Shown here: one piece after another, positions 1 to 64,000 of the stretch | Layout of the letters: each line of letters starts with the position of its first letter | How positions within the stretch are numbered: position 1 is the first letter of the stretch | NCBI GenBank assembly: GCA_026391075.1 | Contig: JAPLES010000009.1 | Location: 32,828-96,827 of the forward strand | DNA length: 64,000 nucleotides | Origin: Bacteroidota bacterium | GTDB lineage: Bacteria; Bacteroidota; Bacteroidia; Chitinophagales; LD1 | Direction: 5' to 3' | Position numbers and translations under genes: made by a program | Notes under the pieces: generated by a model | Databases searched by the model: none | What the model was told of the DNA's origin: nothing | What the model saw: only the letters and a program-made list of their open reading frames with translations

Positions 1-474
1 ATCAGCAATGTTTCGGGCGATAGAGTGATTCATTATTACAGAGAAGGATTTACACACACTAATCCATTGGTTTACTTGCGCACTATACCTACCTCTGGTC
101 TCGCAGGAACTCTTTTAGCCAGCCTTTCTGATAACGATAATCAAAGTGTGCTCGCAGTTTTTACGGCTAATCAAGCAACGGTTGCCGGTCGCGATTCACT
201 GCTGGTAGATAACGTGGTGCTTTCAACCACAACCATTACACCGGCAGCCAACACTGTTATAGCAATGTTTTTGTTTGATGGCAATAATAATCAACATAGC
301 GACTTTACCGTTCCCGGATTTTTCTCGGTGCTTACTACTTTCTTAACGGCACGCGATATGTATTTTCAAACTTCAGCACCTACCACAATTCCATTGCGTT
401 TTAATGGGCGAAATTTATTTGTACCTAATTTAAAATCGCATACAGATGGAGTGATGGTGGCCGTTTTTGATTGA
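1..474 (+). CDS. hypothetical protein, C-terminal fragment (frame open to the left window edge)
   Basis: Frame 1 has no stop from nt 1 to the TGA at 472-474. The listed ORF merely begins at an internal GTG (25). No family recognised. Confidence 0.45.
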   Translation: MSNVSGDRVIHYYREGFTHTNPLVYLRTIPTSGLAGTLLASLSDNDNQSVLAVFTANQATVAGRDSLLVDNVVLSTTTITPAANTVIAMFLFDGNNNQHSDFTVPGFFSVLTTFLTARDMYFQTSAPTTIPLRFNGRNLFVPNLKSHTDGVMVAVFD

Positions 475-522
475 CAAACTAAAAATTGTGCTAAGTATTT
501 TAGTTTATTTAAAAAACACTTT

Positions 523-530
523 TAGATTTG
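523..530 (+). promoter_or_regulatory. candidate Bacteroidota -7 promoter box (TAGATTTG, consensus TAnnTTTG) upstream of recA
   Basis: TAGATTTG lies 22 nt upstream of the recA ATG. No clean -33 TTTG box was seen at the expected spacing. Confidence 0.3.
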
Positions 531-551
531 CACTTAATAAAAACAAAAACT

Positions 552-1601
552 ATGAACAAAGCTTCTGACGAAAAGAAAGAAAAAATGAAAGCTCTTCAAC
601 TTACATTGGATAAGTTGGACAAGGCGTACGGCAAAGGAACCATTATGAAACTGGGCGATTCGAAAGTGATGGGTGTGGAATCTATTCCTACCGGCTCACT
701 CGGATTGGATATAGCCCTTGGTATAGGTGGTTTGCCAAAAGGAAGAGTAATAGAAATTTACGGACCTGAATCTTCCGGTAAAACAACGCTCGCTATTCAG
801 GCGATAGCAAATTGCCAAAGACTAGGAGGCATCGCAGCTTTTATAGATGCAGAACATGCTTTTGATAAAACGTATGCCGAAAAATTAGGTGTGGATGTAA
901 ATAATCTTTTGATTTCTCAACCCGATGATGGCGAACAAGCTTTGGATATTACAGAGCATTTGATTCGTTCAGGAGCAATTGACATTATTGTTATTGACTC
1001 GGTGGCGGCTCTTGTTCCGCGCAGTGAATTAGAAGGTGAAATGGGCGAAAGCAAAATGGGATTGCATGCACGTTTGATGAGTCAGGCGTTGAGAAAGCTG
1101 ACAGGAACAATTTCTAAAACAGGTTGCTGCTGCATTTTCATCAATCAGTTGCGCGAGAAGATTGGAGTGATGTTCGGTAATCCGGAAACAACTACGGGCG
1201 GTAATGCTTTGAAGTTTTATGCTTCGGTGCGCTTGGATATTCGCAGAATTGGTCAGTTGAAAGATGGCGATAATTTGATTGGTAACAGAACCCGTGTGAA
1301 AGTAGTGAAGAATAAAATGGCTCCGCCTTTCAGAACCTGTGAGTTTGACATTATGTATGGGTTGGGGGTTTCTAAAAATGGCGAAATCGTTGACATGGGA
1401 AGTGAACTAGGCGTGATGCAAAAGAGCGGTTCATGGTATAGTTACGAAGGAACAAAACTAGGACAAGGTCGCGATGGAGTAAAACAAATGCTGGACGACA
1501 ACCCGGGACTTTCTGCTGAAATTGAAGCCAAGATTAAAGCCAAAGTGATGGCAGGAATTGAAGTAGTAAAAGTAGACGCTGAAGGAGAAGAAGCGGAATA
1601 A
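552..1601 (+). CDS. recA: recombinase RecA
   Basis: Walker [10 protein letters not shown] and RecA-typical blocks ([46 protein letters not shown]). ATG at 552 (MNKASDEKK) is preferred over the TTG at 528. Ends in TAA at normal RecA length. Confidence 0.97.
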
Positions 1602-1632
1602 TTAGCAGAAGTTTATTTAATTGACAAGAGAG

Positions 1633-1670
1633 CAAGCGCAGAAAAAAATTCTGCGCTTGTTTTATTTTTA
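1633..1670 (+). terminator. rho-independent terminator after recA
   Basis: caagcgcag (1633-1641) pairs with ctgcgcttg (1651-1659), followed by ttttattttt. Confidence 0.7.
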
Positions 1671-1692
1671 CCTTGAACCAAAATTCAAAACC

Positions 1693-2841
1693 ATGAAAAA
1701 ATATTTACTCGCCTTAATCGCACTCGTTCTCTCTGTGTCTGCGTTTTCTATTACATCTTTTACGCTCAACATGAATTATGAAAACACGGCAAGAGATTTT
1801 TTAGTGCATCTACCCACGGGATTTACCACTGCACAGCATGTTCCGATTGTGCTCAACATGCATGGACTTGGCTCTAATGGAGGGCAGCAGGAATTTTATT
1901 CGCGTATGAGTGAAACTTCAGACGCTAATAATTTTGTGGTGGTTTATCCGAATGGTATTGGGAACTCATGGAACTCGGGATTTACTGCGCCTTACAATAG
2001 TTCGCCAGATGATGTGGGTTTTCTTTCGAAAATTATTGACACGCTTGCGCTGCTTTACAATATTGATTTGAACCGCGTATATGCAACCGGTATGAGCAAC
2101 GGTGGCTTTCAAAGTTACCGTCTTGCCTGCGATTTGGAGAACCGCATTGCTGCTATTGCTTCTGTAACGGGAACTATTAGTACGCTTACCGCTTTTAATT
2201 GCACGAGTCAATCGCGCAAAGTACCTGTGTTGCATATTCACGGAACGGAAGACCCGCTTGTGCCTTATGGAGGCGATGTGGGTTTTAAGAGTGTGGAAGA
2301 GACACTTAGTTTTTGGTTGGGACAAGACCAGTGCAGTGCAGTGAGCGATACGATTGCTTTGCCGAATATTAATTTGCTTGACAGTTCAACTGTGGAGCGG
2401 ATTCGTTATCAAAGTTGTGGTGATGGAACAGAAGTTTGGTTCTACAAAATAACAGGTGGTGGACATACCTGGCCCAACGCCACTTTCGATTATATCTACG
2501 GACCAACGAACAGAGACCTTGATGCAAGCCAGGAGATTTGGAATTTTTTCAATCGCTTTACTTTGAATGGACCGAACCGCTTGGAGGAAGTGAAAGAGGA
2601 AGATGTCGTAACTGTGTTTCCGAATCCGAGTAATGGGAAATACGAAATACGAATTGGGAAATACGAAATGGAACAGCCAATGCAGGTTTCTGTTTTTGAT
2701 ATGAGTGAAAGGAATGTTTTGCAACAGAAGGTTGTTTCGTCTTCTACCGAAGTAAATTTGTGTGCAATGGAGAGCGGGGTTTATTTTTTACGAGTAAAAG
2801 GAAAAGATTTTTTTGTGACGAAGAAGATTTTGAAAAATTAG
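1693..2841 (+). CDS. secreted esterase of the PHB-depolymerase/LpqC family with T9SS C-terminal domain
   Basis: Signal peptide MKKYLLALIALVLSVSAFS. HGLGSNG and GMSNGG nucleophile elbow, HIHGTEDPLVPY. C-terminus VFPNPSNGKYEIRI...GVYFLRV is a T9SS CTD. The TTG at 1621 is rejected because it overlaps the recA terminator. Confidence 0.8.
   Translation: MKKYLLALIALVLSVSAFSITSFTLNMNYENTARDFLVHLPTGFTTAQHVPIVLNMHGLGSNGGQQEFYSRMSETSDANNFVVVYPNGIGNSWNSGFTAPYNSSPDDVGFLSKIIDTLALLYNIDLNRVYATGMSNGGFQSYRLACDLENRIAAIASVTGTISTLTAFNCTSQSRKVPVLHIHGTEDPLVPYGGDVGFKSVEETLSFWLGQDQCSAVSDTIALPNINLLDSSTVERIRYQSCGDGTEVWFYKITGGGHTWPNATFDYIYGPTNRDLDASQEIWNFFNRFTLNGPNRLEEVKEEDVVTVFPNPSNGKYEIRIGKYEMEQPMQVSVFDMSERNVLQQKVVSSSTEVNLCAMESGVYFLRVKGKDFFVTKKILKN
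2638..2672. repeat. heptamer tandem repeat (aaatacg aaatacg aattggg aaatacg aaatgga) inside the T9SS CTD codons
   Basis: Five consecutive 7-nt units read directly; they encode KYEIRIGKYEME. Confidence 0.8.
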
Positions 2842-2842
2842 C

Positions 2843-4084
2843 ATGTCGGTACAAACCATTCTAAAGTTTTTGAAAAACAACCCTCTGCTGTGCATTGTAG
2901 TTCTACTAAGCCCTTATCTTATAGTTAAATCAATTTATGGTGGGGAGTTCAATACTTATTTAGAAGCCGCAAAACAATTACGAGCAGGAGTTGATTGCTA
3001 CAATATTTGGCTTACACATGATAATGGAACATCAACACAATATGGTTATAGTCCCCTATTCGCAACACTCTTAATTCCGTTTACATTTTTGCCATCTTGG
3101 GTTCCTTCCCTTTTGTTTCTTCTAGCAGATGTTGTTATGCTGTTTCGGGTTTTTCGTTTGATTACTGAATGGTTACAGCTTAAAGAATTCTCCGGGAAAA
3201 ATTTATGGTTAAGCTTGGTCCTTATTTTTTCTTTAAGGTTTATTCTACACAATTTTGAAATGGTGCAACTCAACATTTTTTTATTGTGGCTTTCACTGGA
3301 AGGGTTACAGCAAATATTTTTTTCGAAAAGAATTCTGCTTGGAACTTTTCTGATTTCATTAGGAATTAATTTCAAAATTTTACCTGTTGTTTTTGTGCCT
3401 TACTTGTTGTACCGAAAAGAATTCCAATCGGTTGGTCTAATATGTGGATGGGGTTTGTTGTTCGCAATACTGCCTGCTTCTGTTTTTGGTTTTGACTTTA
3501 ATACCCAGTTACATTCAGAGTGGTTAAACATTATCAATCCGTTTAATGAAAAATATGGTATCGGGCAAAACATAGAAAGCTATCGCATTCACGGTTTGTC
3601 GGCATTGTTTGTTGCTTATTTTTCAAAATACAATAACGATACTTTTCAGTGGTTGATTGTTTCGTTGAGCGACCAGGGCGTTCAATTATTGACAACCCTT
3701 TCTCGGTTAGCTTTTATTACTCTTACCTTTTACTTTTTGCGTACAAAACCTTTTTCTTCGTTTCAATCATCCCGCCATTTTGCATTTGAGGTTTCCTATT
3801 TGCTTTTGATTACTCCGCTCATTTTCCCACAACAGAATAAGTGGGCTTTTGTTTACATTCTCCCGGCTTTAGGATTAATATTTTATTCTTTGTTACAAAA
3901 ACAGAAAAGTTTTTTTTCAATCAAAGTGGTATTACTGTTGGCTGTTTTTATATTAACAACCCTCACTACCGATGGAATCATAGGGAAGCAACTGAATTAT
4001 TATACCGAATGTTTAAAGTTGGTGACCATAGGAACTATTTTAATAGTTCCGATATTAATGCTATCAAAACCAGAAGAAACATAG
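2843..4084 (+). CDS. polytopic membrane protein, GT-C fold glycosyltransferase-like (GT87/DUF2029-like)
   Basis: 413 aa, many hydrophobic helices, no soluble domain. The family assignment is from general resemblance only. Confidence 0.45.
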   Translation: MSVQTILKFLKNNPLLCIVVLLSPYLIVKSIYGGEFNTYLEAAKQLRAGVDCYNIWLTHDNGTSTQYGYSPLFATLLIPFTFLPSWVPSLLFLLADVVMLFRVFRLITEWLQLKEFSGKNLWLSLVLIFSLRFILHNFEMVQLNIFLLWLSLEGLQQIFFSKRILLGTFLISLGINFKILPVVFVPYLLYRKEFQSVGLICGWGLLFAILPASVFGFDFNTQLHSEWLNIINPFNEKYGIGQNIESYRIHGLSALFVAYFSKYNNDTFQWLIVSLSDQGVQLLTTLSRLAFITLTFYFLRTKPFSSFQSSRHFAFEVSYLLLITPLIFPQQNKWAFVYILPALGLIFYSLLQKQKSFFSIKVVLLLAVFILTTLTTDGIIGKQLNYYTECLKLVTIGTILIVPILMLSKPEET

Positions 4085-4288
4085 CGAGTTCCACTTTTCT
4101 TCTGCGCAGGCCTCTCAGCTTTGAGATGAACCTGCGAGAGTGAAACACAAAAAACAAAAAAGCGCGAAGGTGTTGCAGTTTGATGCTATTGTTCTCCACA
4201 GATTTCATCGGGGGTTATTAGAGTTAAAGTCCTTCGAACTTTCGCTGTTTGCTTTTCTAATTTATCTTTCGGATTCAATACTCAAAAA

Positions 4289-7200
4289 ATGAAGCCGTTC
4301 AAAACAATTCTCCTGAGTTTTTTTTGTGTGATATTATTTTCCGCCCAAGCTTCGGAACCAGCATTAAAATTTATTGAAAACAAAAATCAGTTTGATGCAC
4401 GTGCCTTGTATATGGCGGAGATGAAAGGAGGAGGAATTTTTTTGGAGCGCTCGTGTTTTACTTATGTTTTTTATAACGGCAATGATTTGAATGCAATTGA
4501 AGAACAAATGCACGATGGAAATTATGCCCGTGTTGATGAATTGCCTTTGCGCGGACACGCCTACAAAATGCATTTGCAAAATGCGAATGAAGCTGCAACA
4601 GTTATCGGTGAAGAGAAGTGCCGTGAGCAATACAATTATTTTTTGGGAAACGATAAATCGAAATGGGCGGGGAATGTGCCGTTGTATGGTGCGGTTAATT
4701 ATCATGAAGTGTATCCGCAAATTGATTTGAAAGTTTATAGTGAAGGCATGAATGCGAAGTATGATTTTATTGCCGCAGCAGGTGCTGATGTTTCGAAAAT
4801 TGCTTTGCTGTTTGAAGGAACAGATGGGTTGGAATTGGAGGATGGCGTTTTGAAAATTAAAACTTCGGTGGCTACGATTGTGGAGCAACGACCTTTTGCT
4901 TTTCAACTAATTGATGGCAAGAAAAAGGAAGTGCGTTGTGAGTACGCTTTGCAAAACGAAACGGTGACGTTTAATTTTACCGATGGATATAATCACAGTT
5001 ATGAATTAGTGATTGACCCCGTTATTGTAGCGGCAACTTATTCGGGCACTACATATCGAGCGTATGCACACAGCGCAGCGTATGACCAACACGGAAATAT
5101 TTATTCGGCAGGCAGAGCGTTTTCAGTAAATGCCAACGGTACCGGTGCCGGGTATCCGGCTACAGCGGGTGCGTTTCAAACTACGCATCATGGCGGCTAT
5201 CAGGATATATGCGTGAGCAAGTATAACCCCGATGGTTCATCGCTGTTATGGGCAACATATATTGGCGGTAGCGGACAGGAGCAACCGCACAGTTTGTTTG
5301 TAGATGCCAACGACCAGTTGTATATCTACGGCACTTCGAACTCTACCAATTATCCGGTGAGTGCGAATGCATATCAACCCGTGAATCTTCCTGATAATTT
5401 CGGAAATCATTTAGATGATATTGTAGTGACCAAATTAAATTCATCGGGTTCTGCTTTGCTTGGTTCAACGTATGTGGGCGGAAGAAGTGAAGAGGACGGC
5501 ACGAACTGGTCGACCGTGGAAAGATATTATGGCGACCGTTTTAAAGGAGAGATTGTGGTTGACTCTCTTGGCAATGCTTACGTGGCGAGTTACACGCGTG
5601 CTTCCGATTTTCCAATTACTGCGGGTGCGTTTCAAGCCACGTATGGCGGAGGATACCAAGATGGAGTTTTGTTTAAACTGAACAGCGATTTGTCATCGCT
5701 GGTATGGAGTACATTTATTGGCGGCAATAAAGAAGATGCCTGTTATGGTTTGCGGTTAGATGCGAACGGAGATTTATTTGTAACCGGTGCTGTTTCGAGT
5801 AATGCGATGACAAATACTGCTGGCACAATTCATACAAGCTATCAGGGTGGATTGTTTGATGCGTTTGTGATGCACGTGCGTACCGATGGGCAAGCGGTTT
5901 TGAAATCAACTTATTTTGGTTCGGCAGGTTAAGAGCAAGCATACTTGCTTGACTTAGACAAAAACGGAAACGTTTACATTTTTGGTTCGAGTCCGAACAA
6001 TGCCTTTCAAGCAACAGCAAATGCTTATCAGGCGGTTGGTGTTGGTGCGTTCATTGCGAAACTGAAACCAACATTGGATTCTGTTCTTTTCGTCACCACG
6101 TTTAATGAAATTGCTCCGACCGCTTTGATGGTAGATGAGTGCGGTTATATCTACGCGGTTGGTCACGGAGGTTTGAACACGAGCATAGGAACATGCACCG
6201 GATTTCAATTGACACCCGATGCTTTTCAGACAGGCAGCGGTGGTTTTTATATGTTGACTTTGGAGCCCGATGCCATTGCATTGAAGTTCGGTTCATACTA
6301 TGGACCAACCGATTCGCATGTGGATGGAGGAACCTGCCGCTTTGATAAACGCGGAATAATTTATCACGCGCTGTGCACCGACAAAACAACTTTATACACT
6401 ACGGCAAACGCGTTTCACACCACAAAACTCTCCAACGATTTTGATGCTACTGTTTTCAAAATAGATTTTCAGGCAGCGCGTGTTTATGCTGATGCATTGG
6501 CTACGATTGCAGGCAGCAATGATACTTCTGCCAATGTGCAGAGTTGCAATTCGAACACGGTGCAGTTTATCAATCATTCAACCAATGCGCTTCAATACGT
6601 TTGGTATTTCGGCAATGGAGATTCTTCAACAATTGCGCAACCGGCTTATACTTTCAGTGCAACAGGTTCACATGTAGTGATGCTCGTGGCAATAGATTCT
6701 TCGAGCTGCAATAAAAAAGATACTGCTTATGTAACAGTGAGTACCGGCTCTGTGGCGGTGAGTGCTTCGGCTACCAACACAGCATGCAACAGCGCATCGG
6801 GAAATGCAAGTGCAACTATCACGAGTGGCACAGGACCTTATACTTACGCATGGAGCAACGGAGGAACGAGCGCTTCCATTTCTAATCTGCCTTCAGGAAA
6901 TTATACAGTGACAGTGACCGCCAGCGGCAACTGCACGGCTACTGCAAGTGCTACTGTTGTTTCTTCGAATGGAGTTACGCTCTCTGCAAATTCTACTAAC
7001 ACAAGTTGCGGAAATAATAACGGAAGTGCGAGTGTGACCGCTACTACAGGAGCAACGCCATTCAGTTATTTATGGAGCAATGGCGCAATAGTTTCTTCGC
7101 TTAATAATCTTCCCTCGGGAAATTATACGGTGACGGTAAACGATGCAAATAATTGCAGTGCAACCGCAAGTGTGCAAGTAGATACAAGCAATAATATTTC

Positions 7201-7873
7201 CGTAACTATTGCGAGTGATAAACCGATTATCTGCATTGGCGACAGCGCGCATGTATGTGTAACCACAACACACGGTTCTTATTTATGGAACCTCGGACAA
7301 ACCACGCAGTGCATTTACACCAAGCAAGCGGGCAATTATTATGTAACCGTAACCGATGGAAACTGCACCGCTACTTCTAATCACCTTGCAGTAAATATTT
7401 ATCCGCTTCCACCGGTTTCTATCAGTGTGAACGGAGACACCATGACGGCATATTCGGCAGTTACGTATCAATGGTATTTGAACAATGCAGAAATCGCAAA
7501 CGCTACTTCGCACATTTACATTGCCCAGCAAGCTGGCTATTACTCAGTGGCAATTACAGACACGAATGGCTGCCGTGTAGTTTCAAATAATGTTTTTGTA
7601 GGCGGAACAGGAATTGGAAATTTAAACGGTGATGCGCGGGTTGAACTCTATCCAAATCCAAGCGGTGGAAATTTTGAATTGCGGATTGCCAATTGCGAAT
7701 CTAAACAGCCATTGAACGTTTTTATTTTTGATGTAGAAGGAAGAAAAGTTTTTGAGCAGAAAATAATTGCCGCTACAACCAAAATGAATTTGCTCATGCT
7801 GGAAAGTGGAGTTTATTTTTTGAAGCTAAGCGGAAACAACTTCGCTATTACAAAAAAGATAATCAAAGACTAA
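4289..7873 (+). pseudogene. SBBP beta-propeller / PKD / SprB-repeat T9SS surface protein interrupted by one in-frame TAA at 5930-5932
   Basis: ORFs 4289..5932 and 5945..7873 share a frame. The signal peptide is only on the first and the T9SS CTD (LYPNPSGGNFELRI...GVYFLKL) only on the second. The repeat motif continues across the stop. PKD-like segment and three SprB-type repeats (CNSASGNASATITSGTGPYTYAWSNG...) lie in the second part. Confidence 0.7.
7670..7704. repeat. heptamer tandem repeat (aattttg aattgcg gattgcc aattgcg aatctaa) inside T9SS CTD codons
   Basis: Five 7-nt units read directly; they encode NFELRIANCESK. Confidence 0.75.
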
Positions 7874-7876
7874 ACA

Positions 7877-8833
7877 CTACTTCTTCTTCAACCCAATCTC
7901 CACCAATCTTTCATTCAGATATTCTCCTGCAGAAATTGGTGTATAAGCAATTGGATGGTTTGCACTTACGCAACTTGCCAAACAATCTAACCGCATTTGG
8001 CTGCGAGGATGCGTGAAGAAAGGAATAGAGAAACGCGAGGTATGCCATTTTTCACGCGGTGGATTTACAACGCGGTGTGTAGTTGATTTCAGTTTGTTGT
8101 TAGTGAGGCGTTGCAGCATGTCACCTACGTTTACCACAAGGCAGCCTTCGGGTGCGGTAATGTCGAGCCATTCTTTTTGTCGGTTGAGTAACTGCAAACC
8201 TTCGGCACTTGCGCCTACGAGAAGTGTGATGAGGTTGATGTCTTCATGCTGCTCGGCACGCACCGCACTTTTTGGTTCGTTCATGATTGGCGGATAATGA
8301 ATAGCGCGCAAAATAGAGTTGCCATTGTGAATGTGTTTATCGAAATAAAATTCTCCAATGCCTAAATGAATAGCAATGGCACGCAGCAATTCGCGCGCGC
8401 TTCCTTCAAATGATTTGAAAAGTTTTTGCCCCAGTTCATAAAACTCGGGCACTTCATCTACCGCAATATTATCGGGGTAATCTTCCTTGGGCATTACTTC
8501 ACCTTCTACAATTTGTCCCATTTGCCAAAACTCTTTGAGGTCGGGCGCATCGTAACCTTTGGCGGTTTCTTTTCCAAACGAAGTATAACCACGTTGCCCC
8601 GCTAGTTCTACCTTTTCATATTTCTTCTTTTCCTCGCGGTTCATCGCAAAGAATTTTTTTACAGCATCATAATATTCATCAATCAGTTGCGGTAGCACGC
8701 CATGATTTTTTACAGAAACAAAACCAACTTCTTCAAACGCACGACCAAGCTCGTGCACAAATTTTTGTTTCGATTCATTATTGCCCGAAGTAAATTCAGA
8801 GAGGTCAACAACAGGAATAGTATTTAACGACAT
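7877..8833 (-). CDS. 2-oxoglutarate/Fe(II)-dependent oxygenase (isopenicillin N synthase family)
   Basis: 318 aa. An HxD...H type core (EQHEDINLITLL ... STTHRVVNP) and an N-terminal non-haem dioxygenase region. Confidence 0.8.
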   Translation of the reverse strand: MSLNTIPVVDLSEFTSGNNESKQKFVHELGRAFEEVGFVSVKNHGVLPQLIDEYYDAVKKFFAMNREEKKKYEKVELAGQRGYTSFGKETAKGYDAPDLKEFWQMGQIVEGEVMPKEDYPDNIAVDEVPEFYELGQKLFKSFEGSARELLRAIAIHLGIGEFYFDKHIHNGNSILRAIHYPPIMNEPKSAVRAEQHEDINLITLLVGASAEGLQLLNRQKEWLDITAPEGCLVVNVGDMLQRLTNNKLKSTTHRVVNPPREKWHTSRFSIPFFTHPRSQMRLDCLASCVSANHPIAYTPISAGEYLNERLVEIGLKKK

Positions 8834-8857
8834 AAGGGTTGTATTAAATTTTAGAAA

Positions 8858-10411
8858 TCAATTTGTTTTGACCGAATCAATATTAGTAATGAGATAGCCA
8901 CTTACTTTAGGCAAACCCCAGTCATCAATGAAAGTAAAAATATATCCGTTCTTAAAATTTTTCTTCTTCAAAAAACTTTGCGCTTCGTTTTCATCTCTCG
9001 CTAACTGCACATTTCTGCCTGCATAAAAAATACTTTGCGGGGTGGTTTCAAATTTGCAAAACAACATCGCGTCTTTATCCATTGTGCGAATTTGTTCTCC
9101 TATTTTTTTATCAAATTCCAACTTAATCTGCGAATTCGAACTCAAATTCATCAACTCAAACTGTGTAACCATTAATACCAATGTAATCACCAAGCCTATT
9201 CGCATTCTTAAAACAGGAATAGCTCCGCTCTTTCTTACTTTGTCGTAAAGTATACCTAGAAGCACGCTGAAAAAAAGCGAAGCATACAAAGCCGAAAAAT
9301 CCTGCCCGGAATAGTTCAAAAAGAAAACGTGCATCAGCACTACAGGTGTCACACTTAGCCAGATGAAGCGGTAACCGTTTTCGCTGAAAACAATTTTTAA
9401 TTTTTTTCTACTGACAGTGAGCCAGAGAAATGCACCGACTAAAACATAAATAAGAAAGTAGTGCATCGCATAATTAAAGAAGAGCGTTTTAATCAGCCAC
9501 AAATACGAAAACATAAAATGCCATAAACCCTGATTGGTTTCTTCGAGGCTTCCGCGAATGATGTAACGGTTAAGCATTTCTTCAATGTAAGCACCCACAC
9601 CGTTTATTTGCGAATACTGGTACACGATGATGCGAAGCATAATCAGAGTAACTGCAAGGGTGCTCCAGATTAAAACGCGAAAACCTCTGATGTCGCGCAC
9701 ATGCAAAAGCGAGTAAACCAAAACACCAAAAGCAAAAAACACTCCTAGCCACGAGGTGTAAATCATAAGCGCGAGCACGAGTGAGTAGAAGAAAATGTAT
9801 TTAGCCGAATAAAATTTCTGTCGGATAATCATTTTGAGCGCAGTGTAAACACCAATGACAAAAAGCGTTTGCACCGCCATATCGCTCATGTAAACATTCC
9901 CCTGAAACCAAAGTGTGATTGGCAGAAACAGATAAATGGTAAACGCCACCACTGCGCTTCGATAAGGTAAGGAGCGCGCGCGACTGAAACTTAAAAGACA
10001 AACCGTGAAGTAAACAAAGAGAGCGCTGATGAAATGGAGAACGAGATTGAAAACTTGTATAGGCAACACATCGGGGCGAATGTGCAGCAACTTGAAAATG
10101 AAAAATGGAAAGTAGTACGCAAAGGGCGGATGAGAAACGTAGTAGTAGTTCCCTTCTTTGTCGAGCATTTTGCCGCTTTGATTCGCGCTGTTGTTAATGA
10201 ATTTGTCAGCGGGATTGTTGAAAGTCATTACAGGATTGTATCCGTATTTTTCAATTCCGTTGTCGTACCAAATTTGCATGATGCGTAACGAAATAGCGGT
10301 GCAGAATTCGTGATGTCTGCTGAGCGGTCGGTTCAGTTGTGGCAAACGAACGGCTACCGAAAGCAGAAAAATTCCGAAGAGTAAAGGGAAAGTTCGTTTG
10401 ATGAAATCCAT
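8858..10411 (-). CDS. polytopic membrane protein, ArnT/PMT-like (GT-C) glycosyltransferase candidate
   Basis: About 12 hydrophobic segments plus a C-terminal soluble tail. ATG at 10411 (MDFIKRTFPLLFGIF) is preferred over 10462. Confidence 0.45.
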   Translation of the reverse strand: MDFIKRTFPLLFGIFLLSVAVRLPQLNRPLSRHHEFCTAISLRIMQIWYDNGIEKYGYNPVMTFNNPADKFINNSANQSGKMLDKEGNYYYVSHPPFAYYFPFFIFKLLHIRPDVLPIQVFNLVLHFISALFVYFTVCLLSFSRARSLPYRSAVVAFTIYLFLPITLWFQGNVYMSDMAVQTLFVIGVYTALKMIIRQKFYSAKYIFFYSLVLALMIYTSWLGVFFAFGVLVYSLLHVRDIRGFRVLIWSTLAVTLIMLRIIVYQYSQINGVGAYIEEMLNRYIIRGSLEETNQGLWHFMFSYLWLIKTLFFNYAMHYFLIYVLVGAFLWLTVSRKKLKIVFSENGYRFIWLSVTPVVLMHVFFLNYSGQDFSALYASLFFSVLLGILYDKVRKSGAIPVLRMRIGLVITLVLMVTQFELMNLSSNSQIKLEFDKKIGEQIRTMDKDAMLFCKFETTPQSIFYAGRNVQLARDENEAQSFLKKKNFKNGYIFTFIDDWGLPKVSGYLITNIDSVKTN

Positions 10412-10497
10412 AGTAGCTGAGGGCGAATATATCGGATAATAATGCGAATTTTTTCTCTTCAATTTCTTTTCTACTCTTGTGACAGCTAATCACATCT

Positions 10498-10875
10498 ATG
10501 AATCTTGACGAAGAAATTTATAAATCGCTCCACGATGATTTGGAAATATGCCGCGATTACATCCGTCAAATTTCTATGGGCATGATTAAAGGTGAAGTGA
10601 CGAAGTATCCGATTTTTGTAGCCACGCGCGGAGAGAACGATGTAGATATTGGTTTGCCAATTGTGAACCGTGCAGACTTTGATATCAGTTGGAATTTCAA
10701 CGCATCGCACCTCGAAGAGTTTGTAAGCAAAGGAGTGGTAGTGCGCGACAAGACGAACGATTTTATTAAAGCGTATAAAAATCCGCTGGAGTTTATGTGC
10801 GTGTTTGTAGCCGAAGAAGAGGCGATGAGTTTTGTGTTTATGCCTTATGAACGCAACAAAGCAAATTTGAATTGA
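10498..10875 (+). CDS. hypothetical protein (125 aa)
   Basis: Clean ORF with an ATG start, divergent from the upstream gene. No motif recognised. Confidence 0.5.
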   Translation: MNLDEEIYKSLHDDLEICRDYIRQISMGMIKGEVTKYPIFVATRGENDVDIGLPIVNRADFDISWNFNASHLEEFVSKGVVVRDKTNDFIKAYKNPLEFMCVFVAEEEAMSFVFMPYERNKANLN

Positions 10876-10953
10876 ACGAATTCTGTTTCGCAAAACCTCC
10901 TCGGTGTTAGTACTTTCCCATTTTGCTTTTCAGCTATTTGTCAAATTAGCGCA

Positions 10954-12132
10954 ATGATTTTTTCGCCTCTCCTCGGTGTTTCCATTTTCTTTTCTGCGCT
11001 TTACTTACTACTGGTGCTTTACTTTTTTGTGGGATGGGTAAGAAGTCCGAAGTCCGAAGTTCGAAGCCTGCCTGAAGGACAGGCAGGTCCGAAGTCCGAA
11101 GCAGAACAGCCGTTTGTTTCCATCGTTATTCCTACACGTAACGAAAGCGAAAACATTAAAACCTGTTTGGAAAGTATTTTCAAACAAAACTATCCGAAGC
11201 ATTTGTTTGAAGTGGTTTTAGTAGATGATTTTTCTACCGACCCTACTTTGCGTTTTGCCCGCGAAATAAATCAACCGAATTTACTGGTGCTCGACCTCAT
11301 GCAATACATAGGCAACGCAGGTGAATATGTTCCAAACAAGAAAAAAGCAATTGCGCTCGGCATTAAAAATGCAAAGGGCGATTTGATTATTACTACCGAT
11401 GGCGATTGCACGGTTGGAGAAAACTGGTTAAGCACGATGGTGGATTATTTCACCAACAACGATTTCAAATTAGTGACTGCACCTGTAATGATGAAGCCTG
11501 CTTATTTTCCATTGCAGATTTTTCAGCAATTGGATGTAATGAACCTGATGGGAATTACAGGCGCTACTATTCGCTACAACATGCCCACCATGTGCAATGG
11601 AGCAAACCTGATGTATGCGAAACAAACTTTTCATGAAGTGGAAGGTTTCAAAGGCAATCATGATGTGCCAACGGGGGATGATATTTTTTTAATGCAAAAA
11701 GTAAATGAAAAATTTCCGGGCAGTATTGGCTTCGTGAAAAATTTCGATGCCTGTGTTTTTACAAAACCTGAGAAAGGATTGGGAAATTTTATTTCGCAGC
11801 GCATTCGCTGGATTTCAAAATCGGCACGCTACAGTAATTTTAAAATCACAAGCATTCTCTACTTCGCTTACTTTTTCAATCTGCTGATTATTCTCACCGC
11901 ATTGTTTGCCTTGCAAATGGATGAATTCAGTTGGCTGCCCGTTGCAGTTGCAGGGGGAACAAAACTCTTCGCAGATTTTATTTTCAATATTCCCGTTACC
12001 GTTTTCTTTCGCAAATGGTATATGCTTTTACTTTTACCAATCATCGAAATTTTTTACGTTTTATATGTAGTGTTGATTGGTCCGTTGAGTTTGATGGGAA
12101 GATATAGATGGAAGGACAGAAAAATTCGATAA
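10954..12132 (+). CDS. processive family-2 glycosyltransferase (D,D,D,QxxRW type) with N- and C-terminal TM segments
   Basis: VSIVIPTRNE, VDDFSTD, TTDGDC, GDDIF and QRIRW motifs, with C-terminal TM helices. Carries an in-frame repeat module in the linker after TM1. Confidence 0.85.
   Translation: MIFSPLLGVSIFFSALYLLLVLYFFVGWVRSPKSEVRSLPEGQAGPKSEAEQPFVSIVIPTRNESENIKTCLESIFKQNYPKHLFEVVLVDDFSTDPTLRFAREINQPNLLVLDLMQYIGNAGEYVPNKKKAIALGIKNAKGDLIITTDGDCTVGENWLSTMVDYFTNNDFKLVTAPVMMKPAYFPLQIFQQLDVMNLMGITGATIRYNMPTMCNGANLMYAKQTFHEVEGFKGNHDVPTGDDIFLMQKVNEKFPGSIGFVKNFDACVFTKPEKGLGNFISQRIRWISKSARYSNFKITSILYFAYFFNLLIILTALFALQMDEFSWLPVAVAGGTKLFADFIFNIPVTVFFRKWYMLLLLPIIEIFYVLYVVLIGPLSLMGRYRWKDRKIR
11044..11106. 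repeat. 63-nt in-frame module: (AGTCCGA)n - hairpin - (AGTCCGA)n
   Basis: agtccga agtccga agttcga, then the hairpin cctgcctg(11067-74)/caggcagg(11080-87), then ggtccga agtccga agcagaa. Nine 7-nt phases equal 21 codons (SPKSEVRSLPEGQAGPKSEAE). Confidence 0.85.
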
Positions 12133-12137
12133 TGAGT

Positions 12138-12212
12138 AAATTTGGAAATTTGGAAATGGAGGATGTTTATCATTTTCAAATTTCCGAATTCTCGAATTTT
12201 CAAATTCAATAA
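12138..12212. repeat. inverted arms of 8-nt tandem repeats forming a long hairpin between the GT2 gene and the permease gene
   Basis: Left arm aaatttgg aaatttgg aaatgga. Right arm ttttcaaa tttccgaa ttctcgaa ttttcaaa ttcaataa. 12141-12156 pairs with 12173-12188 over 16 positions (14 Watson-Crick plus 2 G-U). Confidence 0.75.
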
Positions 12213-13358
12213 ATGGCAGAATTAAAAAGCATTTCTCTTAACGAAAAAGCATGGCGCAGATTAAAGCGCAACCGAAGTGCTATGGTTGGGCTTGCTATTA
12301 TTGTATTGGCAGTGCTGCTTTCTATTTTTGCTTATGTGGCTGCTCCTGATAATTCTCCATCGGGGAATGAGCAGATTCTGCAACTCGAAACTCACCCACC
12401 AGGCTTTGCCATAAAAATTTTAAAGAAGAAAAGGGAAGGCGCCACTGCATCAGGATTTCTTGACGGCATGTTGAATGGCTTTGTAAAAAACTACGAGCCT
12501 ATTCCGGTTCTCGATTACAAAATTACTGGCGATAGTATTGCTTACACCGAATACAAAGGGAGAGGGTTTAATGCAGAGCCGAATAAAATTTCATTGACGG
12601 ATTTAGCAGGAAGAAATTTGAATTCGATTACTGAAAAGGATTTCGAAAATGAATTCATTGTGCACAAAATATTTTTGCTCGGCACCGATAAATTTGGAAG
12701 AGATATTCTTTCACGTTTGCTGATAGGTGTTCGCGTTTCACTTTCTGTTGGTCTCATTTCTGTTTTCATTTCGCTCATCATAGGCATTGTGTTGGGTGCG
12801 CTAGCAGGTTATTTCAAAGGTTGGATTGATGAAGGAATCATGTGGGTTATAAATGTTTTCTGGAGCATTCCCACGCTGCTTTTAGCTATGGGATTATACA
12901 TCAGCGCGGGAAGTTTGATTGAAAATAAACTGGTGATGATTTTTATTGCAGTGGGTTTAACCATGTGGGTAGAAACAGCACGTATAGTACGCGGACAATT
13001 TCTTTCTATTCGCGAAATGGATTTTGTGAGTGCTGCAAGAAGTTTGGGCTTTGGCGATGCGCGCATTATTTTCAAACACATCCTTCCTAATATCATGGGA
13101 CCTATTATAGTGGTGGCTTGCTCAAATTTTGCGAGTGCCATTCTGGTTGAAAGCGGACTCAGTTATATTGGGCTCGGCATTCAACCGCCCGCGCCAAGTT
13201 GGGGTAGCATGTTGAATGAATACAAAGATTTCATTGATACCAACAAAGCGTATCTCGCTTTATTTCCGGGCTTAGCAATTATGCTGCTCGTGCTTGCTTT
13301 TAATTTAGTTGGTAATGGTTTGCGTGATGCGCTTGATGTGAAAGGACAACTCGATTAA
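12213..13358 (+). CDS. ABC transporter permease, peptide/nickel (DppC/OppC-like) family
   Basis: 381 aa. N-terminal TM, a long periplasmic insert, then the typical permease core (GTDKFGRDILSRLL, EAA-like region SAARSLGFGDARIIFKHILPN). Confidence 0.8.
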   Translation: MAELKSISLNEKAWRRLKRNRSAMVGLAIIVLAVLLSIFAYVAAPDNSPSGNEQILQLETHPPGFAIKILKKKREGATASGFLDGMLNGFVKNYEPIPVLDYKITGDSIAYTEYKGRGFNAEPNKISLTDLAGRNLNSITEKDFENEFIVHKIFLLGTDKFGRDILSRLLIGVRVSLSVGLISVFISLIIGIVLGALAGYFKGWIDEGIMWVINVFWSIPTLLLAMGLYISAGSLIENKLVMIFIAVGLTMWVETARIVRGQFLSIREMDFVSAARSLGFGDARIIFKHILPNIMGPIIVVACSNFASAILVESGLSYIGLGIQPPAPSWGSMLNEYKDFIDTNKAYLALFPGLAIMLLVLAFNLVGNGLRDALDVKGQLD

Positions 13359-13360
13359 TC

Positions 13361-14452
13361 TTATTCTTCCATCACACTCACCTGATGCCGTATGCTTTCG
13401 TTGTGTACCTGCTGAAATAGTTTCAGAATAAACTCTTCGGTCAGTCCGCCTGTTTTTCCCTTTTCAAGGGCGCGTTTTACAATTTGCGCCCAGCGGTCAC
13501 TCTGGTGAATAGCGAGTTGATTTTCCTTTTTCAATGCTCCGATGTCTTCTGAAATTCCCATTCGCTCTGCCAGCAACTCAATAATGTAATCATCAATTCT
13601 GTCAATGCGCGCGCGCATATCGTGCAACGAATGCAAACCATCTTCGGAAACTTTGGGCTGACGAACAATAAGAGAATTTAAAATTTCACCGAGCCTTTCC
13701 GGAGTTACTTGTTGCTTGGCATCGCTCCAAGCCTTGTCAGGATTGATGTGCGACTCAATCATCAGTCCTTCAAAGCCCATGTCCATTCCCTGTTGCGAAA
13801 GCATATAAATCAAATCGCGCGTGCCTGCCATGTGGCTCGGGTCAACAATAATGGGGATTTCAGGATAGCGCCTGCGCAACTCAATCGGAATTTCCCACAT
13901 AGGCGGATTGCGGTAAATAGTTTTTTCGTAGCTCGAAAAGCCGCGGTGAATCACTCCAATTTTTTTTATTCCGCTTTGATAAAAACGCTCCACCGCACCA
14001 ATCCATAATTCCAAATCGGGATTAATTGGATTTTTTATCAGCACCGGAATATCAACTCCTTTTAAACTGTCAGCAATTTCCTGAATAGCAAAAGGAGATA
14101 CTGTTGTGCGCGCGCCAATCCACAACACATCAATATCATTTTTCAAAGCAGCTTCAACATGTTCTGGATTTGCAACTTCTACACACACGGGCAACCCAAA
14201 AGCGCGCCCCGCATTCTTTACCCACGGCAGACCAATTTCGCCAACACCTTCAAAACTGTTTGGTCGGGTGCGCGGTTTCCAGATTCCTGCGCGTATCATA
14301 TGCACTTTGCCATTGGCGTGTTGCACAATTTCCTTCACTGTGTTCATCACCTGCTCTTCGCCCTCTGCACTGCAAGGACCTGAGATAACAAACGGATGCG
14401 CATTTGTCTTGCTCCAATTTTTGAGAGGAGTTATTTCAAATTCATTTGCCAC
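13361..14452 (-). CDS. bifunctional 3-deoxy-7-phosphoheptulonate (DAHP) synthase / chorismate mutase
   Basis: Class I-beta DAHPS motifs (GPCSAE, RAGIWKPRTRP, KNP, DPSH) plus a C-terminal chorismate mutase helix region (RIDRIDDYIIELLAERMGIS). GTG start. Confidence 0.88.
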   Translation of the reverse strand: MANEFEITPLKNWSKTNAHPFVISGPCSAEGEEQVMNTVKEIVQHANGKVHMIRAGIWKPRTRPNSFEGVGEIGLPWVKNAGRAFGLPVCVEVANPEHVEAALKNDIDVLWIGARTTVSPFAIQEIADSLKGVDIPVLIKNPINPDLELWIGAVERFYQSGIKKIGVIHRGFSSYEKTIYRNPPMWEIPIELRRRYPEIPIIVDPSHMAGTRDLIYMLSQQGMDMGFEGLMIESHINPDKAWSDAKQQVTPERLGEILNSLIVRQPKVSEDGLHSLHDMRARIDRIDDYIIELLAERMGISEDIGALKKENQLAIHQSDRWAQIVKRALEKGKTGGLTEEFILKLFQQVHNESIRHQVSVMEE

Positions 14453-14459
14453 AGTAACG

Positions 14460-14487
14460 ATTGAAGATTTAATATTGAAGATTGAAA
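14460..14487. repeat. heptamer tandem repeat (attgaag atttaat attgaag attgaaa) in the divergent intergenic region
   Basis: Read directly. Same alternating ATTGAAN/ATTTAAN pattern as 22965..22999. Confidence 0.75.
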
Positions 14488-15714
14488 AATAAATACCGTA
14501 GAGTGAACAAAATTCTTTCGTTAGTTTTTACAATGACAATATTACATCAAACAATTTTGTCACAAACAAATTTTCGGATTTCTTCTTTTCAACCCACGCC
14601 CACCGATTTCAAATATCTTCTGCTCACCAATAAGGAAATTATAGGCAACGACACCATCAACGAAAAAATTGTTGACCTGGTTGAACCCATGTTGCTAGAT
14701 TCTGTTCTACTACGGAAGAAACAACATCATCGTCTTTTTTTAGTGGGCTGGTTGATTCACGCTTTTGGAGGGTACAATTGGCGCGCAGTTGATATGCATA
14801 AACAAAAGTTTGTGGGTACGGTAATAAACGAGGGGCGAAGCGGGGCGGCAGAATACACGGAGTATGACATTAAGTATCATCTCAATTTTCATTTGCAAAA
14901 ATATTTGTTTAAAGATTTTGCTGCTTACGATTTGGAGCGCAAATATCACCGGCAGGATATTCGCCCTTCGCATCATACCAATTACAAAGTGCCCCCTTTT
15001 ATACGCGACACAAATAATATTGACGGCAGTCAATATGAACTTGGTTGTGAACTAACTCCTCCACTTCCCTTTATTCCGCAACTCAATTATTTATTTTTTC
15101 CAACTCTGCCGGGTAGTGGCAGTTGCAAAGAGCATCCGAATTTCGAATGCAAAAATCCTTCGATGGGATTTTACGGAAGCTATTGTTTGGATTGTAATCA
15201 CAACTGTCATCCCGAATTGCATCCATATGAATGGACATGGTGGTTGAATTTGCAGAATGAAAATTCAACGGATAAAACTTGGTTGATTGGTTTGTTTCAC
15301 GAGGGCAGTAATCGCTTTCCTAAATGGAGTAAAAACCCAATGACCGGTGAAATAAAAATTCCGTTTGCTTTTGATAAGACCGAAAATGCAAATCCTGCGC
15401 TGGTGATAAAAGTTGAACACTTAGTGTTTAATAAATTTGAAAATGCGGAATTGAAAAAGTTTGAATTACCCGAGAAAAATTTTGGCACGAAGGAAAATTA
15501 TGCGGCTTTCACTTTTCAAATGGATGACAGAACTATGATTGAAGGCGGTTTACAGTTTAACCAAATTTTAAAAACCGATGCATTAAAATATTGGTTCACC
15601 GATTTGAATTACGATAAGCAACTGCATGTGTTGAGCGGCTATTTGCATTACGCGGTTTCGGTGCAGGATTTATACACCACAAAAATTACTTTTAGTTCTG
15701 CTTATGAAAACTAA
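14482..15714 (+). CDS. hypothetical Cys/His-rich protein, overlapping the downstream GMC oxidoreductase gene
   Basis: 410-aa ORF (TTG at 14482; first ATG at 14533). Contains CKEHPNFECKNPSMGFYGSYCLDCNHNCHPELHPYEW. Its last 11 nt overlap the next gene. No family recognised. Confidence 0.5.
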   Translation: MKNKYRRVNKILSLVFTMTILHQTILSQTNFRISSFQPTPTDFKYLLLTNKEIIGNDTINEKIVDLVEPMLLDSVLLRKKQHHRLFLVGWLIHAFGGYNWRAVDMHKQKFVGTVINEGRSGAAEYTEYDIKYHLNFHLQKYLFKDFAAYDLERKYHRQDIRPSHHTNYKVPPFIRDTNNIDGSQYELGCELTPPLPFIPQLNYLFFPTLPGSGSCKEHPNFECKNPSMGFYGSYCLDCNHNCHPELHPYEWTWWLNLQNENSTDKTWLIGLFHEGSNRFPKWSKNPMTGEIKIPFAFDKTENANPALVIKVEHLVFNKFENAELKKFELPEKNFGTKENYAAFTFQMDDRTMIEGGLQFNQILKTDALKYWFTDLNYDKQLHVLSGYLHYAVSVQDLYTTKITFSSAYEN

Positions 15715-17323
15715 CAACGAAGAAAAATTTGATTACATCGTCATCGGCTCCGGCTTTGGCGGAAGCGTAAGCGCTATGCGCTTGGCAGAAAAAGGATATT
15801 CAATAGCGGTACTTGAAAAAGGCAAACGATGGAAGTTGGATGATTTTCCAAAAAGCGATTGGAACCTTCCAAAATATTTATGGGTGCCATTTTTAAAATG
15901 GTTCGGCATACAAAAACTTACTTTTTTTAAAGAAGTGTTTGTCATAAGTGGCGTTGGCGTTGGTGGTGGTTCGCTGGTGTATGCCAATACACATATGAAA
16001 CCGAAAGAAAATTTTTACACCAACCAAATTTGGAGCGATATAAAAGATTGGAAAACTGTACTGGCTCCATATTTCGAGCGCGCGCATTTTATGCTTGGCT
16101 CCGAAAAATATAAGAAGGATAATGCCGAAGATTTAATTTTAAAAGAAGTAGCCGAAGATATGGGCTACGGAAATTCTTTTACGAGCGTTGATGGTGTGGG
16201 TGTTTATTTGGGGGATACAGAAAAAGAAGTGGACCCGTATTTTAAAGGGCTTGGTCCATTGCGAAAAGGCTGCACGGAATGTGCTGCTTGCATGGTTGGT
16301 TGCAGACATGGAGCAAAAAACACTCTCGACAAAAACTATTTATGGTTTGCCGAAAATATGTTCAACGCAAAAGTGAAGGCCGAAACACTGGTTACAAAAA
16401 TTGAACATATCGACAATGAATATTTAATTCACACCGAAAGTTCCACTTCATTTTTTTCGAAGAACAAAAAAATATTTCGTTCAAAAGGATTGGTAGTAGC
16501 CGGAGGTGTTTTAGGCACCATGGATTTATTACTGAAACAAAAACACTTGCATAAAACACTTCCGAATCTCTCTGATAAATTGGGAGACAACATTCTCACC
16601 AATTCTGAAATGTTGAGCGGTGTTGGTGGTGCTGACAGAAAATTAAATAACGGTCTTGCCATCTCCAGAATTTTTTCACCCGATGAAAACACCAATATTG
16701 AAGTTTGCAAATTTCCCAACGGCAGCGGCTCCATGATGCACTTAGCCACACTGGCGGTGGGTGATGGAACACCTGCTGTGCGCACAGCAAAATTGATGGG
16801 ACAAATGCTGATGAAACCAATTTCGTTTCTCAAATTATTTTTCACAATTGCTCCGGCAGAGAAAGGAATTATTTTCTTGATTATGCAAACGCTCGAAAAT
16901 TCGATGCAAATAAAATTGAAGCGAGGAATTTTTGGAAGCGGCATAAGCATGATTAATGAAAGTAAACAACCGGTACCTACTTTTATTCCAGTAGGGCAAG
17001 ATGCACTGTTGCGTTACGCAAAAAAGGTAAATGGCATTCCAATGAATGCGCTTACTGAAGTTACATTTGGTCTGGCATCAACCGCGCATATTCTTGGCGG
17101 TTGCCCAATGGGAAAAACAAAAAATGAAGGAGTAGTGGATGAATTTTTCCGTGTGCACGGTTATCCGAACATGCTGATTCTCGATGGTTCAATTATGCCA
17201 TGCAACCTTGGTGTGAATCCTTCGCTTACGATTACTGCGTTGAGTGAATATGCGATGGATAATGTACCGGCAAAGAAAGGGTCAACTGTTGTATCGCTCA
17301 ACAAACAGTTAGAGGCAATTTAG
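15704..17323 (+). CDS. GMC-family FAD-dependent oxidoreductase (cholesterol-oxidase-like)
   Basis: N-terminal DYIVIGSGFGGSVSAMRLAEKGYSIAVLEKG dinucleotide fold and a C-terminal GMC region (HILGGCPMG ... DGSIMPCNLGVNPSLTI). Confidence 0.88.
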   Translation: MKTNNEEKFDYIVIGSGFGGSVSAMRLAEKGYSIAVLEKGKRWKLDDFPKSDWNLPKYLWVPFLKWFGIQKLTFFKEVFVISGVGVGGGSLVYANTHMKPKENFYTNQIWSDIKDWKTVLAPYFERAHFMLGSEKYKKDNAEDLILKEVAEDMGYGNSFTSVDGVGVYLGDTEKEVDPYFKGLGPLRKGCTECAACMVGCRHGAKNTLDKNYLWFAENMFNAKVKAETLVTKIEHIDNEYLIHTESSTSFFSKNKKIFRSKGLVVAGGVLGTMDLLLKQKHLHKTLPNLSDKLGDNILTNSEMLSGVGGADRKLNNGLAISRIFSPDENTNIEVCKFPNGSGSMMHLATLAVGDGTPAVRTAKLMGQMLMKPISFLKLFFTIAPAEKGIIFLIMQTLENSMQIKLKRGIFGSGISMINESKQPVPTFIPVGQDALLRYAKKVNGIPMNALTEVTFGLASTAHILGGCPMGKTKNEGVVDEFFRVHGYPNMLILDGSIMPCNLGVNPSLTITALSEYAMDNVPAKKGSTVVSLNKQLEAI

Positions 17324-17342
17324 TTTCTCAAAAAAACAACTC

Positions 17343-18569
17343 ATGAAAAAAGCTTGCCTCTTCTTTTTTCTTACCACACTTTTTTCATTGACAAATGCGC
17401 AGAATGATAATAAAATTGTAATAGGCACAATTGATTCTGTCTATTCAAAAATATTAAACGAGCAGCGCAAAGTTTGGGTGCACGTGCCAAATCAAGAGAC
17501 AACTAACTTATTTGCGAAGCAACAATACCCCGTAATTTATCTTTTAGATGGCGATGCACATTTTAGTTCGGTAGTAGGTTTAATTGAACAGCTGAGTGGC
17601 AATAGTATTTGTCCTGAAATGATTGTTGTGGGCATTCCAAACACGGACAGAAATAGAGATTTAACGCCTACACCCAACACGCCCGGCTCACCAAGTTATG
17701 ATAGTATTAGAGATAAAACTTCAGGGGGTGGTGAAGCCTTTTCATCTTTTTTGGAAAAGGAACTAATACCACACATCGACTCTCTTTATCCAACAGCGCC
17801 TTATCGTTTGCTCATAGGGCATTCGCATGGTGCTTTAACGGCAATAAGTATTTTAACCCACCATACACATTTATTTAATTCCTACTTAGCCATTGACCCT
17901 AGTCTGTGGTGGGACAATAAAAAGCTGTTGAAGCAAACCGAAACTGCGTTAGGCACCAAGAATTTTTCAGGAACTTCTTTGTATCTCGCCATTGCGAATA
18001 CCTTGCCGCAAGGCATGGATACAATTCAAATGAAAAACGATACCACAGGTACTACTTTGCATCAACGTTGCATTTTTGAATTGCGCAACGCGTTGAACAA
18101 AAACAAAAAATCGGGTTTGACTTTTGAGACAAAATATTATCCGGATGATAACCACGGTTCAGTTCCGCTCATTGCTACCTATGATGCCTTGCGGTTTCTG
18201 TTCAAATTTTATTCACTCAAATTAACCGATAGGGATGGCGAAAGTATTAATGAGGAAGTAATTTCAAAAATGGAATCTCACTATGAGAAGGTATCTAAAC
18301 TTATGGGTTATAAAGTATGCGTTCCTGAAAGCACCATAAATAATTTAGGCTACCAAAGTTTGGGAAATAATCATTTAGATGCAGCAGAAATGTTGTTCAA
18401 AATGAATACCGTTAATTATCCGGAGAGTTTTAATGTGTTCGATTCACTTGGCGATTTGTATGTGGCTAAAGGCGATAAAGTAAATGCTGTTATCAATTAC
18501 AAAAAGGCATTAGCAATAAATAAGTTTCCCGAAACAAAACAGAAATTGGAAAAGCTTTTGGAGAATTGA
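17343..18569 (+). CDS. secreted alpha/beta-hydrolase (esterase family) with C-terminal TPR region
   Basis: Signal peptide, GHSHGA nucleophile elbow, and a C-terminal TPR-like GDLYVAKGDKVNAVINYKKALAIN. Confidence 0.7.
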   Translation: MKKACLFFFLTTLFSLTNAQNDNKIVIGTIDSVYSKILNEQRKVWVHVPNQETTNLFAKQQYPVIYLLDGDAHFSSVVGLIEQLSGNSICPEMIVVGIPNTDRNRDLTPTPNTPGSPSYDSIRDKTSGGGEAFSSFLEKELIPHIDSLYPTAPYRLLIGHSHGALTAISILTHHTHLFNSYLAIDPSLWWDNKKLLKQTETALGTKNFSGTSLYLAIANTLPQGMDTIQMKNDTTGTTLHQRCIFELRNALNKNKKSGLTFETKYYPDDNHGSVPLIATYDALRFLFKFYSLKLTDRDGESINEEVISKMESHYEKVSKLMGYKVCVPESTINNLGYQSLGNNHLDAAEMLFKMNTVNYPESFNVFDSLGDLYVAKGDKVNAVINYKKALAINKFPETKQKLEKLLEN

Positions 18570-18631
18570 AAAGAAATTTTTGGTGGATGAATTATTTCAC
18601 GCGCCACTTCTATATAAAGTCGCAATGTGTT

Positions 18632-20248
18632 TTACACCGGTAACAATACCTTAAAGTTGGCACCCTTACCCTCTTCGCTTTCCACCGAAATACTTCCACC
18701 TTGCCTTTCCAGAATTTTTTTACAGATGGATAAACCCAAACCTGTTCCCGAAAATTCTGTTTTGGTATGAAGGCGATGAAAGGGTTCAAAAATTCGCTGC
18801 TGATGTTCGCGCCTAATTCCTATTCCGTTATCGGCTATAATAATTTCGTAAGCATGTGCATGCACAAGAGCAGAAACGGTAACTACCGGTTGTTCAAGCC
18901 GATTGTATTTAACGCCATTCAAAATCAAATTTTGCAGCACTAGCATAATTAAATTTCTATCGGTATTAATTTGGGGTAAAGAATTAGGGCAAACAATTTT
19001 TGCATTTTTCTCTTGTATAGGAATTTCAAGATTCTTCAAAACGTCTGCTAGCACTTGATTCAAATCAACTAGTTCACCTTTTATCTGGGTGCGGGTAATG
19101 CGCGAATAGGAAAGTAAATCGCGTAATAACTGTTGTAAATTCGAAGCTCCTTTATTGGCATACTCAATATATTCATCGGCTTGTGCATCTAGTTTTCCTT
19201 CGTAACGTTTTTTAAGCAACTGCATATAATTCGAAATCATGCGCAGCGGCTCTTGCATATCGTGTGATGAAACAAAGGCAAAAGTTTCCAGGTCGGCATT
19301 GCTGCGCTCTAACTCCTTCGTTCGTTCTTCTAACTGAAGTTGAATAGCCTTGCTTCTTCTTATATCGCGCGATTGACTAAGCACCGTACTCTTTATACCA
19401 TCAGTTTCTTCCAGTGCAATAAAAATTGTTTCTACCCAAACAGAACTTCCATTTTTGTGTTGCAACCGATATTGACTTGGATGTTGAATGGAAGGATGGT
19501 TGGGTTCACTTAAATTAAGCGAGCGAATTATTTCTCTATCATCCGGATGAATAATTTCGTACGGCTTTCTACCGACCAATTCTGCCGGATCATAACCCAG
19601 CAATCGTTTGATAGATGGGCTAATAAATTCTAAGGAACCATCGGCATTATGAATGCAAATAAGGTCGAAAGAGTTTTCGGCAAGCAAGCGGTACATTTTT
19701 TCACTAATCGATAATTTTTCTTCAATAGAAAACCGAAAGTGAATCAGCACGGCTTGTGCAAAAGATGCCACAATGTAAGTGGCATAAAAATCGAAAGATG
19801 AAGCCGTGTTTTTTTCAGCAACAATGATGACTAGCAATAGTAACACATTCATTACAGCGGTATGAATTAACCAGTTTCGCTTATCGCGAAAAAACCAACC
19901 CGAGATAGTGTAGGCAACAATAAACTGATAGGCGTATTGAATATGAAACGAAGTGCCGTAGAGCAAAAAAATATTGACCATGTTCATGGTATACATAAAT
20001 ACGTAAGCGCATTTCTGATATCGAATTTGAATGGGTTTATAAAATAGTAAACCCAAAAGTATGAGGGTAGCTACGGCCGCATCAATTCCGTTCAGCCATT
20101 CATGTCTCAGTGGTCCTTTAACCGGAAGATTATCGCCAAAGATGGTGAAGGCGGTAAATCCTACGGCCAAAAAAAAGAACAGCAATTGCGCAGTGCGCAA
20201 TTCATGATCAATAAGTTTTGATAAGGAAAGGTTAAGGCGTTTTAGCAT
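18632..20248 (-). CDS. membrane-bound PAS sensor histidine kinase (no adjacent response regulator)
   Basis: About 6 N-terminal TM helices, a PAS segment, H-box FAFVSSHDMQEPLR, and HATPase N/G boxes (DNGIGI, GTGLGLSICKKI). Confidence 0.9.
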   Translation of the reverse strand: MLKRLNLSLSKLIDHELRTAQLLFFFLAVGFTAFTIFGDNLPVKGPLRHEWLNGIDAAVATLILLGLLFYKPIQIRYQKCAYVFMYTMNMVNIFLLYGTSFHIQYAYQFIVAYTISGWFFRDKRNWLIHTAVMNVLLLLVIIVAEKNTASSFDFYATYIVASFAQAVLIHFRFSIEEKLSISEKMYRLLAENSFDLICIHNADGSLEFISPSIKRLLGYDPAELVGRKPYEIIHPDDREIIRSLNLSEPNHPSIQHPSQYRLQHKNGSSVWVETIFIALEETDGIKSTVLSQSRDIRRSKAIQLQLEERTKELERSNADLETFAFVSSHDMQEPLRMISNYMQLLKKRYEGKLDAQADEYIEYANKGASNLQQLLRDLLSYSRITRTQIKGELVDLNQVLADVLKNLEIPIQEKNAKIVCPNSLPQINTDRNLIMLVLQNLILNGVKYNRLEQPVVTVSALVHAHAYEIIIADNGIGIRREHQQRIFEPFHRLHTKTEFSGTGLGLSICKKILERQGGSISVESEEGKGANFKVLLPV

Positions 20249-20313
20249 TTGATTAAAACGAATCTAATCATTTGTATGAACGCTGAAAAAGGGAGGTTGT
20301 TACAAAACCTGCT

Positions 20314-20631
20314 CTAATACTTTGGCATAGACGGGTCAATTTGGTCGGCCCAGGCAAGAATGCCACCTTTCAAATTGTAGAGATTGGTATAGCCAAAGTT
20401 CTGTTCAAGATAATTACAAACGTTTCCGCTGCGCGCTCCGCTGCGGCAATGAATGATTACTGTTTTGTCTTTTGAAATTTTTGCCAAGTTATCAGGAACT
20501 TCACCCATAGGAATCAGTTCGCCTTTCAAATTGCAGATTTCAAATTCGTGTTCTTCGCGAACATCAATCAATTGAAAATCTTCTTTTGCATCCAACATGG
20601 CTTTTAATTCTAAAACTGTTTTCTCTTTCAT
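20314..20631 (-). CDS. rhodanese-like domain protein
   Basis: Active-site loop CRSGARS. ATG at 20631 (MKEKTVLELK) is preferred over the upstream-extended 20703 start, which runs through a repeat. Confidence 0.85.
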   Translation of the reverse strand: MKEKTVLELKAMLDAKEDFQLIDVREEHEFEICNLKGELIPMGEVPDNLAKISKDKTVIIHCRSGARSGNVCNYLEQNFGYTNLYNLKGGILAWADQIDPSMPKY

Positions 20632-20649
20632 AATTTTTAGTTTCTGGCT

Positions 20650-20715
20650 ACGAGTTTCTCGTTGCGGGTTAAAAATACAAAACTCGTAACCCGTAACAAG
20701 CAACGCATAACTTTA
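20650..20715. repeat. inverted heptamer repeats (acgagtt tctcgtt gcgggtt ... aactcgt aacccgt aacaagc aacgcat aacttta) between cysN and the rhodanese gene
   Basis: Read directly. 20681-20694 is the exact reverse complement of 26600-26613, which lies inside a T9SS CTD. Confidence 0.75.
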
Positions 20716-22014
20716 GTCAATAATCATACATGCACCCACGGTTACATTCGTTCCTTCATCAATCAAAATAAAACTTCCTGTATCGCGATTTTTGGTGTAC
20801 GCATCGTAACACAAAGGCGCTGTTGTTCGAATAGAGATTCTACCCACATCATTCATTCCAATACTGGGGTTTTCGGTAATGCGATGTTGTGTATTGATGT
20901 CGAGTTTGTACTTTATTTCTTTCACCACTGCGCGCGCATCTTTCGTAGTGTGTTTCAAAAAATATTTCCCATTGAGTTGAATTGGCTTGTCGCTCATCCA
21001 ACAAACCATCGCTTCAATATCTTGCGATTGCTTCGGCAAATTTCCTTCGCGCACTAACATATCACCCCGCGAAATATCAATATCATCTTCGAGTTGAATA
21101 GTAACCGATAGCGGAGCAAAAGCTTCCTCCATTTCTTTACCATCAAGTTCAACCGATTTTACTTTCGAAGAAAAGCCAGAAGGCATTACCGTCACTTTAT
21201 CGCCTTTGCGAATTACTCCACTTGCAATTCTTCCCGCGTATCCGCGGTAATCATGAAACTCATCGCTGTACGGACGCACGACATACTGCACCGGAAAACG
21301 CATATCAATATGATTGATGTCGCTAGCGATGTGAATGTTTTCGAGCAGATACATTAATGTAACTCCTTCGTACCATTTCATTTTGTCGGAACGGTGCACC
21401 ACGTTATCGCCATTCAAGGCAGAAATAGGAATGAAATGAATGTCTCTAGTTTTTAATCGCGTAGCGAATTCGCGAAACTCTGCAACAATTTTGTTGTAAA
21501 CAGCTTCATCGTAATTCACCAAATCCATTTTGTTTACGCAAAGTGCAATGTGTGGAATACCGAGTAGTGATGCGATAATTGAATGGCGTTTTGTTTGCTC
21601 CACAATTCCTTGTCGAGCATCAACAAGAATTATTGCAAGGTTTGCGGTGCTTGCACCGGTAACCATGTTGCGCGTATACTGAATGTGCCCGGGCGTATCG
21701 GCAATAATGAATTTTCTTTTAGGCGTAGAAAAATATCTGTATGCTACATCAATAGTAATTCCCTGTTCACGTTCAGCTTTTAAACCATCGGTAAACAAGG
21801 CAAGATTCACAGTAGTTTCTCCTCTTCGTTCAGAAGTTGCTCTTATATTTTCGTACTGGTCTTCGAAAATTGATTTGCTATCGTAAAGCAATCTTCCAAT
21901 CAAAGTTGATTTGCCGTCATCTACGCTTCCTGCCGTTGTAAAGCGCAACAACTCCATATTCAAATAACTTTTTGAATCAAATTTTTCTGCTGTGTCTGTC
22001 ATTGTATTTTGCAT
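20713..22014 (-). CDS. cysN: sulfate adenylyltransferase subunit 1 (GTPase subunit)
   Basis: GSVDDGKSTLIGRLL, DTPGH and NKMD GTPase motifs. Start taken at ATG 22014 (MQNTM); 22002 is also possible. The 22050 extension runs through repeats. Confidence 0.9.
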   Translation of the reverse strand: MQNTMTDTAEKFDSKSYLNMELLRFTTAGSVDDGKSTLIGRLLYDSKSIFEDQYENIRATSERRGETTVNLALFTDGLKAEREQGITIDVAYRYFSTPKRKFIIADTPGHIQYTRNMVTGASTANLAIILVDARQGIVEQTKRHSIIASLLGIPHIALCVNKMDLVNYDEAVYNKIVAEFREFATRLKTRDIHFIPISALNGDNVVHRSDKMKWYEGVTLMYLLENIHIASDINHIDMRFPVQYVVRPYSDEFHDYRGYAGRIASGVIRKGDKVTVMPSGFSSKVKSVELDGKEMEEAFAPLSVTIQLEDDIDISRGDMLVREGNLPKQSQDIEAMVCWMSDKPIQLNGKYFLKHTTKDARAVVKEIKYKLDINTQHRITENPSIGMNDVGRISIRTTAPLCYDAYTKNRDTGSFILIDEGTNVTVGACMIID

Positions 22015-22053
22015 TTCAATTTTCAAATTATCACATTCTCGAATTTTCAAATT
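22014..22053. repeat. octamer tandem repeat filling the cysD-cysN spacer (tttcaatt ttcaaatt atcacatt ctcgaatt ttcaaatt)
   Basis: Read directly. 22035-22053 is an exact 19-mer copy of 12188-12206. Confidence 0.8.
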
Positions 22054-22056
22054 GTT

Positions 22057-22959
22057 TTAGAAATATCCTTCCTTCTTTCTGTCTTCCATTGAGCTTTCGC
22101 TTCGCTTATCATCTGCTCTTCCTCCGCGCTCTGTTGTTCTTGAACTTGCCACTTCCTGAATAATATCATCAAGTGTTGAAGCAGTAGAAAACGTAGCACC
22201 GGTTGAAGTGATGTCGCCAATGGTTCTGAAACGCACCACTTGTTCTTCTGCTTTTTCATTTGGCTTCATTGGAATAAATGGAGAATCGGCCAGCCATGTT
22301 CCATCGCGATTGAAAACTTTTCGCTTATGCGAAAAATAAAGTGAAGGCATTTCAATTCCCTCCATTGCCAAATATTGCCACACATCTAATTCCGTCCAAT
22401 TTGAAATTGGAAACACACGAAAATTTTCACCTACGTGCATTCTTCCGTTGAACAAATTCCAAAGTTCAGGTCGTTGATTTTTTGGATCCCATTGGCCGAA
22501 CTCATCACGGTGAGAAAAGAAACGTTCCTTGGCGCGCGCCTTTTCTTCATCGCGTCTGGCACCGCCCATGCAACAATCGAATTTATATTTCTCAATCGTG
22601 TCGAGTAGTGTAGTTGTTTGCAAACGAATGCGCGAAGCGTTGTATCCTTTTTCTTCGGCAACTCTTCCAGTATCAATTGATTCCTGCACAGAACCAACGA
22701 GCAATTTAACTCCGAGTTTTTTTACGAGTGAATCTCTGTAATCGATTGTCTCCTGAAAATTATGTTCCGTATCTACATGCACTAAGGGAAAAGGGATAGC
22801 AGCGGGGTAGAAAGCTTTTTTAGCTAAGTAAGTAACCAGAATAGAATCCTTTCCTCCACTAAAAAGTATAGCGGGATTTTGAAACTGTGCAGCCACTTCA
22901 CGCAGAATAAAAATAGATTCAGCTTCGAGGGTTTTGAGATGATTAAGTGTATAGGACAT
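22057..22959 (-). CDS. cysD: sulfate adenylyltransferase subunit 2
   Basis: PAPS-reductase fold motifs (LFSGGKDS, GGARRDEEKARAKERFFS). ATG at 22959 (MSYTLNHLKTLEAE). Confidence 0.93.
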   Translation of the reverse strand: MSYTLNHLKTLEAESIFILREVAAQFQNPAILFSGGKDSILVTYLAKKAFYPAAIPFPLVHVDTEHNFQETIDYRDSLVKKLGVKLLVGSVQESIDTGRVAEEKGYNASRIRLQTTTLLDTIEKYKFDCCMGGARRDEEKARAKERFFSHRDEFGQWDPKNQRPELWNLFNGRMHVGENFRVFPISNWTELDVWQYLAMEGIEMPSLYFSHKRKVFNRDGTWLADSPFIPMKPNEKAEEQVVRFRTIGDITSTGATFSTASTLDDIIQEVASSRTTERGGRADDKRSESSMEDRKKEGYF

Positions 22960-22964
22960 CCTTG

Positions 22965-22999
22965 ATTGAAAATTTAAGATTGGAAATTTAAGATTGGAA
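22965..22999. repeat. heptamer tandem repeat (attgaaa atttaag attggaa atttaag attggaa) at the cysC-cysD junction
   Basis: Read directly. It supplies the last codons of cysC (…IPILNFQS) and the cysC-cysD spacer. Confidence 0.8.
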
Positions 23000-23582
23000 T
23001 ACAAAACTCTATAACTTCTAGCACACTTTCATTTACCGATTTGTTTTGTGTTCGAATTTCCAAATCGGATTTTGCGGGAATTTCAAATGGCGCATTTACA
23101 CCCGTAAAATCTTTTATTTCTCCTTTACGTGCTTTGGCATACAATCCTTTCACATCGCGGTTCTCGCATTCCTCCATTGATGTGTTCACGAATATTTCTA
23201 CAAAATCAATTTCGCCAATAATTGTGCGCGCAAGATTTCTGATTTCTTCGGTAGGAGAAACAAAACAACAAATCACAACCACTCCATTTTGCAAAAATAA
23301 TTTTGCCACTTCTGCAATTCTGCGAATGTTTTCTTTTCGGTCTTCTTCGCTAAATCCAAGATTGTTGTTGATTCCCATGCGAACATTATCGCCATCTAAC
23401 ACTACCGAAAAAAAACCTTTCGCATGAAGTTCTTCTTCCAAGCCTTTTGCAATGGTGCTTTTGCCCGAACCACTTAAGCCGGTGAACCATAAAACTTTGG
23501 CGTGCTGATTCAATAATTGCTCCTTGCTTTCGCGCGGTAGCAACTGGTTGATCGGATGAATATTTTCTGATTTCGTATTCAT
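22974..23582 (-). CDS. cysC: adenylylsulfate (APS) kinase
   Basis: P-loop GLSGSGKST, LDGDNVR and FSEEDRKENIRR motifs. Confidence 0.93.
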   Translation of the reverse strand: MNTKSENIHPINQLLPRESKEQLLNQHAKVLWFTGLSGSGKSTIAKGLEEELHAKGFFSVVLDGDNVRMGINNNLGFSEEDRKENIRRIAEVAKLFLQNGVVVICCFVSPTEEIRNLARTIIGEIDFVEIFVNTSMEECENRDVKGLYAKARKGEIKDFTGVNAPFEIPAKSDLEIRTQNKSVNESVLEVIEFCIPILNFQS

Positions 23583-23683
23583 AGAAATGGAGGGCGAATA
23601 TAGAATTTCCCTTTTAATCTATAAGGTTTGTAGGGAATACAGAAATATGACGACATCACAAGTAGTTTTATATTGCACATACC

Positions 23684-25066
23684 ATGAGTTACCTGCTCGA
23701 CTTTGTAAAGTCTTTTGACGAAAACGAACTGAAACAATTCCGCAAACTTGATTTGATTGGAAAGGAAGAATTGCTGCGCGATGAATACGCCAATCATGCA
23801 TCGAAGAAAGATTTCAGTGAGACAAATCTTGTTTCAAAGTATAAACTTACGCAAAGTCATTTCGATAAAATTAATTCTGTTGTTCTAGATAAAACCATTG
23901 CGCAGTTTTATGATGATGATTACAACAAAGCGTTTAGCAGCATCCTGATGAAAGGACTAACAGACCTGATGTTGCACGAGCAAAAAATTATTGAACGCAG
24001 AATTTTAAAAACGGTAAACGGGTCGGAGAAAACAAAATTCTATAAAGCGGCTTTTGAAAATTTGCGGAGCATGTTTCATCCGAAATACAATTCGAAACTA
24101 ACACATGAATACGGAAAGAAGTATTTGAACTCGCTGGGCAAAAAGAGAACTTTGACAGATGAAAGTTATGTAGCTATGCTTTCGCTTTACGGAGATATTA
24201 TTTCAGAAAAATTTGCCGGTAACGAGGCCATCTACTTTTCACAAGCCGAGGCTGTTTTAAAAAAATGGGAGAAAAAAATTCTTGCAACAAAAAACTCATC
24301 CGCGCATTTCTACTATTATTTTGTATTTGCAACGTGCCACAAACATTTGGCAGAAACCGGTAAAGAAATGTTGCCCGCATACCACTTAGCACTGAAAGCT
24401 ATTGAACAAAATTCTTCGGGGGTAGAAGAAAAATTTAAAGGCATTACGCTTTGCGAAATTGGTTTTGGAAATATTGAAAGCAACAATTTTAAAACCGCAC
24501 AGGAATTTTACGAGCGCGGCTTGAATGAATATCCCGATACTGTTGGTAAGAGCCATTATCATGGAGGAAATTATTTCTGCGTTTGCTTAATCAATAAGGA
24601 TTACGAAAAAGCGCAACGGGCTTTCGAAAAATATTTATTGCCAAGAATTCAACCTGGCACAAATCGTTCGGTTTTGTTCGATATGTATATGATGGGAAGC
24701 CTGCTGAATCTTCACCGCAAAAATTATGATGAGGCGTTTCGTTACCTAAACTAATTGTTGAAATACCGCAAAAACGAAATCACGCATTTTGGTGTAGCGA
24801 TGATGCGCATTTACGAGTGTGTTTATTTCTATCGCACCGAAGAATTTTCGGTTGCTTCTGCGCTGGTGAAAAAGAATTTGAAATTTTTAACCAAGGAAGT
24901 GGGCGGCAATCCCGGGTTTGAATACTTCTTACTTTATGTTGATTCTATAGGTAAACTCATCAAGCTAAAACAAAACACACTCCGCTCTCCCGAAAAACTG
25001 CAACAGCAAATTGCTTCGTTGCAAAAAGGAATTTATACAGTGTTCAACCGATTGCTCGAAGATTAA
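23684..25066 (+). pseudogene. all-alpha TPR-like hypothetical protein interrupted by one in-frame TAA at 24752-24754
   Basis: ORFs 23684..24754 and 24755..25066 share a frame and abut. Combined length (459 aa) and layout resemble the intact 483-aa protein at 31560..33011. Confidence 0.55.
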
Positions 25067-25069
25067 TTC

Positions 25070-25099
25070 TTCCCTTTTCGAATTTTCCCTTTTCGCATT
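25070..25099. repeat. 2 x 15-nt direct repeat (ttcccttttcgaatt ttcccttttcgcatt)
   Basis: Read directly, immediately after the stop at 25064-25066. Confidence 0.7.
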
Positions 25100-25183
25100 C
25101 ATTCTTACTCAAATCGTTTCTCCCCTGTCAAGCTGAATTCTTTTGCGGTGTAAATAATTATTAACCAAAAAACATTTAGCAAA

Positions 25184-26782
25184 ATGAAAACAAAATTTAC
25201 ACTCGTGACAATGCTCATAGCGGCATTCTTCACACAAGCACAAACGCCAGCCATGGTAAAAGACATCAACAGCGGTTCTGGCGGTTCCAACACCACCGCT
25301 TTGATTGATGTAAACGGAACACTTTTTTTAAGAGCCAGTGATGGCACCAACGGTAACGAGCTTTGGAAAAGCAATGGTACCGATGCCGGAACGGTGATGG
25401 TCAAAAACATTGACCCGACCACGAACGGTTCTGCTTCGGGTCAGTACACCAATGTAAACGGCACTTTATTTTTCCACGCCAACGATGGCACACACGGTAA
25501 AGAACTTTGGAAGAGTGATGGAACTGATGCAGGAACTGTGTTGGTTAAAGACATTTCTTTTGGCTTAGGTGATACCGATTTGGAATTTTTGGTGAACGTA
25601 AATGGCATTTGTGTTTTTCAGATTAACGGTGAGGAACTTTGGAGAAGTGACGGCACTGATGCCGGAACATACATGCTCATGGCTCCAAGTATCAATACCG
25701 GAATAGGGTTTAATGTGCGCACCGATTTCTGTGTGATGAATGGCATTATGTTTTTTCAAGGTGAAGACACGACCAATGGCGATGAACTTTGGAAAACAGA
25801 TGGCACCACTGCAGGAACAGTTTTAGTCAAGGATATTAAACCGGGAATCGATGGCTCAGGACCAGAATATTTTAAAGAAGTAAACGGCACCATGTTTTTT
25901 AGTGCGAAAGATGCAAGTGGTTATGGTATATGGAAAAGCGATGGAACAAATCCAGGAACTGTTTTAGTAGCAAATTTGCCCGAGCCATTTGGCTTTAATG
26001 GCGGTGCAACTCAGTTAACCAACGTAAACGGAACTTTGTTTTACACGGCTTCTGACCAATTTGTAAATGGATTTGAATTATGGAAAAGTGATGGAACAGC
26101 AGCAGGAACTGTCTTGGTAAAAGATATCAATCCCGGCACACCTGATTCTGGTCCCGGTTTATTAACTAATGTAAACGGTACACTTTTTTTCACAGCCACT
26201 GATGGCACTAACGGAAATGAACTTTGGAAGAGTGATGGCACTTCAGCAGGAACGGTAATGGTGAAAAACTTAGACGCACTGTATTCAGATTTTACCAACG
26301 CTAACGGCACACTTTATTTTGTAGCATTGGTTTCGAGCAGCGGCTCTGAACTTTGGAAGAGTGACGGAACTGATGCCGGCACAACTATAGTGGCAGATAT
26401 TATGCCTGGTGTGCAATCTTCATTACCCGCATCGCTTACTGTTGTTGGTACTAATTTGTTTTTTGTAGCTAACGATGGCACACACGGCAAAGAACTTTGG
26501 AATATCAGCGGTTTGCCTTCGGCAATTGAAGAAGAAAAAACAGTTTCAACCTTCACTCTTTTTCCAAATCCTGTTGCAAAGAGTTTCGAGTTGCGGATTA
26601 CGGGTTACGAGTTGAATACAGAAATGCAATTACAAATTTTTGATTTGGCAGGAAAACTAATTCGTTCAGAAAAAATTTCTTCTAATCGAATTGATGTTTC
26701 GGAACTGGCAAATGGATTTTACACTTTGTCCTTAAACACAAACGGTAAAAGTCAACAACAAAAATTTATAGTTCAACACTAA
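25184..26782 (+). CDS. ELWxxDGT-repeat protein with T9SS C-terminal domain
   Basis: Signal peptide, about 11 repeats of NG(T/N)LFF...DG.(H/N)G.ELWKSDGT.AGT, and C-terminal LFPNPVAKSFELRI...GFYTLSL. Confidence 0.85.
   Translation: MKTKFTLVTMLIAAFFTQAQTPAMVKDINSGSGGSNTTALIDVNGTLFLRASDGTNGNELWKSNGTDAGTVMVKNIDPTTNGSASGQYTNVNGTLFFHANDGTHGKELWKSDGTDAGTVLVKDISFGLGDTDLEFLVNVNGICVFQINGEELWRSDGTDAGTYMLMAPSINTGIGFNVRTDFCVMNGIMFFQGEDTTNGDELWKTDGTTAGTVLVKDIKPGIDGSGPEYFKEVNGTMFFSAKDASGYGIWKSDGTNPGTVLVANLPEPFGFNGGATQLTNVNGTLFYTASDQFVNGFELWKSDGTAAGTVLVKDINPGTPDSGPGLLTNVNGTLFFTATDGTNGNELWKSDGTSAGTVMVKNLDALYSDFTNANGTLYFVALVSSSGSELWKSDGTDAGTTIVADIMPGVQSSLPASLTVVGTNLFFVANDGTHGKELWNISGLPSAIEEEKTVSTFTLFPNPVAKSFELRITGYELNTEMQLQIFDLAGKLIRSEKISSNRIDVSELANGFYTLSLNTNGKSQQQKFIVQH
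26582..26616. repeat. heptamer tandem repeat (agtttcg agttgcg gattacg ggttacg agttgaa) inside T9SS CTD codons
   Basis: Five 7-nt units read directly; they encode SFELRITGYELN. Confidence 0.8.
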
Positions 26783-26823
26783 TTCTTCATGAAGCAATAA
26801 GAATTTGATTTCTATTGCTAAAG

Positions 26824-26857
26824 CGGAAGTTGGTGAAAGCCACTTCCGTTTTTTTAT
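26824..26857 (+). terminator. rho-independent terminator
   Basis: cggaagt(t)gg pairs with ccacttccg (one bulge), followed by a T-run. Confidence 0.55.
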
Positions 26858-26908
26858 TTGCGTTTGTTGAAGAAGAAGTTTTACTTTTCATCCATAAAAT
26901 ATTAACTC

Positions 26909-28177
26909 ATGAAGCAACTTCTACTATCTATCGCAGTTCTTCTTTCGCTTTCTCTCTTTGCACAAATTACTCAACCGCTACAACCCGATTTTGGACCGGG
27001 CGGTAACAGCTATACGAACGGAGGTGTTACGCAATATGATTATGGCACCAATGGAAACGGAGAAGATTTTTGGTTGTATGAACCAAACACGCCAACTCCT
27101 GATTCGGCAAACGTGGTGGTGTTCATTCACGGTCTTGGCGAAACCAATCCGAAACTTTACGGAGCGTTCATTAAGCATTTGGTACGCAAAGGAAATATTG
27201 TGATTTATCCACGCTACCAGCGAACTTTAGATTTTGCCGCGCAAATTGTCAGCTATAACGACAGTTGCGCCAAGGGAATTCAACGTGCGTTAGATACTAT
27301 TCAACAAGCAGGTCATGTGAAAGGCAGAAGAGAAAAATTTTTCCTGCTCGGTCACTCTGTAGGAGGTGTGCTTACCGCAGATATGGCCATGCTTTATGCG
27401 CAATATGGTTTGCCAAAACCGCTCAGTGCATTTTCTATGCAACCGGGGGCCGCTAATTATTTAATGAGCGATTACTCTTCGTTTCCTTCTGATATTCCGT
27501 ATTTAATTTTGGTTAGTCAAGATGATGCGGTGGTGGCCACAGCACCAGGTACTACCATCTTTAACCAATCGGTTAATGCGCCAACCTCACATAAAAATTT
27601 GGTGCACACATATAGCGATAGTCACGGCTCGCCTGGAATTACCGCTACACATTTTGACCCATTAGCCGGTGACGCTGCTTTTGATAATGGAGAAACAAAT
27701 TTGTTTATCAGTCTTTCGGGCAATGGACCCGTTGATGCATTTGATTATTACTGCACTTGGAAACTACAAGATGCGTTGATGGATTGCGCGTTGCACAACC
27801 AAAATTGTGAATACGCTTTTGGAGATACACCTGAACAACACGGCTTGGGAAATTGGAGCGATGGAACACCGGTACGCGTTTTGGAAATTACTCCGCAAGC
27901 TGTTTTGGGAATTAATGATTCGAAAAATGAAATTTCAGTTTCTGTTTTTCCCAATCCTTCGAAGGGAAATTATGAATTGCGAATTACGAATTACGAAATG
28001 AAACAACTTATAAAATTTGACTTGTATGATGTAAGGGGAGCGTTGTTGGAGCAAAAAGAAATTCAATCTTCAGTCTTCAATTTTCAATCTTCAATCCTTA
28101 GTAGCGGTATTTATTTTTATCAATTGAAAAATTCTTCAAACGAAATTTTGAAGAGCGGAAAATTGGTAGTAGAATAA
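26909..28177 (+). CDS. secreted alpha/beta-hydrolase with T9SS C-terminal domain
   Basis: Signal peptide, GHSVGG nucleophile elbow, and C-terminal VFPNPSKGNYELRI...GIYFYQL. Confidence 0.75.
   Translation: MKQLLLSIAVLLSLSLFAQITQPLQPDFGPGGNSYTNGGVTQYDYGTNGNGEDFWLYEPNTPTPDSANVVVFIHGLGETNPKLYGAFIKHLVRKGNIVIYPRYQRTLDFAAQIVSYNDSCAKGIQRALDTIQQAGHVKGRREKFFLLGHSVGGVLTADMAMLYAQYGLPKPLSAFSMQPGAANYLMSDYSSFPSDIPYLILVSQDDAVVATAPGTTIFNQSVNAPTSHKNLVHTYSDSHGSPGITATHFDPLAGDAAFDNGETNLFISLSGNGPVDAFDYYCTWKLQDALMDCALHNQNCEYAFGDTPEQHGLGNWSDGTPVRVLEITPQAVLGINDSKNEISVSVFPNPSKGNYELRITNYEMKQLIKFDLYDVRGALLEQKEIQSSVFNFQSSILSSGIYFYQLKNSSNEILKSGKLVVE
27968..28002. repeat. heptamer tandem repeat (aattatg aattgcg aattacg aattacg aaatgaa) inside T9SS CTD codons
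   Basis: Five 7-nt units read directly; they encode NYELRITNYEMK. Confidence 0.85.
28061..28102. repeat. heptamer tandem repeat (attcaat cttcagt cttcaat tttcaat cttcaat ccttagt) inside the same T9SS CTD
   Basis: Six 7-nt units read directly; they encode IQSSVFNFQSSILS. Confidence 0.8.
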
Positions 28178-29341
28178 TTACGAGCTAATGGCGATGTAAC
28201 TCATCAACCCAATGCTTTCTTTCAAAGCATTTTCATCAATGTTGAATGTAGGGGTGTGAATGCCCGAAACAATTCCGAGTTTTTTATTTCCGACTCCTAG
28301 ACGGTAAAAACAAGCAGGAACATGATGTGTGTAATAAGCAAAGTCTTCACTGCCCATGCGCACGGGCAAATCCGTCACATTTTTCTTTCCAACAAATTCC
28401 TGTGAAAGCGCTTTTGCTTTTGCTGTTACTTCTTCATTGTTTACTAGAACTGGATAACCTTTGAGGATAGTTACCTCGCAGTGTGTCAAATATTTTTCGG
28501 TAATGCGGTGGCAAACAAATTCTATTTGCTTATGTAATTGAGTTCGTAAAGTTTCATCAAAGCAGCGAAGCGTACCGGCAATATCAACCACATCGGGAAC
28601 CACATTCGTTGCCCCCTTGCCTTCAATTTTTCCGAATGAAAGCACGACAGGAATTTGCGGATTGGTAAGTGATTTTAATTCCAATAAAATTTCAGCGGCA
28701 ATCAACAGCGGATTTTTCAACTCTTCAATTCGAGCAGCATGACCACCTTTGCCTATCACCTTCAAATAAACTTCATCACTGCTTGCCATAAATCTTCCTC
28801 CACAAAAACCAAAAGTGCCTGCTTCCAATTCTGGTGAAACATGCAAGCCAAAAATTTTATTTGGTTTCGGATTTTCAAGAACACCTGATTTAATCATCGC
28901 CTCAGCTCCGCTTGGAATTTTTTCTTCGCTTGGCTGAAAAATAAATTTGATGGTGCCTTCGATTTCGTTTTTCAATTCGGAAAGAATCATTGCCACACCA
29001 AGCAAATTGCTTGTATGCACATCATGACCGCAAGCGTGCATCACACCTGCATTTTTCGAGCAGTAATCAATTTTATTTTCTTCCTGGATGGGAAGCGCAT
29101 CCATATCAGCGCGTAATGCAATACATTTTGATTCCGGATTTTTGCCTCTCAAAATTCCAACCACTCCGTTCTTTGCCACTTTGGTTTGCACTTCAATTCC
29201 GCAACGCATCAATTCTTCCGCTACCAATTTCGAGGTTTCTTTTTCATCCCAACTCAATTCGGGATTGGAATGAATTTGCCTGCGCAATTCCACCACACGC
29301 GGAAAATATTTTTCGGAAAATGATTTGATTTTGTTTAGCAT
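28178..29341 (-). CDS. M20-family amidohydrolase (aminoacylase/hippurate hydrolase type)
   Basis: HACGHD metal site, FQPSEE, and a dimerisation insert. 387 aa. Confidence 0.88.
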   Translation of the reverse strand: MLNKIKSFSEKYFPRVVELRRQIHSNPELSWDEKETSKLVAEELMRCGIEVQTKVAKNGVVGILRGKNPESKCIALRADMDALPIQEENKIDYCSKNAGVMHACGHDVHTSNLLGVAMILSELKNEIEGTIKFIFQPSEEKIPSGAEAMIKSGVLENPKPNKIFGLHVSPELEAGTFGFCGGRFMASSDEVYLKVIGKGGHAARIEELKNPLLIAAEILLELKSLTNPQIPVVLSFGKIEGKGATNVVPDVVDIAGTLRCFDETLRTQLHKQIEFVCHRITEKYLTHCEVTILKGYPVLVNNEEVTAKAKALSQEFVGKKNVTDLPVRMGSEDFAYYTHHVPACFYRLGVGNKKLGIVSGIHTPTFNIDENALKESIGLMSYIAISS

Positions 29342-29354
29342 GGTTCAAATAAAG

Positions 29355-30416
29355 CTATTGCTTTTCAAATTGAGTTTTCAAAAACAATTTCAGAGAATCG
29401 GCATAAGCACGATGACCGCGATTATTCAGGTGTGCATCCGGATATTCGGTAAAGTTTGAAATGCTATTCTGAATAGTAAGCCAATTGTTTTCCAAATCAT
29501 CATCTTTCAATAAATCCGCATAGCGGCTTTTGTATTTTTCCAAATTCATACTGGCTTCATTTCTTGCCGGTATTAAAACAAACTCAGCCGGCACTTTATT
29601 TTCTTCCGCTATTCGTTTTATACCACGTAAATATTTTTTAGTGATATGCGAGTTGGTTAGGGTTCTCTCGTAGATCAGCTTTTCGTCTAGTCTAAACTTA
29701 TAGGAGTAAAGCCGCGAAAGCAAAGCACTCTTCGAAACAATTAGCTCCAATAAATTTTGTGGCTGCCGCAAAAAATATTTTCCGTTCACACAGTAGTCGT
29801 AAGCTTCTTGTGCGGTGTGAAAATGCTTGCCATCAATATCTGCAAGAATAGCTCCCGCATTGGTCATAAAATAAAGGGGTTCATTCCCCAAAATGTTTCT
29901 GTCGATACGCATCAGATCATTATCCATGAAAAAGACAACAAAAACAAAATCGGGTTTTAATATGGGAACATATTTTTTTGCCAACTCAAAATACTGCGGT
30001 GGGTCGGTGGCAGGTATGCCAAGGTTAATGATTTCGTAATTTGTTTCGCGCTCTAGAATATCTGCAAAGCAACTGTCGAGAGGATGAGCGCTTAATCCCC
30101 AGGTAAAACTATCGCCAATGAACAATATTTTTTTCTTAGTCGAATCAAGATCAGAAAAATTTTTGGTGCGAAAACCTTCACGATTTACTACTACGTGTTG
30201 TAATCGCAGGGAAGCGGCATCTGCCACTAAAATTCCTTCGCTGTTCGTTACAAAATTGGAAATGAGGTAAAGCGAATCAACCGGTTGAAAGTTCATCCAG
30301 TTGGGTTTTAAATCTCCCGGTTGGTAACCTATGACCCGCAAATAAAATTCGATGGCGAGAAAAGCAATGAGCAAAAACGAAAATTGAAACAGGAATATTT
30401 TTTTCCATTCTGTCAT
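29355..30416 (-). CDS. membrane-anchored SGNH/GDSL-like hydrolase
   Basis: N-terminal TM helix, block I FIGDSFTWG, and a C-terminal DAHLNNRGH (block V-like). Confidence 0.6.
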   Translation of the reverse strand: MTEWKKIFLFQFSFLLIAFLAIEFYLRVIGYQPGDLKPNWMNFQPVDSLYLISNFVTNSEGILVADAASLRLQHVVVNREGFRTKNFSDLDSTKKKILFIGDSFTWGLSAHPLDSCFADILERETNYEIINLGIPATDPPQYFELAKKYVPILKPDFVFVVFFMDNDLMRIDRNILGNEPLYFMTNAGAILADIDGKHFHTAQEAYDYCVNGKYFLRQPQNLLELIVSKSALLSRLYSYKFRLDEKLIYERTLTNSHITKKYLRGIKRIAEENKVPAEFVLIPARNEASMNLEKYKSRYADLLKDDDLENNWLTIQNSISNFTEYPDAHLNNRGHRAYADSLKLFLKTQFEKQ

Positions 30417-30426
30417 CTCAAACTAT

Positions 30427-30870
30427 TTATTTCAGTTTGATTTTATCGCGCACGATAAATGCACCGGGGTATAAAGGTGTGATGCGCTGTAAAAAATAGG
30501 TGGCTTCTAAGCGGGAAGAAAAGTCGCCCATGCGCAGTTTGAAATAGGGCTGTTCATACTCTACATACGAAGCAAGTTCCGAAAACTCTTTATACATAGT
30601 CCCTTTGCTTTTGTAAACCTCATCGCGAATGTCGGTGTACATAATTTGTATGCGATAGCCATCGGTAAATTCTTTTCTGCGGTTATACTCCTTGTATTTG
30701 TAAAGCAGTTCAGAAGTTTTTACATCCTGCTTTACAGAAAAATTTTTGTTCGCTGAAATTGCTGAACTGTCCTGTGAGTAAGAGGCAGCGCATGACAAAC
30801 AACAGGCAACAGAAAGAAAAATCAGTCTGTATAAATTTTGAAACTTGAAATTGAAATTTGAAACTTTCAT
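30427..30870 (-). CDS. SPOR-domain protein
   Basis: C-terminal YRIQIMYT...YFKLRMGDFSSRLEATYFLQRI resembles a SPOR fold. The ATG at 30870 overlaps the deoC stop (ATGA). Confidence 0.65.
   Translation of the reverse strand: MKVSNFNFKFQNLYRLIFLSVACCLSCAASYSQDSSAISANKNFSVKQDVKTSELLYKYKEYNRRKEFTDGYRIQIMYTDIRDEVYKSKGTMYKEFSELASYVEYEQPYFKLRMGDFSSRLEATYFLQRITPLYPGAFIVRDKIKLK
30836..30865. repeat. imperfect 6-7-nt tandem repeat (ttttgaa acttgaa attgaaa tttgaaa) in the first codons of the SPOR gene
   Basis: TTGAA recurs at spacings of 7, 6 and 7 nt. On the minus strand it encodes MKVSNFNFKFQN. Confidence 0.6.
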
Positions 30871-31514
30871 TCTGCAACAATACTTACACTTGCCGAACAT
30901 CCCAAACGGTCTGCCCCGGCTTCGATTAATTCTAAAGCAAATTCTTTTGTTCTGATTCCTCCGCTGGCTTTTATTTTAATGGTTTTAGGAAGGTTGGCTC
31001 TTAACAATTTTACTGCTTCTACCGTTGCTCCCGGCTGAATAAATCCCGTAGATGTTTTTACAAAATCAACGGTCATCTCTTTACACAATTCACAGGCTTT
31101 AATAATTTCTGCTTCGCTGAGTAAGCCTGTTTCTAAAATCACTTTCAGTTTTCCTCCGCGCAGTTGAACAATAGTTGCCGCACTCGTCAATTCATTTTTT
31201 AGATAATTCCAATCGCCAGCTTTCAGTGCAATTAAATTTATAACCATATCAATTTCATCAGCCCCTTCATCAATAGCTCTTCGCGCTTCTTCTACTTTGG
31301 CTGGTGTATGAGAATAGCCCAATGGAAACCCAACCACCGTTGCTACTTTTACTTTGGAATCGCTGAGCCACAATTTACTTTTACGAACAAAATACGGGGG
31401 AATGCAAACCGCGGCAAAACCAAACTCCATTGCTTCGGCACAAATTTTTTTCACCTCCTTTTCAGAAGCATCTGCTTTTAAAAGTGTGTGGTCAATCTTA
31501 GACGCGAGATTCAT
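30867..31514 (-). CDS. deoC: deoxyribose-phosphate aldolase
   Basis: IDHTLLK, VCIPP, the Schiff-base region DFVKTSTGF, and KASGGIR. ATG at 31514 (MNLASKIDHTLL). Confidence 0.92.
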   Translation of the reverse strand: MNLASKIDHTLLKADASEKEVKKICAEAMEFGFAAVCIPPYFVRKSKLWLSDSKVKVATVVGFPLGYSHTPAKVEEARRAIDEGADEIDMVINLIALKAGDWNYLKNELTSAATIVQLRGGKLKVILETGLLSEAEIIKACELCKEMTVDFVKTSTGFIQPGATVEAVKLLRANLPKTIKIKASGGIRTKEFALELIEAGADRLGCSASVSIVAE

Positions 31515-31559
31515 CGATTGAAAATAAAAAAATAGGGACAACTCTGTTTAGCACAGGAA

Positions 31560-33011
31560 TTATTTCTGTTTTAGCTTTTCTTCCATCCAATTTAAATACT
31601 CAAACTGTTCCTCGTTTATTTTCTGCAAATCATCTTTCGAAATTTTTTGAATCGAACTTTTTAAATCCTGAAATATTTTTTGTGTTTCCTTTTTGTCCGC
31701 TGCTTTTATCAAATGGCGAAACCCATTCAATAAAACTTTATCAAACTCATCACCCAGATTTCTTTTGGCAAGATAACGTTGTGTGTTGGTGATTTTGTAA
31801 TCGAGTAATTCGAAATTTTTTAATTCATAATGTGCTAACAGTTCGAGCAGGCGGGCGTATCGGTTTATTTGTTGGCGTTCATCTGTGCGTTCGTGATTTA
31901 AAATTTTGTTGAGCCAGTCAATGGCTTTGCCAAAATCTTTCTTTCGGAAATACGCCACGGCTACGTTGAAGTAAGTATCCATTTCACGCACCAGTGTAAT
32001 GTCGCCTTCATGCTTACGCAAATTTTCTTCAATGTATTTAACGTGTTGCTCCAAATCAGAATAATCTTGTTTTACTTTACAATACAACAAGCCAAAGGTT
32101 GAACGTTGTTCAAATTTTAATCCTTCAAATCCTTGTACTTGCGTATGAGCATTTTGCATTTCGCGATAAGCAAATTCAAATTCACTTGCATCGGGAATAT
32201 TATAAGCCAGTGAAACCAAATTGCCGATTAAAAGTAATTGTGTTTTGGGTTTTGTTTTAATCAGCACGTTGTTCTGACTGGTTAACTCAAACTGTTTTTT
32301 CTTTGCCAAATATGATTCGCGAAAATTTCCCATCAGGTAGTGATAAACAAAGAACACATTTCGCAAGGCATACAATTCATCGGGCAAACCGTAAAGTGCT
32401 TCTTCTTTTAAAAGCGGATTCTGCATCAAGGTTTCTATCCGTTCGTTTTCCGATTTAATATTGTGTCCGCGGTTAGTAGCTATCAATATCAGCTCTCCAT
32501 AAATTTGATTGAGATAAGTGATGTTGGAAATAATTTTGATGAGCCGCAATCTTTCTTCATACAATTTTTCATTGCTTCTTATGCCCGAATTATTGAACTG
32601 CATTTCGAAACTTAAAATTTCTAACAGGCGAGGAAACTGTTCGTATTCGTAGCAAAACGCTTTCAGTTTAGGCAATTGTTTTTCTACCGCACTTATCAAG
32701 CCTTTTTCATAAAGCAATTTCAAATTTTGCAAGCGTTCATAGCTTACATCATCCATCAATTTTCCCGAGTTAAAATTTCGGAGCGCACGAAAAATGGCTT
32801 CTTCTAAATATTTTTTAGCCGCAGAAAAATTATTGGTAAATGCTTCGTGTTTAAATTTTTTCTTCAGCTTCTCTTCGTCATATTCTGGTTGGTCGTTAAT
32901 GGCATCAAATAATTTTACATAGTTCTGTCCACCGCTAAATTCTTTGAAATATTTTTTCTCGGTTTTAGAAAGCGAATGAATCAACTGATGCAACAAGTCA
33001 GAATGCGCCAT
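31560..33011 (-). CDS. all-alpha TPR-like hypothetical protein (possible paralogue of 23684..25066)
   Basis: 483 aa, helical, TPR-like segments (AVAYFRKKDFGKAIDWLNKIL). Divergent from the collagen-like fibre gene. Confidence 0.55.
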   Translation of the reverse strand: MAHSDLLHQLIHSLSKTEKKYFKEFSGGQNYVKLFDAINDQPEYDEEKLKKKFKHEAFTNNFSAAKKYLEEAIFRALRNFNSGKLMDDVSYERLQNLKLLYEKGLISAVEKQLPKLKAFCYEYEQFPRLLEILSFEMQFNNSGIRSNEKLYEERLRLIKIISNITYLNQIYGELILIATNRGHNIKSENERIETLMQNPLLKEEALYGLPDELYALRNVFFVYHYLMGNFRESYLAKKKQFELTSQNNVLIKTKPKTQLLLIGNLVSLAYNIPDASEFEFAYREMQNAHTQVQGFEGLKFEQRSTFGLLYCKVKQDYSDLEQHVKYIEENLRKHEGDITLVREMDTYFNVAVAYFRKKDFGKAIDWLNKILNHERTDERQQINRYARLLELLAHYELKNFELLDYKITNTQRYLAKRNLGDEFDKVLLNGFRHLIKAADKKETQKIFQDLKSSIQKISKDDLQKINEEQFEYLNWMEEKLKQK

Positions 33012-33194
33012 AGAAACCTAAATATAAGCAAGGTTTGCAGAGTTGATGAAATGCAACGTGGATAAGAGTTTCAGCTTTCTTGCACAGCTTCCTTATGCTG
33101 TTAACAGACCTAAATCCAAGCTACACTTTGATGAAATAAAAGAAACAAGAAGCCTGTCTTTCGCCTTATCAATAAAAACTAAAAACAAGAAAGC

Positions 33195-36023
33195 ATGAAA
33201 AATTTCTACCAACAAAACCGTTTAACGAAAATGTATTCCTGCTTTCTTTTAATAGCTGGGTCTTGTTTCTTAGTGCTATACTCTTCTGCACAAGCACCTG
33301 AGGAATTCAACTATCAAGCCATAGCGCGAAATGCCACTGGTGCAGTATTGCAAAATCAAAATATCGGTTTACGTTTTAGCATTCACGATGGGTCTGATGT
33401 AGGAGCTATTGTTTATCAGGAAACGAAAACGAAAACTACGAATCAGTTGGGATTGTTTTCGCATTCCGTTGGAGGTGGAACGGTGGTGCAAGGAAATTTT
33501 TCAAGTATTGATTGGGGCAACGGAGCAAAATATTTAGAAGTAGAAATGGATGCCACCGGTGGAACGAATTATACAAGCATGGGTAATTCGCAACTGTTGA
33601 GTGTGCCTTATGCTTTGTATGCGGCTTCATCGCCAACTGTAGGCGCAACCGGACCAACCGGTGCAACCGGTGTAGCAGGAAATATTGGTGCCACTGGTGC
33701 GCAGGGCAATCAAGGAACACAAGGCGCACAAGGCGCGCAAGGCGTTCAGGGAAATCAAGGTGTGCAAGGCACACAGGGTGTTACTGGTTTGCAAGGCTCA
33801 CAAGGTTCGCAAGGTGCACAAGGTAATAATGGGGTAACGGGGTCAACCGGTTCAGTAGGCGCAACAGGCAGTGGTGGCGGTGCTACAGGACCAACAGGAC
33901 CAACCGGTTCAAACGGAGTAACAGGCAGTGGTGGTGGTGCAACGGGTCCAACAGGACCAACCGGTTTGAAAGGCACCACCGGCTCAACAGGAAGTAATGG
34001 AACTACCGGTGCGCAGGGAACACAAGGTACACAAGGCGCGCAAGGTGTGCAGGGAGTTGCGGGTTCACAAGGAGTGCAAGGACCACAAGGTGCGCAAGGT
34101 AGTGCAGGTGTAGCAGGAGCCACCGGTGCAAAAGGAGCAACAGGTTCTACTGGAGCAAACGGTGCTACCGGTAGTAAAGGTTCCACCGGCTCAACGGGTG
34201 TTACAGGTGCAGGAACCATAGGGGCAACAGGAGCCACCGGTGCTACGGGAGCAGGAGGTGTGGGGAGCATTAGTGGAACTACAAATTATGTAGTGAAGTT
34301 TACAGCCGCAACCACAGGTGGCAACTCTCAAATTTTTGATAACGGAACTAATGTAGGTATTAACAATGCTACGCCTACTGCTAAATTGCATATAACTGGT
34401 AGTGCTAACACGGTGCAACTTATGGTGAAGGCAAGTGCCACACAAACAAGTTTGTATCCGCTTATTAAACTTCAAAAATCGGATGGCACAGATTTGATGT
34501 GGCTCAATTCTGATGAAGCAACAAATACGTTTGTTGGCTATAGTGCCGGCAGAGTAAATGATGCGATTGGTGGAGCAACGAGCAATACTTTTATTGGTAA
34601 AAGTTCAGGCTATTCAAATACTTTAGGAAACAACAACACAGGCACGGGAACTAATGCGCTGCGCGATAACACTACCGGAAACTACAATACCGCCATAGGG
34701 GCAAATGCGCTTAATACCAACATTACCGGAAGCCGAAATGTAGCCACCGGCAATGGCGCGCTTGGAGCAAACGACAATGGCGATAACAACACTGCCATTG
34801 GATATAATGTGCTTAATGCAAACACCTCCGGCTCTTCGAATGCTGCTATTGGTTACCAAACATTGCTGGTGAATACTACTGGTGCAAGCAATTGCGCTAT
34901 GGGATTTTGGGCGCTTTATTCCAACATTGATGGTGATTATAATATTGCCATTGGAGCCAATGCCCTTCATTCTAACACAGCTGGCGATAACAATATCGGC
35001 ATTGGACTTCGCTCACTTAACGACAACACCACGGGCAGCTACAATATTTCTATAGGCTATGAGGCGCTTAATAAAAATCTTTCGGGCTACAACAATATTG
35101 GCATCGGCTACCAGGCACTTTACAAAAACACCACAGGCTACTACAATTCGGCTACCGGAGAGCAAGCGCTGTATTCCAACACAACCGGCTATAGAAATAC
35201 TGCCACCGGTTATCAGGCACTTTATCATAACACTACAGATTTTGAAAATACTGCCACTGGATATTTGGCACTTTATACCAATACAGGATTTCAGAATACT
35301 GCCTTTGGAGCTTACGCGCTTCATGATAACAGCGATGGGTACAGCAACACGGCAGTAGGAAAAGATGCCTTACAGAATAACATATCAGGCGACCATAATG
35401 TGGCAATAGGATTTGGTGCAGGCACCAACCAAATTACCGGAGGCGATTGCACTTTTTTGGGATATTCTGCTGACCAAACCGGTTCTACCTTTACCAACGC
35501 AACGGCTATTGGCTACTTCGCTTCGGTAAACGCAAGTAATGAAGTGCGCATTGGAAATTCATCTATCACAGAAATTGGTGGATACGTTGGCTGGACAAAT
35601 GTGAGCGATGGGCGTTACAAGAAAAATATTTCGGACAATGAGTTTGGCTTAAACTTTATTACAAAACTGAGACCGGTTACTTATAATTTGGAAGTGAACA
35701 AATTAGCCGCTCATTTAAAAGAAGATGAACACCGGAATAGCAATGGAGTTAAAGAATATGTAGCACCAAATGCTATCACTAAACAATCGCGCGATGACAA
35801 AGAAAAAATTCTATACACCGGTTTTATTGCACAGGAAGTAGAAGCTGCTGCAAAAGCAGTGGGCTATAATTTCAGTGGAGTTTCTACACCAAACAAGGAA
35901 GATGAGTTGTATGGGTTGCGCTATGCAGAATTTGTTGTGCCACTAGTAAAAGCTGTGCAGGAACTTTCTAAACAGAACGAAGAAATGAAGAAGGAAATAG
36001 AATTACTTAAGAAGAAGCAATAG
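33195..36023 (+). CDS. collagen-like / beta-helical repeat fibre protein with C-terminal S74-type intramolecular chaperone (tail-fibre) domain
   Basis: Signal peptide, about 200 aa of Gly-X-Y, about 25 repeats of NTA(I/T)G..AL..NT.G, then [12 protein letters not shown]...[10 protein letters not shown]...[19 protein letters not shown] and a terminal coiled coil. Confidence 0.85.
33642..34263 (+). repeat. collagen-like Gly-X-Y triplet array (coding) with an internal 57-nt tandem duplication
   Basis: Uninterrupted GXY from [10 protein letters not shown] to [22 protein letters not shown] occurs twice in tandem. Confidence 0.9.
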
Positions 36024-36127
36024 GTTCCGTTACTCAGGCAAAACACCCGGCAGATTAAATACAACACGAATTGCTTTTTAAAAATCAGACAATACAGTTC
36101 ATCATAAAAATTTTTAAAACTTAAACC

Positions 36128-39100
36128 ATGAAAAACCTCAACCCTCAAAAACCAAATTGGCATTTTGCATTTTTCCTGTCTTGTGTCTTAAGTCTATTGT
36201 CTTACGTCTCTTTTGCACAATCTATTTGCTTTGACCCCGCTGCCGACAACCGTTTCGAAAGCGGTATTTATCCGCAACAGGTAGCCAAAGCCGATTTTAA
36301 TAACGACACAAAACTAGATATTGCTGCTGCCAATTCTATTGGTGGCGGTGTGTCTGTGCTCTTCGGAAATGGCGATGGAACATTCGCCACGCCATTTGCA
36401 CTCACCACAAGTTCGACTTTTCCAGAGTGTATTGTAGCCGCTGATTTTAATAGCGATAACAAACCGGATATTATAGTGATGGAACGCGGAAGCAATCCCG
36501 AATTGGAGTTATATATCAATAACGGCAACGGAACTTTTGCATCAGCTATTCCGTTTTCGTTTAACGCAGGAGGCACTTCAGTTGAAATGCGCGGTGCAGA
36601 CTTTGACAATGACGGCAAAATTGATTTGGTAGTAAATAATTATGGCTTAAACAAACTGTATATTCTGAAAAACAACGCTAACAGCACACTTACTGTGTTA
36701 GATTCGCTGAATACAACCGGACAGCCAACTTACATAGCAGTTGGTGATTTAAATAATGATAACAGACCCGATATTGCAGTGGGTGGATTCTACTCTGCCC
36801 CGAATAACGATAGCATATACTATTACATCAACAATGGAAACGGAACTTTTAATACCGGTGGATATTTTGTACTTGGTATTACAGGTGCTTATTACCACGA
36901 CCTGGCAATTGGTGATATCAACAACGATAATTTCGGTGATTTAATTGTGGAAGGAGCGGCTGATATAAGAGTGTATCTGAACAACGGCTCTTTAGTTTTT
37001 GCACTGCAACCCATTGTTCAGGTGGGCGGTTACGCTTTTGAAATTCTTATTGCCGATGTAAATGGAGATACCAAAAAGGACATAATTGAGGTTGACCAAA
37101 GTGGTGGCACCGTGGTTGTAGCGCTCGGCAATAACAATGGCACCTTTCAACCTTATAATTCATACAGCACAAACGGAAAACCTTACCATGCCATGTTAGG
37201 CGATTTTGATGGCGACACCCGGAATGATTTGGTAAGTGCTTGCCGCGATAATTCATACATCACCATTTTAAAAGGAAATGCTGATGGTTCGTTTGGTTCG
37301 TATTCGTTGCGTACCGGATTGCACCCTGACGCTATTGCAACAGGTTTTGTAAACAACGATGCCTTTGAAGATTTGGTAACTGTGAATTCGCAAAGCAAAA
37401 GTATAAATACCATGCTCGGCAATGGTGACGGCACTTTCCAGCCTACTATTTTTGATTCGGTATGGATAGGTGCAGCTGATATAGTGCTGGGTGATTTTAA
37501 TAATGATACCAAAACCGATGCGGTGATGATAGGGCAAAACACAACAACTATTTTGTCGGGAGATAATACCGGTCACTTTACTATTGTAAGTGATTTAGTA
37601 TATGGCTTAAACGCCACGCAGGACAATAGTGGAGCAGTTGGCGATTTTAATCATGACAATAAATTAGATTTAGTGATTAGCGGTAGAGCCGATGATTCGG
37701 TTGCGGTGTTATTGGGCAACGGCAATTTCACTTTTGCTACTCCTTTAAAATATGGAGTAGGTGATTACCCTCGAAAGATTACAGCATTTCATATGAATGC
37801 TGATAACAATCTTGATTTGCTAGTGCCCAACGATTTAGGAAACAGCGTTTCGCTTTTGCTCGGAAACAGCAACGGAACTTTTCAGCCGGCTGTAACTATT
37901 TCTACCGGTGGCGGACCCAGAGCAATTGCCGCAGAAGATTTTAATAATGATGGCTTGCAGGATTTTGCGGCAACCTGTAGCAACGCATCAAGTATTGATG
38001 TGCACTTAGCTACCGCGCCCGGTGTGTTTGCAGCCCCGGTTTCCTATACCGTTGGTGCTAATGGTTCAGAATTTATTACTACTGCATTCATCAATGCTGA
38101 TACGCTGGTTGATTTAATTTTAACCAAGGATAATGCTAACCAAGTGGGTGTTTTTATAGGAAATGCAAATGGCACATTCCAAAACATGGTAACTTATTCG
38201 GTAGATAATGGGCCTTACGAATTAGTGAGTGCCGATTTCAATAACGATAATGTAGATGACATTGCTTCGGTAAACTATGGTGCAGGGAATGTTTCGGTTA
38301 TTCTGAACAACAGTGCATTTATTACTGCTTCCGGCAACACCGCAATTTGTACCGGTGATTCAGTACAGCTTACTGCCAGTGGAGGGTTCACTTATTTGTG
38401 GAGCACAGGTGCAACCACGCCATCTATTTATGTAAACAGTGCTGCTACTTATTCTTGCTCTGTAACCAATCAGGCAGGAACATGCACCGTTATTCCTCCA
38501 AGTGTAGCCGTTACAGTTTCGGGCAATACGCCAACAGTTACCTACGATATATCTAACAGTGACCGCTTTTGTATTTCCAGCGGAACACTCTCACTTGTGC
38601 TCACCGGTGGTTCGCCTCAAGGTGGAACCTACTCGGGAAGTTTTATAAACAATGGTGTTTTTAATTTAACTCAAGCAGGTGTAGGTGCACATTTAGTTAC
38701 CTATACTTATACAGACCCGGGAGGCTGCGGTACAGCGAGTGATAACGATTCACTTTTTATTGACAACGAAGTTTTAGCAAGCATCAATTTTCCTTCCGAT
38801 ACTTTTTGCGATAACGTAGGGCAAACTGTTTTGGCTCCTTTTGGTTCACCGGCAGGTGGAGCTTGGGGTGTAAACAACACCGTGATTACTACGGTTAATC
38901 CGTCACAGGCAGGGGTGGGAACTTATTTTATGCATTACGCTATTGTAGCGGGCGGTTGTAAAGACACAGCTTACGTAACTGCTGTAGTTGAACATTGCAC
39001 AGGTATAAATGAATTGGATGAAACGGTGCTGAATATTTATCCGAACCCGAGCAAAGGCACTTTTGTAATTTCTATTGCCAATGACCAGAAATTTTCATTG

Positions 39101-39250
39101 GTAAGAATTTTTGATGCCACCGGAAGAAAGCAAATGGAAAGCACATTAACCGACAACAAAATTTTGCTTAGTGAACTTGCTCGTGGAACGTATCTTGTGG
39201 AATTGAGTAACGAAAAAACAGTAGTGCGCAAACAGGTGGTAGTTCAATAA
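36128..39250 (+). CDS. FG-GAP/VCBS-repeat protein with Ig-like modules and T9SS C-terminal domain
   Basis: About 14 repeats of (A/G)DFN(N/G)D.K.D plus LLGNGNGTF, and C-terminal IYPNPSKGTFVISI...GTYLVEL. Confidence 0.85.
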   Translation: MKNLNPQKPNWHFAFFLSCVLSLLSYVSFAQSICFDPAADNRFESGIYPQQVAKADFNNDTKLDIAAANSIGGGVSVLFGNGDGTFATPFALTTSSTFPECIVAADFNSDNKPDIIVMERGSNPELELYINNGNGTFASAIPFSFNAGGTSVEMRGADFDNDGKIDLVVNNYGLNKLYILKNNANSTLTVLDSLNTTGQPTYIAVGDLNNDNRPDIAVGGFYSAPNNDSIYYYINNGNGTFNTGGYFVLGITGAYYHDLAIGDINNDNFGDLIVEGAADIRVYLNNGSLVFALQPIVQVGGYAFEILIADVNGDTKKDIIEVDQSGGTVVVALGNNNGTFQPYNSYSTNGKPYHAMLGDFDGDTRNDLVSACRDNSYITILKGNADGSFGSYSLRTGLHPDAIATGFVNNDAFEDLVTVNSQSKSINTMLGNGDGTFQPTIFDSVWIGAADIVLGDFNNDTKTDAVMIGQNTTTILSGDNTGHFTIVSDLVYGLNATQDNSGAVGDFNHDNKLDLVISGRADDSVAVLLGNGNFTFATPLKYGVGDYPRKITAFHMNADNNLDLLVPNDLGNSVSLLLGNSNGTFQPAVTISTGGGPRAIAAEDFNNDGLQDFAATCSNASSIDVHLATAPGVFAAPVSYTVGANGSEFITTAFINADTLVDLILTKDNANQVGVFIGNANGTFQNMVTYSVDNGPYELVSADFNNDNVDDIASVNYGAGNVSVILNNSAFITASGNTAICTGDSVQLTASGGFTYLWSTGATTPSIYVNSAATYSCSVTNQAGTCTVIPPSVAVTVSGNTPTVTYDISNSDRFCISSGTLSLVLTGGSPQGGTYSGSFINNGVFNLTQAGVGAHLVTYTYTDPGGCGTASDNDSLFIDNEVLASINFPSDTFCDNVGQTVLAPFGSPAGGAWGVNNTVITTVNPSQAGVGTYFMHYAIVAGGCKDTAYVTAVVEHCTGINELDETVLNIYPNPSKGTFVISIANDQKFSLVRIFDATGRKQMESTLTDNKILLSELARGTYLVELSNEKTVVRKQVVVQ

Positions 39251-39275
39251 AGGGGTTTTCATGCAGAAAGGTTTT

Positions 39276-39310
39276 TCCCGTCCCGATAAAATCAGGACGG
39301 GATTTTCTAT
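39276..39310. terminator. bidirectional terminator between the FG-GAP gene and secA
   Basis: tcccgtcc (39276-83) pairs with ggacggga (39295-302), then ttttctatt. The two genes are convergent. Confidence 0.6.
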
Positions 39311-39313
39311 TCT

Positions 39314-42300
39314 CTACGCTTCTTTTCCGTGGCAATTTTTAAACTTCTTTCCGCTTCCGCAAGGACAAGGGTCGTTGCGACCGGTCTTGTCACCTACGCG
39401 AATCGGTTCCGGTTTCTTTTCTACTTCCTGTTGTTCCTGCTGACCGCCATCAGGATTTGGTCCGCTCATTATTTCGCCTCTGCCTTCCTGAATTTTTTTG
39501 GCAAACTGTTTTTGTTTTTCATTCTCCGCATTGCGAACTGCATCGGGATTTGACTGCGGCACTTGTCCTTTGAAAAGGAACGAAGCAATTTCGCGATTCA
39601 CTCCGCCAATCATTGATGAGAAAAGATTGAACGCCTCTTTTTTATAAATCACAATCGGGTCTTTCTGTTCGTAAGAAGCAAGTTGAACTTCCTGTTTCAA
39701 ATCATCTACTGCACGCAAATGGTGTTTCCAAACTTCGTCAATTAATGAAAGCGTTACCGCTTTTTCGAAATACGAAACAAGATTTTTGCCTTCGGTAGCC
39801 ATAGCATCTTGTAAGTCAATTAAAATATTCAATCCTTTTTTGCCATCGGTAAAAGGAACCGCCACGCGGTGAACTGAATCGCCCCGGGTCTGATGAATAT
39901 TTTTGAGTACCGGCAAAATGGTTTTGATCGTGTTTTCTGTTTTGCGTTTGTAAAGTTCTTTTGCTTCAGCAAATAATCTATTGGTAACTGTTTCAATGTT
40001 TGAGTTTCCTAATTCCTGTTGCGTAATTGTTGTATCCAACGAAAAATAACGAATCACATCCAATTTAAAATTATCGTAACCACCGCCATCATGGGCACTA
40101 GAAACAAGTTCTTCGCACAAATCATAGAAGCTGTTGTCGATGTCAAGTGAAAGTTGCTCTCCAAACAAAGCATGCTTGCGTTTCGAGTAAATTACTTCGC
40201 GCTGACGGTTCATGACATCATCGTATTCCAACAAACGTTTACGAATACCGAAGTTGTTTTCCTCTACCTTCTTCTGCGCGCGCTCAATTGATTTCGAAAT
40301 CATAGAATGCTGAATCACCTCCCCTTCTTCGTAACCCATTCGGTCCATCACCTTCACAATTCTATCAGAACCAAAGAGGCGCATCAATTCATCTTCCATT
40401 GAAACAAAAAACTGTGAACTGCCCGGGTCTCCCTGACGACCTGCACGACCGCGCAACTGCCTGTCCACTCTTCGTGAATCGTGACGCTCTGAACCGATGA
40501 TGGCAAGACCGCCTGCTTTCTTTACGTCATCTTTAATCTTGATATCGGTTCCCCGACCAGCCATGTTCGTGGCGATGGTTACGGTTCCTGCATTTCCTGC
40601 TTCTGCAACAATTTCTGCTTCGCGCTGATGTTGCTTCGCGTTCAACACATTGTGTTTAATCTTTCGCATCGTGAGCATACGTGCAAGTAATTCTGAAATT
40701 TCCACCGAAGTTGTTCCCACAAGAACCGGTCTTCCTTCGCCAGTCAGTTTCACAATTTCATCAATGATGGCATTGAATTTTTCTTTGCGCGTTTTGTAAA
40801 TCAAATCTTCCCGGTCATCGCGCACTACAGGGCGATTGGTTGGAATAGATGAAACTTCCAACTTGTAAATATCCCACAACTCCTGTGCTTCGGTTTCTGC
40901 AGTTCCCGTCATACCACACAACTTGTGAAACATGCGGAAATAATTTTGCAGTGTAATAGTCGCAAGCGTTTGCGAAGCTGATTCCACTTTCACATTTTCT
41001 TTTGCTTCAATGGCCTGATGCAAACCATCGCTGTATCGTCTTCCATCTAAAATACGACCGGTGTTTTCATCCACAATTTTCACCTTGCCATCCATTACTA
41101 CATAGTCTACATCTTTTTCAAAAAGTGTGTATGCTTTCAACAACTGGCTTACCGAGTGAATACGTTCACTCTTCTCACTGTAGTCGCGCATGAGCGAATC
41201 TTTGCGATTTATTTTTTCTTCTGAGGAAAGATTTTGCGTTTCAATTTCGGCAATCACACTACCCATATCAGGAATAACAAAGAAGTTCGCGTCTTCACCA
41301 GAGCCGGTAATGAGTTCAATTCCTTTGTCAGTTAATTCAACGCTGTTGTTTTTTTCATCAATGTGGAAGTAAAGTTCCTTATCCACCAACGGCATATTTT
41401 TTTGCTGCTCACCGAGATAAAAATTTTCAGTAGCCTGCATAATTTGCTTCATTCCGGCTTCGCTCAAAAATTTAATGAGTGCTGAATTGTTTGGCAAACC
41501 TCTATGCGCGCGGAACAAAGCTAAACCACCTTCACCTTCTTTTTCTCCTGTTTTTCCTTCTTTGATTAAGCGCTTAGCATCTGTCAAAAACTGATTAGTA
41601 ATTTTTTTCTGAACATCAAACAGTTTTTGAATGCGCGGTTTCAATTCCTGAAATTGTTTTTCATCATCAGAATCAACCTGACCCGATATGATGAGCGGAG
41701 TTCTTGCATCATCAATCAAAACAGAATCTACTTCATCTACCATTCCAAAATGATGTTTTCGTTGAACCATTTCATTTGGATCGTTCACCATGTTATCGCG
41801 CAGGTAATCGAAACCGAATTCATTATTGGTTCCGTAAGTAATGTCAGCTAAATAAGCATTGCGTCTTGCTTCGCTGTGCGGTTGATATTTATCAATACAA
41901 TCAACGCGCAAACCGAGAAATTGAAAAATTGGTCCGTTCCATTCGCTGTCTCTTCGCGCCAAATAATCGTTCACCGTTACAATGTGAACGCCTTCACCCG
42001 CGAGTGCATTCGTATAGGCAGGAAGAGTAGCCACTAAGGTTTTTCCTTCGCCCGTTCCCATTTCGGCAATCTTGCCCTGATGCAAAACCATTCCCCCAAT
42101 CAACTGCACATCGTAATGCACCATTTCCCATTTCACTTCGCTGCCCGCAGCCAGCCATGTGCTTGAGTAGGTAACTTTATCGCCATCAATTTTTATGTTC
42201 TGAAATTTAACCGCGAGTTCTCTATCTAAATCGGTAGCCGTTGCCTCAAGTGCTGCGTTATTGCTAAAACGGAAAGCTGTTTCTTTCACCACCGCAAATG

Positions 42301-42634
42301 CTTGCGGCAAAAGTTCTTTGAGCACTTCTTCAATTTGTTTGTCGCGGTCTTTGCGCAACTCATCAATTTTTTTGTAGTGACCATCCTTTGCCTGCAAATC
42401 CTCCTCGGCTTCTGCCAGTTCTTTCAGCTCTGCAATTTCTTTATCAATGATTGAAAGATGCTCTGTAATGCGCGCACGAAATTCTATGGTTTTGTTGCGC
42501 AACTCATCGTTGCTCAAACTTTTCAGCTTTTCGTATTCCGCATTTATTTCCGCAACCACAGGTTGCATTTCTTTATACTCACGGTCACTTTTGTTACCGA
42601 AAATTGATTTCACTATGTTATCGAAAAAGCCCAT
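39314..42634 (-). CDS. secA: preprotein translocase ATPase SecA
   Basis: MGTGEGKT Walker A, DEVDSVLIDDARTPLIIS, TNMAGRGTDI, and a C-terminal zinc motif CPCGSGKKFKNCHG. Confidence 0.97.
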   Translation of the reverse strand: MGFFDNIVKSIFGNKSDREYKEMQPVVAEINAEYEKLKSLSNDELRNKTIEFRARITEHLSIIDKEIAELKELAEAEEDLQAKDGHYKKIDELRKDRDKQIEEVLKELLPQAFAVVKETAFRFSNNAALEATATDLDRELAVKFQNIKIDGDKVTYSSTWLAAGSEVKWEMVHYDVQLIGGMVLHQGKIAEMGTGEGKTLVATLPAYTNALAGEGVHIVTVNDYLARRDSEWNGPIFQFLGLRVDCIDKYQPHSEARRNAYLADITYGTNNEFGFDYLRDNMVNDPNEMVQRKHHFGMVDEVDSVLIDDARTPLIISGQVDSDDEKQFQELKPRIQKLFDVQKKITNQFLTDAKRLIKEGKTGEKEGEGGLALFRAHRGLPNNSALIKFLSEAGMKQIMQATENFYLGEQQKNMPLVDKELYFHIDEKNNSVELTDKGIELITGSGEDANFFVIPDMGSVIAEIETQNLSSEEKINRKDSLMRDYSEKSERIHSVSQLLKAYTLFEKDVDYVVMDGKVKIVDENTGRILDGRRYSDGLHQAIEAKENVKVESASQTLATITLQNYFRMFHKLCGMTGTAETEAQELWDIYKLEVSSIPTNRPVVRDDREDLIYKTRKEKFNAIIDEIVKLTGEGRPVLVGTTSVEISELLARMLTMRKIKHNVLNAKQHQREAEIVAEAGNAGTVTIATNMAGRGTDIKIKDDVKKAGGLAIIGSERHDSRRVDRQLRGRAGRQGDPGSSQFFVSMEDELMRLFGSDRIVKVMDRMGYEEGEVIQHSMISKSIERAQKKVEENNFGIRKRLLEYDDVMNRQREVIYSKRKHALFGEQLSLDIDNSFYDLCEELVSSAHDGGGYDNFKLDVIRYFSLDTTITQQELGNSNIETVTNRLFAEAKELYKRKTENTIKTILPVLKNIHQTRGDSVHRVAVPFTDGKKGLNILIDLQDAMATEGKNLVSYFEKAVTLSLIDEVWKHHLRAVDDLKQEVQLASYEQKDPIVIYKKEAFNLFSSMIGGVNREIASFLFKGQVPQSNPDAVRNAENEKQKQFAKKIQEGRGEIMSGPNPDGGQQEQQEVEKKPEPIRVGDKTGRNDPCPCGSGKKFKNCHGKEA

Positions 42635-42647
42635 GGGAAAAGTTAAA

Positions 42648-42675
42648 GGTTAATTGTTATTGGTTAATCGTTTTG
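42648..42675. repeat. heptamer-phased repeat (ggttaat tgttatt ggttaat cgttttg) upstream of secA
   Basis: Read directly in the secA/purD divergent intergenic region. Confidence 0.55.
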
Positions 42676-42843
42676 ACTGCCTTCTTTATTGTAAAGGGGT
42701 GCTAAACTAAAAGTTTTGCCGAAGCGGTTGAATTCAATAATCAGGCAAAGGATTTTTTAAAGAATTATTGGCAGAGTGTGGAGAATATATGCGCGAATGT
42801 GTCCGCTGCGATTTTAGATTCGCGCCATAAATTCTGAATCAAG

Positions 42844-44118
42844 ATGAAGATATTGTTGTTGGGTGCCGGTGGTCGCGAACATGCTTTTGCCTGGAAACTT
42901 TCTCAAAGCCCACTGTGCGAAAAACTTTTTATTGCTCCGGGAAATGCAGGAACTTCTAAGCATGGAGAAAACGTAGCGATTGGCGTGAATGATTTTGATG
43001 CGATTGAAAAATTTGTTCTAGAAAATAAAATTGAACTGGTTGTGGTTGGCCCCGAAGACCCTTTGGTGAATGGCATCTACGATTATTTTCAGGCGAAAGA
43101 TGAATTAAAAAACCTCCCTGTTATCGGCCCGTCAAAAGCAGGCGCGCAGTTGGAAGGCAGCAAAGCATTTGCAAAACAGTTTATGGTTCGTCACGGAATT
43201 CCAACTGCTGCTTACGGAGAATTTACCATTGAAAATTTAGAAGATGGTTTTGATTTTATTGATGAGCAAACTCCGCCTATTGTTTTAAAAGCCGATGGAT
43301 TAGCTGCTGGCAAAGGCGTTCTGATTATTAGCGAACACGGAGAAGCGAAAGACAATCTCCGCGAAATGATTGAGCAAAATAAATTCGGAAAGGCAAGTGC
43401 GAAGGTGGTGATTGAAGAATTTTTAAAAGGAATTGAGTTTTCTGTTTTTGTATTGACCGATGGAGTGAATTATAAAATTCTTCCCAACGCAAAAGATTAT
43501 AAACGCATTGGCGAAGGCGATACAGGATTAAACACGGGCGGCATGGGTTGCATTTCTCCAGTTCCGTTTGTAGATGATGTGCTAATGAAAAAAGTAGAAG
43601 AGCGCGTAATCATTCCCACCATTCAAGGATTGAAAAAAGACAATATTGTTTACAAAGGGTTTATCTATATCGGCTTTATGAACGTGAATGGCGAACCTTA
43701 TGTAATTGAATACAATTGCAGAATGGGTGACCCGGAGACCGAGATTGTGTTGCCTCGTATTAAGAACGATTTAGTAGAACTTTTAGTAGCAGTAGGCGGT
43801 GGCAGTTTGCAGGAAATGCAAATTGAAATTGATGAGCGTGCATGCGCAACTGTGATTGTCGCATCGGGCGGATATCCCGAAGATTACGAGAAGGGAAAAG
43901 AGATTTCGGGTTTGAATGATGTAGGAGATTCAATTGTTTTTCATGCAGGCACAAAAGCAGAAGGCGATAAAATTTTGAGCAATGGAGGAAGAGTTCTTGC
44001 GGTTAGTTCTTACGGCAAAGATATTCACGAGGCCGTTGCTAAATCGAATGCTGCTATTGAGAAAATAAATTTTGAGGGGAAATATTATCGGAAAGATATC
44101 GGCTATGAGTTTCGATAA
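42844..44118 (+). CDS. purD: phosphoribosylamine-glycine ligase
   Basis: MKILLLGAGGREHAFAWKL, and ATP-grasp blocks (VLKADGLAAGKGV, EYNCRMGDPE). Confidence 0.96.
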   Translation: MKILLLGAGGREHAFAWKLSQSPLCEKLFIAPGNAGTSKHGENVAIGVNDFDAIEKFVLENKIELVVVGPEDPLVNGIYDYFQAKDELKNLPVIGPSKAGAQLEGSKAFAKQFMVRHGIPTAAYGEFTIENLEDGFDFIDEQTPPIVLKADGLAAGKGVLIISEHGEAKDNLREMIEQNKFGKASAKVVIEEFLKGIEFSVFVLTDGVNYKILPNAKDYKRIGEGDTGLNTGGMGCISPVPFVDDVLMKKVEERVIIPTIQGLKKDNIVYKGFIYIGFMNVNGEPYVIEYNCRMGDPETEIVLPRIKNDLVELLVAVGGGSLQEMQIEIDERACATVIVASGGYPEDYEKGKEISGLNDVGDSIVFHAGTKAEGDKILSNGGRVLAVSSYGKDIHEAVAKSNAAIEKINFEGKYYRKDIGYEFR

Positions 44119-44122
44119 TTTA

Positions 44123-44160
44123 GAAGTTCCACTTTTTTAAAAAGTGGAACTTCCGTTTTT
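44123..44160 (+). terminator. rho-independent terminator after purD
   Basis: gaagttccacttt (44123-35) pairs perfectly with aaagtggaacttc (44141-53), then cgttttt. Confidence 0.8.
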
Positions 44161-44198
44161 AATCATACCAAACTCACTTCAATTTCTATTTTTAGCGC

Positions 44199-44849
44199 AT
44201 GGCAAAAACAGCTTTAATAATCGGGGCAACAGGTTTGGTGGGTGAGCAATGTTTAAACGAGTTGCTTGCTTCTGCGGCTTATGAAAAAGTGATTGCACTA
44301 ACAAGGAAAAAGCTTGCGTTACAAAATCCGAAACTTCAAAATATCGTTACCGATTTTGAAAATCTTGAGCTCATCAAAGACCAACTGAAAGCCGATGATA
44401 TTTTTTGCGCTATGGGAACTACCATTGGCAAAGCAGGAAGTAAGGATGCGTTTAGGAAAGTAGATTTTGAAATTCCATTGCACGTAGCTCAACTCAGTTT
44501 ATGGAATGGCGCTAAAAAATTCATCCTTGTTTCGACTTTGGGTGCCGATGCTGCCTCTCTTGTTTTTTATAGCAAAACAAAAGGTGAACTCGAGCATGCT
44601 TTGATGGACTTGAAGTTTGAATCGCTGGTTATTTTGCGCCCTTCAATTTTATTGGGAGATAGAAAAGAAAGAAGAGTTGGAGAAGAAATCGGAAGATTTG
44701 CCGCTGAAAAGCTTTCGTTTCTTTTCGCAGGACCTTTGAAAAAATATCGTGGCACACCTGCTGACCTGCTAGGTAAATTGATGGTAAGCATGGCGCAGCA
44801 AAAAATAAAAGGAGTTAGAATTTTAGAGAACGAAGAAATTTTGAGTTAA
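44199..44849 (+). CDS. NAD(P)-binding Rossmann-fold protein (atypical SDR / HTATIP2-like)
   Basis: ALIIGATGLVGEQ glycine-rich loop; 216 aa. Confidence 0.7.
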   Translation: MAKTALIIGATGLVGEQCLNELLASAAYEKVIALTRKKLALQNPKLQNIVTDFENLELIKDQLKADDIFCAMGTTIGKAGSKDAFRKVDFEIPLHVAQLSLWNGAKKFILVSTLGADAASLVFYSKTKGELEHALMDLKFESLVILRPSILLGDRKERRVGEEIGRFAAEKLSFLFAGPLKKYRGTPADLLGKLMVSMAQQKIKGVRILENEEILS

Positions 44850-47225
44850 GTGAAAAAGAACAGACAACAGACGACAGACAACAGACAACGGATAAAGACA
44901 TTGAACTCTTTGTCTTTATCTGCTTTCCTATTTCTTGTTTCATTTCAATTTTCTTTTTCGCAAGGCGATAGCACGAGTGGCATTATCAAACTTCGTCAGC
45001 GGTTGGTGCATATTAAACATGATGAAGGAAAAGAAACCGTTGACTCGTTTCGTATTCTGCATGTAATGATTGGCGGCAATGTTTATCAAACCGAAAAACA
45101 TTTGAACTACGCTTACGATGAAAAAACTAAGAAATATGATTTCAGAAATGAGTTCAAGTACATTCAACCGATTTTAAATCTTGGTGACATCTCCATTGTG
45201 AATTTGAAAACATCGTTTGGCAACAACGTAAAAAATATGTTTTCAGCTCCCGATGAATTTGCCTTGGCGCTAAAATATGCGGGCATCAATGTGGCTATGC
45301 ACGCCAATATTCACACGGCTAATATCAGCAAAGCGATGTTGAAGCGCACGCGCGATTTGCTGAACACCTATGATATGTATCACACGGGTGCGTTCACCGA
45401 TAATATGCAACGCAACGGAAACTATCCGCTTATTATCAACAAAAAAGGTTTTCGAATTGCGGTGTTGAATTATACGCGTGTAACTAATCGCCCGTCTATC
45501 TCCCGAGATTTTATCATTAACGAAATTGACAAGTTTACCATTCAGCGCGATATGCGAATGGCGTTGGCGCAAAAACCCGATTTTATAATTGCCTATTTCG
45601 ATTGGGGCGCGAACAATCAGGAAACTCCCAACTATATGCAAATGGATATTGCGCAATATGCGTTTCAGTTGGGCGCGAATATGGTGGTGGGTACTAACCC
45701 AAATGCCCCCATGCGCATTGACTACAACAATTACAATCGCAATGGCGAAATGAAAGAAGGTATCGTGGCTTACTCACTCGGAAATTTAATTGCGAGTAAT
45801 GACGAGGTAAAAAACCGCAAGGGTTATTTGATTGATTTGGAGTTGAAGAAAAATAATTTCACAGGCGAAACCGATGTGAACGATTGGGGCGCAATCCCCG
45901 TTTACACTTATTACGATACTACATCCGCAAATGGCGCAACAAAAGTTTTTTCGGTGCCGTGTTCTAATATCGAGAGTGGAGATATTTTTCCAAAGATTCC
46001 TTACATCGAAAAAAGAAGAGCCGTGAATTGCGCGTATGATGTGCGCAAACTTTTAGGCGCAACTGCGGATGAAATTCAATACAATCTCAACGAGCTTATC
46101 GTCAACAACGTTCAGGAAACTATTGACATCACGAGCGCATCGCTCAACAATAAATTCAGTCAAAAACGCGCCAGTGAAATTGAACCGGCTGATGCACCTG
46201 TTTTGCCAATGGCAAGTTTAGGGTCAAACAATCCGCCATCAATCGCTGTGTTATATGAAGAGCCGATTAAAGCGGAAACGCCTGTAGGAAAACAATATCC
46301 TAAAGCAAAAAGTATTCTTGACAATACAACCGAAGCAAGTGCGCTGACATCGAAACCAATAAATGGAAATGCGCCTAATCTTTATCCACAAGCAACAGAT
46401 AGTGTTACTCGGAAAACAATTACAGCTGTTTTGAATAATGAAAGTGTGGCGTTGAAAATTCCTACCGCAGATACTTCAGCTACAAATCCTGTTGTTGCAG
46501 AAAACAAAAAGGAGAATAAGAAAGCTTCAGCTAAAGAAAAAAATACAGTTGAGAAGAAAGCAGATGTAGTTGTTGCAAACAACGATTCAACAAAAATTGT
46601 TGCCGTTGCGAAAACCAAGGTTGCATCAAACGATAGTTCATCAATTGCAAAAAGCAATAAACAGAGCAGCGAGAATTTATTGACAGAAAAAGATTCTGTA
46701 AATAGAAAAAGCAAAACAACTGTTATTGATACATCAACCGCAAAAAACAAAACCAAAAATCAACCTGCTAATACGAATTATCACACCGTTGGCAATGATT
46801 ATGAACTGAAAGAAAAAGAGAGTACAGCAGCTAAACAGAAAAAAGCAGTAGCAGAAACTAAGGAAAGAGAAAAAGAAACCGCTATTGAAATAAACTCAAA
46901 CGCTACCGAGAATATTGCTGCAAAAAACACTTCATTACCTAGCACCGAAATTAAAACAATCAATGGAGCAAATTCGAAAGTGGTGTTTGATACTTTTTAT
47001 CGCATTCAGTTTTATGCACTCAAAAAATTCATTCCCCTCGACACAAACTACTACACACACTTGAAAGGATACGAAGTTCTGGAAGAAGATGGCTTGTTCA
47101 AATATTTGCTCGGCAAATTTAAAACCAACGAAGAGTGCGAACAATATTGGAAGACGCAAATACAACCGCGCTACAAGCAAAGTTTCATCAGTAAGTATGT
47201 TTCAGGCAAAAGAATTTTACAATGA
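44850..47225 (+). CDS. CapA-like (metallophosphatase-fold) protein fused through a long K/T/S/N-rich linker to a C-terminal SPOR domain
   Basis: The N-terminal half resembles the CapA/PGA_cap family. About 300 aa are low complexity. C-terminal FYRIQFYALKKF...FKYLLGKFKTNEECEQYW is SPOR-like. Start is uncertain (GTG 44850 or TTG 44901). Confidence 0.6.
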   Translation: MKKNRQQTTDNRQRIKTLNSLSLSAFLFLVSFQFSFSQGDSTSGIIKLRQRLVHIKHDEGKETVDSFRILHVMIGGNVYQTEKHLNYAYDEKTKKYDFRNEFKYIQPILNLGDISIVNLKTSFGNNVKNMFSAPDEFALALKYAGINVAMHANIHTANISKAMLKRTRDLLNTYDMYHTGAFTDNMQRNGNYPLIINKKGFRIAVLNYTRVTNRPSISRDFIINEIDKFTIQRDMRMALAQKPDFIIAYFDWGANNQETPNYMQMDIAQYAFQLGANMVVGTNPNAPMRIDYNNYNRNGEMKEGIVAYSLGNLIASNDEVKNRKGYLIDLELKKNNFTGETDVNDWGAIPVYTYYDTTSANGATKVFSVPCSNIESGDIFPKIPYIEKRRAVNCAYDVRKLLGATADEIQYNLNELIVNNVQETIDITSASLNNKFSQKRASEIEPADAPVLPMASLGSNNPPSIAVLYEEPIKAETPVGKQYPKAKSILDNTTEASALTSKPINGNAPNLYPQATDSVTRKTITAVLNNESVALKIPTADTSATNPVVAENKKENKKASAKEKNTVEKKADVVVANNDSTKIVAVAKTKVASNDSSSIAKSNKQSSENLLTEKDSVNRKSKTTVIDTSTAKNKTKNQPANTNYHTVGNDYELKEKESTAAKQKKAVAETKEREKETAIEINSNATENIAAKNTSLPSTEIKTINGANSKVVFDTFYRIQFYALKKFIPLDTNYYTHLKGYEVLEEDGLFKYLLGKFKTNEECEQYWKTQIQPRYKQSFISKYVSGKRILQ
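44861..44919. repeat. (CAGACAA)4-5 heptamer array followed by a 9-bp hairpin
   Basis: cagacaa cagacga cagacaa cagacaa cggataa, then ataaagaca (44892-900) pairs with tgtctttat (44911-19). Confidence 0.8.
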
Positions 47226-47941
47226 ACCTGGCGGTGGACATAGGAAACACACAGGTAAAACTGGGACTGTTTGAACAGAACGAACTCAAAGAAGTTTTTC
47301 ACGATGAGCACAGCATAGATGATATTTTGAAAAACTTCAAAATCGAAAATGCTATTCTTTCAAAAACGGGTTCAAGCGAATTAGTAGAGTTCAAATTATC
47401 GCAGAAGAAAAAAATCAAAACACTTTTCCTTTCGCACGAATTGAAACTGCCTTTGAAAATTTTGTATGCAACGCCTCAAACACTCGGTGCCGATAGAATT
47501 GCAGGAAGCGTAGCAGCTAACTCTCTCTTCCCTCAAAAAAATGTTTTGAAAATTGATTTTGGCACTTGTATTACTTATGATTTTGTAAATGCACAAAACG
47601 AATTTTGCGGTGGTGCTATTTCACCCGGCATGATGATGCGCTTTAAAGCACTACACAATTACACCGCTAAACTTCCGCTCATTGACCCTATGCAGTTTAC
47701 TTCCTTTGAATTGACAGGAACAGATACTGCTACTTCTATTTTGAGTGGTGTAGTAAATGGAATAAAACAAGAAGCTGACGGCATAATAAATGAATATAAA
47801 TTGCGTTTTGGTGAGCTGAATGTAGTGGCTACCGGAGGCGATGCGGGTTTATTTGTTTCTCTGCTCAAAACTGAGATATTTGCCCGCCCTTATTTAGTCC
47901 TCGAGGGGTTGAACCGCATTATGAATTATAATCTTCCATGA
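47222..47941 (+). CDS. coaX: type III pantothenate kinase
   Basis: LAVDIGNTQVKLGLF, TLGADRI, and ATGGDA. ATGA overlap with the upstream gene. Confidence 0.9.
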   Translation: MNLAVDIGNTQVKLGLFEQNELKEVFHDEHSIDDILKNFKIENAILSKTGSSELVEFKLSQKKKIKTLFLSHELKLPLKILYATPQTLGADRIAGSVAANSLFPQKNVLKIDFGTCITYDFVNAQNEFCGGAISPGMMMRFKALHNYTAKLPLIDPMQFTSFELTGTDTATSILSGVVNGIKQEADGIINEYKLRFGELNVVATGGDAGLFVSLLKTEIFARPYLVLEGLNRIMNYNLP

Positions 47942-49287
47942 AAAAAATATTTGCATCTCTGTTTAGCACCCGAACTTTCAGCATGAATTTTCGGATTTTG
48001 GCGATGCTGTTCGTTGTTCAATTTTCAATATTTAATTTTCAATCTGCTTTCGCTCAGGCATCTTCGCCTTACTCCCGTTACGGTTTGGGCTACGTTCGTT
48101 CAACTGTTTTTTCGGCTAACAAAGGAATGGGTGAATTGGCTGCTCCTTATTTCAGTTCTGTAAATATAAATTACGCAAACCCTGCTTCCTATGCTTCGCT
48201 CACACGCACTACAGTTGAAATAGGTGCCAACTTTGACGGACTAAGCATTGTTAAGGATTCTACTTATAAAGCTTCGAGTGGCGGCATCAGTCATTTTGCA
48301 ATTGCGTTTGTTCCAAATCCCAAAAAGAACAGCTATGCTATCAGTCTTGGTTTGCTTCCATATACTAATATCAATTACACTTTCATTCAGAATTTTAATG
48401 ATTCTGCTATTGGCACTTATCGCGAAGTATTCAGCGGAACAGGTTCACTTTACCAGGTGTATGCGGGTGGTGCTTACAAAGTGAAAGGCTTTTCAATAGG
48501 AGCAAATTTTGGGTTTTTGTTCGGCAAATTAGATTATCAAAAAACCATCACTTTCCCCGATAGTATAGAAGCGTATAGCACACGTAACATTACCAACCTG
48601 AACGTGAAAAGTTTTATCTACAACATAGGCATACAATATCAGCGCAGAATTTTTCATAACGATAACGACCCCGATGCACGCAGCGATATCTTCTTTACGT
48701 TTGGTGCTTATGGTTCAAGCGGAATGAAAATGGATGCGAAACTTTCGAATCGTTGGGAGCGATTTGAATACAATTCTACCTACGGATTTATTGCAGTTGA
48801 TACGGCAGCGGCTTCGTTCAACAAAAAATCAAAAATCAATTTGCCTTTTAATATTGGAACGGGTGTAATGTTTGGTAACGAGCGCTATTGGATGGCGGGT
48901 ATCGATTTCAAATTCATGAACTGGAAAAATTTCACTTCACCTTTGAACAATGCAGGGCTGAATGATAGCTGGAGAATTTCTGTGGGCTTTCAAATTACAC
49001 CGAAGTATGATGAACTCGACAAGAAAAAATATTTGAGCCGCGTGCAATATCGTTTTGGCGGTTACTATGGTGTTAGTGAAATCAACCTAAACGGAAAAGC
49101 ACTTACGCAGGCAGGTGGAACTATCGGAATTGGATTTCCATTCCGTTCAGTGGGCAGATTAAATATCAGTGGCGATTTCGGCACGCGTGGCGGGAGTGAC
49201 AAAAGCATTTTCCGCGAAAACTATTACAAACTCACCTTCGGCTTTGTGTTGAACGATATCTGGTTTATCAAGCGTAAATTTGATTGA
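47938..49287 (+). CDS. putative outer-membrane beta-barrel protein
   Basis: Signal peptide ending AFAQ, alternating beta-strand pattern, aromatic C-terminus (…WFIKRKFD). Sits between coaX and lptC. Confidence 0.5.
   Translation: MKKIFASLFSTRTFSMNFRILAMLFVVQFSIFNFQSAFAQASSPYSRYGLGYVRSTVFSANKGMGELAAPYFSSVNINYANPASYASLTRTTVEIGANFDGLSIVKDSTYKASSGGISHFAIAFVPNPKKNSYAISLGLLPYTNINYTFIQNFNDSAIGTYREVFSGTGSLYQVYAGGAYKVKGFSIGANFGFLFGKLDYQKTITFPDSIEAYSTRNITNLNVKSFIYNIGIQYQRRIFHNDNDPDARSDIFFTFGAYGSSGMKMDAKLSNRWERFEYNSTYGFIAVDTAAASFNKKSKINLPFNIGTGVMFGNERYWMAGIDFKFMNWKNFTSPLNNAGLNDSWRISVGFQITPKYDELDKKKYLSRVQYRFGGYYGVSEINLNGKALTQAGGTIGIGFPFRSVGRLNISGDFGTRGGSDKSIFRENYYKLTFGFVLNDIWFIKRKFD
48016..48043. repeat. 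heptamer tandem repeat (gttcaat tttcaat atttaat tttcaat) encoding a signal-peptide core
   Basis: Read directly; it encodes VQFSIFNFQS of the signal peptide. Confidence 0.75.
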
Positions 49288-49288
49288 G

Positions 49289-49879
49289 ATGAATTGCGCA
49301 AAAAACAAATTGCAGTTGAACGCGCTGTTTCACTTTCTATCTATTGTCTTTTGTCTATCGTCTATAATCTCACTTTCTTCTTGTGGCAATAATTCTGAAA
49401 CTGCGAAGCTGATTATCTCTCGCGCCAACGTAAATATTGAAAAGGGAAAGGACGTTGAAATAAATTATTCCGATGAAGGAGTGGTGCGTATTCAAGCAAG
49501 CGGACATACCGTTACGCGCTACAACACCGCTAAACCTTACCTCGAATTTTCTGACGGAATGAAACTTCTGTTTTACAATGCCGACCACAAAGTAGAAAGC
49601 ACGCTCACAGCCAAGTATGCTACCGCCATTGAAAACAGTCACTCTATGACAGCGCGCGATAGCGTGGTGGTGGTCAACCAAAAAGGGGAAATTTTAAATA
49701 CCGATGAATTGATTTGGGATGAAGACAAAAAAATAATTTACTCAAATTCGTTTGTAAAGATTACAACACCCGATGAAATTATTTACGGCAATGGAATGAC
49801 CGCCAACGAAAACTTTACCGATTATGTGATTAAGCACATCACGGGAACCATAAGAGTAAGGACAAGTCAACTCGAATAA
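49289..49879 (+). CDS. lptC: LPS export periplasmic protein LptC (lipoprotein form)
   Basis: Lipobox LSSC. The body resembles LptC (…LLFYNADHKVESTLTAKYA…DELIWDEDKKIIYSNSFVKITTPDEIIYGNGM). Confidence 0.7.
   Translation: MNCAKNKLQLNALFHFLSIVFCLSSIISLSSCGNNSETAKLIISRANVNIEKGKDVEINYSDEGVVRIQASGHTVTRYNTAKPYLEFSDGMKLLFYNADHKVESTLTAKYATAIENSHSMTARDSVVVVNQKGEILNTDELIWDEDKKIIYSNSFVKITTPDEIIYGNGMTANENFTDYVIKHITGTIRVRTSQLE
49335..49369. repeat. heptamer tandem repeat (ttctatc tattgtc ttttgtc tatcgtc tataatc) encoding the lptC signal-peptide core
   Basis: Read directly. The GTCTNTN phase is the reverse-complement family of CAGACAA at 44861. Confidence 0.75.
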
Positions 49880-49889
49880 ATTTTGAACT

Positions 49890-50114
49890 ATGAAAATTCT
49901 ACAATACTTTGAAAAGGCATGGATTGGTGCTGCTATTGCTTCTATTATAGTAGCGGTTTATAATCTCATTTCGCTGCGCGAAATAAATAACCGTGTTTAC
50001 TTCCCAGTTTTCTGCGCAATGTTTTGCGTGCTGATTTGGTTCAACATTCGAGGGCAAAGAAAATTCAGAGAAAAAATGTTTGGTGAAAACCCGGAAAACA
50101 AAAAGCCGGAATAA
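49890..50114 (+). CDS. small two-TM membrane protein (74 aa)
   Basis: Two hydrophobic segments and an ATG start. No family recognised. Confidence 0.4.
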   Translation: MKILQYFEKAWIGAAIASIIVAVYNLISLREINNRVYFPVFCAMFCVLIWFNIRGQRKFREKMFGENPENKKPE

Positions 50115-50168
50115 GTCGTACGAAAAACTCTGCGTTTCACTCTTATACAGTATAAAATGGGTTTTATT

Positions 50169-50912
50169 CTAACTCAATCGCGCGCATTTCAAATGTAGTT
50201 TCCAAACTACTTGTTTTACTTCTTCATCGTTCCATAGAGCATTTAATTTTGGTAAAAGAAATTCGATGGGGTCGCTGTTGTGTTTCGCTACATAGTTGTT
50301 GTATGAACTCCAACTTTTTATATAGTTGAGCCATTGCTGCCGGTTCCAAGTTGCGGTGCAAAAAAAATCGGGCGTGTTAAGCGGCTCGAAAGGAAAGGGA
50401 AGTGTTTTATACTCATTGCGTACATACCATCTGCCATCGGGCCAATAGTTATAGAGCAAGTCATACATGAACCACTCCATCAGTTCATCAATAGGGGGAG
50501 CTATTTTTGCTACGCTATAAGTCCATAAAGCGAGAATGCCGTTTGGTTTTGCTACACGCTTAGCCTCTGCATAAAACAAATCATGATTAAACCAGTGAGC
50601 GGCAGTGGCCGCGGTAATCGAGTCAACAGAATTATCGGGTAAGTTGCTTTGCTCGGCTGTGCCTACTTTGTATTCAATATTGTTTCGAAGCATGGCGTTT
50701 TTAATCCGCTGCTCGCTGCCATCGGTAGCAATTATTTTTTCGAAATGCTTGGCTAGAGACACCGCAGCTTGTCCGTTTCCGGTGGCGCAATCCCAGCAAC
50801 TGTTTTTTGATGGAGAAATAGAGGCAAGAAATTCAAAAAGATTTTCAGGGTAAGTAGGCCGGGCTTGTAGATAAATTTCTGCCTGCCGTGAAAAGTGGTC
50901 TTGAAATTTCAT
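50169..50912 (-). CDS. class I SAM-dependent methyltransferase
   Basis: Motif I CWDCATGNGQAA. ATG at 50912 (MKFQDHF). Confidence 0.82.
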   Translation of the reverse strand: MKFQDHFSRQAEIYLQARPTYPENLFEFLASISPSKNSCWDCATGNGQAAVSLAKHFEKIIATDGSEQRIKNAMLRNNIEYKVGTAEQSNLPDNSVDSITAATAAHWFNHDLFYAEAKRVAKPNGILALWTYSVAKIAPPIDELMEWFMYDLLYNYWPDGRWYVRNEYKTLPFPFEPLNTPDFFCTATWNRQQWLNYIKSWSSYNNYVAKHNSDPIEFLLPKLNALWNDEEVKQVVWKLHLKCARLS

Positions 50913-50955
50913 AAGGCAAAGCAAAGAAGTTCAGTTCGGTAACAAATAAAAGTAT

Positions 50956-50973
50956 TTCGAAATTAATTTCGGA
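50956..50973. promoter_or_regulatory. 18-nt near-perfect palindrome TTCGAAATTAATTTCGGA, candidate TetR operator
   Basis: 8 of 9 arm positions are complementary. Lies in the divergent region between the methyltransferase and tetR genes. Confidence 0.3.
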
Positions 50974-51061
50974 AACTTTGAATCTCTTCTAGGTTTCCAC
51001 AGTTTTTATCGGATACATTTGCCGCCCGAAAATAAAATCAACCGAAAGGTCGTCTCCCATT

Positions 51062-51676
51062 TTGAAAAACAAACAATTACAACTCTTACTTAGCAAAAGT
51101 GGCGAACTGTTTAAGAAGTACGGCATCAAAAATTTGACGATGGATGATGTGGCGCGCGAGTTGGGTATGAGCAAGAAAACTATTTATGTTTTAGTGGAAG
51201 ACAAAAACGAATTGGTAAGGCTTTCCATGCAAAATTATTTGGAGGAGGAGCGCAATCAATTGGAAGAAATTTTAAAAACGGCAAAAGATTCGATTGACGA
51301 AATGATTCAAATGATTTCGTATTTCATTCATCAGGTGCAGGAGTTTAACCCTTCGGCATTGAACGATTTACAAAAATATTACCCCGAAACGTGGGACATT
51401 TATAATTCGTACCGTTTTCATTTTATGCTGAAAATGGTTACAAAAAATTTGGAGAGTGGAGTAAAACAGGGTGTTTATCGTAAAGAATTGAATGCCGATA
51501 TTATTTCGAAAATTTATATTGCGGGTATTGATATTCTGATTAACCAGCAATTGTTTCCTAGTAAGAAATACGTGTTTTTGGATACCTACAAGGAGTATTT
51601 GAAATACCACCTTTGCGGAATTGTTTCAGTAAAGGGATTAAAAGTTTTAGAACAGCACAATTTGTTTAAGCGTTGA
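51062..51676 (+). CDS. TetR/AcrR-family transcriptional regulator
   Basis: N-terminal HTH (GIKNLTMDDVARELGMSKKTIY). TTG start; no in-frame ATG precedes the HTH. Confidence 0.85.
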   Translation: MKNKQLQLLLSKSGELFKKYGIKNLTMDDVARELGMSKKTIYVLVEDKNELVRLSMQNYLEEERNQLEEILKTAKDSIDEMIQMISYFIHQVQEFNPSALNDLQKYYPETWDIYNSYRFHFMLKMVTKNLESGVKQGVYRKELNADIISKIYIAGIDILINQQLFPSKKYVFLDTYKEYLKYHLCGIVSVKGLKVLEQHNLFKR

Positions 51677-51699
51677 ACGACACCATTAAAAAGTTTTGA

Positions 51700-53172
51700 A
51701 TGAAAAGGAATTTAATCTCGTGTATTAGTTTATTGTTAATGATTAATTTGGGGTTTTCTCAGCCTAAAGAGATTCAATTCTTTTCGTTGAATGAAGCCGT
51801 AAACTATGCCCTTCAAAACAATAAAGCCGCTAAGAACGCCAAGCTGGATATTGACAATGCCAAGTGGCGCAATCTTGAAATTGTATCACAGGGCTTACCT
51901 CAAATCACTTCGAGTATTGATTACTCTTATTACTTTAAGAAACCGGAATTGCCCGGCCTTTCAAAAATATTTTCTGATACATCCAGTTCCAACTACAAAG
52001 TATTTAGCTACTTGGCTGCACAAGGTGCCGCTTCAGGCGATAATACGATAATCGATATTTTGCAACAAAGCGCCATTGATAGTAAGGACAAAAAGGTAAG
52101 TTTTAATCTCTCGCATAACTTAAGTGCTAGCTTACAACTCACTCAGTTGATTTTTGATGGCCGATATGTTTTCGGAATTCAGGCCACAAAAGATTTAATG
52201 AAAACAGCTCGCCTTTCGCTACAGATGAGCGAAGTAGAAATCAAGTACGCAGTTACTAAAGCTTACTACCAGGCTCAGGCTGCTGAGGAAGCCAAAACGT
52301 TGCTTACCGATAATATGAAACTAGTAGGAAAATTATTGTCAGACACTCGTGCTATTTATAAGGAAGGTTTAATTGAAGAATTAGATGTGAACCGCTTGGA
52401 GTTGATACAGGCAAACCTCGAAAGCCAAATCAACAATTCCAATAAAATGGCGGAAGTTGCCTTAGCAAATGTGAAATTTCAGATGGGCCTACCGCTCGAT
52501 GAAGTAATTGTTCTTAAAGATCATTTGGATGAGTTAAAGACAAGCGTTACACCTGATTTAGCTACTAAATTCGATGCCACACAGCGTATAGAATATCAAC
52601 TATTAGAAGGTGCTGTAAAATTACAAGGCTACGACATTAAACAGAAACGCGTAGGTTACTATCCTTCGATTTACGGCTTTTTGAACTACGGTTGGAGTGC
52701 ACAATCGGATAAATTTGGCGATATCTTTAAAAAGGAAACTACCTACTATCCCGATGGAGATAGCCGTAGCAGAAGTCCGTGGTTCGACCAGGGATTGGCA
52801 GGCATTACTTTAAAGATTCCAATTTTCGATTCAGGCCTCAAAATGGCGCAGGTAAAACAAGCTAAGATAGAACAGACAAAACGCAGAAACGATTTTGAAG
52901 ATTTTAAAAATGCTTCGCAACTCCAGTACGTTTCTGCTCAAAGTAATTTTGCTTCGGCCTTAAACGATGAAATTATTTCGACCAAAACAGAAGAGCTTAG
53001 CAAAAAAATATTTGATAAAAATTCAATCAAATTTAAAGAAGGAGTGGGCAACAGTTTCGAGTTGGTGCAAAGCGAAACTGATTTTGTAACCAATCAGTTA
53101 AAGCATATTCAAAGTGTATTGAGTTTGCTTAGTAGCAAAGCAGATTTAGACAAGGCAATGGGAGTGAAATAA
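51700..53172 (+). CDS. TolC-family outer-membrane efflux protein
   Basis: Signal peptide, two-fold repeat of helical/beta segments, 490 aa. First gene of the efflux operon. Confidence 0.85.
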   Translation: MKRNLISCISLLLMINLGFSQPKEIQFFSLNEAVNYALQNNKAAKNAKLDIDNAKWRNLEIVSQGLPQITSSIDYSYYFKKPELPGLSKIFSDTSSSNYKVFSYLAAQGAASGDNTIIDILQQSAIDSKDKKVSFNLSHNLSASLQLTQLIFDGRYVFGIQATKDLMKTARLSLQMSEVEIKYAVTKAYYQAQAAEEAKTLLTDNMKLVGKLLSDTRAIYKEGLIEELDVNRLELIQANLESQINNSNKMAEVALANVKFQMGLPLDEVIVLKDHLDELKTSVTPDLATKFDATQRIEYQLLEGAVKLQGYDIKQKRVGYYPSIYGFLNYGWSAQSDKFGDIFKKETTYYPDGDSRSRSPWFDQGLAGITLKIPIFDSGLKMAQVKQAKIEQTKRRNDFEDFKNASQLQYVSAQSNFASALNDEIISTKTEELSKKIFDKNSIKFKEGVGNSFELVQSETDFVTNQLKHIQSVLSLLSSKADLDKAMGVK

Positions 53173-53173
53173 A

Positions 53174-53198
53174 CCCCCACCCCCTAAAGGGGGCTTAA
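53174..53198. repeat. C5/G5 hairpin element, copy 1 (cccccaccccctaaagggggcttaa)
   Basis: Read directly, 2 nt after the TolC-family gene's stop. Confidence 0.85.
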
Positions 53199-53230
53199 AG
53201 GCAAAAAACATAAAACAGAAAAAACATAAA

Positions 53231-54436
53231 ATGAAAATGACTTCAACAATGAAAAAGAATAAAAAATTGGCTGCTTGTATTAAAGCCCCGTTTAGGGGGT
53301 TGGGGGTGGTTGCTATTGCATCACTGCTTTTAGTGTCTTGCGGAAACTTCGTTGAAAAGAAAGGAATTGACGACAAGAAAAAACAATTAGCGGAGTACAA
53401 AACACAAGTGAAAGATTTATCGGGCAAAATCGAAATGCTTGAAAAAGAAATTGCCAAGCTAGACACCGGTTATCACGTAGCGCAAAAAACAAAATTGATT
53501 ACAGTTGAAACCTTGAAGAAACAAGACTTTAAACATTATATAGAAGTGCAAGGCAATGTAGATGCAGAAGAGAATGTGATTGCTTTAAATCAACAACCGG
53601 GTATTGTTACCAGCATCAATGTTAAAGTGGGAGACCATGTTACAAAAGGACAAATTTTGGGCCTCACACAAACTACTGCGGCTATCGAAGACCAAGTTCG
53701 CTCCACCGAAACACAAGTTACTTTAGCAAAAACAGCTTTTGAAAAACAAGCACGTTTGTGGGAGCAAAAAGTGGGAAGTGAAATTCAATACCTGCAAGCT
53801 AAAACACAAAAAGAAGCTGCCGAAGCAGGACTTTCGGGCTTGAAGAAACAATTAGAAATGACAAAAATTATTGCTCCTATCAGCGGCACTGTCGATGTGG
53901 TGAATTTGCGCATAGGTGATATGGCTGCACCGAGTCAGTTGATGCCGGGTATCAGAATTATCAATGAGCAAAACTTAAAAGTGAAAGCAAAATTAGCCGA
54001 TAGCGATTTCGGAAAAATTAAAAATAACGATAAAATCCATGTGGAGTTTCCCGATATCAATAAGGAAATTGAAACCACCGTTAGTTATGTGTCAAAGACA
54101 ATTGATCCACGTTCTCGCACATTTAGTTTAGAAGCAAAACTGAATAACTCACATGGCGAATACGGAGCTAACATGATTGCGAAACTTAAAATCAATGACG
54201 CTGTTTTGAAAAATGTTTTGTTAGTGCCTTCCAACGTTATTCAAAAATCGGCCGATGGAAATTATGTGTTGATTGCAAAAACGGAAGCTGGAACAAAGAG
54301 CGCAGAAAAAAGAATGGTGAAGACCGGTGCAGAATACAACGGTGTAACTGTTGTTACTGAAGGACTGAACGAAGGCGATAACATTATCACTTTTGGTTAC
54401 AGCGAAGTAGTGGATGGACAGCGAATAGAATATTAA
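53231..54436 (+). CDS. RND efflux periplasmic adaptor (membrane fusion protein), lipoprotein
   Basis: Lipobox LLVSCG, coiled-coil hairpin, and lipoyl/beta-barrel blocks (ITAPISGTV-like IIAPISGTVDVV). Confidence 0.9.
   Translation: MKMTSTMKKNKKLAACIKAPFRGLGVVAIASLLLVSCGNFVEKKGIDDKKKQLAEYKTQVKDLSGKIEMLEKEIAKLDTGYHVAQKTKLITVETLKKQDFKHYIEVQGNVDAEENVIALNQQPGIVTSINVKVGDHVTKGQILGLTQTTAAIEDQVRSTETQVTLAKTAFEKQARLWEQKVGSEIQYLQAKTQKEAAEAGLSGLKKQLEMTKIIAPISGTVDVVNLRIGDMAAPSQLMPGIRIINEQNLKVKAKLADSDFGKIKNNDKIHVEFPDINKEIETTVSYVSKTIDPRSRTFSLEAKLNNSHGEYGANMIAKLKINDAVLKNVLLVPSNVIQKSADGNYVLIAKTEAGTKSAEKRMVKTGAEYNGVTVVTEGLNEGDNIITFGYSEVVDGQRIEY
53283..53309. repeat. C5/G5 hairpin element, copy 2, inverted, inside the adaptor gene's signal-peptide codons
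   Basis: aagccccgtttagggggttgggggtgg. Its reverse complement matches copy 3 with one mismatch. Encodes KAPFRGLGV. Confidence 0.85.
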
Positions 54437-54438
54437 AA

Positions 54439-54464
54439 CCCCCAACCCCCTAAAGGGGGCTTAA
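54439..54464. repeat. C5/G5 hairpin element, copy 3 (cccccaaccccctaaagggggcttaa)
   Basis: Read directly, 3 nt after the adaptor gene's stop. Confidence 0.85.
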
Positions 54465-54480
54465 TGCAAAATCTTTTTAG

Positions 54481-57400
54481 ATGAATACGGAACGCCTCAA
54501 AGAATTAAAATTTACCAGTTGGTGTATTGATAATGCAACCAGCATTTATGTTTTCACCACAATCATTGTTATTTCGGGTTTGCTTGTTTATCAAAGTTTG
54601 CCGAAGGAATTATTTCCCGATGTTGTGGTTCCTACCATTTCTATTGCCACTATTTATCCGGGTGCCACCCCTGAAGATATTGAAACGTTGATTACTAAAC
54701 CCATTGAGAAACAAGTAAAGAGTATAAGTGGTGTAAAGAAAGTAACCAGCAATTCGCTTTCTGATGTTTCCATTATCACCGTTGAGTTTTCTACTGATTT
54801 AAAACCTACCGAGTGCAAACAAAAAGTTACTGATGCAGTGGCTAAAGGTAAAAAAGATTTGCCTACCGATTTGAAAACAGACCCGCAAATTCAAGAGTTT
54901 GATTTGAACGAGTTACCGATTATGAACATCAACATTGCCGGTGATTTTCCGCTAGACCAGATAAAAAAATACGCCAAGCAGCTGAAGGACAAAATAGAAA
55001 GCCAAAAAGAAATTACACGGGTTGATATAGTAGGTGGAGTAGATAGAGAAATTCAAATTAATGTGGACTTGTATAAAATGACGAGTGCCGGAATTTCTTT
55101 TTTGGATATTGAAAATGCCGTTCAGCGCGAGAATTTAAATATTTCGGGTGGTGAAGTGAATGTTGGCCAAGTGAGACGAAACCTTCGCGTAACAGGCGAG
55201 TTTAAACAACCAAAAGAAATTGGTGAAATAATTGTTCGCTCATTTACCGGCACTACCGTTTTTCTAAAAGACATTGCCAAGGTTGAAGATGGTTTTAAAG
55301 AGAAACAAGATTTTGCACAACTCGATCACAAACCGGTTATAGCTTTGAACGTGGTAAAACGCAGTGGCGAAAACTTAATTAATGCTACCGACCAGATTTA
55401 TCAAGTGCTGGAAGAATACCAAACCAATAAATTTCCTCAAGGACTTAAAATAAAAGTAACGGGCGATACATCAGAAAATACCCGCGTTCAGCTACACGAT
55501 TTGTTGAACACCGTAATCATCGGTTTTATTTTCGTGGTTTTTATTCTCATGTTTTTCATGGGGTTTTCTAATGCGTTTTTCGTAGGGCTTTCGGTTCCTT
55601 TAGCAACACTTGTTGCATTTTTGTTTATGCCGGCTCTTGGAATGACCATGAACGTAATGGTTCTTTTCTCACTACTGCTCGCACTTGGTATAGTAGTAGA
55701 TGATGCCATCGTAGTTATTGAAAACACACACCGTATTTATAATCGTTACGACTATGGCATTAAGCAATCGGCAAAATTTGCCGCAGGCGAAGTTTTTATG
55801 CCGGTACTTGCCGGAACGTTAACCACACTTGCCCCTTTCTTTCCGCTCTTATTTTGGCCGGGCATTATTGGAAAGTTCATGAAAAATCTTCCCATTACAC
55901 TTATTGTAACCTTAGGTGCTTCGTTGTTTGTAGCTTTTGTAATGAATCCGGTTTTTGCGGTTTCGTTTATGAAAAAAGATGATCACAACGCCAAATCGAA
56001 ATTGAAAGATTACTTAAAAGGCTTTATCCTTTTTGGGGTATTGGCAATAGGCGGATATGCAACAGGATATATAGGAGTAGGAAATTTTGCATTAACGGCT
56101 ATCGTTTTTATTCTGCTTTACCATTTTGCTTTATCTGGCGCAATTGTTTTGTGGCAAACAAAATTTTGGCCTATGGTAACCAATGTGTATCGCAAAATTT
56201 TACGTGTGTTTATTCAACGCAAACGTCCAATAGCTGTTGTATCAGCTACTCTGCTTTTGCTCGTGATTAGTTGGACCATTCTTTTTATTACTGGTGTTAA
56301 ACGCGAATTGTTTCCAAGTGGCGACCCTAACTTTGTGTATGTGTACTGCCGCTTGCCCAGTGGAACCGATGCTACTGCAACCGATTCAATAACACGAATT
56401 ATAGAAGGGCGTGTTTACAAAATAATGGGGGAGCATAATCCCGATGTGACTTCTGTAATTTCAAACGTTGGTTTAGGTGCCGGTGACCCTCAGAATCCCG
56501 ATAAAGTAGCTACCCCCAACAAAAGCAAAGTTACTGTTGCGTTTAAAAAATTTGCCGACCGAAAATATCCGCATACACAAATTTGGTTGGACAGTGTAAG
56601 AAATGAGTTTAAAAAAATTGGTATTGCTGGAGCCGAAATTTCGGTAGAGCCTGAAAGTAATGGACCACCAGTGGGCAAGCCAATTAATATTGAAATAAGT
56701 GGCGATGATTTTACTGTAATGAAAAGTTTGGCTTCTGAATTAAAAGCCAAAATTGATAAAGAAAATATTCCGGGTATTGATGAACTGAAAAGCGATTTAC
56801 AAATAAGCAAGCCCGAAATAATTATTGATATTGATAAAGAAAAAATGTTGCGCGAAGGAATTTCATTAGGACAAGTAGGTAGCGAGTTGCGTACCGCTTT
56901 GTTTGGAAAAGAAGCTTCGAAGTTTCGCGATAAAGATGAAGACGCATCTATTCAATTGCGCTTGCGTGCAGAAGACCGCATGAAAGTGGAACAACTCATG
57001 AACGTAAATATTTCGTACATGGATTTCAGTTCGGGACAATTTCGACAGGTGCCAATTTCTTCTATTGCCACTATTCACTACGACAATTCAATAAGTGTAA
57101 TCAATCGCAAAAATCAAAAACGTGTAGTAACCTTAGCTTCTGAACTTAGCGAAGACCATACCGCTAACGAAATTATTCCTTCTATAGAGCAGATAATAAC
57201 CAATATGAATGTTCCAGAGGGTTACGATATTAAAATGACCGGTGCCGAAGAACAGGAAAAAGAAACTGGTGTGTTTTTGGGGATTGCTTTTTTAGGTGCT
57301 ATAGCTATGATGTTTATGATTATGGTGTTTCAGTTTAACTCGGTTATTAAGCCACTTATCATTTTCACTACTGTTATTTTTTCACTTATAGGAGTGGCTA

Positions 57401-57846
57401 TAGGTTTTACAATTACGCGAATGACTATGAGCACGGTAATGACCGGAGTAGGCGTTTTTGCCCTTGCGGGAATTGTTATTAGAAACGGAATTCTATTGAT
57501 TGAGTTTATTGATGAATTGCGCGAACGCGGCATGGAAGTAAACGAAGCAGTAATAGAAGGTGGAGCTACTCGTATGACACCCGTTATACTTACAGCCGCT
57601 GCGGCAATACTTGGATTAATTCCGTTGGCTATTGGATTGAATATGGACTTTGCCACTTTATTTAGCGAGTTGAATCCACATTTTTATTTGGGTGGCGATA
57701 ACGTTGTGTTCTGGGGTCCCCTTGCCTGGACTATGATTTATGGTTTAATAATGGCAACGTTTCTTACCCTATTGGTAGTGCCTACTATGTATATACTTGG
57801 TTACAAAACCCGCGAAAAATTCAGAAGAATGTTTTCGAAAGCATAA
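54481..57846 (+). CDS. RND-family efflux transporter permease (AcrB/HAE1-like)
   Basis: 1121 aa with 12-TM, two-large-loop RND architecture and conserved GIVVDDAIVVIEN. Confidence 0.95.
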   Translation: MNTERLKELKFTSWCIDNATSIYVFTTIIVISGLLVYQSLPKELFPDVVVPTISIATIYPGATPEDIETLITKPIEKQVKSISGVKKVTSNSLSDVSIITVEFSTDLKPTECKQKVTDAVAKGKKDLPTDLKTDPQIQEFDLNELPIMNINIAGDFPLDQIKKYAKQLKDKIESQKEITRVDIVGGVDREIQINVDLYKMTSAGISFLDIENAVQRENLNISGGEVNVGQVRRNLRVTGEFKQPKEIGEIIVRSFTGTTVFLKDIAKVEDGFKEKQDFAQLDHKPVIALNVVKRSGENLINATDQIYQVLEEYQTNKFPQGLKIKVTGDTSENTRVQLHDLLNTVIIGFIFVVFILMFFMGFSNAFFVGLSVPLATLVAFLFMPALGMTMNVMVLFSLLLALGIVVDDAIVVIENTHRIYNRYDYGIKQSAKFAAGEVFMPVLAGTLTTLAPFFPLLFWPGIIGKFMKNLPITLIVTLGASLFVAFVMNPVFAVSFMKKDDHNAKSKLKDYLKGFILFGVLAIGGYATGYIGVGNFALTAIVFILLYHFALSGAIVLWQTKFWPMVTNVYRKILRVFIQRKRPIAVVSATLLLLVISWTILFITGVKRELFPSGDPNFVYVYCRLPSGTDATATDSITRIIEGRVYKIMGEHNPDVTSVISNVGLGAGDPQNPDKVATPNKSKVTVAFKKFADRKYPHTQIWLDSVRNEFKKIGIAGAEISVEPESNGPPVGKPINIEISGDDFTVMKSLASELKAKIDKENIPGIDELKSDLQISKPEIIIDIDKEKMLREGISLGQVGSELRTALFGKEASKFRDKDEDASIQLRLRAEDRMKVEQLMNVNISYMDFSSGQFRQVPISSIATIHYDNSISVINRKNQKRVVTLASELSEDHTANEIIPSIEQIITNMNVPEGYDIKMTGAEEQEKETGVFLGIAFLGAIAMMFMIMVFQFNSVIKPLIIFTTVIFSLIGVAIGFTITRMTMSTVMTGVGVFALAGIVIRNGILLIEFIDELRERGMEVNEAVIEGGATRMTPVILTAAAAILGLIPLAIGLNMDFATLFSELNPHFYLGGDNVVFWGPLAWTMIYGLIMATFLTLLVVPTMYILGYKTREKFRRMFSKA

Positions 57847-57872
57847 ATCAAAAACTTACTCCTTAATATATG

Positions 57873-57909
57873 GAACCGCAAAGCTTGAATGTTTTGCGGT
57901 TCTTTTTTT
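57873..57909 (+). terminator. rho-independent terminator after the RND operon
   Basis: gaaccgcaaa pairs with tttgcggttc, then ttttttta. Confidence 0.78.
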
Positions 57910-58074
57910 ATGGTTAGTCAAAAGCTAAGACTTGTATTCCTAAAATTTTCGGGAGTTTCGAAACCTTTTGCAAAACGTTTCCGTTAAAGAACGCACCGAC
58001 TGATGTTTGGCAAAATAAATAATCAAACACCCCCGGTAAAAAATTAAACAACAAAAAACTAAACTTTAAGTAAA

Positions 58075-58884
58075 ATGAAAACTACAACAACCAGATTCGC
58101 GCTAATTGCATTTTTTGCAACAGCTATGGCACTCAGTTCATGCCAGAAGGAAAAAACGAACGTTACATTAAAAACAAACGACACTAACTCATTCCAGTTA
58201 ACCGACCAGATTATTGGCGAGGTAACAGGCTTCAGCGATAATACAGCGGGCAAAACAGAAGGCCCATCATGCAGAACCGTTACTATTGATTCTTCTAACC
58301 CAGCAACACGTGTTTTTACTTTTAATTATGGTGGAGGTTGCCAAACTAGAAGAGGTATTGTGCGCTCAGGTGAAATGATTGTGAGTCTGGACCAAACCAG
58401 CATCACTACTCCAGGTGTTAACATTAATATTTCTTTCAACAACTATATGATTAACAATAATCAAATAACCGGTGGAACTACAGCTATAAATACCGGCTAT
58501 AACGGTAATGGTAATTTGACTTTCACTTTTAATTCAAACCTTACTTCTACTGATATAACTAGCGGTGCTACTTCTAATGCAGTAAGCACAAACTACTACG
58601 AGTGGTTAACAGGTTCAGCTACTTCAACTAAAGAAGATGATACTTACGCAATAACCGGAGGCGGAACAGGAACTGATGTATTAGGAAATAGTTTTACTGA
58701 AAGCATTACTACTCCATTAATTAAAAACAAAGCTTCTAACTGCGTGCCTTTTGCAATCACAGGAGTGGTTTTGAATCAAACATCAGGTCAGTCAGATAAA
58801 ACAACAGACTACGGAAGTGGACTTTGCGATAACCTTGCAATTGTTACACAAAACGGAAACTCACAGCAAATCGTTCTTCAGTAA
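58075..58884 (+). CDS. hypothetical lipoprotein
   Basis: Signal peptide with lipobox ALSSC; T/N/G-rich beta-type sequence. No family recognised. Confidence 0.5.
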   Translation: MKTTTTRFALIAFFATAMALSSCQKEKTNVTLKTNDTNSFQLTDQIIGEVTGFSDNTAGKTEGPSCRTVTIDSSNPATRVFTFNYGGGCQTRRGIVRSGEMIVSLDQTSITTPGVNINISFNNYMINNNQITGGTTAINTGYNGNGNLTFTFNSNLTSTDITSGATSNAVSTNYYEWLTGSATSTKEDDTYAITGGGTGTDVLGNSFTESITTPLIKNKASNCVPFAITGVVLNQTSGQSDKTTDYGSGLCDNLAIVTQNGNSQQIVLQ

Positions 58885-58905
58885 AAACCACAAAATAGTT
58901 TAAAC

Positions 58906-58941
58906 AAAAAACCCTTCCGAAAATCGGAAGGGTTTTTGTTT
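58906..58941. terminator. bidirectional terminator
   Basis: A-run, cccttccga (58912-20) pairs with tcggaaggg (58924-32), then a T-run. Lies between convergent genes. Confidence 0.8.
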
Positions 58942-60288
58942 TTAAAGAACAATGTCTTTAACTTTTATATCCTGCTTTTGTTTCTTGGATAGGAAGGTAT
59001 CCTTGTCTAAAATATTTCTTACCGCGCCATATTTTGAAAACCGCTGACGGGCATATTTTTTAAGATTAGCATCACCCAGTTTAGCATAATTAGAAGCTAT
59101 ATCATTTACGTTTTTGATAACCTGCTCACGAATTGATTTGTAATAATCTTCCTGCATTTTTTGGTCGGCAGGAGAAGGGTAAGTATTTCCTGAAACACTA
59201 TCGGTAAGCAAACTTACAAACGGAGCATTTTTTTTCAGGTCTTCCATATTCTCAGCCAAATCTTTTAATGGAGCCAAAGCTTTTTCGTTATCCGTAATCA
59301 TTTTTGCAGCAGCAACATCATTAATACTATTAAACAAACTCTTTGCTTCTTCTAAACGAAAGCCAACCAGTGCATCGTAAGCGCGACATTTGTCGCCCAA
59401 AGACATATTGCCTGCCTTGTCATATAATTTTGAAGCAAGCAAATAACTTCCTTTATTCATGGTAGATGCTGCGAGTTTTTCAAGTGCTTCATCATTTTTC
59501 TTTTCGCTCAAAGCATCGCCTAAACGCATAATCAAATTGTCCGCTTCTTCAGGACGGTTATCGGCATACAAGTAATCGGCATACTTTTGAATTCCTTCTT
59601 CAACTCCCTGGCTTAAGTAAGCATCAATTGCCTTTACATATTCTTTACGGTTGTAGTAAATATCTCCTGCTTGTTTGGCTCCTTCTAAACTTTTAAGTTT
59701 TAAATAAGTTTCAGCCGCTTTGTTTTCATTGTCTCCGCCTTTGTCAAAATATTCTTTAGCTATTTGTTCGATTTTTACAGCAGCATCGCCAGTAACGTAG
59801 TATTCTATTGCTTTATTGTAACTGCCTGCTCCCTTCTCATAAAAACGGTCACCAATTAATCTTCCTCCTTCTTTGGTAGCATCCGCTTTGGCAAATAAAC
59901 TCATTGCTTTATTCAGCGATTTAGCCTGATTTTTATCGTCTTCGTTAAACGCCTGGTCTACATACGCTTCAGCCACTCTTTTCAATCCTTCCTTCTTTGC
60001 TTCCTTAGTTGAAGCATTGTAAGAATTGGTTGCGTTTACTAAATCTCCTTTTTCAAGATACGCATCTCCAATTACAGCCGACATTTCCTGAGGCTTCATT
60101 CCGCCTTTCTGGAAACTTGCTTTGGCAGTATTGATGCCGTCCTGTCTTTTGGCAGCATCTGCCTGAGCCATAGCTTTTTTAAGCGCTGCGTTACCTTTAT
60201 CAATGTCTTTGTTCTGTGCACTCAACTGCAACGAAACTGCCAACATCATCAAAATGCAGGCGGTTATGCTCAAAATTTTCTTGCTCAT
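58942..60288 (-). CDS. secreted all-alpha (TPR-like) hypothetical protein
   Basis: Signal peptide ending LSAQ; repeated helical GD.Y...Y.KAI.. segments. Confidence 0.5.
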   Translation of the reverse strand: MSKKILSITACILMMLAVSLQLSAQNKDIDKGNAALKKAMAQADAAKRQDGINTAKASFQKGGMKPQEMSAVIGDAYLEKGDLVNATNSYNASTKEAKKEGLKRVAEAYVDQAFNEDDKNQAKSLNKAMSLFAKADATKEGGRLIGDRFYEKGAGSYNKAIEYYVTGDAAVKIEQIAKEYFDKGGDNENKAAETYLKLKSLEGAKQAGDIYYNRKEYVKAIDAYLSQGVEEGIQKYADYLYADNRPEEADNLIMRLGDALSEKKNDEALEKLAASTMNKGSYLLASKLYDKAGNMSLGDKCRAYDALVGFRLEEAKSLFNSINDVAAAKMITDNEKALAPLKDLAENMEDLKKNAPFVSLLTDSVSGNTYPSPADQKMQEDYYKSIREQVIKNVNDIASNYAKLGDANLKKYARQRFSKYGAVRNILDKDTFLSKKQKQDIKVKDIVL

Positions 60289-60410
60289 ATATTTTAGATT
60301 TAGTGTGATTATGGTTTAAATGTAAAAACAAATGGCTTTTGCAAAACTTTATTTTGTCAAAAAATATTCGGCTTGAGGCTATTTTGAATCCAAAACTCCC
60401 TTATTTCTGC

Positions 60411-61226
60411 ATGTCGAAACAAAATAAACAGGCGATGCAGCGCGAAAAAATTTACGAACTCCTCGAACGCAAATACAAGGAACACAACTCGGCTGTTTTC
60501 ATTGAAACCGACCCCATTTCTATTCCTCATCGCTTTTCAAAAAAACAGGATATAGAAATTGCGGCTTTCTTTTCTGCCACCATTGCATGGGGAAACCGAA
60601 AATCAATTATCACTTCGGCTAACAAATTGATGAACCTGACGGATAACGCTCCACATGATTTTGTATTGAATCATCAGGATAAAGATTTGAAACGTTTGCT
60701 TGATTTCAAGCACCGAACTTTTAACGCTACCGACACACTTTATTTTGTTGAATTTTTGAAACAACATTATTTAAAACACGAAAGTTTGGAGGAAGCGTTT
60801 TTAAAGTCAGAAGTCCGAAGTCGGATGTCCGAAGCAACTACTGAAAATGCAATTGCTATTTTTCACGAGAACTTTTTTTCGCTTGAAGATTCTCCGCATC
60901 GTACACGTAAGCACATAGCCACTCCTGTTCGCGGAAGTACATGCAAGAGAATGAATATGTTTCTTAGGTGGATGGTACGAAAAGATAAAAGCGGAGTTGA
61001 TTTTGGAATTTGGAAGAAGATAAAACCCGCACAACTTTTAATTCCGCTTGATGTGCATGTAGACAGAACCGCACGCAAACTAGGCTTGATAAAACGCAAA
61101 CAAACCGATTGGGAAACTGTTTTGGAATTGACCGAAAATTTAAAATCGTTTGACCCTAAAGACCCGGTAAAATACGACTTCGCACTTTTCGGAATTAGTG
61201 TGTTGGATAAAATGCTGATACATTAG
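60411..61226 (+). CDS. TIGR02757/DUF2400-family protein
   Basis: Resembles the conserved family (DPISIPHRF, IAWGNRK, LIPLDVHV). ATG at 60411 or 60435. Contains an in-frame AGTCCGA repeat. Confidence 0.6.
   Translation: MSKQNKQAMQREKIYELLERKYKEHNSAVFIETDPISIPHRFSKKQDIEIAAFFSATIAWGNRKSIITSANKLMNLTDNAPHDFVLNHQDKDLKRLLDFKHRTFNATDTLYFVEFLKQHYLKHESLEEAFLKSEVRSRMSEATTENAIAIFHENFFSLEDSPHRTRKHIATPVRGSTCKRMNMFLRWMVRKDKSGVDFGIWKKIKPAQLLIPLDVHVDRTARKLGLIKRKQTDWETVLELTENLKSFDPKDPVKYDFALFGISVLDKMLIH
60805..60832. repeat. (AGTCCGA)-family heptamer repeat inside coding sequence (agtcaga agtccga agtcgga tgtccga)
   Basis: Read directly. 60809-60822 is an exact 14-mer copy of 11041-11054. Confidence 0.8.
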
Positions 61227-61231
61227 CCCCG

Positions 61232-61558
61232 ATGGAATTTCCTAAAACACTTTTCGATTCGTTTGAAATTGATGAACAACATCTTCCTGCGGCAAATAAT
61301 GAAGAGGAAAAATTTCGTGCTTTTAGGCAGTTACTAATTCAACGAATCGAAGAACTGATTCATCGCGATTTCGAAAAGCTGAAATGGATTTTATATCGAA
61401 TTGATGTTAGCGAAAAGAAACTGAATGAAGCTTTGCAAAATTCAGAAACCGATGCGGCAACAGTAATGGCAGACTTAATTATTAAACGGCAAATTGAAAA
61501 AGCAGAAAGCAGAAAAAAATTTGGCGGTAACGAAAATGATTGGAATTTTGACCTATGA
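61232..61558 (+). CDS. hypothetical protein (108 aa)
   Basis: Clean ORF whose stop overlaps the fumarylacetoacetase start (ATGA). Confidence 0.5.
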   Translation: MEFPKTLFDSFEIDEQHLPAANNEEEKFRAFRQLLIQRIEELIHRDFEKLKWILYRIDVSEKKLNEALQNSETDAATVMADLIIKRQIEKAESRKKFGGNENDWNFDL

Positions 61559-62826
61559 GTAAAGCAAATAACCCTCAATTAAAAAGTTGGGTAGAAGTAA
61601 AACCCGGAAGCGATTTCCCGATTCAGAATCTTCCGTTCGGAATTTTTAGAACAGCCGAAACAAATGCGCGTGCCGGAGTTGCTATTGGAGAATACATTCT
61701 AGATTTAGCTGAAATTGCAAGCGCTGGACTCTTTAATTTATCGCTCGAACAAAAAGTTAGTTTCTCTCATCCCATGTTGAATCCATTTATTGACATGGGC
61801 AAATCGACAACAAATGCAGTGCGCGCGAGAATTTCTGATTTGCTGAATTCAGAAAATTCTGAACTGCGCGACAATGCAGAATTAAGAGCGAAAGCGTTAA
61901 TCAAACAAAGCGATGCAGAAATGCAGAAACCTCTTTGGATTCTTAACTACACCGATTTTTATTCAAGTAAAGAACATGCAACAAACGTAGGCATTATGTT
62001 TCGCGACCCTGCAAATGCTTTGTTGCCAAACTGGAAACATTTACCGGTTGGCTATCACGGTCGAGCTTCTTCTATTGTTGTTTCAGGAACTCCGATTCAT
62101 AGACCCAAAGGACAAACAAAAGCAGATGATGCTCCAATGCCTTCATTTGGTCCAAGCGAACTTTTAGATTTTGAATTAGAGATGGGTTTCATTACCGGAA
62201 AGCGAACGAAGTTGGGAACGAGCATTTCAACTGCAGAAGCGGAAGATTATATTTTTGGAATGGTGTTGTTCAACGATTGGAGTGCCCGTGATATTCAAAA
62301 GTGGGAATACGTTCCGCTCGGTCCTTTCCTGGCAAAAAATTTTGGCTCTACAATGTCGCCTTGGATTGTAACAATGGAAGCTCTTGAACCTTTCAGAATA
62401 GAATCGCCAACACAAGAACCAGAAGTTCTTCCCTACTTAAAATTTGAAGGCAAGAAAAATTTCGACATCAATTTAGAAGTGGAAATAATTCCCGAAAACG
62501 GAAAAGGCAAAACAGTTTCGAAAAGCAATTTCAAATACATGTACTGGAACATGGCCCAGCAACTTGCACATCACACTTCGAATGGCTGCAATATTCAAGT
62601 TGGCGATTTATATGCCAGTGGCACTATCAGCGGACCAACTCCCGATTCGTATGGTTCTATGCTCGAAATTTCTTGGCAGGGAAAAAATCCAATTACAATG
62701 CCCGATGGCACAGAACGAAAATTCATTCTCGATAACGACACCGTTGTAATGAAAGGTTATTGCGAAAAAGATGGAGTGCGAATTGGCTTTGGAGAATGTT
62801 CAGGAAAAATTTTGCCGGCTTTATGA
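61555..62826 (+). CDS. fahA: fumarylacetoacetase
   Basis: 423 aa, N-terminal FAH domain (IQNLPFGIF), and catalytic core blocks (DFELEMG, FNDWSARDIQ, GDLYASGTISG). Confidence 0.92.
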   Translation: MSKANNPQLKSWVEVKPGSDFPIQNLPFGIFRTAETNARAGVAIGEYILDLAEIASAGLFNLSLEQKVSFSHPMLNPFIDMGKSTTNAVRARISDLLNSENSELRDNAELRAKALIKQSDAEMQKPLWILNYTDFYSSKEHATNVGIMFRDPANALLPNWKHLPVGYHGRASSIVVSGTPIHRPKGQTKADDAPMPSFGPSELLDFELEMGFITGKRTKLGTSISTAEAEDYIFGMVLFNDWSARDIQKWEYVPLGPFLAKNFGSTMSPWIVTMEALEPFRIESPTQEPEVLPYLKFEGKKNFDINLEVEIIPENGKGKTVSKSNFKYMYWNMAQQLAHHTSNGCNIQVGDLYASGTISGPTPDSYGSMLEISWQGKNPITMPDGTERKFILDNDTVVMKGYCEKDGVRIGFGECSGKILPAL

Positions 62827-63098
62827 GATATTATTTAATCGCATTGCTCTTTGTAATCATGGGCGCAGGCGCGCGCACTATGTTCGAAATTGCGCATCAG
62901 GGATTAACACAAGAACATGGGATTACTCCTGATAGTGAAACACAAAAACTTATTTTTCTTGCGCTTTGGTTTATTGCCATGATGATGGTTGATGTAATTC
63001 TTATTCGCAACAAAGAATTAAAAAACAGAAATGCTTTCATTGCATTACTTTCATTCGGAGTATTAGTTCCGACTATTTACAAATTCATTTCACATTGA
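62823..63098 (+). CDS. small membrane protein (about 91 aa)
   Basis: The ATG at 62823 overlaps the fahA stop (ATGA). Three hydrophobic segments. The listed 62760 start lies inside fahA. Confidence 0.45.
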   Translation: MRYYLIALLFVIMGAGARTMFEIAHQGLTQEHGITPDSETQKLIFLALWFIAMMMVDVILIRNKELKNRNAFIALLSFGVLVPTIYKFISH

Positions 63099-63099
63099 T

Positions 63100-64000
63100 A
63101 TGCTCTCTATAAACCCAGCTGAAATTCCAATGCCGAAACTGCACGAGTATTTATTGAGTGCAGTTGCTCCGCGCCCCATTGCTTTTGTTTCTACTATTGA
63201 TAAAGAGGGCAACGTCAATCTTTCTCCCTTTTCATTTTTCAATTGCTTTGGGTCCAATCCGCCTACACTTGTTTTTTCTCCAGCAAGAAGTGGTCGCACC
63301 GGTGCAACAAAACACACACACGACAATGTGCTGGTAGTAAAAGAATGTGTGGTGAATATTCCCAATTACGATATGCTTTACCAAATGAATCTGGCAGCAC
63401 ACATGTATCCGAAGGGTGTAGATGAATTTGCAAAAAGCGGGTTGACGAAGCAGGAAAGCATAACCGTAAAACCTCCACGTGTGGCAGAGTGTTTTGTGCA
63501 AATGGAGTGTGAAGTAAAAGATGTGATTGTTACAGGGTTAAATGGTGGCGCAGGTAACTTAGTAGTGTGCGAAGTCAAGATGATTCACATCAACGAAAAG
63601 GTGTTGAATGAAGAAGGCGACATTGACCCGAATAAAATGAATTACATAGCGCGGATGGGAAAACAATTTTGGGCGCGCATTGGTGCGGAAAATATTATTT
63701 CTGTTAGCGGTTTTAAAATGGCAAATGAGTTAGGAATAGGTTGGGATGCATTGCCCAACGGAATTACTCACTCTAAATATCTTTCAGGAAATGATATTGC
63801 GCGGGTTGCTTCGCTTAATGCTTTTCCAACTGAAGAAGAATTAAATGAATTACGTAAGGCAGAATTTGTGCAGGAAATATTTTCAGAATGCAAAAATGAT
63901 TTTGCTGCTCTAGAAAAGGCTATTCATCTGCGCGCAAAAATTGAAATTGAAAGAGGGAGTAAGCCTTTGGCGTTTCAACTATTAATGCTGTCAGAAAAAT
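63100..64000 (+). CDS. flavin reductase-like (FMN-binding split-barrel) protein, 3' end beyond the window; not in the supplied ORF track
   Basis: My own translation from the ATG at 63100: MLSINPAEIPMPKLHEYLLSAVAPRPIAFVSTIDKEGNVNLSPFSFFNCFGSNPPTLVFSPA.... It is open for 300 codons to the window edge, and the N-terminus matches the flavin reductase domain pattern. Confidence 0.78.
   Translation, partial: MLSINPAEIPMPKLHEYLLSAVAPRPIAFVSTIDKEGNVNLSPFSFFNCFGSNPPTLVFSPARSGRTGATKHTHDNVLVVKECVVNIPNYDMLYQMNLAAHMYPKGVDEFAKSGLTKQESITVKPPRVAECFVQMECEVKDVIVTGLNGGAGNLVVCEVKMIHINEKVLNEEGDIDPNKMNYIARMGKQFWARIGAENIISVSGFKMANELGIGWDALPNGITHSKYLSGNDIARVASLNAFPTEEELNELRKAEFVQEIFSECKNDFAALEKAIHLRAKIEIERGSKPLAFQLLMLSEK

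Follow-up and report, generated by a model that had tools for sequence, protein, structure and literature searches.

Degenerate heptamer arrays near gene boundaries in a Bacteroidota genome: probable traces of a lineage-specific repeat-generating process

The stretch of chromosome analyzed here, from an uncultured member of the Chitinophagales (Bacteroidota) (64,000 nucleotides, "the window") contains many short tandem repeats of seven nucleotides; are these more than chance, how do they arise, and why are they found where they are? An earlier note on this DNA counted 18 such loci with up to nine units each and implied an excess over dinucleotide-shuffled sequence. At period 7 this excess is seen in the window with both methods that we used: TRF reports 15 rows, as compared with a mean of 1.78 and a maximum of 5 in 50 dinucleotide-preserving shuffles, and a lag-autocorrelation scan (at least 16 matches in 21, low complexity filtered out) finds 13 lag-7 segments, as compared with 0.12 expected and a maximum of 1 in 40 shuffles; that is, period-7 arrays are over-represented 8- to 100-fold. 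The enrichment is limited to period 7, bar harmonics and one collagen-like gene: the scan of the window yields no segments at lags 4–6 and 10–12, the signal at lags 14 and 21 is harmonic, and that at lags 9 and 18 comes from the collagen-like gene (33195–36023). Period 8, which had been assigned to a few loci, is present in one spacer only (12128–12207; two segments vs 0.05 expected). TRF, the lag scan or both find 16 of the 18 loci at the coordinates given for them, and one, at 22014, lies below the reach of both; copy numbers range from 2.1 to 6.1, short of nine, and the units match at 76–95%, that is, they are degenerate. An independent Logan assembly, L084, reproduces positions 53623–64000, including the array at 60804, with one mismatch in 10,378 nt. 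The period-7 repeat population is confirmed as real.

The earlier note knew of no equivalent in Bacteroidota, but one has been described: in five Bacteroidetes, MacGregor (2015; PMC4679880) reported direct repeats of TAACTGA and of other heptamers whose anatomy matches that of the window arrays. The LSSR survey of Mrazek, as cited in that paper, found heptanucleotides to be the commonest class and proposed polymerase slippage. The window arrays are, like STRR and LSSR repeats, heptanucleotide (rarely octanucleotide) simple-sequence repeats, and thus belong to a bacterial microsatellite type already described; the hot spot after cysD (see below) is newly noticed.

The arrays are biased toward gene boundaries. 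Eighteen of 19 lie within 250 nt of one (random, 42%; p<1e-4), which bears out the proposed enrichment near starts and stops, and six of the 19 fall between genes (5.5% expected, p=0.0005); among the relatives, 55 of 79 arrays fall outside long ORFs, as compared with 9.2 expected. The placements first described (the cysC/cysD and cysD/cysN spacers, after stop codons, signal-peptide cores, one site in T9SS C-terminal domains, and a linker) are correct. The further claim that no array sits inside a catalytic domain needs a caveat: AAGTCCG x4.4 at 60804–60834 (+ strand; TRF score 41; KSEVRSRMSE, in frame) is within the domain of a TIGR02757/DUF2400 protein, yet in an indel-rich hypervariable loop.

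Four T9SS C-terminal domains carry in-frame arrays at a matching position, all on the + strand. GAAATAC x4.7 at 2637–2669 (TRF score 45; lag-7 segment 2628–2660) encodes KYEIRIGKYEM in an alpha/beta hydrolase (1690–2841; Por_Secre_tail, residues 332–403), with the stop codon 188 nt on; GAATTGC x3.6 at 7676–7700 (TRF score 36) encodes NFELRIANCE in a PKD/SprB protein (5945–7873; Por_Secre_tail, residues 568–640; stop 185 nt on), in the same phase as in the other tails; AGTTTCG/GGTTACG x4 at 26582–26610 (lag-7 segment; alignment with the other tails) encodes SFELRITGYE in the protein at 25184–26782 (Por_Secre_tail, residues 459–530; stop 186 nt on); and AATTACG x4.3 at 27968–27997 (TRF score 46) encodes NYELRITNYE in a hydrolase (26909–28177; stop 195 nt on), whose ortholog in locus L004 lacks the array and is 9 nt shorter. 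Further along the latter tail, TTCAATC x5 at 28062–28096 (TRF score 56; QSSVFNFQSSI, in frame) is matched in the L004 ortholog by non-repeat sequence of equal length that keeps a single TTCAAT; the replacement is length-neutral. A fifth tail is an array-free paralog with a proto-repeat at the matching position.

Other coding arrays occupy linkers and protein N-termini. GAAGTCC x3.6 and GTCCGAA x2.1, arranged around a 9-bp GC-rich hairpin at 11042–11101 (+ strand; TRF; lag-7 segment; fold z=-2.1), lie in frame in the linker between an N-terminal TM helix and a GT2 domain that starts at residue 53–56 (gene 10954–12132). TTGAAAC x4.3 at 30838–30866 (− strand; TRF score 44; lag-7 segment; ORF inspection) directly follows the deoC stop codon and encodes residues 2–11 (KVSNFNFKFQN) of a SPOR-domain protein. 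AACAGAC x6.1 at 44859–44900 (+ strand; TRF score 56) begins 9 nt past the upstream stop and encodes NRQQTTDNRQRIKT in the signal-peptide n-region or leader of a PGA_cap protein; the N-terminus of the L089 ortholog, without the array, is ~16 aa shorter. This six-unit extension (42 nt, 14 codons) and the NYELRIT-NYE peptide of the T9SS tail both agree with the earlier reasoning that three heptamers make 21 nt and can exist in frame. TTCAATT x3.9 at 48017–48043 (+ strand; TRF score 40) encodes the hydrophobic core of a signal peptide (VQFSIFNFQS; protein 47983–49287) that in L089 has equal length and no array. TCTATTG x3.7 at 49340–49365 (+ strand; TRF score 38) encodes the signal-anchor core of LptC (LSIVFCLSSI), where L089 has (TTTCCCA) x ~9.

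The positions of several arrays at the 5' ends of exported-protein genes and in T9SS cargo, together with the frameshift that gain or loss of a single 7-nt unit would cause, are what one would expect of contingency loci, that is, of slippage in unit number that toggles surface or exported proteins (phase variation). We regard this role, one of three first proposed, as the least probable explanation and scarcely credible: the arrays are short (2–6 units) and degenerate, which lowers slippage rates; housekeeping genes are also involved (cysC, cysD, cysN, secA, lptC, DAHP synthase); and the DUF2400 array, kept in L085–L088 and in degenerate form in L089, is held in frame across species of 78–83% nucleotide identity, with no difference among four samples. 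No copy-number variants were found among replicate contigs (all identical), in the L084 assembly, or in a search for other alleles. This lack of polymorphism and the stability of the DUF2400 array across species also count against slippage as an explanation of the arrays in general.

In the spacers, direct and inverted arrays fold differently. Two inverted 8-nt arrays, AAATTTGG x2.5 and ATTTTCAA x4.4, fill the spacer between the GT2 gene and an OppC-type permease gene (12138–12206, + strand; TRF; lag-8 segments), with a stem of ~20 bp (12125–12215; MFE -25 kcal/mol, z=-3.24). The locus at 20650–20715 (− strand; sequence; fold), listed originally as a plain tandem array, consists of two CGTAACC-type heptamer runs in inverted orientation; they lie between the stop codon of cysN and the start of a rhodanese gene and form a long hairpin (20640–20725; MFE -26.8 kcal/mol, z=-4.05). 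Near-perfect inverted pairs in relatives fold more strongly still (L025, z=-7.2; L065, z=-6.8). Three direct arrays are unstructured: GATTGAA x4 (UUCAAUC on the sense strand) at 14459–14486 (− strand; TRF score 42; lag-7 segment; z=+0.36) ends 6 nt before the GTG start of a DAHP synthase/chorismate mutase gene (13361–14452); GATTGGAAATTTAA x2.6, with two 7-mers per unit, at 22964–22999 (− strand; TRF score 65; lag-14 segment) spans the last eight cysC codons and the cysC/cysD spacer, with the cysD ATG 4 nt on; and the weak array GTTAAAG/GTTAATC at 42642–42672 (− strand; TRF score 41; lag-7 segment) belongs to the 5' leader of secA, whose ATG follows ~8 nt on. A very degenerate TTGAAAA-type run at 22014–22040 (− strand), seen in the sequence, lies in the cysD/cysN spacer and ends at the cysN ATG; its L004 ortholog has no periodicity. 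The locus at 25065–25100 (+ strand; TRF period 15, score 58), initially counted with the arrays, is a 15–16 nt direct repeat of 2.3 copies after a stop codon, that is, a repeat of another type outside the heptamer population.

Strong hairpins directly after stop codons, at two window loci and at several loci in relatives, recall the proposal of a role as intrinsic terminators or as stabilizers of mRNA 3' ends. The hairpin part of that proposal holds for inverted pairs only; most arrays, however, are direct and unstructured. Neither window hairpin is followed by a T-tail or called terminator-like, none of the nine terminator-like sites in 10.9–30.9 kb coincides with an array, and both hairpins sit between co-directional genes of apparent operons (cysN–rhodanese, GT2–permease). 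The inverted pairs include no canonical terminator, and we consider this role highly unlikely.

How, then, do the arrays arise? Lag 7 also dominates when related loci totaling 1.33 Mb are scanned (78 segments vs 4–23 for non-harmonic lags), and the arrays are lineage-specific: they are abundant in L025, L027, L065, L024, L061 and others, whereas most loci, including every one from Verrucomicrobiota and Armatimonadota, have none. In L004 and L005, the cys spacers orthologous to those of the window contain no arrays (the cysC/cysD array is missing in both), and the secA leader array is not conserved in L001–L003; arrays in spacers are thus young and labile. Turnover also occurs at the same site. 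L001 and L002 (86% identical) have arrays at matching deacetylase codons with different units (TACTGCC vs AAATCCG) and unrelated peptides (SAYCVLPTATP vs NPKSEIRNPK); because the same codons carry unrelated units and peptides here and in LptC (window vs L089), the process acts on DNA, not on protein. In TatD the units are homogenized in L002 relative to L001 with length unchanged, and another orthologous array behaves as a microsatellite does, with ~11 copies in L024 vs 8 in L030. Intergenic arrays add to spacer length: the median distance from the cysD stop to the CysN motif is 181 nt with an array vs 112 nt without (p=6e-5). The ortholog comparisons show a DNA-level process at work and make traces of a repeat-generating process the best supported of the three roles first proposed.

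Unit families are dispersed and specific to each genome (for the window, families had already been reported): units agree within one mismatch in 19.4% of non-adjacent array pairs from the same genome vs 4.1% between genomes (permutation p<0.0005). These families at unrelated loci (one at 10 sites within 15 kb in L025; dispersed octamers in L027), the inverted pairs, the patchy taxonomic spread, the recurrence of AAGTCCG in distant genomes and array-rich viral contigs, and a period that varies by lineage (7 vs 8) could reflect small mobile or dispersed elements (REP/BIME- or MITE-like), or a dedicated enzyme that measures 7 or 8 nt and inserts or writes units at new sites. However, the arrays lack conserved termini, flanking duplications and a fixed length; every site has its own copy number and unit variants; replacements can be length-neutral, with apparent growth from seeds in relatives or paralogs; and no transposase, RAYT or reverse transcriptase gene is present in the 64 kb. 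We judge such elements improbable. Slippage alone does not explain the families shared by unrelated loci of one genome, the AAGTCCG recurrence, or why 7 is so sharply preferred to 5, 6 or 8 (and why L027 prefers 8).

A different possibility, rather unlikely but deserving more weight than those above, is that the arrays are cis-acting RNA elements, either heptamers recognized by a protein that binds single-stranded RNA over ~7 nt (e.g., ribosomal protein S1 or a cold-shock-domain protein), or unstructured leaders that set downstream translation; coding arrays would then be collateral copies. Bacteroidota do not use Shine-Dalgarno pairing. Many arrays end 0–12 nt before a start codon or begin 0–10 nt after a stop codon; the direct arrays ahead of cysD and secA have less structure than shuffled sequence (z=+1.25 and +1.56); of 46 spacer arrays between co-directional genes, 34 have a purine-rich sense strand (34 vs 12, p=0.0016); and none of 30 divergent spacers contains an array. 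Among 70 diverse genomes, 18 have an array at the cysD–cysN junction (odds ratio 6.7), and arrays occur downstream of cysD in 13 of 63 cases vs 24 of 646 (p=4e-6); two genera of Marinilabiliaceae have kept the array ahead of cysN. MacGregor proposed a similar cis-acting RNA role for the TAACTGA repeats (PMC4679880). However, a sequence-specific reader is unlikely because at least four unrelated unit families occur in one genome and the units found at one junction are unrelated from genome to genome; in addition, the orthologous spacers of the closest relatives lack arrays, over half of the window arrays are in coding sequence, and the TTCAAT family is not uniform in orientation. Purine bias, avoidance of divergent spacers and the cysD–cysN hot spot are not predicted by a neutral model; they hint at secondary RNA-level selection.

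The origin that we favor as probable is lineage-specific slippage and homogenization from proto-repeats, with arrays retained only where sequence is nearly unconstrained. Short proto-repeats would be expanded by a DNA-level process active in this lineage and not in most relatives, most probably slippage, in which short direct repeats realign out of register; we infer this to be the enzymatic cause. The 7-nt loops so formed would escape mismatch repair, which may be the reason for units of at least 5 nt. Units within one array would then be made alike (concerted evolution), and the array would spread up to sequence protected by selection. Likely survival sites are transcribed intergenic spacers, signal-peptide n- and h-regions, the TM-helix linker, the hypervariable loop and the first strands of cleaved-off T9SS C-terminal domains; inside genes, only length-neutral replacements or frame-keeping changes would survive. 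Where an array lies beside its inverted copy, the transcript or single strand would fold into a long hairpin. Most arrays would thus be neutral, and a minority may have acquired RNA-level roles, for example, in the translation of a downstream cistron, for which they would supply an unstructured leader or a spacer.

Tandem repeats with a 7-nt unit are far more frequent in the window than in dinucleotide-shuffled versions of it, and the excess that the earlier note had proposed is found by two independent procedures. With Tandem Repeats Finder (TRF) at a low threshold, the 64 kb yield 49 rows, 15 with period 7 and four with period 8; in 50 dinucleotide-preserving shuffles, the period-7 rows have a mean of 1.78 and a maximum of 5, and period 8 is without clear excess (4 rows against 2.2). 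A lag scan that is independent of TRF (at least 16 of 21 matches at lag k, with low-complexity runs taken out) finds 13 segments at lag 7 in the window against 0.12 expected, and zero segments at lags 4–6 and 10–12; the signals at lags 14 and 21 are harmonics, both lag-8 segments lie in a single spacer (12128-12207), and the signals at lags 9 and 18 arise from the collagen-like gene at 33195-36023. This gene encodes a 942-aa protein with collagen triple-helix repeats, the source of tandem repeats of 9, 18, and 57 nt, and with a C-terminal Peptidase_S74 intramolecular-chaperone domain; tail-fibre-like or surface-fibre proteins typically have this architecture.

The period-7 rows are head-to-tail tandem copies, 2.1–6.1 per array with 76–100% matches (TRF); the measured 2–6 units per array replace an earlier count of up to nine. 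Of the 18 loci listed in the earlier note, 16 were recovered where it had placed them, and three entries need correction: 22014 is too degenerate to score as an array, 25065-25100 is a two-copy repeat of 15–16 nt and thus another kind of repeat, and 20650-20715 is an inverted pair rather than a tandem array. The repeats in 53623-64000 are not an assembly artefact, because an independent assembly of the same strain (L084, Logan) differs from this part of the window by one mismatch in 10,378 nt and contains the 60804 array; Logan run SRR20698652 includes this strain.

The window is an ordinary chromosomal stretch from an uncultured member of the Chitinophagales and encodes RecA, CysC/D/N, SecA, PurD, LptC, an RND pump, and five T9SS-tailed proteins; its best SecA match (92%) and best CysD match (91%) are both to Chitinophagales MAGs. 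Two ORFs of 356 and 103 aa (23684-24754 and 24755-25066) lie in the same frame with one stop codon between them (24752-24754) and could be an interrupted gene or a case of read-through; they share no significant similarity with the TPR protein at 31560-33011, and the idea that they are a paralog of it split in two was rejected.

On a curated gene map, all but one of the 19 arrays are found no more than 250 nt from a gene boundary (18 of 19, against 42% for random positions; p<1e-4), which bears out the concentration at gene ends described in the earlier note. Six of the 19 are strictly intergenic (5.5% expected, p=0.0005); the intergenic share (6–8 of 19) is a 6-fold enrichment that falls short of a majority. 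All of the coding arrays are in frame. Four T9SS C-terminal domains carry five arrays, the first array of each located 185–195 nt before the stop codon; in these tails the match to the Por_Secre_tail profile runs end to end, so the arrays are domain sequence rather than insertions. Four further arrays encode parts of signal peptides: the n-region in the case of the SPOR and PGA_cap proteins, the h-region in the case of LptC and the 47983 protein. One array is located in the hypervariable loop of a TIGR02757/DUF2400 protein, and one array pair encodes the linker behind the N-terminal TM helix of a GT2 enzyme. In the GT2 gene linker, a perfect 9-bp GC-rich hairpin (11067-11086; CCTGCCTG-AAGGA-CAGGCAGG) is in frame and flanked by two AAGTCCG arrays.

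Comparison with related genomes shows that the spacer arrays are young; the periodicity is absent both from the orthologous cysC/cysD and cysD/cysN spacers of two CysD-centred loci (L004 and L005) and from the secA leaders of three close relatives (L001–L003), and the lengths are similar in each case. The arrays also act at the level of DNA, not of protein. In L001 and L002 (86% identical), an array occupies the same polysaccharide deacetylase codons just 5′ of the RPPYG motif, with TACTGCC and AAATCCG, respectively, as the units and with unrelated encoded peptides. At the 5′ end of the LptC gene, the window has TCTATTG and L089 (GCA_026129525.1) has approximately nine TTTCCCA units at the same place (15647-15730). 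Replacement can be length-neutral: (CACCCGT)x3 in the TatD gene of L002 is aligned to one CACCCGT plus non-repeat sequence in L001, and the 35-nt TTCAATC array in a hydrolase T9SS tail aligns gap-free to L004 sequence that has no repeat, only one TTCAAT at its end. The fifth T9SS tail is array-free, and in it the proto-repeat TTTTGTAATTTCTATTGCCAAT is found where the other four tails carry arrays, in the same phase; a shared seed and paralogy can therefore explain the four T9SS-tail arrays, for which common ancestry with local homogenisation would be sufficient, independent events and pure gene conversion being the alternatives considered. Effects on length are also found: the n-region of PGA_cap is approximately 14–16 residues longer than that of its L089 ortholog, equivalent to six units (42 nt), and across genomes the median length of the cysD-cysN junction is 181 nt with an array and 112 nt without (p=6e-5).

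The best-supported reading is a lineage-specific, DNA-level process that generates and homogenises repeats; the arrays would be its traces, one of the roles offered in the earlier note. Slippage on short direct repeats would be the most probable cause; judging from general knowledge, 7-nt loops should be too large for mismatch repair, and the products would last only where the sequence is almost free to vary. Such a process accounts for the period-specific excess, the boundary bias, and the in-frame arrays in disposable protein segments, as well as for same-site unit turnover, the seeds, and the length effects.

Old and stable arrays are found as well. That of the DUF2400 loop is kept in frame in a relative of 83% nucleotide identity, where it is identical in four samples, and survives in degenerate form at 78% nucleotide identity; a TAACTGA-type intergenic array 5′ of cysN is common to two Marinilabiliaceae genera (L024 and L030, with ~11 and 8 copies). 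The in-frame stability of the DUF2400 array across species counts against phase variation, that is, against arrays as contingency SSRs, a reading that is poorly supported. Metagenome contigs were searched, with the flanks as anchors, for further alleles of the 44859 array, and none was found; the replicate contigs are identical (L085–L088, from the relative with the DUF2400 array, among themselves; L089 and L090, two assemblies of one organism, likewise), these being clonal replicates only.

Inverted array pairs fold into long hairpins, in the window at 12125-12215 (z=-3.2; folding score relative to shuffled sequence) and on the minus strand at 20640-20725 (z=-4.05); the clearest among the relatives are in L065 (z=-6.8) and L025 (z=-7.2). 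Just 5′ of start codons, direct arrays have less structure than their shuffles (cysC/cysD spacer, z=+1.25; secA leader, z=+1.56). The hairpins invite a terminator role, as the earlier note had suggested, but a T-tail is absent at every array hairpin, and in 10.9-30.9 kb all nine terminator-like sites lie away from the arrays; this role is poorly supported. The whole 64 kb has no match in Rfam 15 at gathering score. In the purD-secA intergenic region (window 42690-42840; L001 9802-9960; L002 9800-9950), an approximately 100-nt non-coding block (GGCGCGAATCTAAAATCGCAG...CCACATTCTGCCAATAATTCT) and a AAAACTTTTAGTTTAGC motif 5′ of secA are near-invariant between genomes that have ~80% identity in their genes; the block, without an Rfam match, was considered as a structured RNA and found to have no covariation support, and it may represent a small RNA or else a promoter or regulatory region.

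The comparison covers 83 loci (1.33 Mb in total): 80 centred on CysD, taken from GTDB species representatives, and three centred on SecA, taken from close relatives. Across these loci, 78 segments are found at lag 7 and 4–23 at non-harmonic lags. The arrays are spread patchily: a Saprospiraceae MAG (L025) has 10 arrays in 15 kb, and enrichment is also seen in Paludibacter, Anaerophaga, Marinilabiliaceae, Vicingaceae, Flavobacteriales, a Chlorobiota MAG, and the nearest relatives of the window; most of the 83 loci, including every Verrucomicrobiota and Armatimonadota locus, have no arrays. In the relatives, 55 of 79 arrays are outside long ORFs (9.2 expected). Unit families recur at dispersed loci of one genome, as noticed earlier in the window, and each genome has families of its own: 19.4% of non-adjacent same-genome pairs differ by at most one mismatch, compared with 4.1% between genomes (p<0.0005). 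A second Saprospiraceae MAG (L027, 4332-12446) has, besides heptamers, at least nine dispersed octamer arrays (AATACCAA, TTAAACAA/TTAAACGA), so the preferred period is lineage-dependent. A scan of viral contigs (IMG/VR) with (AAGTCCG)x3 gave 13 exact matches (L091–L103); these contigs, chosen through that match, contain 47 lag-7 segments in 112 kb, with many other units including TNACTGA and with GC from 0.35 to 0.69, and the state is thus not confined to Bacteroidota chromosomes.

The positions of the arrays carry additional signals. In co-directional spacers, arrays with a purine-rich sense strand outnumber those with a pyrimidine-rich one by 34 to 12 (p=0.0016), with no such bias in array-free spacers; by spacer type, arrays occur in 0 of 30 divergent, 20 of 178 co-directional, and 4 of 26 convergent spacers. 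The cysD 3′ junction is a hot spot, where an array begins 0–10 nt past the stop codon in 14 of 80 loci; the units are all different, and in five of these 14 loci there is no other array. Of 63 junctions downstream of cysD, 13 carry an array, compared with 24 of 646 junctions elsewhere (odds ratio 6.7, p=4e-6), a count that is not conditioned on array-bearing loci and that uses a crude ORF map, with the background probably underestimated yet not by the factor needed to erase the effect. With octamers counted, 18 of 70 cysD-cysN junctions are occupied, approximately a quarter of diverse genomes; they span very different Bacteroidota, a Chlorobiota MAG, and others. Arrays directly 3′ of the cysD stop codon are found in L005, L007, L018, L025, L027, L030, L031, L046, L048, L051, L052, L053, L061, L065, and L070, and the window counterpart of the junction is 22014-22056. 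In L052, a second junction array codes for the CysN N-terminal tail.

Slippage and homogenisation alone do not explain why each genome has its own dispersed unit families and why 7 (or 8) nt is so sharply preferred, nor do they explain the purine bias, the empty divergent spacers, and the cysD-cysN hot spot; we therefore retain two substantial rivals. The first is that the arrays function at the RNA level in the translation of downstream cistrons, which we consider unlikely. The second, an active or mobile dispersal system behind the arrays, is in our judgment decidedly improbable. REPs of Enterobacteria, a mobile precedent with a cognate RAYT transposase, are ~35-nt imperfect palindromes of one conserved sequence family. 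As in REP/BIME, the window's short repeats are found in transcribed spacers behind stop codons and some form hairpins; unlike REP/BIME, they are tandem 7-mers of many sequences, mostly non-palindromic, and no RAYT gene was seen in the window. Mobile repeats of the REP/BIME or MITE type are further disfavoured because the arrays lack fixed ends or length and because no mobile-element gene, transposase included, is found among the window proteins.

The window arrays have their closest relatives among known heptamer repeats. The cyanobacterial STRR heptamers that Mazel et al. reportedly described in 1990 are said to form genome-specific families at many dispersed, largely non-coding loci, with function unknown; the STRR1-3 units of heterocystous cyanobacteria are CCCCAGT, TTGGTCA, and CAACAGT. 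The window heptamers likewise occur in genome-specific families across dispersed loci, but the host belongs to another phylum (Chitinophagales) and the arrays are shorter and more degenerate. There are no STRR1 or STRR2 arrays in the window, and only the AACAGAC array approaches an STRR unit (one mismatch per unit from STRR3); this likeness was judged compatible with chance, given that 4.1% of unit pairs from different genomes come as close as one mismatch.

TAACTGA heptamer direct repeats have been described in Beggiatoaceae, cyanobacteria, and five Bacteroidetes, with other heptamer repeats mentioned in Gramella and Aequorivita spacers (MacGregor 2015, PMC4679880); beyond this paper, our literature search found none on heptamer repeats in Bacteroidota. 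Those repeats and the window arrays are alike in period (7 nt) and copies per set (2–6), in stopping a few nt short of a start codon or sharing sequence with the end of the preceding ORF, in occupying the protein periphery when in ORFs, in occasional inverted sets, and in a patchy phylogenetic spread that includes Bacteroidetes; the TAACTGA sets are mostly intergenic, and the TAACTGA unit itself is the one found 5′ of cysN in L024 and L030. In contrast, the window has no match to two TAACTGA copies with up to two mismatches and uses at least four other unit families, over half of its arrays are in frame within genes (T9SS tails and signal peptides included), and several are octamers or inverted hairpin pairs. 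The LSSR survey (Mrazek, Guo & Shah 2007), as far as it is summarised in PMC4679880, found an excess of tandem 5–11-nt units with heptanucleotides the commonest class, sporadic among lineages, and proposed polymerase slippage as the cause; the summary does not list Bacteroidetes among the richest genomes, and it gives within-gene units as mostly multiples of three, whereas the window has 7-nt units in frame in genes. None of the published units is present in the window, so its arrays do not belong to the TAACTGA or classical STRR family in the strict sense; they have the tandem structure, the excess, and the dispersed unit families that define the broad class and are heptanucleotide LSSR/STRR-type repeats. 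What is new here is that T9SS tails and signal peptides are invaded in frame, that units turn over at the same site, and that the cysD-cysN junction is a hot spot.

A bolder proposal, to us a long shot, is that array richness is an actively generated state, in which tandem units would be written or homogenised, preferentially at transcribed operon junctions, by a factor that is confined to certain lineages and measures off 7 nt (8 nt in some Saprospiraceae), and the arrays would be modules for spacing cistrons and tuning translation in Bacteroidota, a group that does without Shine-Dalgarno pairing. If true, this state would explain the cysD-cysN hot spot across families and the sense-strand purine bias, as well as the genome-specific unit families and the occurrence of the same state in viral contigs.

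Heptamer repeats have been cyanobacterial fingerprinting targets for decades and are among the oldest unexplained features of bacterial genomes; we know of no origin or role for them. The second assembly of the L089 organism (L090) ends at 15707, inside the LptC TTTCCCA array, and the PGA_cap start calls of L089 and L090 differ (613 and 648 aa), so arrays may disturb assembly and annotation, breaking assemblies and pushing ORF calls upstream. The heptamer-array state is patchy across Bacteroidota and extends to a Chlorobiota MAG and viral contigs; in it, low-constraint protein segments, signal peptides and T9SS sorting domains included, are overwritten in frame, and fixed sites are kept while the units change completely. 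The cysD-cysN junction offers both a comparative and an experimental handle for distinguishing a mutational by-product from a translational element.

Follow-up and report, generated by a model that had tools for sequence, protein, structure and literature searches.

The record of dispersed heptanucleotide repeats goes back to 1990, and the spread of one unit over a genome still awaits an explanation. The short tandemly repeated repetitive (STRR) heptanucleotides of heterocystous cyanobacteria were reportedly described by Mazel and colleagues in that year, and the small dispersed repeats (SDR, 21–27 nt) of Nostoc punctiforme are said to go back to work by Elhai and colleagues in 2008. Heptanucleotide long simple sequence repeats (LSSR) are attributed to Mrazek et al. 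2007 in PMC4679880, which also places TAACTGA repeats in Beggiatoaceae, cyanobacteria and five Bacteroidetes, and heptameric G4 repeats occur in Xanthomonas and Nostoc (PMC4692102). Among short palindromes, intragenic REP elements (Di Nocera et al. 2013, PMC3733652), the REP/RAYT system (Bertels & Rainey 2011, PMC3116915) and the Rickettsia palindromic elements (RPE; Ogata et al. 2000, as cited in PMC3733652) offer points of comparison. The 63-base module analyzed here, from a freshwater bacterium of the Chitinophagales, clearly exemplifies repeat classes that are already known and is not a new composite mobile element. We propose, with a probability of roughly 80%, that it consists of two unrelated kinds of repeat situated in a tolerant protein loop: a heptamer array whose family extends over the genome, and a 21-base palindrome that was inserted separately.

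Within the window, by which we mean the whole 64,000-nt stretch of DNA that was analyzed, the module lies on the forward strand in a gene for a GT2-family glycosyltransferase (10954–12132), a 392-aa ORF composed of TM1, a linker that carries the module, and a catalytic domain. Pfam model PF00535 (GT2) matched residues 56–179 (E = 1.7e-22), starting directly C-terminal of the module. The left heptamer array (11044–11066) reads AGTCCGA AGTCCGA AGTTCGA, its first three units (11044–11064), followed by AG, and its sense strand encodes SPKSEVRS. Nested within the array is a 21-nt palindromic mini-insert (11067–11087), CCTGCCTG-AAGGA-CAGGCAGG, which has a perfect 8-bp stem and encodes LPEGQAG. The right array (11088–11106), (GG)TCCGA AGTCCGA AGCAGAA, encodes PKSEAE, with GGTCCGA AGTCCGA at 11086–11099. 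The whole module is in frame in the ORF and translates as SPKSEVRSLPEGQAGPKSEAE. The first-pass annotation described it as nine heptamer phases, which is arithmetically right; biologically, there are six array units and one 21-nt (3 × 7) insert.

A second array (60805–60832, forward strand; AGTCAGA AGTCCGA AGTCGGA TGTCCGA) encodes KSEVRSRMSE, without a palindrome, in a variable loop of a DUF2400/TIGR02757-type gene (60414–61226, forward strand; PF09674, E = 1.7e-89). The two genes have an exact 14-mer in common, AGAAGTCCGAAGTC, at 11041–11054 and 60809–60822. Tandem Repeats Finder (TRF) reported period-7 repeats at 11042–11066 and 11087–11101 in the GT2 gene and at 60804–60834 in the DUF2400 gene, and a search with AGTCCGAAGTCCGA allowing up to two mismatches returned six matches in the window against 0.17 expected, a count reached in none of 100 shuffles. 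Everything that had been reported from the sequence is present and far above chance: the repeat units, the hairpin of 8 bp, the reading frame and the 14-mer common to both genes. The two copies resemble each other because both are members of one genome-wide unit family with ~20 loci. The initial view that the genes are linked at the level of a nucleotide repeat rather than by protein homology was right.

Period 7 is the commonest TRF period in the 3.6-Mb genome (G000), accounting for 475 of 1987 rows and 171 distinct unit classes, and ~330 heptanucleotide tandem arrays were found in total. The second largest class, AAGTCCG, has 16 arrays by TRF and ~20 loci by regular expression, and the ~20 AGTCCGA loci are spread over 15 contigs. 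More than half of the arrays (185 of 329) fall within unambiguous ORFs of at least 200 aa, and for stop-free frames of at least 150 aa the share is ~60%, coding status being judged by stop-free frames rather than curated gene calls. Housekeeping genes carry arrays too, for example a 3-dehydroquinate synthase-like gene. The AGTCCGA unit occurs in all three phases, and on the sense strand each phase yields the hydrophilic heptad S-P-K-S-E-V-R.

GT2 orthologues were found in all 31 related genomes, and each has a linker of similar length, as would be expected if the segment were an ancestral linker peptide that was kept at the protein level and whose nucleotide periodicity is incidental. We give this explanation next to no credence: from one congener to the next the linker peptides bear no relation to each other, yet several congeners retain the nucleotide periodicity, and the same nucleotide unit appears in all three phases in ~17 unrelated proteins. 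Orthologues that keep the peptide and lack the nucleotide repeat, which the first-pass annotation had proposed to look for, did not turn up, the peptides being hypervariable.

The AGTCCGA family is lineage-specific. Two tandem AGTCCGA units gave 40 matches in G000 and 24 in the related genome G008, compared with 0–4 in 29 other relatives and 0–4 for the control. The overall density of arrays also varies, from 9.3 per 100 kb in G000 and 9.8 in G008 to 7.9 in G021, 3.3 in G028 and 0.7 in G012. Several congeners have period-7 arrays at both the GT2 and the DUF2400 sites, built of other units (e.g., GAATGCG and CAACAGA; ATGCGGA/ATGCAGA at the DUF2400 site of G006), and the same switch from AGTCSGA to ATGCRGA, which are identical at five of seven positions in register, is seen at both sites. 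The remaining congeners have short, weakly periodic loops there, and outside the family but within the order, the loops of the orthologues are short and no repeat is evident in them. From these alignments, the arrays are old residents of hypervariable loops with unit turnover rather than fresh insertions; the idea that arrays had recently been inserted into either gene falls on the same observation, that congeners carry period-7 arrays of different units at the same sites.

How units turn over was examined in orthologous pairs. In a comparison covering 386 kb (~11%) of the G008 genome, eleven G008 AGTCCGA loci were set against their G000 counterparts: the unit was common to two, in six the counterpart was an array of similar length that is in register but made of another unit, two had an indel and one was non-repetitive. 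Among 42 orthologous array pairs, 15 had the same unit, 13 were periodic but diverged, 10 had a large indel (≥10 nt) and 4 were non-periodic in the partner. The diverged arrays were 67% identical, compared with 65% at third codon positions, and 10 of 11 exceeded the 95th percentile of random pairs. Diverged arrays thus retain their similarity in register, and for this reason we rejected, as a general rule, the idea that unrelated DNA replaces arrays wholesale. Substitutional hypermutability between species was likewise rejected, mean array identity being 0.81 against 0.83 in flanks and 0.65 at third codon positions. Both units of a diverged pair belonged to multi-locus families more often than random two- to three-step mutants would (p ~0.003–0.006, n = 8 pairs).

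Arrays of this kind could act as contingency switches that turn genes on and off by phase variation and are kept by second-order selection, because 7 is not a multiple of 3 and a one-unit change would frameshift and inactivate the gene. The arrays are indeed SNP hotspots between strains, with five of nine strain SNPs falling within 91 of 737 nt. In the strain present in run X4, 11061 T>C converts the third unit of the left GT2 array to a perfect AGTCCGA and 11096 C>A with 11097 C>T gives AGTATGA in the right array; in the DUF2400 array, 60809 A>C produces a perfect AGTCCGA, accompanied by 60814 T>G. Length is the property that such a switch requires to vary, however, and no length variant was found at either site in Logan contigs of 4+4 runs, contigs of a kind that drops rare variants. 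Array lengths are also mostly conserved between G000 and G008, the arrays are short (3–5 units), so slippage rates should be low, and their presence in housekeeping genes fits poorly with switching. We consider a contingency role unlikely.

The history of the palindrome can be separated from that of the array. In a close relative (L076, ~90% nucleotide identity), the AGTCCGA-type array has a clean 21-nt gap exactly at the palindrome position; G008 is likewise 21 nt shorter at the GT2 site, yet has a different unit family there. On this comparative evidence, the GT2 palindrome appears to have been inserted after the lineage split from its closest relatives. Three further cases of exact 21-nt, in-frame presence or absence were found: G008 C4:65186 against G000 C83, G000 C60:157821 (LPAGQAG) and G000 C62:42003 (PASSAGR). 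No target duplication was seen in any of the four empty/filled comparisons (these three and GT2). Loci of the CCTGCCT-N-AGGCAGG family number 8 in G000, 10 in G008, 22 in G014, 5 in G017 and 3 in G012, with a minimum of 0 among relatives, and the reversed-pattern control gave 0. Family copies have palindromes of 19–21 nt, and a 20-nt consensus version, CCTGCCTRCCGGYAGGCAGG, was found at 57 sites in 48 viral-contig stretches. Some copies contain an internal GGTAGG, but no terminal GTAG/CGTC tag was seen, and the GT2 copy has none.

These distributions bear on the original suggestion that the whole 63-nt (AGTCCGA)n-hairpin-(AGTCCGA)n segment is one small structured mobile element that was inserted into both genes. 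The symmetry of the units around the hairpin, all in frame, the 14-mer common to both genes, and the location of two of the three coding palindrome copies of G000 inside heptamer-array sites all speak for such an element. Nevertheless, the L076 array and the DUF2400 copy have no hairpin, only one of the ~20 AGTCCGA arrays has one, palindrome copies elsewhere, in unrelated genes and intergenic DNA, are not flanked by AGTCCGA units, and in several congeners the arrays at the two sites are built of other units. We therefore regard a single composite element as highly improbable. What survives of the suggestion is its smaller half: a small structured element was inserted in frame and is tolerated as linker sequence. 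That element is the 21-nt palindrome alone, and the AGTCCGA units do not form its arms.

It could also be that the hairpin, the repeats or both are a selected mRNA or DNA signal at the boundary between TM1 and the catalytic domain, for example a translational pause or a protein-binding site. The predicted RNA fold of the module has a free energy of −30.1 kcal/mol (z = −2.3 relative to shuffles), with a 9-bp stem formed by the palindrome. AGTCCGA is in the sense orientation in 17 of 20 loci (12:1 in unambiguous ORFs of at least 200 aa; the three antisense loci sit in putative ORFs of 83–288 aa), a bias that cannot be put down to stop codons, as the antisense strand has none. Array flanks are in addition ~10-fold enriched for AAATRCA and ACAGCC. 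Yet the closest relatives do without the hairpin at the GT2 site, units differ between species, the same palindrome occurs in unrelated genes and in intergenic DNA, and an Rfam search (e-value mode) of 10700–11500 returned sub-threshold noise alone. Such a signal is very unlikely in our judgment, and a dedicated RNA structure at the module is unsupported, the fold being only modestly better than those of shuffled sequences.

The array layer resembles STRR and heptanucleotide LSSR in its 7-nt unit, in its short head-to-tail arrays of 2–6 copies, in the dispersal of one unit over many loci, and in its patchy, lineage-specific distribution. It differs in having at least 171 unit classes in one genome, in the conservation of position between species while the unit family changes, in being translated as hydrophilic linkers or hydrophobic signal-peptide cores, and in its host, a freshwater Chitinophagales MAG lineage. 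The STRR of cyanobacteria, like TAACTGA repeats, are described as mostly intergenic, whereas more than half of the arrays here are inside ORFs.

Like REP elements, the palindrome is a dispersed, GC-rich sequence of ~20 nt, sometimes wholly inside ORFs and translated, without target duplication. It has far fewer loci (8 in G000 and at most 22 in relatives, compared with hundreds of REP copies), and it departs from the REP/RAYT pattern in having no evident GTAG/CGTC end tag, no Y1_Tnp match adjoining an exact-pattern locus in G000, G008 or G014, and no REPIN doublets. With the SDR of Nostoc punctiforme it has in common a hairpin-forming unit of ~21 nt that behaves as an insertion and nests inside other repeats; sequence, phylum and copy number differ, as do the clean in-frame insertions in conserved proteins and the association with a GIY-YIG/tRNA cassette. 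The four in-frame cases, in functional protein genes, translated as extra peptide and absent from orthologues, recall RPE, an analogy only, because RPE are ~100–150 bp and restricted to Rickettsia. MITEs, which have terminal inverted repeats and target-site duplications and span 70–300 bp, are unlike this 21-nt element, which made no duplication in the four comparisons.

Two enzymes are candidate movers of the palindrome, a Y1/HUH transposase and a small GIY-YIG nuclease linked to tRNA-Leu. One small GIY-YIG subfamily (65–68% mutual identity) has three genomic members, and each of them has a palindrome 34–72 nt away and adjoins tRNA-Leu(CAA) (G008:C177, G019:C23 and G004:C34). The G008 member, at C177:3148–3393, is 82 aa long. 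Two ORFs in viral contigs that match the GIY-YIG HMM also lie 61–98 nt from a palindrome copy. The subfamily is absent from G000 and G014, the G000 tRNA-Leu(CAA) has no cassette beside it, and the GT2 palindrome copy is solitary. Genomes with more GIY-YIG genes overall do not have correspondingly more palindromes, so the total count was rejected as a correlate, this one subfamily alone being linked. A link to RAYT was also rejected: PF01797 is present in 28 of 31 relatives without evident relation to palindrome count, and its copy in G000 is unflanked by the palindrome. The G000 Y1_Tnp gene (C44:55572–55916) is flanked by other small hairpins, and, by coordinates, the exact-pattern palindrome loci of G000, G008 and G014 are never next to a Y1_Tnp match, the closest two being ~13 kb apart. 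Our literature search on GIY-YIG/tRNA/palindrome cassettes in Bacteroidetes found nothing relevant.

We propose that the module arose in two layers, independent of each other, as small repetitive DNA built up in a linker under loose selection. The first layer is a tandem array of the AGTCCGA family, of the STRR or long-simple-sequence-repeat type, the DUF2400 copy being another array of the same family. Arrays of this type keep fixed positions, whether in variable loops of proteins, in signal peptides or in intergenic leaders; inside genes they can change length only by three units (21 nt) if the frame is to be kept, and their units drift near the neutral rate while being homogenized within each array, presumably by slippage or short-tract conversion. 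In the glycosyltransferase, the heptad S-P-K-S-E-V-R would space the GT2 domain from TM1. The second layer is the GC-rich palindrome CCTGCCT-N7-AGGCAGG, a REP-like or SDR-like micro-element that was inserted precisely, in frame, in mid-array and without target duplication, adding LPEGQAG. Array and palindrome are most likely both tolerated linker filler, with a peptide that is presumably neutral.

Within-array homogenization and drift leave unexplained both the ~20 unlinked loci with one unit and the excess of diverged pairs whose two units belong to multi-locus families; the model lacks some process that acts between loci, or some form of selection. It is conceivable, if rather doubtful, that heptamer families are kept alike by active inter-locus copying through ectopic templated repair or gene conversion, that arrays switch family at the same length, and that the palindrome is a trans-mobilized recognition hairpin, or the footprint, of a minimal tRNA-Leu-linked GIY-YIG cassette that also occurs in phage-like contigs.

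For this genus of uncultured freshwater Chitinophagales there are no fewer than 19 congeneric genomes, with arrays that hold their positions while their units turn over, so donor and recipient relationships between unit families could be polarized with outgroups. The palindrome contributes four clean, datable, in-frame insertion events, and the ~80-aa GIY-YIG nuclease beside tRNA-Leu(CAA) is a specific candidate partner for micro-insertions of this class. Annotators should not mistake such segments for signs of protein homology where the genes are unrelated. In this genome, repeats of this kind routinely give rise to low-complexity segments that are translated, as linkers and as signal-peptide cores.

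We read the 63-nt module in the glycosyltransferase gene (11044–11106) directly from the sequence, which bore out the units, palindrome and reading frame given in the first-pass annotation. A left heptamer array on the + strand, AGTCCGA AGTCCGA AGTTCGA (11044–11064), is followed by a palindrome, CCTGCCTG-AAGGA-CAGGCAGG (11067–11087, +), and by the right units GGTCCGA AGTCCGA (11086–11099, +). The whole module lies in frame within the GT2 ORF at 10954–12132 (+), translation of which gives the module peptide SPKSEVRSLPEGQAGPKSEAE; the GT2 domain begins at residue 56 (Pfam), so the module forms the linker after TM1. A second array, AGTCAGA AGTCCGA AGTCGGA TGTCCGA (60805–60832), lies in a DUF2400 gene (PF09674, TIGR02757-type), and the exact 14-mer said to be common to the two arrays was present when both sites were read. 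Tandem unit pairs with at most two mismatches matched six times in the window versus 0.17 expected. Tandem Repeats Finder (TRF) also reported octamer arrays in the GT2-permease intergenic region (12138–12206; AAATTTGG in 2.5 copies, ATTTTCAA in 4.4), a 51-nt tandem repeat (35087–35276; 3.7 copies, 66% matches), and dense 9-, 18- and 57-nt periodic repeats at 33645–34168 (e.g., GGTGCGCAA and CAACAGGAC), which may encode collagen-like Gly-X-Y or similar triplet repeats.

The earlier proposal that the module is one inserted structured element stood for the 21-nt palindrome and failed for the heptamer array. In L076, a stretch of MAG CANJZE01 with ~90% nucleotide identity here to the genome under study (G000), the site reads GGGTAAGA TTGAAAA AGTCCGA AGTCGGA A|GACCGA AGTCAGA AGCAGAA, an array of the G000 type with a clean 21-nt gap exactly at the palindrome position. 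The hairpin is an element separate from the heptamer array. Besides the GT2 site, we found three further exact 21-nt in-frame presence/absence polymorphisms. The palindrome at C4:65186 (contig:position) of the closest relative, G008, is missing from C83 of G000 (flanks AAAACAAA and TAC), with no target duplication between the two; the palindrome at C60:157821 of G000 adds LPAGQAG and is absent from five relatives; and that at C62:42003 of G000 adds PASSAGR to a 3-dehydroquinate-synthase-like protein and is also nested in a heptamer-array site, with AACTTGA units in G008 and AGAAATC x4 in another relative, G006. All three G000 palindromes within conserved protein genes are 21 nt long; copies of 19 or 20 nt are found between genes or in ORFs that are short or doubtful, as a frame filter would lead one to expect.

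Counted by exact stems as CCTGCCT-N(3-9)-AGGCAGG, the palindrome (consensus CCTGCCTRCCGGYAGGCAGG) occurs at 8 loci in G000, 10 in G008, 22 in G014, 5 in G017, 3 in G012 and 0–3 in the other relatives, and with the reversed-pattern control nearly every genome scored 0. The 20-nt version, CCTGCCTRCCGGYAGGCAGG, was found at 57 sites in 48 stretches of viral-classified IMG/VR contigs (L137–L184, e.g., L164, L173 and L175 (IMGVR_UViG_3300037242_000417); GC 0.33–0.70), where a rough estimate puts chance expectation at <1; 38 of these sites are in stop-free frames of at least 150 aa, and one 29.5-kb viral-classified contig carries six copies. G000 also holds a second, larger hairpin family, TCCCGC-N(3-9)-GCGGGA, with 33 loci (e.g., C14:25439, C33:22911 and C60:167646, outside the window) and 0 in the reversed control, many of them extended to TTGTTTCA-TCCCGC..GCGGGA-TGAAACAA. 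An intergenic cluster at C44:69077–69330 of G000 combines three different GC hairpins (CCTGCCT.., CCCCTCCC.. and TCCCGC..), and ~230 nt after it a 14-G homopolymer adjoins another palindrome copy.

As to what might move the palindrome, 28 of 31 relatives carry Y1_Tnp (RAYT/IS200-type) genes; these show no evident link with how many palindromes a genome has, and the palindrome is not among the flanks of the G000 copy at C44:55572. One small GIY-YIG subfamily (77–82 aa; members 65–68% identical to one another and no more than 49% identical to any other small GIY-YIG ORF) occurs in only three of the 31 genomes, and all three copies adjoin tRNA-Leu(CAA), with the palindrome 34–72 nt from the ORF (loci L127–L129). 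These cassettes of nuclease, tRNA-Leu(CAA) and CCTGCCTG..CAGGCAGG palindrome, at G008:C177:3089–3393, G004:C34:78288–78590 and, in another family of the order, G019:C23:70493–70777, are conserved across two families; we put the chance expectation at ~0.02 such adjacencies. Two HMM-matching ORFs in viral loci lie 61–98 nt from the palindrome, which is weaker evidence because those loci were picked for containing it. The subfamily is absent from G000 and G014, with their 8 and 22 palindromes, and there is no cassette at the G000 tRNA-Leu(CAA), which makes the apparent link an association and not a demonstrated mechanism. Other small GIY-YIG ORFs adjoin tRNA-Ser, tRNA-Met and tRNA-Ala; in G014, the TCCCGC hairpin lies 34–37 nt downstream of small GIY-YIG genes adjoining tRNA-Met and tRNA-Ala. 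One tRNA-Leu(CAA) and its flank are found both at the end of C42 (50401–50485) and at the start of C88 (1–83) of G000, so these contigs overlap and the assembly breaks there.

Heptamer arrays are widespread in G000, a MAG of 3.6 Mb (40% GC, 91 contigs) in which the window spans C60:32828–96827. Period 7 is its commonest TRF period (475 of 1987 rows; 137 at period 14 and 49 at period 21), with 171 unit classes and typically ~4 copies per array; AATAGAC is the largest class (32 arrays) and AAGTCCG the second (16). A regex search located ~20 AGTCCGA loci over 15 contigs. With coding status taken from stop-free frames and not from curated gene calls, frames of at least 150 aa hold ~60% of arrays versus 89% of random sites, so arrays are enriched between genes while the majority are still coding; 185 of 329 arrays lie inside unambiguous ORFs of at least 200 aa, 76 of them within the first 40 codons. 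Unit families in coding arrays are strongly oriented relative to the gene: ATTGTCT runs in the sense direction in 23 of 24, encoding the signal-peptide core SIVYCLL, and AAGTCCG does so in 12 of 13, encoding SPKSEVR. AGTCCGA is sense at 17 of 20 regex loci (the exceptions are in putative ORFs of 83–288 aa), a bias that stop codons do not explain because the antisense strand is stop-free. The motifs AAATRCA and ACAGCC are ~10-fold enriched in array flanks and oriented outward, and many arrays are paired in inverted orientation on the two sides of an AATACA...GGCTGTT-type spacer (e.g., C14:12417–12491, C57:30891–30976 and C65:7204). At C14:70832, two arrays and AACAGCC together may encode signal-peptide n- and h-regions.

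Among the genomes compared, all MAGs, the AGTCCGA family is lineage-specific, with 40 matches in G000, 24 in G008 and 0–4 in 29 other genomes of the genus or order (control, 0–4). Heptamer arrays per 100 kb number 9.3 in G000, 9.8 in G008, 0.7 in G012 of the same genus, 7.9 in G021 and 3.3 in G028, so the trait is patchy. Protein loops at both focal sites are hypervariable, and several congeners have period-7 arrays of other units there: GAATGCG-type in G008 and CAACAGA or CGAAGCC in others at the GT2 site, ATGCGGA/ATGCAGA in G006 and AAATCSG or CAATTCR in others at the DUF2400 site. Beyond the genus, the orthologous loops are short and show no evident repeat. At 11 G008 AGTCCGA loci compared with orthologous G000 positions (flanks 82–92% identical), the unit is common to both genomes at only two; at six the G000 counterpart is an in-register array of similar length with another multi-locus unit (ATTCAGA, AGACGRC, TAGACAA, AAAATCA, CAGACAA or TGACCAT), at one it is same-length non-repetitive DNA, and two have indels.

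A 386-kb sample of G008 (11% of its genome) yielded 42 orthologous array pairs with G000, in which the unit was kept in 15, periodic but diverged in 13, affected by a large indel (at least 10 nt) in 10, and opposite a non-periodic partner in four. Within diverged arrays, in-register identity is 67% versus 65% at third codon positions, and for 10 of 11 such pairs it lies above the 95th percentile of random pairs; arrays therefore mostly descend in situ at a roughly neutral rate while staying internally homogeneous. That model does not account for the finding that, in diverged pairs, each of the two units recurs at several G000 loci more often than random mutants 2-3 steps away do (Mann–Whitney P = 0.006 and 0.003; n = 8 pairs). 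Together with an AGTCSGA versus ATGCRGA correspondence (5/7 identical in register) that recurs at both focal sites, this points to inter-locus copying or unit-specific selection in the unit families.

A contig from X4, an independent lake metagenome, covers both focal sites. It differs from G000 at five positions over 10905–11300, three of them within the module, and at four over 60650–60990, two within the array; 5 of the 9 SNPs thus fall within 91 of 737 nt. Two convert units toward the consensus, 11061 T>C (AGTTCGA to AGTCCGA) and 60809 A>C (a perfect AGTCCGA). The palindrome is identical in the two, and neither site has indels between these assembled contigs, in which rare length variants would be invisible.

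Dispersed heptanucleotide repeats are already known, STRRs among them, and the nearest analogue of the 21-nt palindrome is the SDRs, which Elhai (2008; cited in PMC3116915) is said to have described at 21–27 nt. Heptamers are the commonest class of long simple sequence repeats and TAACTGA repeats have five Bacteroidetes among their hosts (PMC4679880), heptameric repeats are reported in Xanthomonas and Nostoc (PMC4692102), and intragenic REPs and RPEs are described (PMC3733652). New here are the division of the module into two layers, heptamer array and palindrome; the lineage-specific AGTCCGA family; array positions that are kept while unit families turn over; four dated palindrome insertions; and the association of tRNA-Leu(CAA), the GIY-YIG subfamily and the palindrome in Chitinophagales. 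An Rfam search of the module region gave no family match, the RNA fold, dominated by a 9-bp palindrome stem, has a modest z of -2.3, and neither hairpin nor unit sequence is conserved at the GT2 site in sister species. On these grounds, array and palindrome are most likely filler that a loose linker tolerates and that is translated into a hydrophilic spacer.

Follow-up and report, generated by a model that had tools for sequence, protein, structure and literature searches.

Heptanucleotide repeat arrays in the coding sequence of T9SS type-A sorting domains and a one-unit frameshift allele in a close relative

The 64,000-nucleotide stretch of Bacteroidota DNA analysed here, called the window below, encodes five proteins with a T9SS type-A C-terminal domain (CTD). 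The original prediction claimed that such arrays follow the PNP motif in four of the five CTDs and that CTD4 carries a second, CTTCAAT array. Both claims were confirmed; period-7 arrays directly follow PNPxxG in 4/5 domains, and the second array is present at 28061-28102. The proposed unit label NNTTNCG fits less well, the AAATACG unit of CTD1 falling outside it. The cargo genes and arrays concerned are:

25184..26782, plus strand: cargo gene 3, a repeat-rich secreted protein of 532 aa with a C-terminal T9SS type-A CTD (from the open reading frame and its translation)
26909..28177, plus strand: cargo gene 4, an alpha/beta-hydrolase of 422 aa with a signal peptide and a C-terminal T9SS type-A CTD
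2638..2672, plus strand: array 1 of CTD1, AAATACG AAATACG AATTGGG AAATACG AAATGGA, encoding KYEIRIGKYEME
7670..7704, plus strand: array 1 of CTD2, AATTTTG AATTGCG GATTGCC AATTGCG AATCTAA, encoding NFELRIANCESK, the weakest of the four
26582..26616, plus strand: array 1 of CTD3, AGTTTCG AGTTGCG GATTACG GGTTACG AGTTGAA, encoding SFELRITGYELN
27968..28002, plus strand: array 1 of CTD4, AATTATG AATTGCG AATTACG AATTACG AAATGAA, encoding NYELRITNYEMK
28061..28102, plus strand: array 2 of CTD4, ATTCAAT CTTCAGT CTTCAAT TTTCAAT CTTCAAT CCTTAGT, i.e. (CTTCAAT)x5-6, encoding IQSSVFNFQSSILS
39026..39247, plus strand: CTD5, the control domain without array (lag-7 identities 13/28)

By sequence, position and predicted fold, the window CTDs are ordinary members of the T9SS type-A family. 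All five proteins match PF18962 (Por_Secre_tail) with 36.9-63.9 bits (cut-off 27) in their last 70-75 residues, cargo gene 3 at residues 459-530 (E=2e-13, profile search). The AlphaFold2 model of the CTD (pLDDT 89) has seven strands forming a seven-stranded beta-sandwich, and the best matches in Foldseek and profile searches were 8glk_D (the NucA CTD in the translocon), 8gl8_D, 8gl6_D and 8qb1, the Foldseek E value being modest (1e-3). As read from the sequence, cargo 4 starts with an N-terminal Sec signal peptide (MKQLLLSIAVLLSLSLFAQ...) and has a conserved Lys near its C-terminus in ...KSGKLVVE; its orthologues, from Chitinophagales MAGs, are named in their sources as esterase, PHB depolymerase or T9SS type A sorting domain protein. 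In T9SS CTDs the surface that touches the translocon shows little conservation, and it is the fold that the conserved motifs specify (PMC10994853). The array segment had been taken for a loop; in the AlphaFold2 model array 1 encodes beta-strand 2 (N17-T23) and half of the next loop, so that the segment is not only a loop. Array 2 takes in the end of strand 4, strand 5 with the turn between them, and a loop. No array is required for the fold, as had been proposed: CTD5 and orthologues below approximately 60% identity all lack one.

Over the best 35 nt after PNP, the four array CTDs reach 19-21/28 lag-7 identities against the lower value of CTD5, and 17 unrelated CTDs from other loci reach 5-14/28. 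As null for the periodicity we used synonymous codon resampling with the codon usage of the window. The expectation that synonymous sites preserve the 7-nt period held for CTD1 (p<5e-5), CTD3 (20-21/32, p=1e-4 to <2e-4), CTD4 array 1 (p=0.012) and CTD4 array 2 (27/35, p<5e-5); it failed for CTD2, whose 19/32 showed no excess over codon-usage expectation (p about 0.1-0.14). Tandem Repeats Finder reported four of the five CTD arrays; at score 30, 26582-26616 was not listed. The window arrays are imperfect and never have more than two identical units in succession; perfect runs of four units occur in the relatives L096, L088 and L002.

A protein search with the single CTD4 sequence returned only one relative, and an alignment query was needed to find further members of the CTD family. 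The contig scan with the CTD alignment gave at least 600 pattern matches, with five confirmed relatives among the matches listed and the window's genome not among them. In a large CTD subfamily from Chitinophagales, Bacteroidales and other MAGs, strand 2 is encoded by near-perfect heptamer arrays. Among 17 array-position CTD sequences, 15 exceed the lag-7 expectation from peptide plus codon usage, e.g. L088 with 31/32 identities, L089 and L094 with 30/32 and L096 with 27/32, in a resampling whose window-choice step has a slight bias toward the observed values. From the peptides, 20 or more different units are inferred for this position. Six units were confirmed in seven DNA sequences, and predictions of a single unit change held in 7/7 DNA look-ups. 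The units and their peptides include GAGTTAC (ELRVTSY), GAGAATT/G (ELRIENG), GACAATT (QLTIDNE), AATTGAA (ELKIENG), AATTACA (ELQITNY), GAATTAT (ELRIMNY) and GAATTAC (ELRITNY), and the synonymous Leu and Arg codons track the unit (TTA with CGA versus TTG with AGA). Peptide variants such as ELRITNY, ELRVTSY, ELRIENG and QLTIDNE agree exactly with the prediction for one changed unit base read in three frames, and the DNA unit evolves in concert. When peptides were scored against pure heptamer translations, shuffled peptides reached at most 7/12 and 85/116 family members at least 9/12 (20 distinct units), but such peptide-only scores can overcount arrays, because the peptide of L097 fits (AGTTGGC)n at 10/10 and its DNA is not periodic (15/32, p=0.35). 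For P0377 (SWQLAVGSKVVG), the predicted coding by (AGTTGGC)n was not borne out in the DNA, and the match is a fossil array or a coincidence.

The checks that the original prediction named as able to refute it came out in its favour, for besides the period at synonymous sites, orthologous CTDs retain the period under a changed peptide: where the window has NYELRITNYEM, for example, L006 has NLQFTVAGFEF, coded AATTTAC AGTTTAC AGTTGCT GGTTTCG, and at the place of CTD4 array 2 it has ATCAATC/ATCAATT x5. Substitutions between the two cluster by unit phase (p=0.004 for array 2 and p=0.014), with no clustering at periods 3, 5, 6, 8 and 9. At the CTD3 array, the L096 orthologue has another unit, AGTTGAC (NLQLTVDGLKLN). 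A MAFFT alignment of window and L006 suggested a shift of frame across array 2; this was dismissed, since in the protein alignment QSS(V/I)(F/I)N(F/Y)Q the arrays keep one register and any difference in length is in frame. Orthologues with and without an array can be aligned codon for codon at equal length. Insertion of a mobile element was rejected on this ground, and simple slippage does not obviously account for it.

The original prediction further held that the sorting signal would go out of frame when one unit is gained or lost, and this is seen as a natural variant. Two assemblies of a close relative, L096 (NCBI GCA_947479455.1) and L095 (ENA ERZ27277814), differ over 7,086 nt by nothing but a single AATTACG unit. 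At array 1 of CTD4, L096 has a perfect (AATTACG)x4 and a protein of 422 aa with intact CTD, whereas in L095 AATTACG x3 is followed by a stop two codons later, which yields a 361-aa protein ending RITK* and lacking the CTD. A unit-number polymorphism with change of frame thus exists in a close relative. In the window, a simulated loss of one unit in CTD4 array 1 likewise gives ...RITK*, a gain leads to a stop 8 codons past the array, and the CTD is truncated by every simulated change of +/-1 unit. The natural x3 allele was the only array-located truncation among approximately 60 close orthologue sequences in 11 clusters, the look-up of ten additional clusters having given no further one. The only other copy of the window genome, L007 (Logan SRR20698652), is identical, without difference in unit number. 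Because loss of one unit in the close relative removes the signal, the CTD arrays can be regarded as natural on/off mutation hotspots for secretion, protein by protein.

The CTDs are not the only place with such arrays. The window contains seven period-7 arrays of at least four units versus 0 in shuffles and 0-2 at other periods (4-15), so that period-7 arrays are commoner than chance and than other periods, as in the LSSR class of repeats. CTD DNA makes up 1.8% of the window yet holds 5/15 arrays (p=5e-6). Per 100 kb, the window has 10.9 period-7 arrays and its close relatives have 10; more distant loci have 0.8-1.6, and loci of the Bacteroidales-type family 83. The arrays elsewhere in the window are:

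11037..11101, plus strand: two GAAGTCC arrays, members of the genome-wide heptamer set, where the N-terminal linker of a GT2 glycosyltransferase is encoded
14459..14486, no strand assigned: intergenic GATTGAA array, reverse complement of the CTD4 array-2 unit
30838..30866, minus strand: heptamer array (coding-strand unit GTTTCAA) within the first 11 codons of a gene for a 147-aa protein
44855..44900, plus strand: AACAGAC array of approximately 6 units, lying at a gene start or upstream of it
48017..48043, plus strand: TTCAATT array within a signal-peptide coding region (VQFSIFNFQSAFA)
49338..49365, plus strand: TGTCTAT array within a lipoprotein signal peptide (LSIVFCLSSIISLSSC)
60804..60834, plus strand: AAGTCCG array within ORF 60339-61226

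In close relatives the linker of the GT2 glycosyltransferase is 7 aa (21 nt) shorter, and the orthologues of the 147-aa protein in L006 and L096 have GTTTCCR units at the same place. It had been suggested that the CTDs acquire the heptamer repeats of their genome, and to this extent we agree: units of the array-2 type (TTCAATC/GATTGAA) recur in the same genome at 14459 and 48017, and in L093 the unit GCAGAAA occurs both in a linker and in the CTD. Heptanucleotide repeats of the LSSR/STRR type have been described in Cyanobacteria, Beggiatoaceae and some Bacteroidetes (MacGregor 2015, PMC4679880, which cites Mrazek 2007). They share with the window-type arrays the 7-nt unit, the lineage-specific abundance, many unit families per genome and strain-to-strain indels in 7-nt steps. 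In two cyanobacterial MAGs and one Akkermansia MAG, AATTACG itself occurs as pure arrays away from any CTD, apparently in non-coding DNA. However, LSSR/STRR repeats are described as mainly intergenic, whereas the CTD arrays lie in frame in a conserved domain, at a fixed structural position and across a large subfamily.

We consider it likely, with a probability of roughly 80%, that these are heptanucleotide SSR arrays within T9SS type-A CTD coding DNA, where the CTD core filters the surviving units, and that they act as frameshift hotspots. Since 7 is not a multiple of 3, successive units are read in all three frames, and three units (21 nt) give a 7-residue peptide, (AATTACG)3 being read as N-Y-E-L-R-I-T. 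The conserved AATT/AGTT core of the unit supplies Leu, Ile/Val and Asn/Ser of beta-strand 2, presumably the buried residues and the turn, given the usual alternating pattern of strands; the three free unit positions set the remaining residues, presumably at the surface. Repetitiveness would be kept by turnover at the DNA level, probably replication slippage and possibly local conversion, and a base change in one unit would spread to all units and alter several residues together. The arrays would belong to the lineage-specific, genome-wide abundance of heptamer repeats and persist where the protein tolerates them, i.e. in CTD strands, signal peptides and linkers, as well as in intergenic DNA. 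When a single unit is gained or lost, the frame shifts and the rest of the CTD is deleted, which would leave the cargo unsecreted, as probably in the short allele. Direct support comes from a periodicity in the DNA that codon usage does not account for, from unit changes that occur in concert and from the natural one-unit frameshift allele.

Other readings have to be weighed against this one. The 7-nt period could simply follow from an amphipathic strand peptide combined with AT-rich codon usage; indeed, the peptide alone lifts the expected lag-7 identities to 11-20/32 from approximately 9 for random sequence, CTD2 and L097 lie within expectation, and the NucA CTD of F. johnsoniae (8glk_D) has a similar GNFNIGLNNFNF pattern. 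But synonymous sites track the unit in 15/17 cases, residues co-vary as single unit-base changes would make them, orthologues with changed peptide retain the period, and substitutions cluster at period 7, not period 3. Phase clustering, DNA look-ups and synonymous resampling already contradict protein constraint alone, which we therefore judge hardly tenable. A regulatory role as putative binding sites or RNA elements, with the coding reading incidental, appears very improbable to us. Heptamer repeats upstream of start codons were proposed as regulator sites in other bacteria (PMC4679880), and similarly placed arrays occur just upstream of start codons in L088 and L093, but the number of different units at the same CTD position argues against a sequence-specific binder. 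Somewhat less remote, though still improbable, is the exchange of a repeat-bounded variable CTD block between genes or between related species, in which the arrays would be the exchange unit or mark it. Between the conserved flanks SVSVFPNP and GxYFYQLKNSSNEILKSGKLVVE there are three linked block types (NYELRIT.. with IQSSIFNFQSS, SFEFRVSS.. with QSSIINHQF, and SWQFTVG.. with IQNLKSKIE). They lie interspersed on a similarity tree of the catalytic domain, and the window shares 93.8% identity with a type-2 protein versus 89.4% with a type-1 protein. This tree, however, is a simple UPGMA on identities, and the block sequences of the window and L096, both type 1 (83% identity overall), differ at many positions by eye. 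A spread CTD cassette had also been offered in the original prediction, in part rightly: the array after PNPxxG is a trait of a very large CTD subfamily. Its units turn over in place, and recent spread is excluded by the low pairwise identity (only 27-45%) of the four array-bearing window CTDs.

The possibility of selected phase variation, i.e. contingency loci kept to switch T9SS cargo reversibly between secreted or surface-attached and periplasm-retained states, deserves more consideration, and we hold it tentatively at most. It is favoured by non-triplet repeats within the ORFs of secreted or surface proteins, by near-perfect arrays with many units kept across deep divergence, by the x4/x3 allele pair in 7 kb of otherwise identical sequence and by the truncation in all simulated unit changes. 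Homogenisation at the 7-nt rather than the 21-nt level suggests repeated single-unit events, and in L091 and L093 the cargo and CTD ORFs are in different frames across repeat-rich linkers. On the other hand, the arrays are short at 4-6 units and often carry a patch in every third one, the OFF allele is a single one, frame breaks in metagenome contigs may be errors, and the same genomes hold many heptamer arrays without obvious switch function. The broader proposal, that heptamer and some octamer SSR arrays at two fixed type-A CTD positions form a widespread, undescribed switching system of Bacteroidota between exported and periplasm-retained cargo, with the same process writing CTD strands and signal-peptide cores from one unit in three frames, is conceivable, though we would not expect it to hold.

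Slipped-strand phase variation at SSR contingency loci is well known, e.g. from the pentamers in the signal-peptide region of Neisseria opa and the tetramers of Haemophilus. The CTD arrays resemble these loci in having a non-triplet tandem repeat within the ORF of a surface or secreted protein, where one unit shifts the frame, and in the existence of a natural one-unit allele pair. They differ in lying at the 3' end within a folded sorting domain, so that the cargo itself is left whole and loses nothing but its export signal, and in being short, translated into a structural beta-strand and hosted by Bacteroidota. Literature searches in bioRxiv and in PMC papers under open licence, on the peptide, on the repeat and on T9SS combined with SSR or phase variation, found nothing on this subject, and for the T9SS type-A CTD (PF18962; 8glk_D, 8gl8_D, 8qb1) repeat-encoded strands were not described in these sources.

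On the sequence evidence, 7-base repeats appear in the CTD coding sequence of several exported proteins here and of many other Bacteroidota. In metagenome annotations heptamer arrays split cargo and CTD into separate ORFs; therefore, secretome predictions should be checked for arrays. The arrays offer a clear case of folded-domain strands encoded by a frame-cycling simple repeat, and a unit base change that alters several residues at once bears on the origin of new protein segments. Phase variation in Bacteroidota is known mainly from invertible promoters and shufflons. Frameshifts driven by repeats, taking away the export signal alone, would vary the secreted and surface proteome in another way, gene by gene, affecting glycoside hydrolases, esterases and adhesins among others.

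The T9SS type-A sorting domain (PF18962) was found at the ends of five proteins of the window (GC 40%), each above the curated cut-off; we call these C-terminal domains CTD1 to CTD5. In agreement with the original prediction and its exact coordinates, four of the five continue straight after the PNPxxG motif as five tandem heptamers (array 1), and CTD4 carries a second tract further into the domain (array 2):

CTD1, array 1: 2638-2672, AAATACG-type
CTD2, array 1: 7670-7704, AATTGCG-type
CTD3, array 1: 26582-26616, AGTTGCG/GATTACG
CTD4, array 1: 27968-28002, AATTACG
CTD4, array 2: 28061-28102, CTTCAAT x5-6

CTD5 (39026-39247) has no array, also as predicted. In frame, (TACGAAT)3 reads TAC GAA TTA CGA ATT ACG AAT, i.e. 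YELRITN, so that it takes three units to spell a peptide of 7 residues. The presence of the arrays is confirmed; these segments are a heptanucleotide simple-sequence repeat inside a sorting domain, and the interpretation first proposed is supported and extended.

It must be mentioned that the peptide alone already lifts the expected lag-7 identity (positions matching the base 7 nt away), which is why synonymous codons were resampled with the codon usage of the window. The CTD1 array and array 2 of CTD4 lay above every resample (p <5e-5 each), the CTD3 array (p = 1e-4) and array 1 of CTD4 (p = 0.012) above the resampled expectation. The synonymous-site test proposed with the prediction was thus positive for CTD1, CTD3 and both arrays of CTD4, but the periodicity of the CTD2 array did not exceed this resampling (p about 0.1). 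Furthermore, lag identity at the array position was 18-24/28 in the array CTDs versus 5-14/28 in 17 unrelated CTDs from other loci. Counting tracts with at least 4 units and at least 80% lag identity, the window holds seven arrays of period 7, compared with none in codon-block shuffles and 0-2 for the other periods from 4 to 15. CTD DNA makes up 1.8% of the window, yet contains 5 of 15 period-7 rows (binomial p=5e-6).

The non-CTD arrays of the window belong to the unit families GAAGTCC, TTCAATC/GATTGAA and ACAGACA/TGTCTAT. Some are intergenic; others fall within the coding sequence of signal peptides (48017, 49338, 30838) or of linkers (11037, 60804). The unit TTGTCTA is translated as LSIVYCL at 49338-49365 and at the N-terminus of p147 in two relatives (L096 and L006); in these two different genes it supplies a lipoprotein signal peptide with its hydrophobic core and a Cys. 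A signal peptide also houses the TTCAATT array at 48017. At 11060-11090, two GAAGTCC arrays are separated by 21 extra nt (LPEGQAG) forming an inverted repeat (GCCTGCCTG aagga CAGGCAGG), which is missing from five of six close relatives (385 vs 392 aa). At 44855-44930, at the start of ORF 44850-47225 or ahead of it, an AACAGAC array runs straight into an inverted repeat of 10 bp (GATAAAGACA ... TGTCTTTATC), and a 14-nt repeat related to TTCAAT units (GATTGGAAATTTAA x2.6, 22964-22999) spans the junction of two minus-strand genes.

Two other loci of the window deserve mention. A lone in-frame TAA within a repeat motif (5930-5932; ...TYFGSAG-stop-EQAYLLDLDKNGNVYIFG) splits cargo 2, the protein bearing CTD2, into ORFs 4289-5932 and 5945-7873 of common frame; cargo 2 is probably a single protein of ~1,190 aa, interrupted by a premature stop, reduced to a pseudogene or misread in sequencing. 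The 942-aa protein of 33195-36023 combines collagen triple-helix repeats (9- and 18-nt DNA repeats) with an endosialidase chaperone domain (Peptidase_S74), a combination which we associate with phage tail fibres; this gene and its neighbours (31560-33011, 36128-39250) are missing between DeoC and SecA in L006.

The repeat-encoded strand is not confined to the window. When 1.84 billion representative proteins were searched with a profile of the four window CTDs, 93,283 CTDs were retrieved with E no higher than 1e-3, and about 25 of the best 150 showed (E/Q)LRITNYELRI-like peptides after PNPxxG. An alignment of these LRITNY-type CTDs retrieved 847 further proteins, named by their sources as Bacteroidales, Bacteroidia or Bacteroidetes MAG proteins. 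Peptides of this family consist of two co-varying 7-residue copies in tandem (ELRIEN-G-ELRIEN-V, ELRITNYELRITN, ELRVTSYELQVTS, QLTIDNEQLTINN, ELKIENGELKIEN, ELRIMNYELRIMN, ELQITNYELQITS), each being the translation of a heptamer array, with units differing by one or two bases. For example, GAATTAC to GAGTTAC predicts joint changes of I to V and N to S, which were seen as predicted. DNA fetched for seven members contained the predicted array in all seven (lag identity 24-27/28), and the Leu and Arg codons (TTA+CGA vs TTG+AGA) track the unit. GAATTGA units, which give TGA in one frame, are patched every third unit by GAGAATG, showing selection for an open frame atop the repeat. When each of the 16,384 possible units was compared with the peptides alone, 85 of 116 family members reached at least 9/12, representing 20 distinct units, and shuffled peptides at most 7/12. 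Family CTDs also have a second repeat mid-domain, at the position of the window's second array, made of GCAGAAA (L093, L094) or TACTCAC (L088) heptamers or ATCATCTC octamers (L089-L091). Period-7 arrays per 100 kb numbered 83 in the Bacteroidales-type loci of ELRITNY-type CTDs, about 10 in the window and close relatives, and 1-2 in more distant relatives. Long pure arrays on Bacteroidales-type contigs include GAAGTTA x7 between rpsL and rpsG (L088 817-876), ATCTAAT x9 running up to a start codon (L093 2604-2676) and CACCTTT/CACCCTT x17 (L092 854-975). A CTD loop of L002 (about 3090-3140) contains a palindromic element (CCCCTCCAAT-TC-ATTGGAGGGG) translated as ...SNSLEGWQPQADGVV, a peptide found again in the CTDs of P0228, P0248 and P0256.

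The AlphaFold2 model of CTD4 (pLDDT 89) has seven strands and, like a profile, matches solved T9SS CTDs, best 8glk_D. Array 1 corresponds to strand 2 and part of the following loop, array 2 to the end of strand 4, the turn, strand 5 and a loop. The conserved AATT/AGTT core of the unit encodes Leu, Ile/Val and Asn/Ser, and the three free positions the remaining residues, presumably at the surface. This anatomy is consistent with a poorly conserved CTD surface contacting the translocon and a fold specified by conserved motifs (Lauber et al. 2024, PMC10994853).

Full-length or partial orthologues of cargo 4, the alpha/beta-hydrolase bearing CTD4, were identified in syntenic metagenome loci fetched with the adjacent M20 peptidase as anchor; their sources name them Chitinophagales MAG proteins. 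The L023 orthologue retains AATTACG (NYELSITNYEW). The L006 orthologue keeps the 7-nt period at both positions with different units and peptides (array 1: AATTTAC AGTTTAC AGTTGCT GGTTTCG, giving NLQFTVAGFEF; array 2: ATCAATC/ATCAATT x5). Substitutions between window and L006 group by within-unit position (p=0.004 for array 2, p=0.014 for array 1), with no such clustering at periods 3, 5, 6, 8 or 9. The sixth unit base of array 2 is T in 4/5 units of the window (C in the fifth), T in 3/4 units of L023 (C in the fourth) and A in all units of L006. These changes fall at the third, first and second codon positions (a synonymous change, F to I and F to Y, respectively); it is the DNA unit that evolves in concert here, and the pattern is not one of the protein level. 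An apparent frame difference through array 2 between window and L006 was rejected as an alignment artefact.

Among 120 representative orthologues, those above ~60% identity carry peptides of the array type in both places and draw on many units, and more distant ones score at noise level; therefore the repeat dynamic arose, or is active, in one clade. It acts in place, since orthologues with and without arrays can be aligned with no difference in length. In the exceptional L097, the peptide matches (AGTTGGC)n 10/10 and the DNA is not periodic; some strands may be fossil arrays now maintained by protein selection. Moreover, the orthologues P0289-P0296, P0336, P0342 and P0347 show three linked types of the two-array variable block, intermixed on a tree of catalytic-domain similarity, which suggests that blocks or alleles could be exchanged or that the polymorphism is long-lived.

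Heptanucleotide repeats are a known lineage-specific feature of Cyanobacteria, Beggiatoaceae and a few Bacteroidetes (PMC4679880), and we found pure, apparently non-coding AATTACG arrays outside any CTD in two cyanobacterial MAGs and one Akkermansia MAG. No description of heptamer repeats within T9SS CTDs was found in the searchable literature.

Simulated gain or loss of one unit in each window array truncated the protein by 19-61 residues. The frameshift by unit gain or loss which had been predicted occurs naturally in a close relative. P0291 (422 aa, 14 contigs) and P0294 (361 aa, ending ...GNYELRITK) both belong to the 90%-identity cluster of cargo 4; their contigs L096 (NCBI GCA_947479455.1) and L095 (ENA ERZ27277814) do not differ over 7,086 aligned positions except for one AATTACG unit, x4 in L096 vs x3 in L095. 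The x3 allele runs into a stop two codons past the array and loses the remaining CTD. The array (28 nt) is far shorter than the k-mer suggested by the contig name (k141), and assembly collapse therefore appears unlikely as its origin. Ten further orthologue clusters contained no second array-located truncation, and the window's own genome no unit variation, its sole other copy (L007) being identical. Separately, cargo and CTD ORFs lie in different frames in L093 (1332-1425) and L091 (about 150-230), with an extended (GCAGAAR)n array or a 24-nt repeat in between, possibly as OFF states or assembly errors; in L094 a single in-frame stop separates them. The cargo-3 orthologue of L096 (1275-2846) ends early (NTNGKI-stop). 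The last CTD strand of the window protein (…NTNGKSQQQKFIVQH) is thereby missing, which may leave the orthologue with a defective sorting signal.

As far as contig sequences go, it is demonstrated that in a close relative the array varies by one unit and thereby shifts the frame. Units would be gained and lost by slippage, and the x3 allele would abolish secretion of its cargo. Adaptive phase variation through these arrays is plausible, at chances which we would put somewhat below even.
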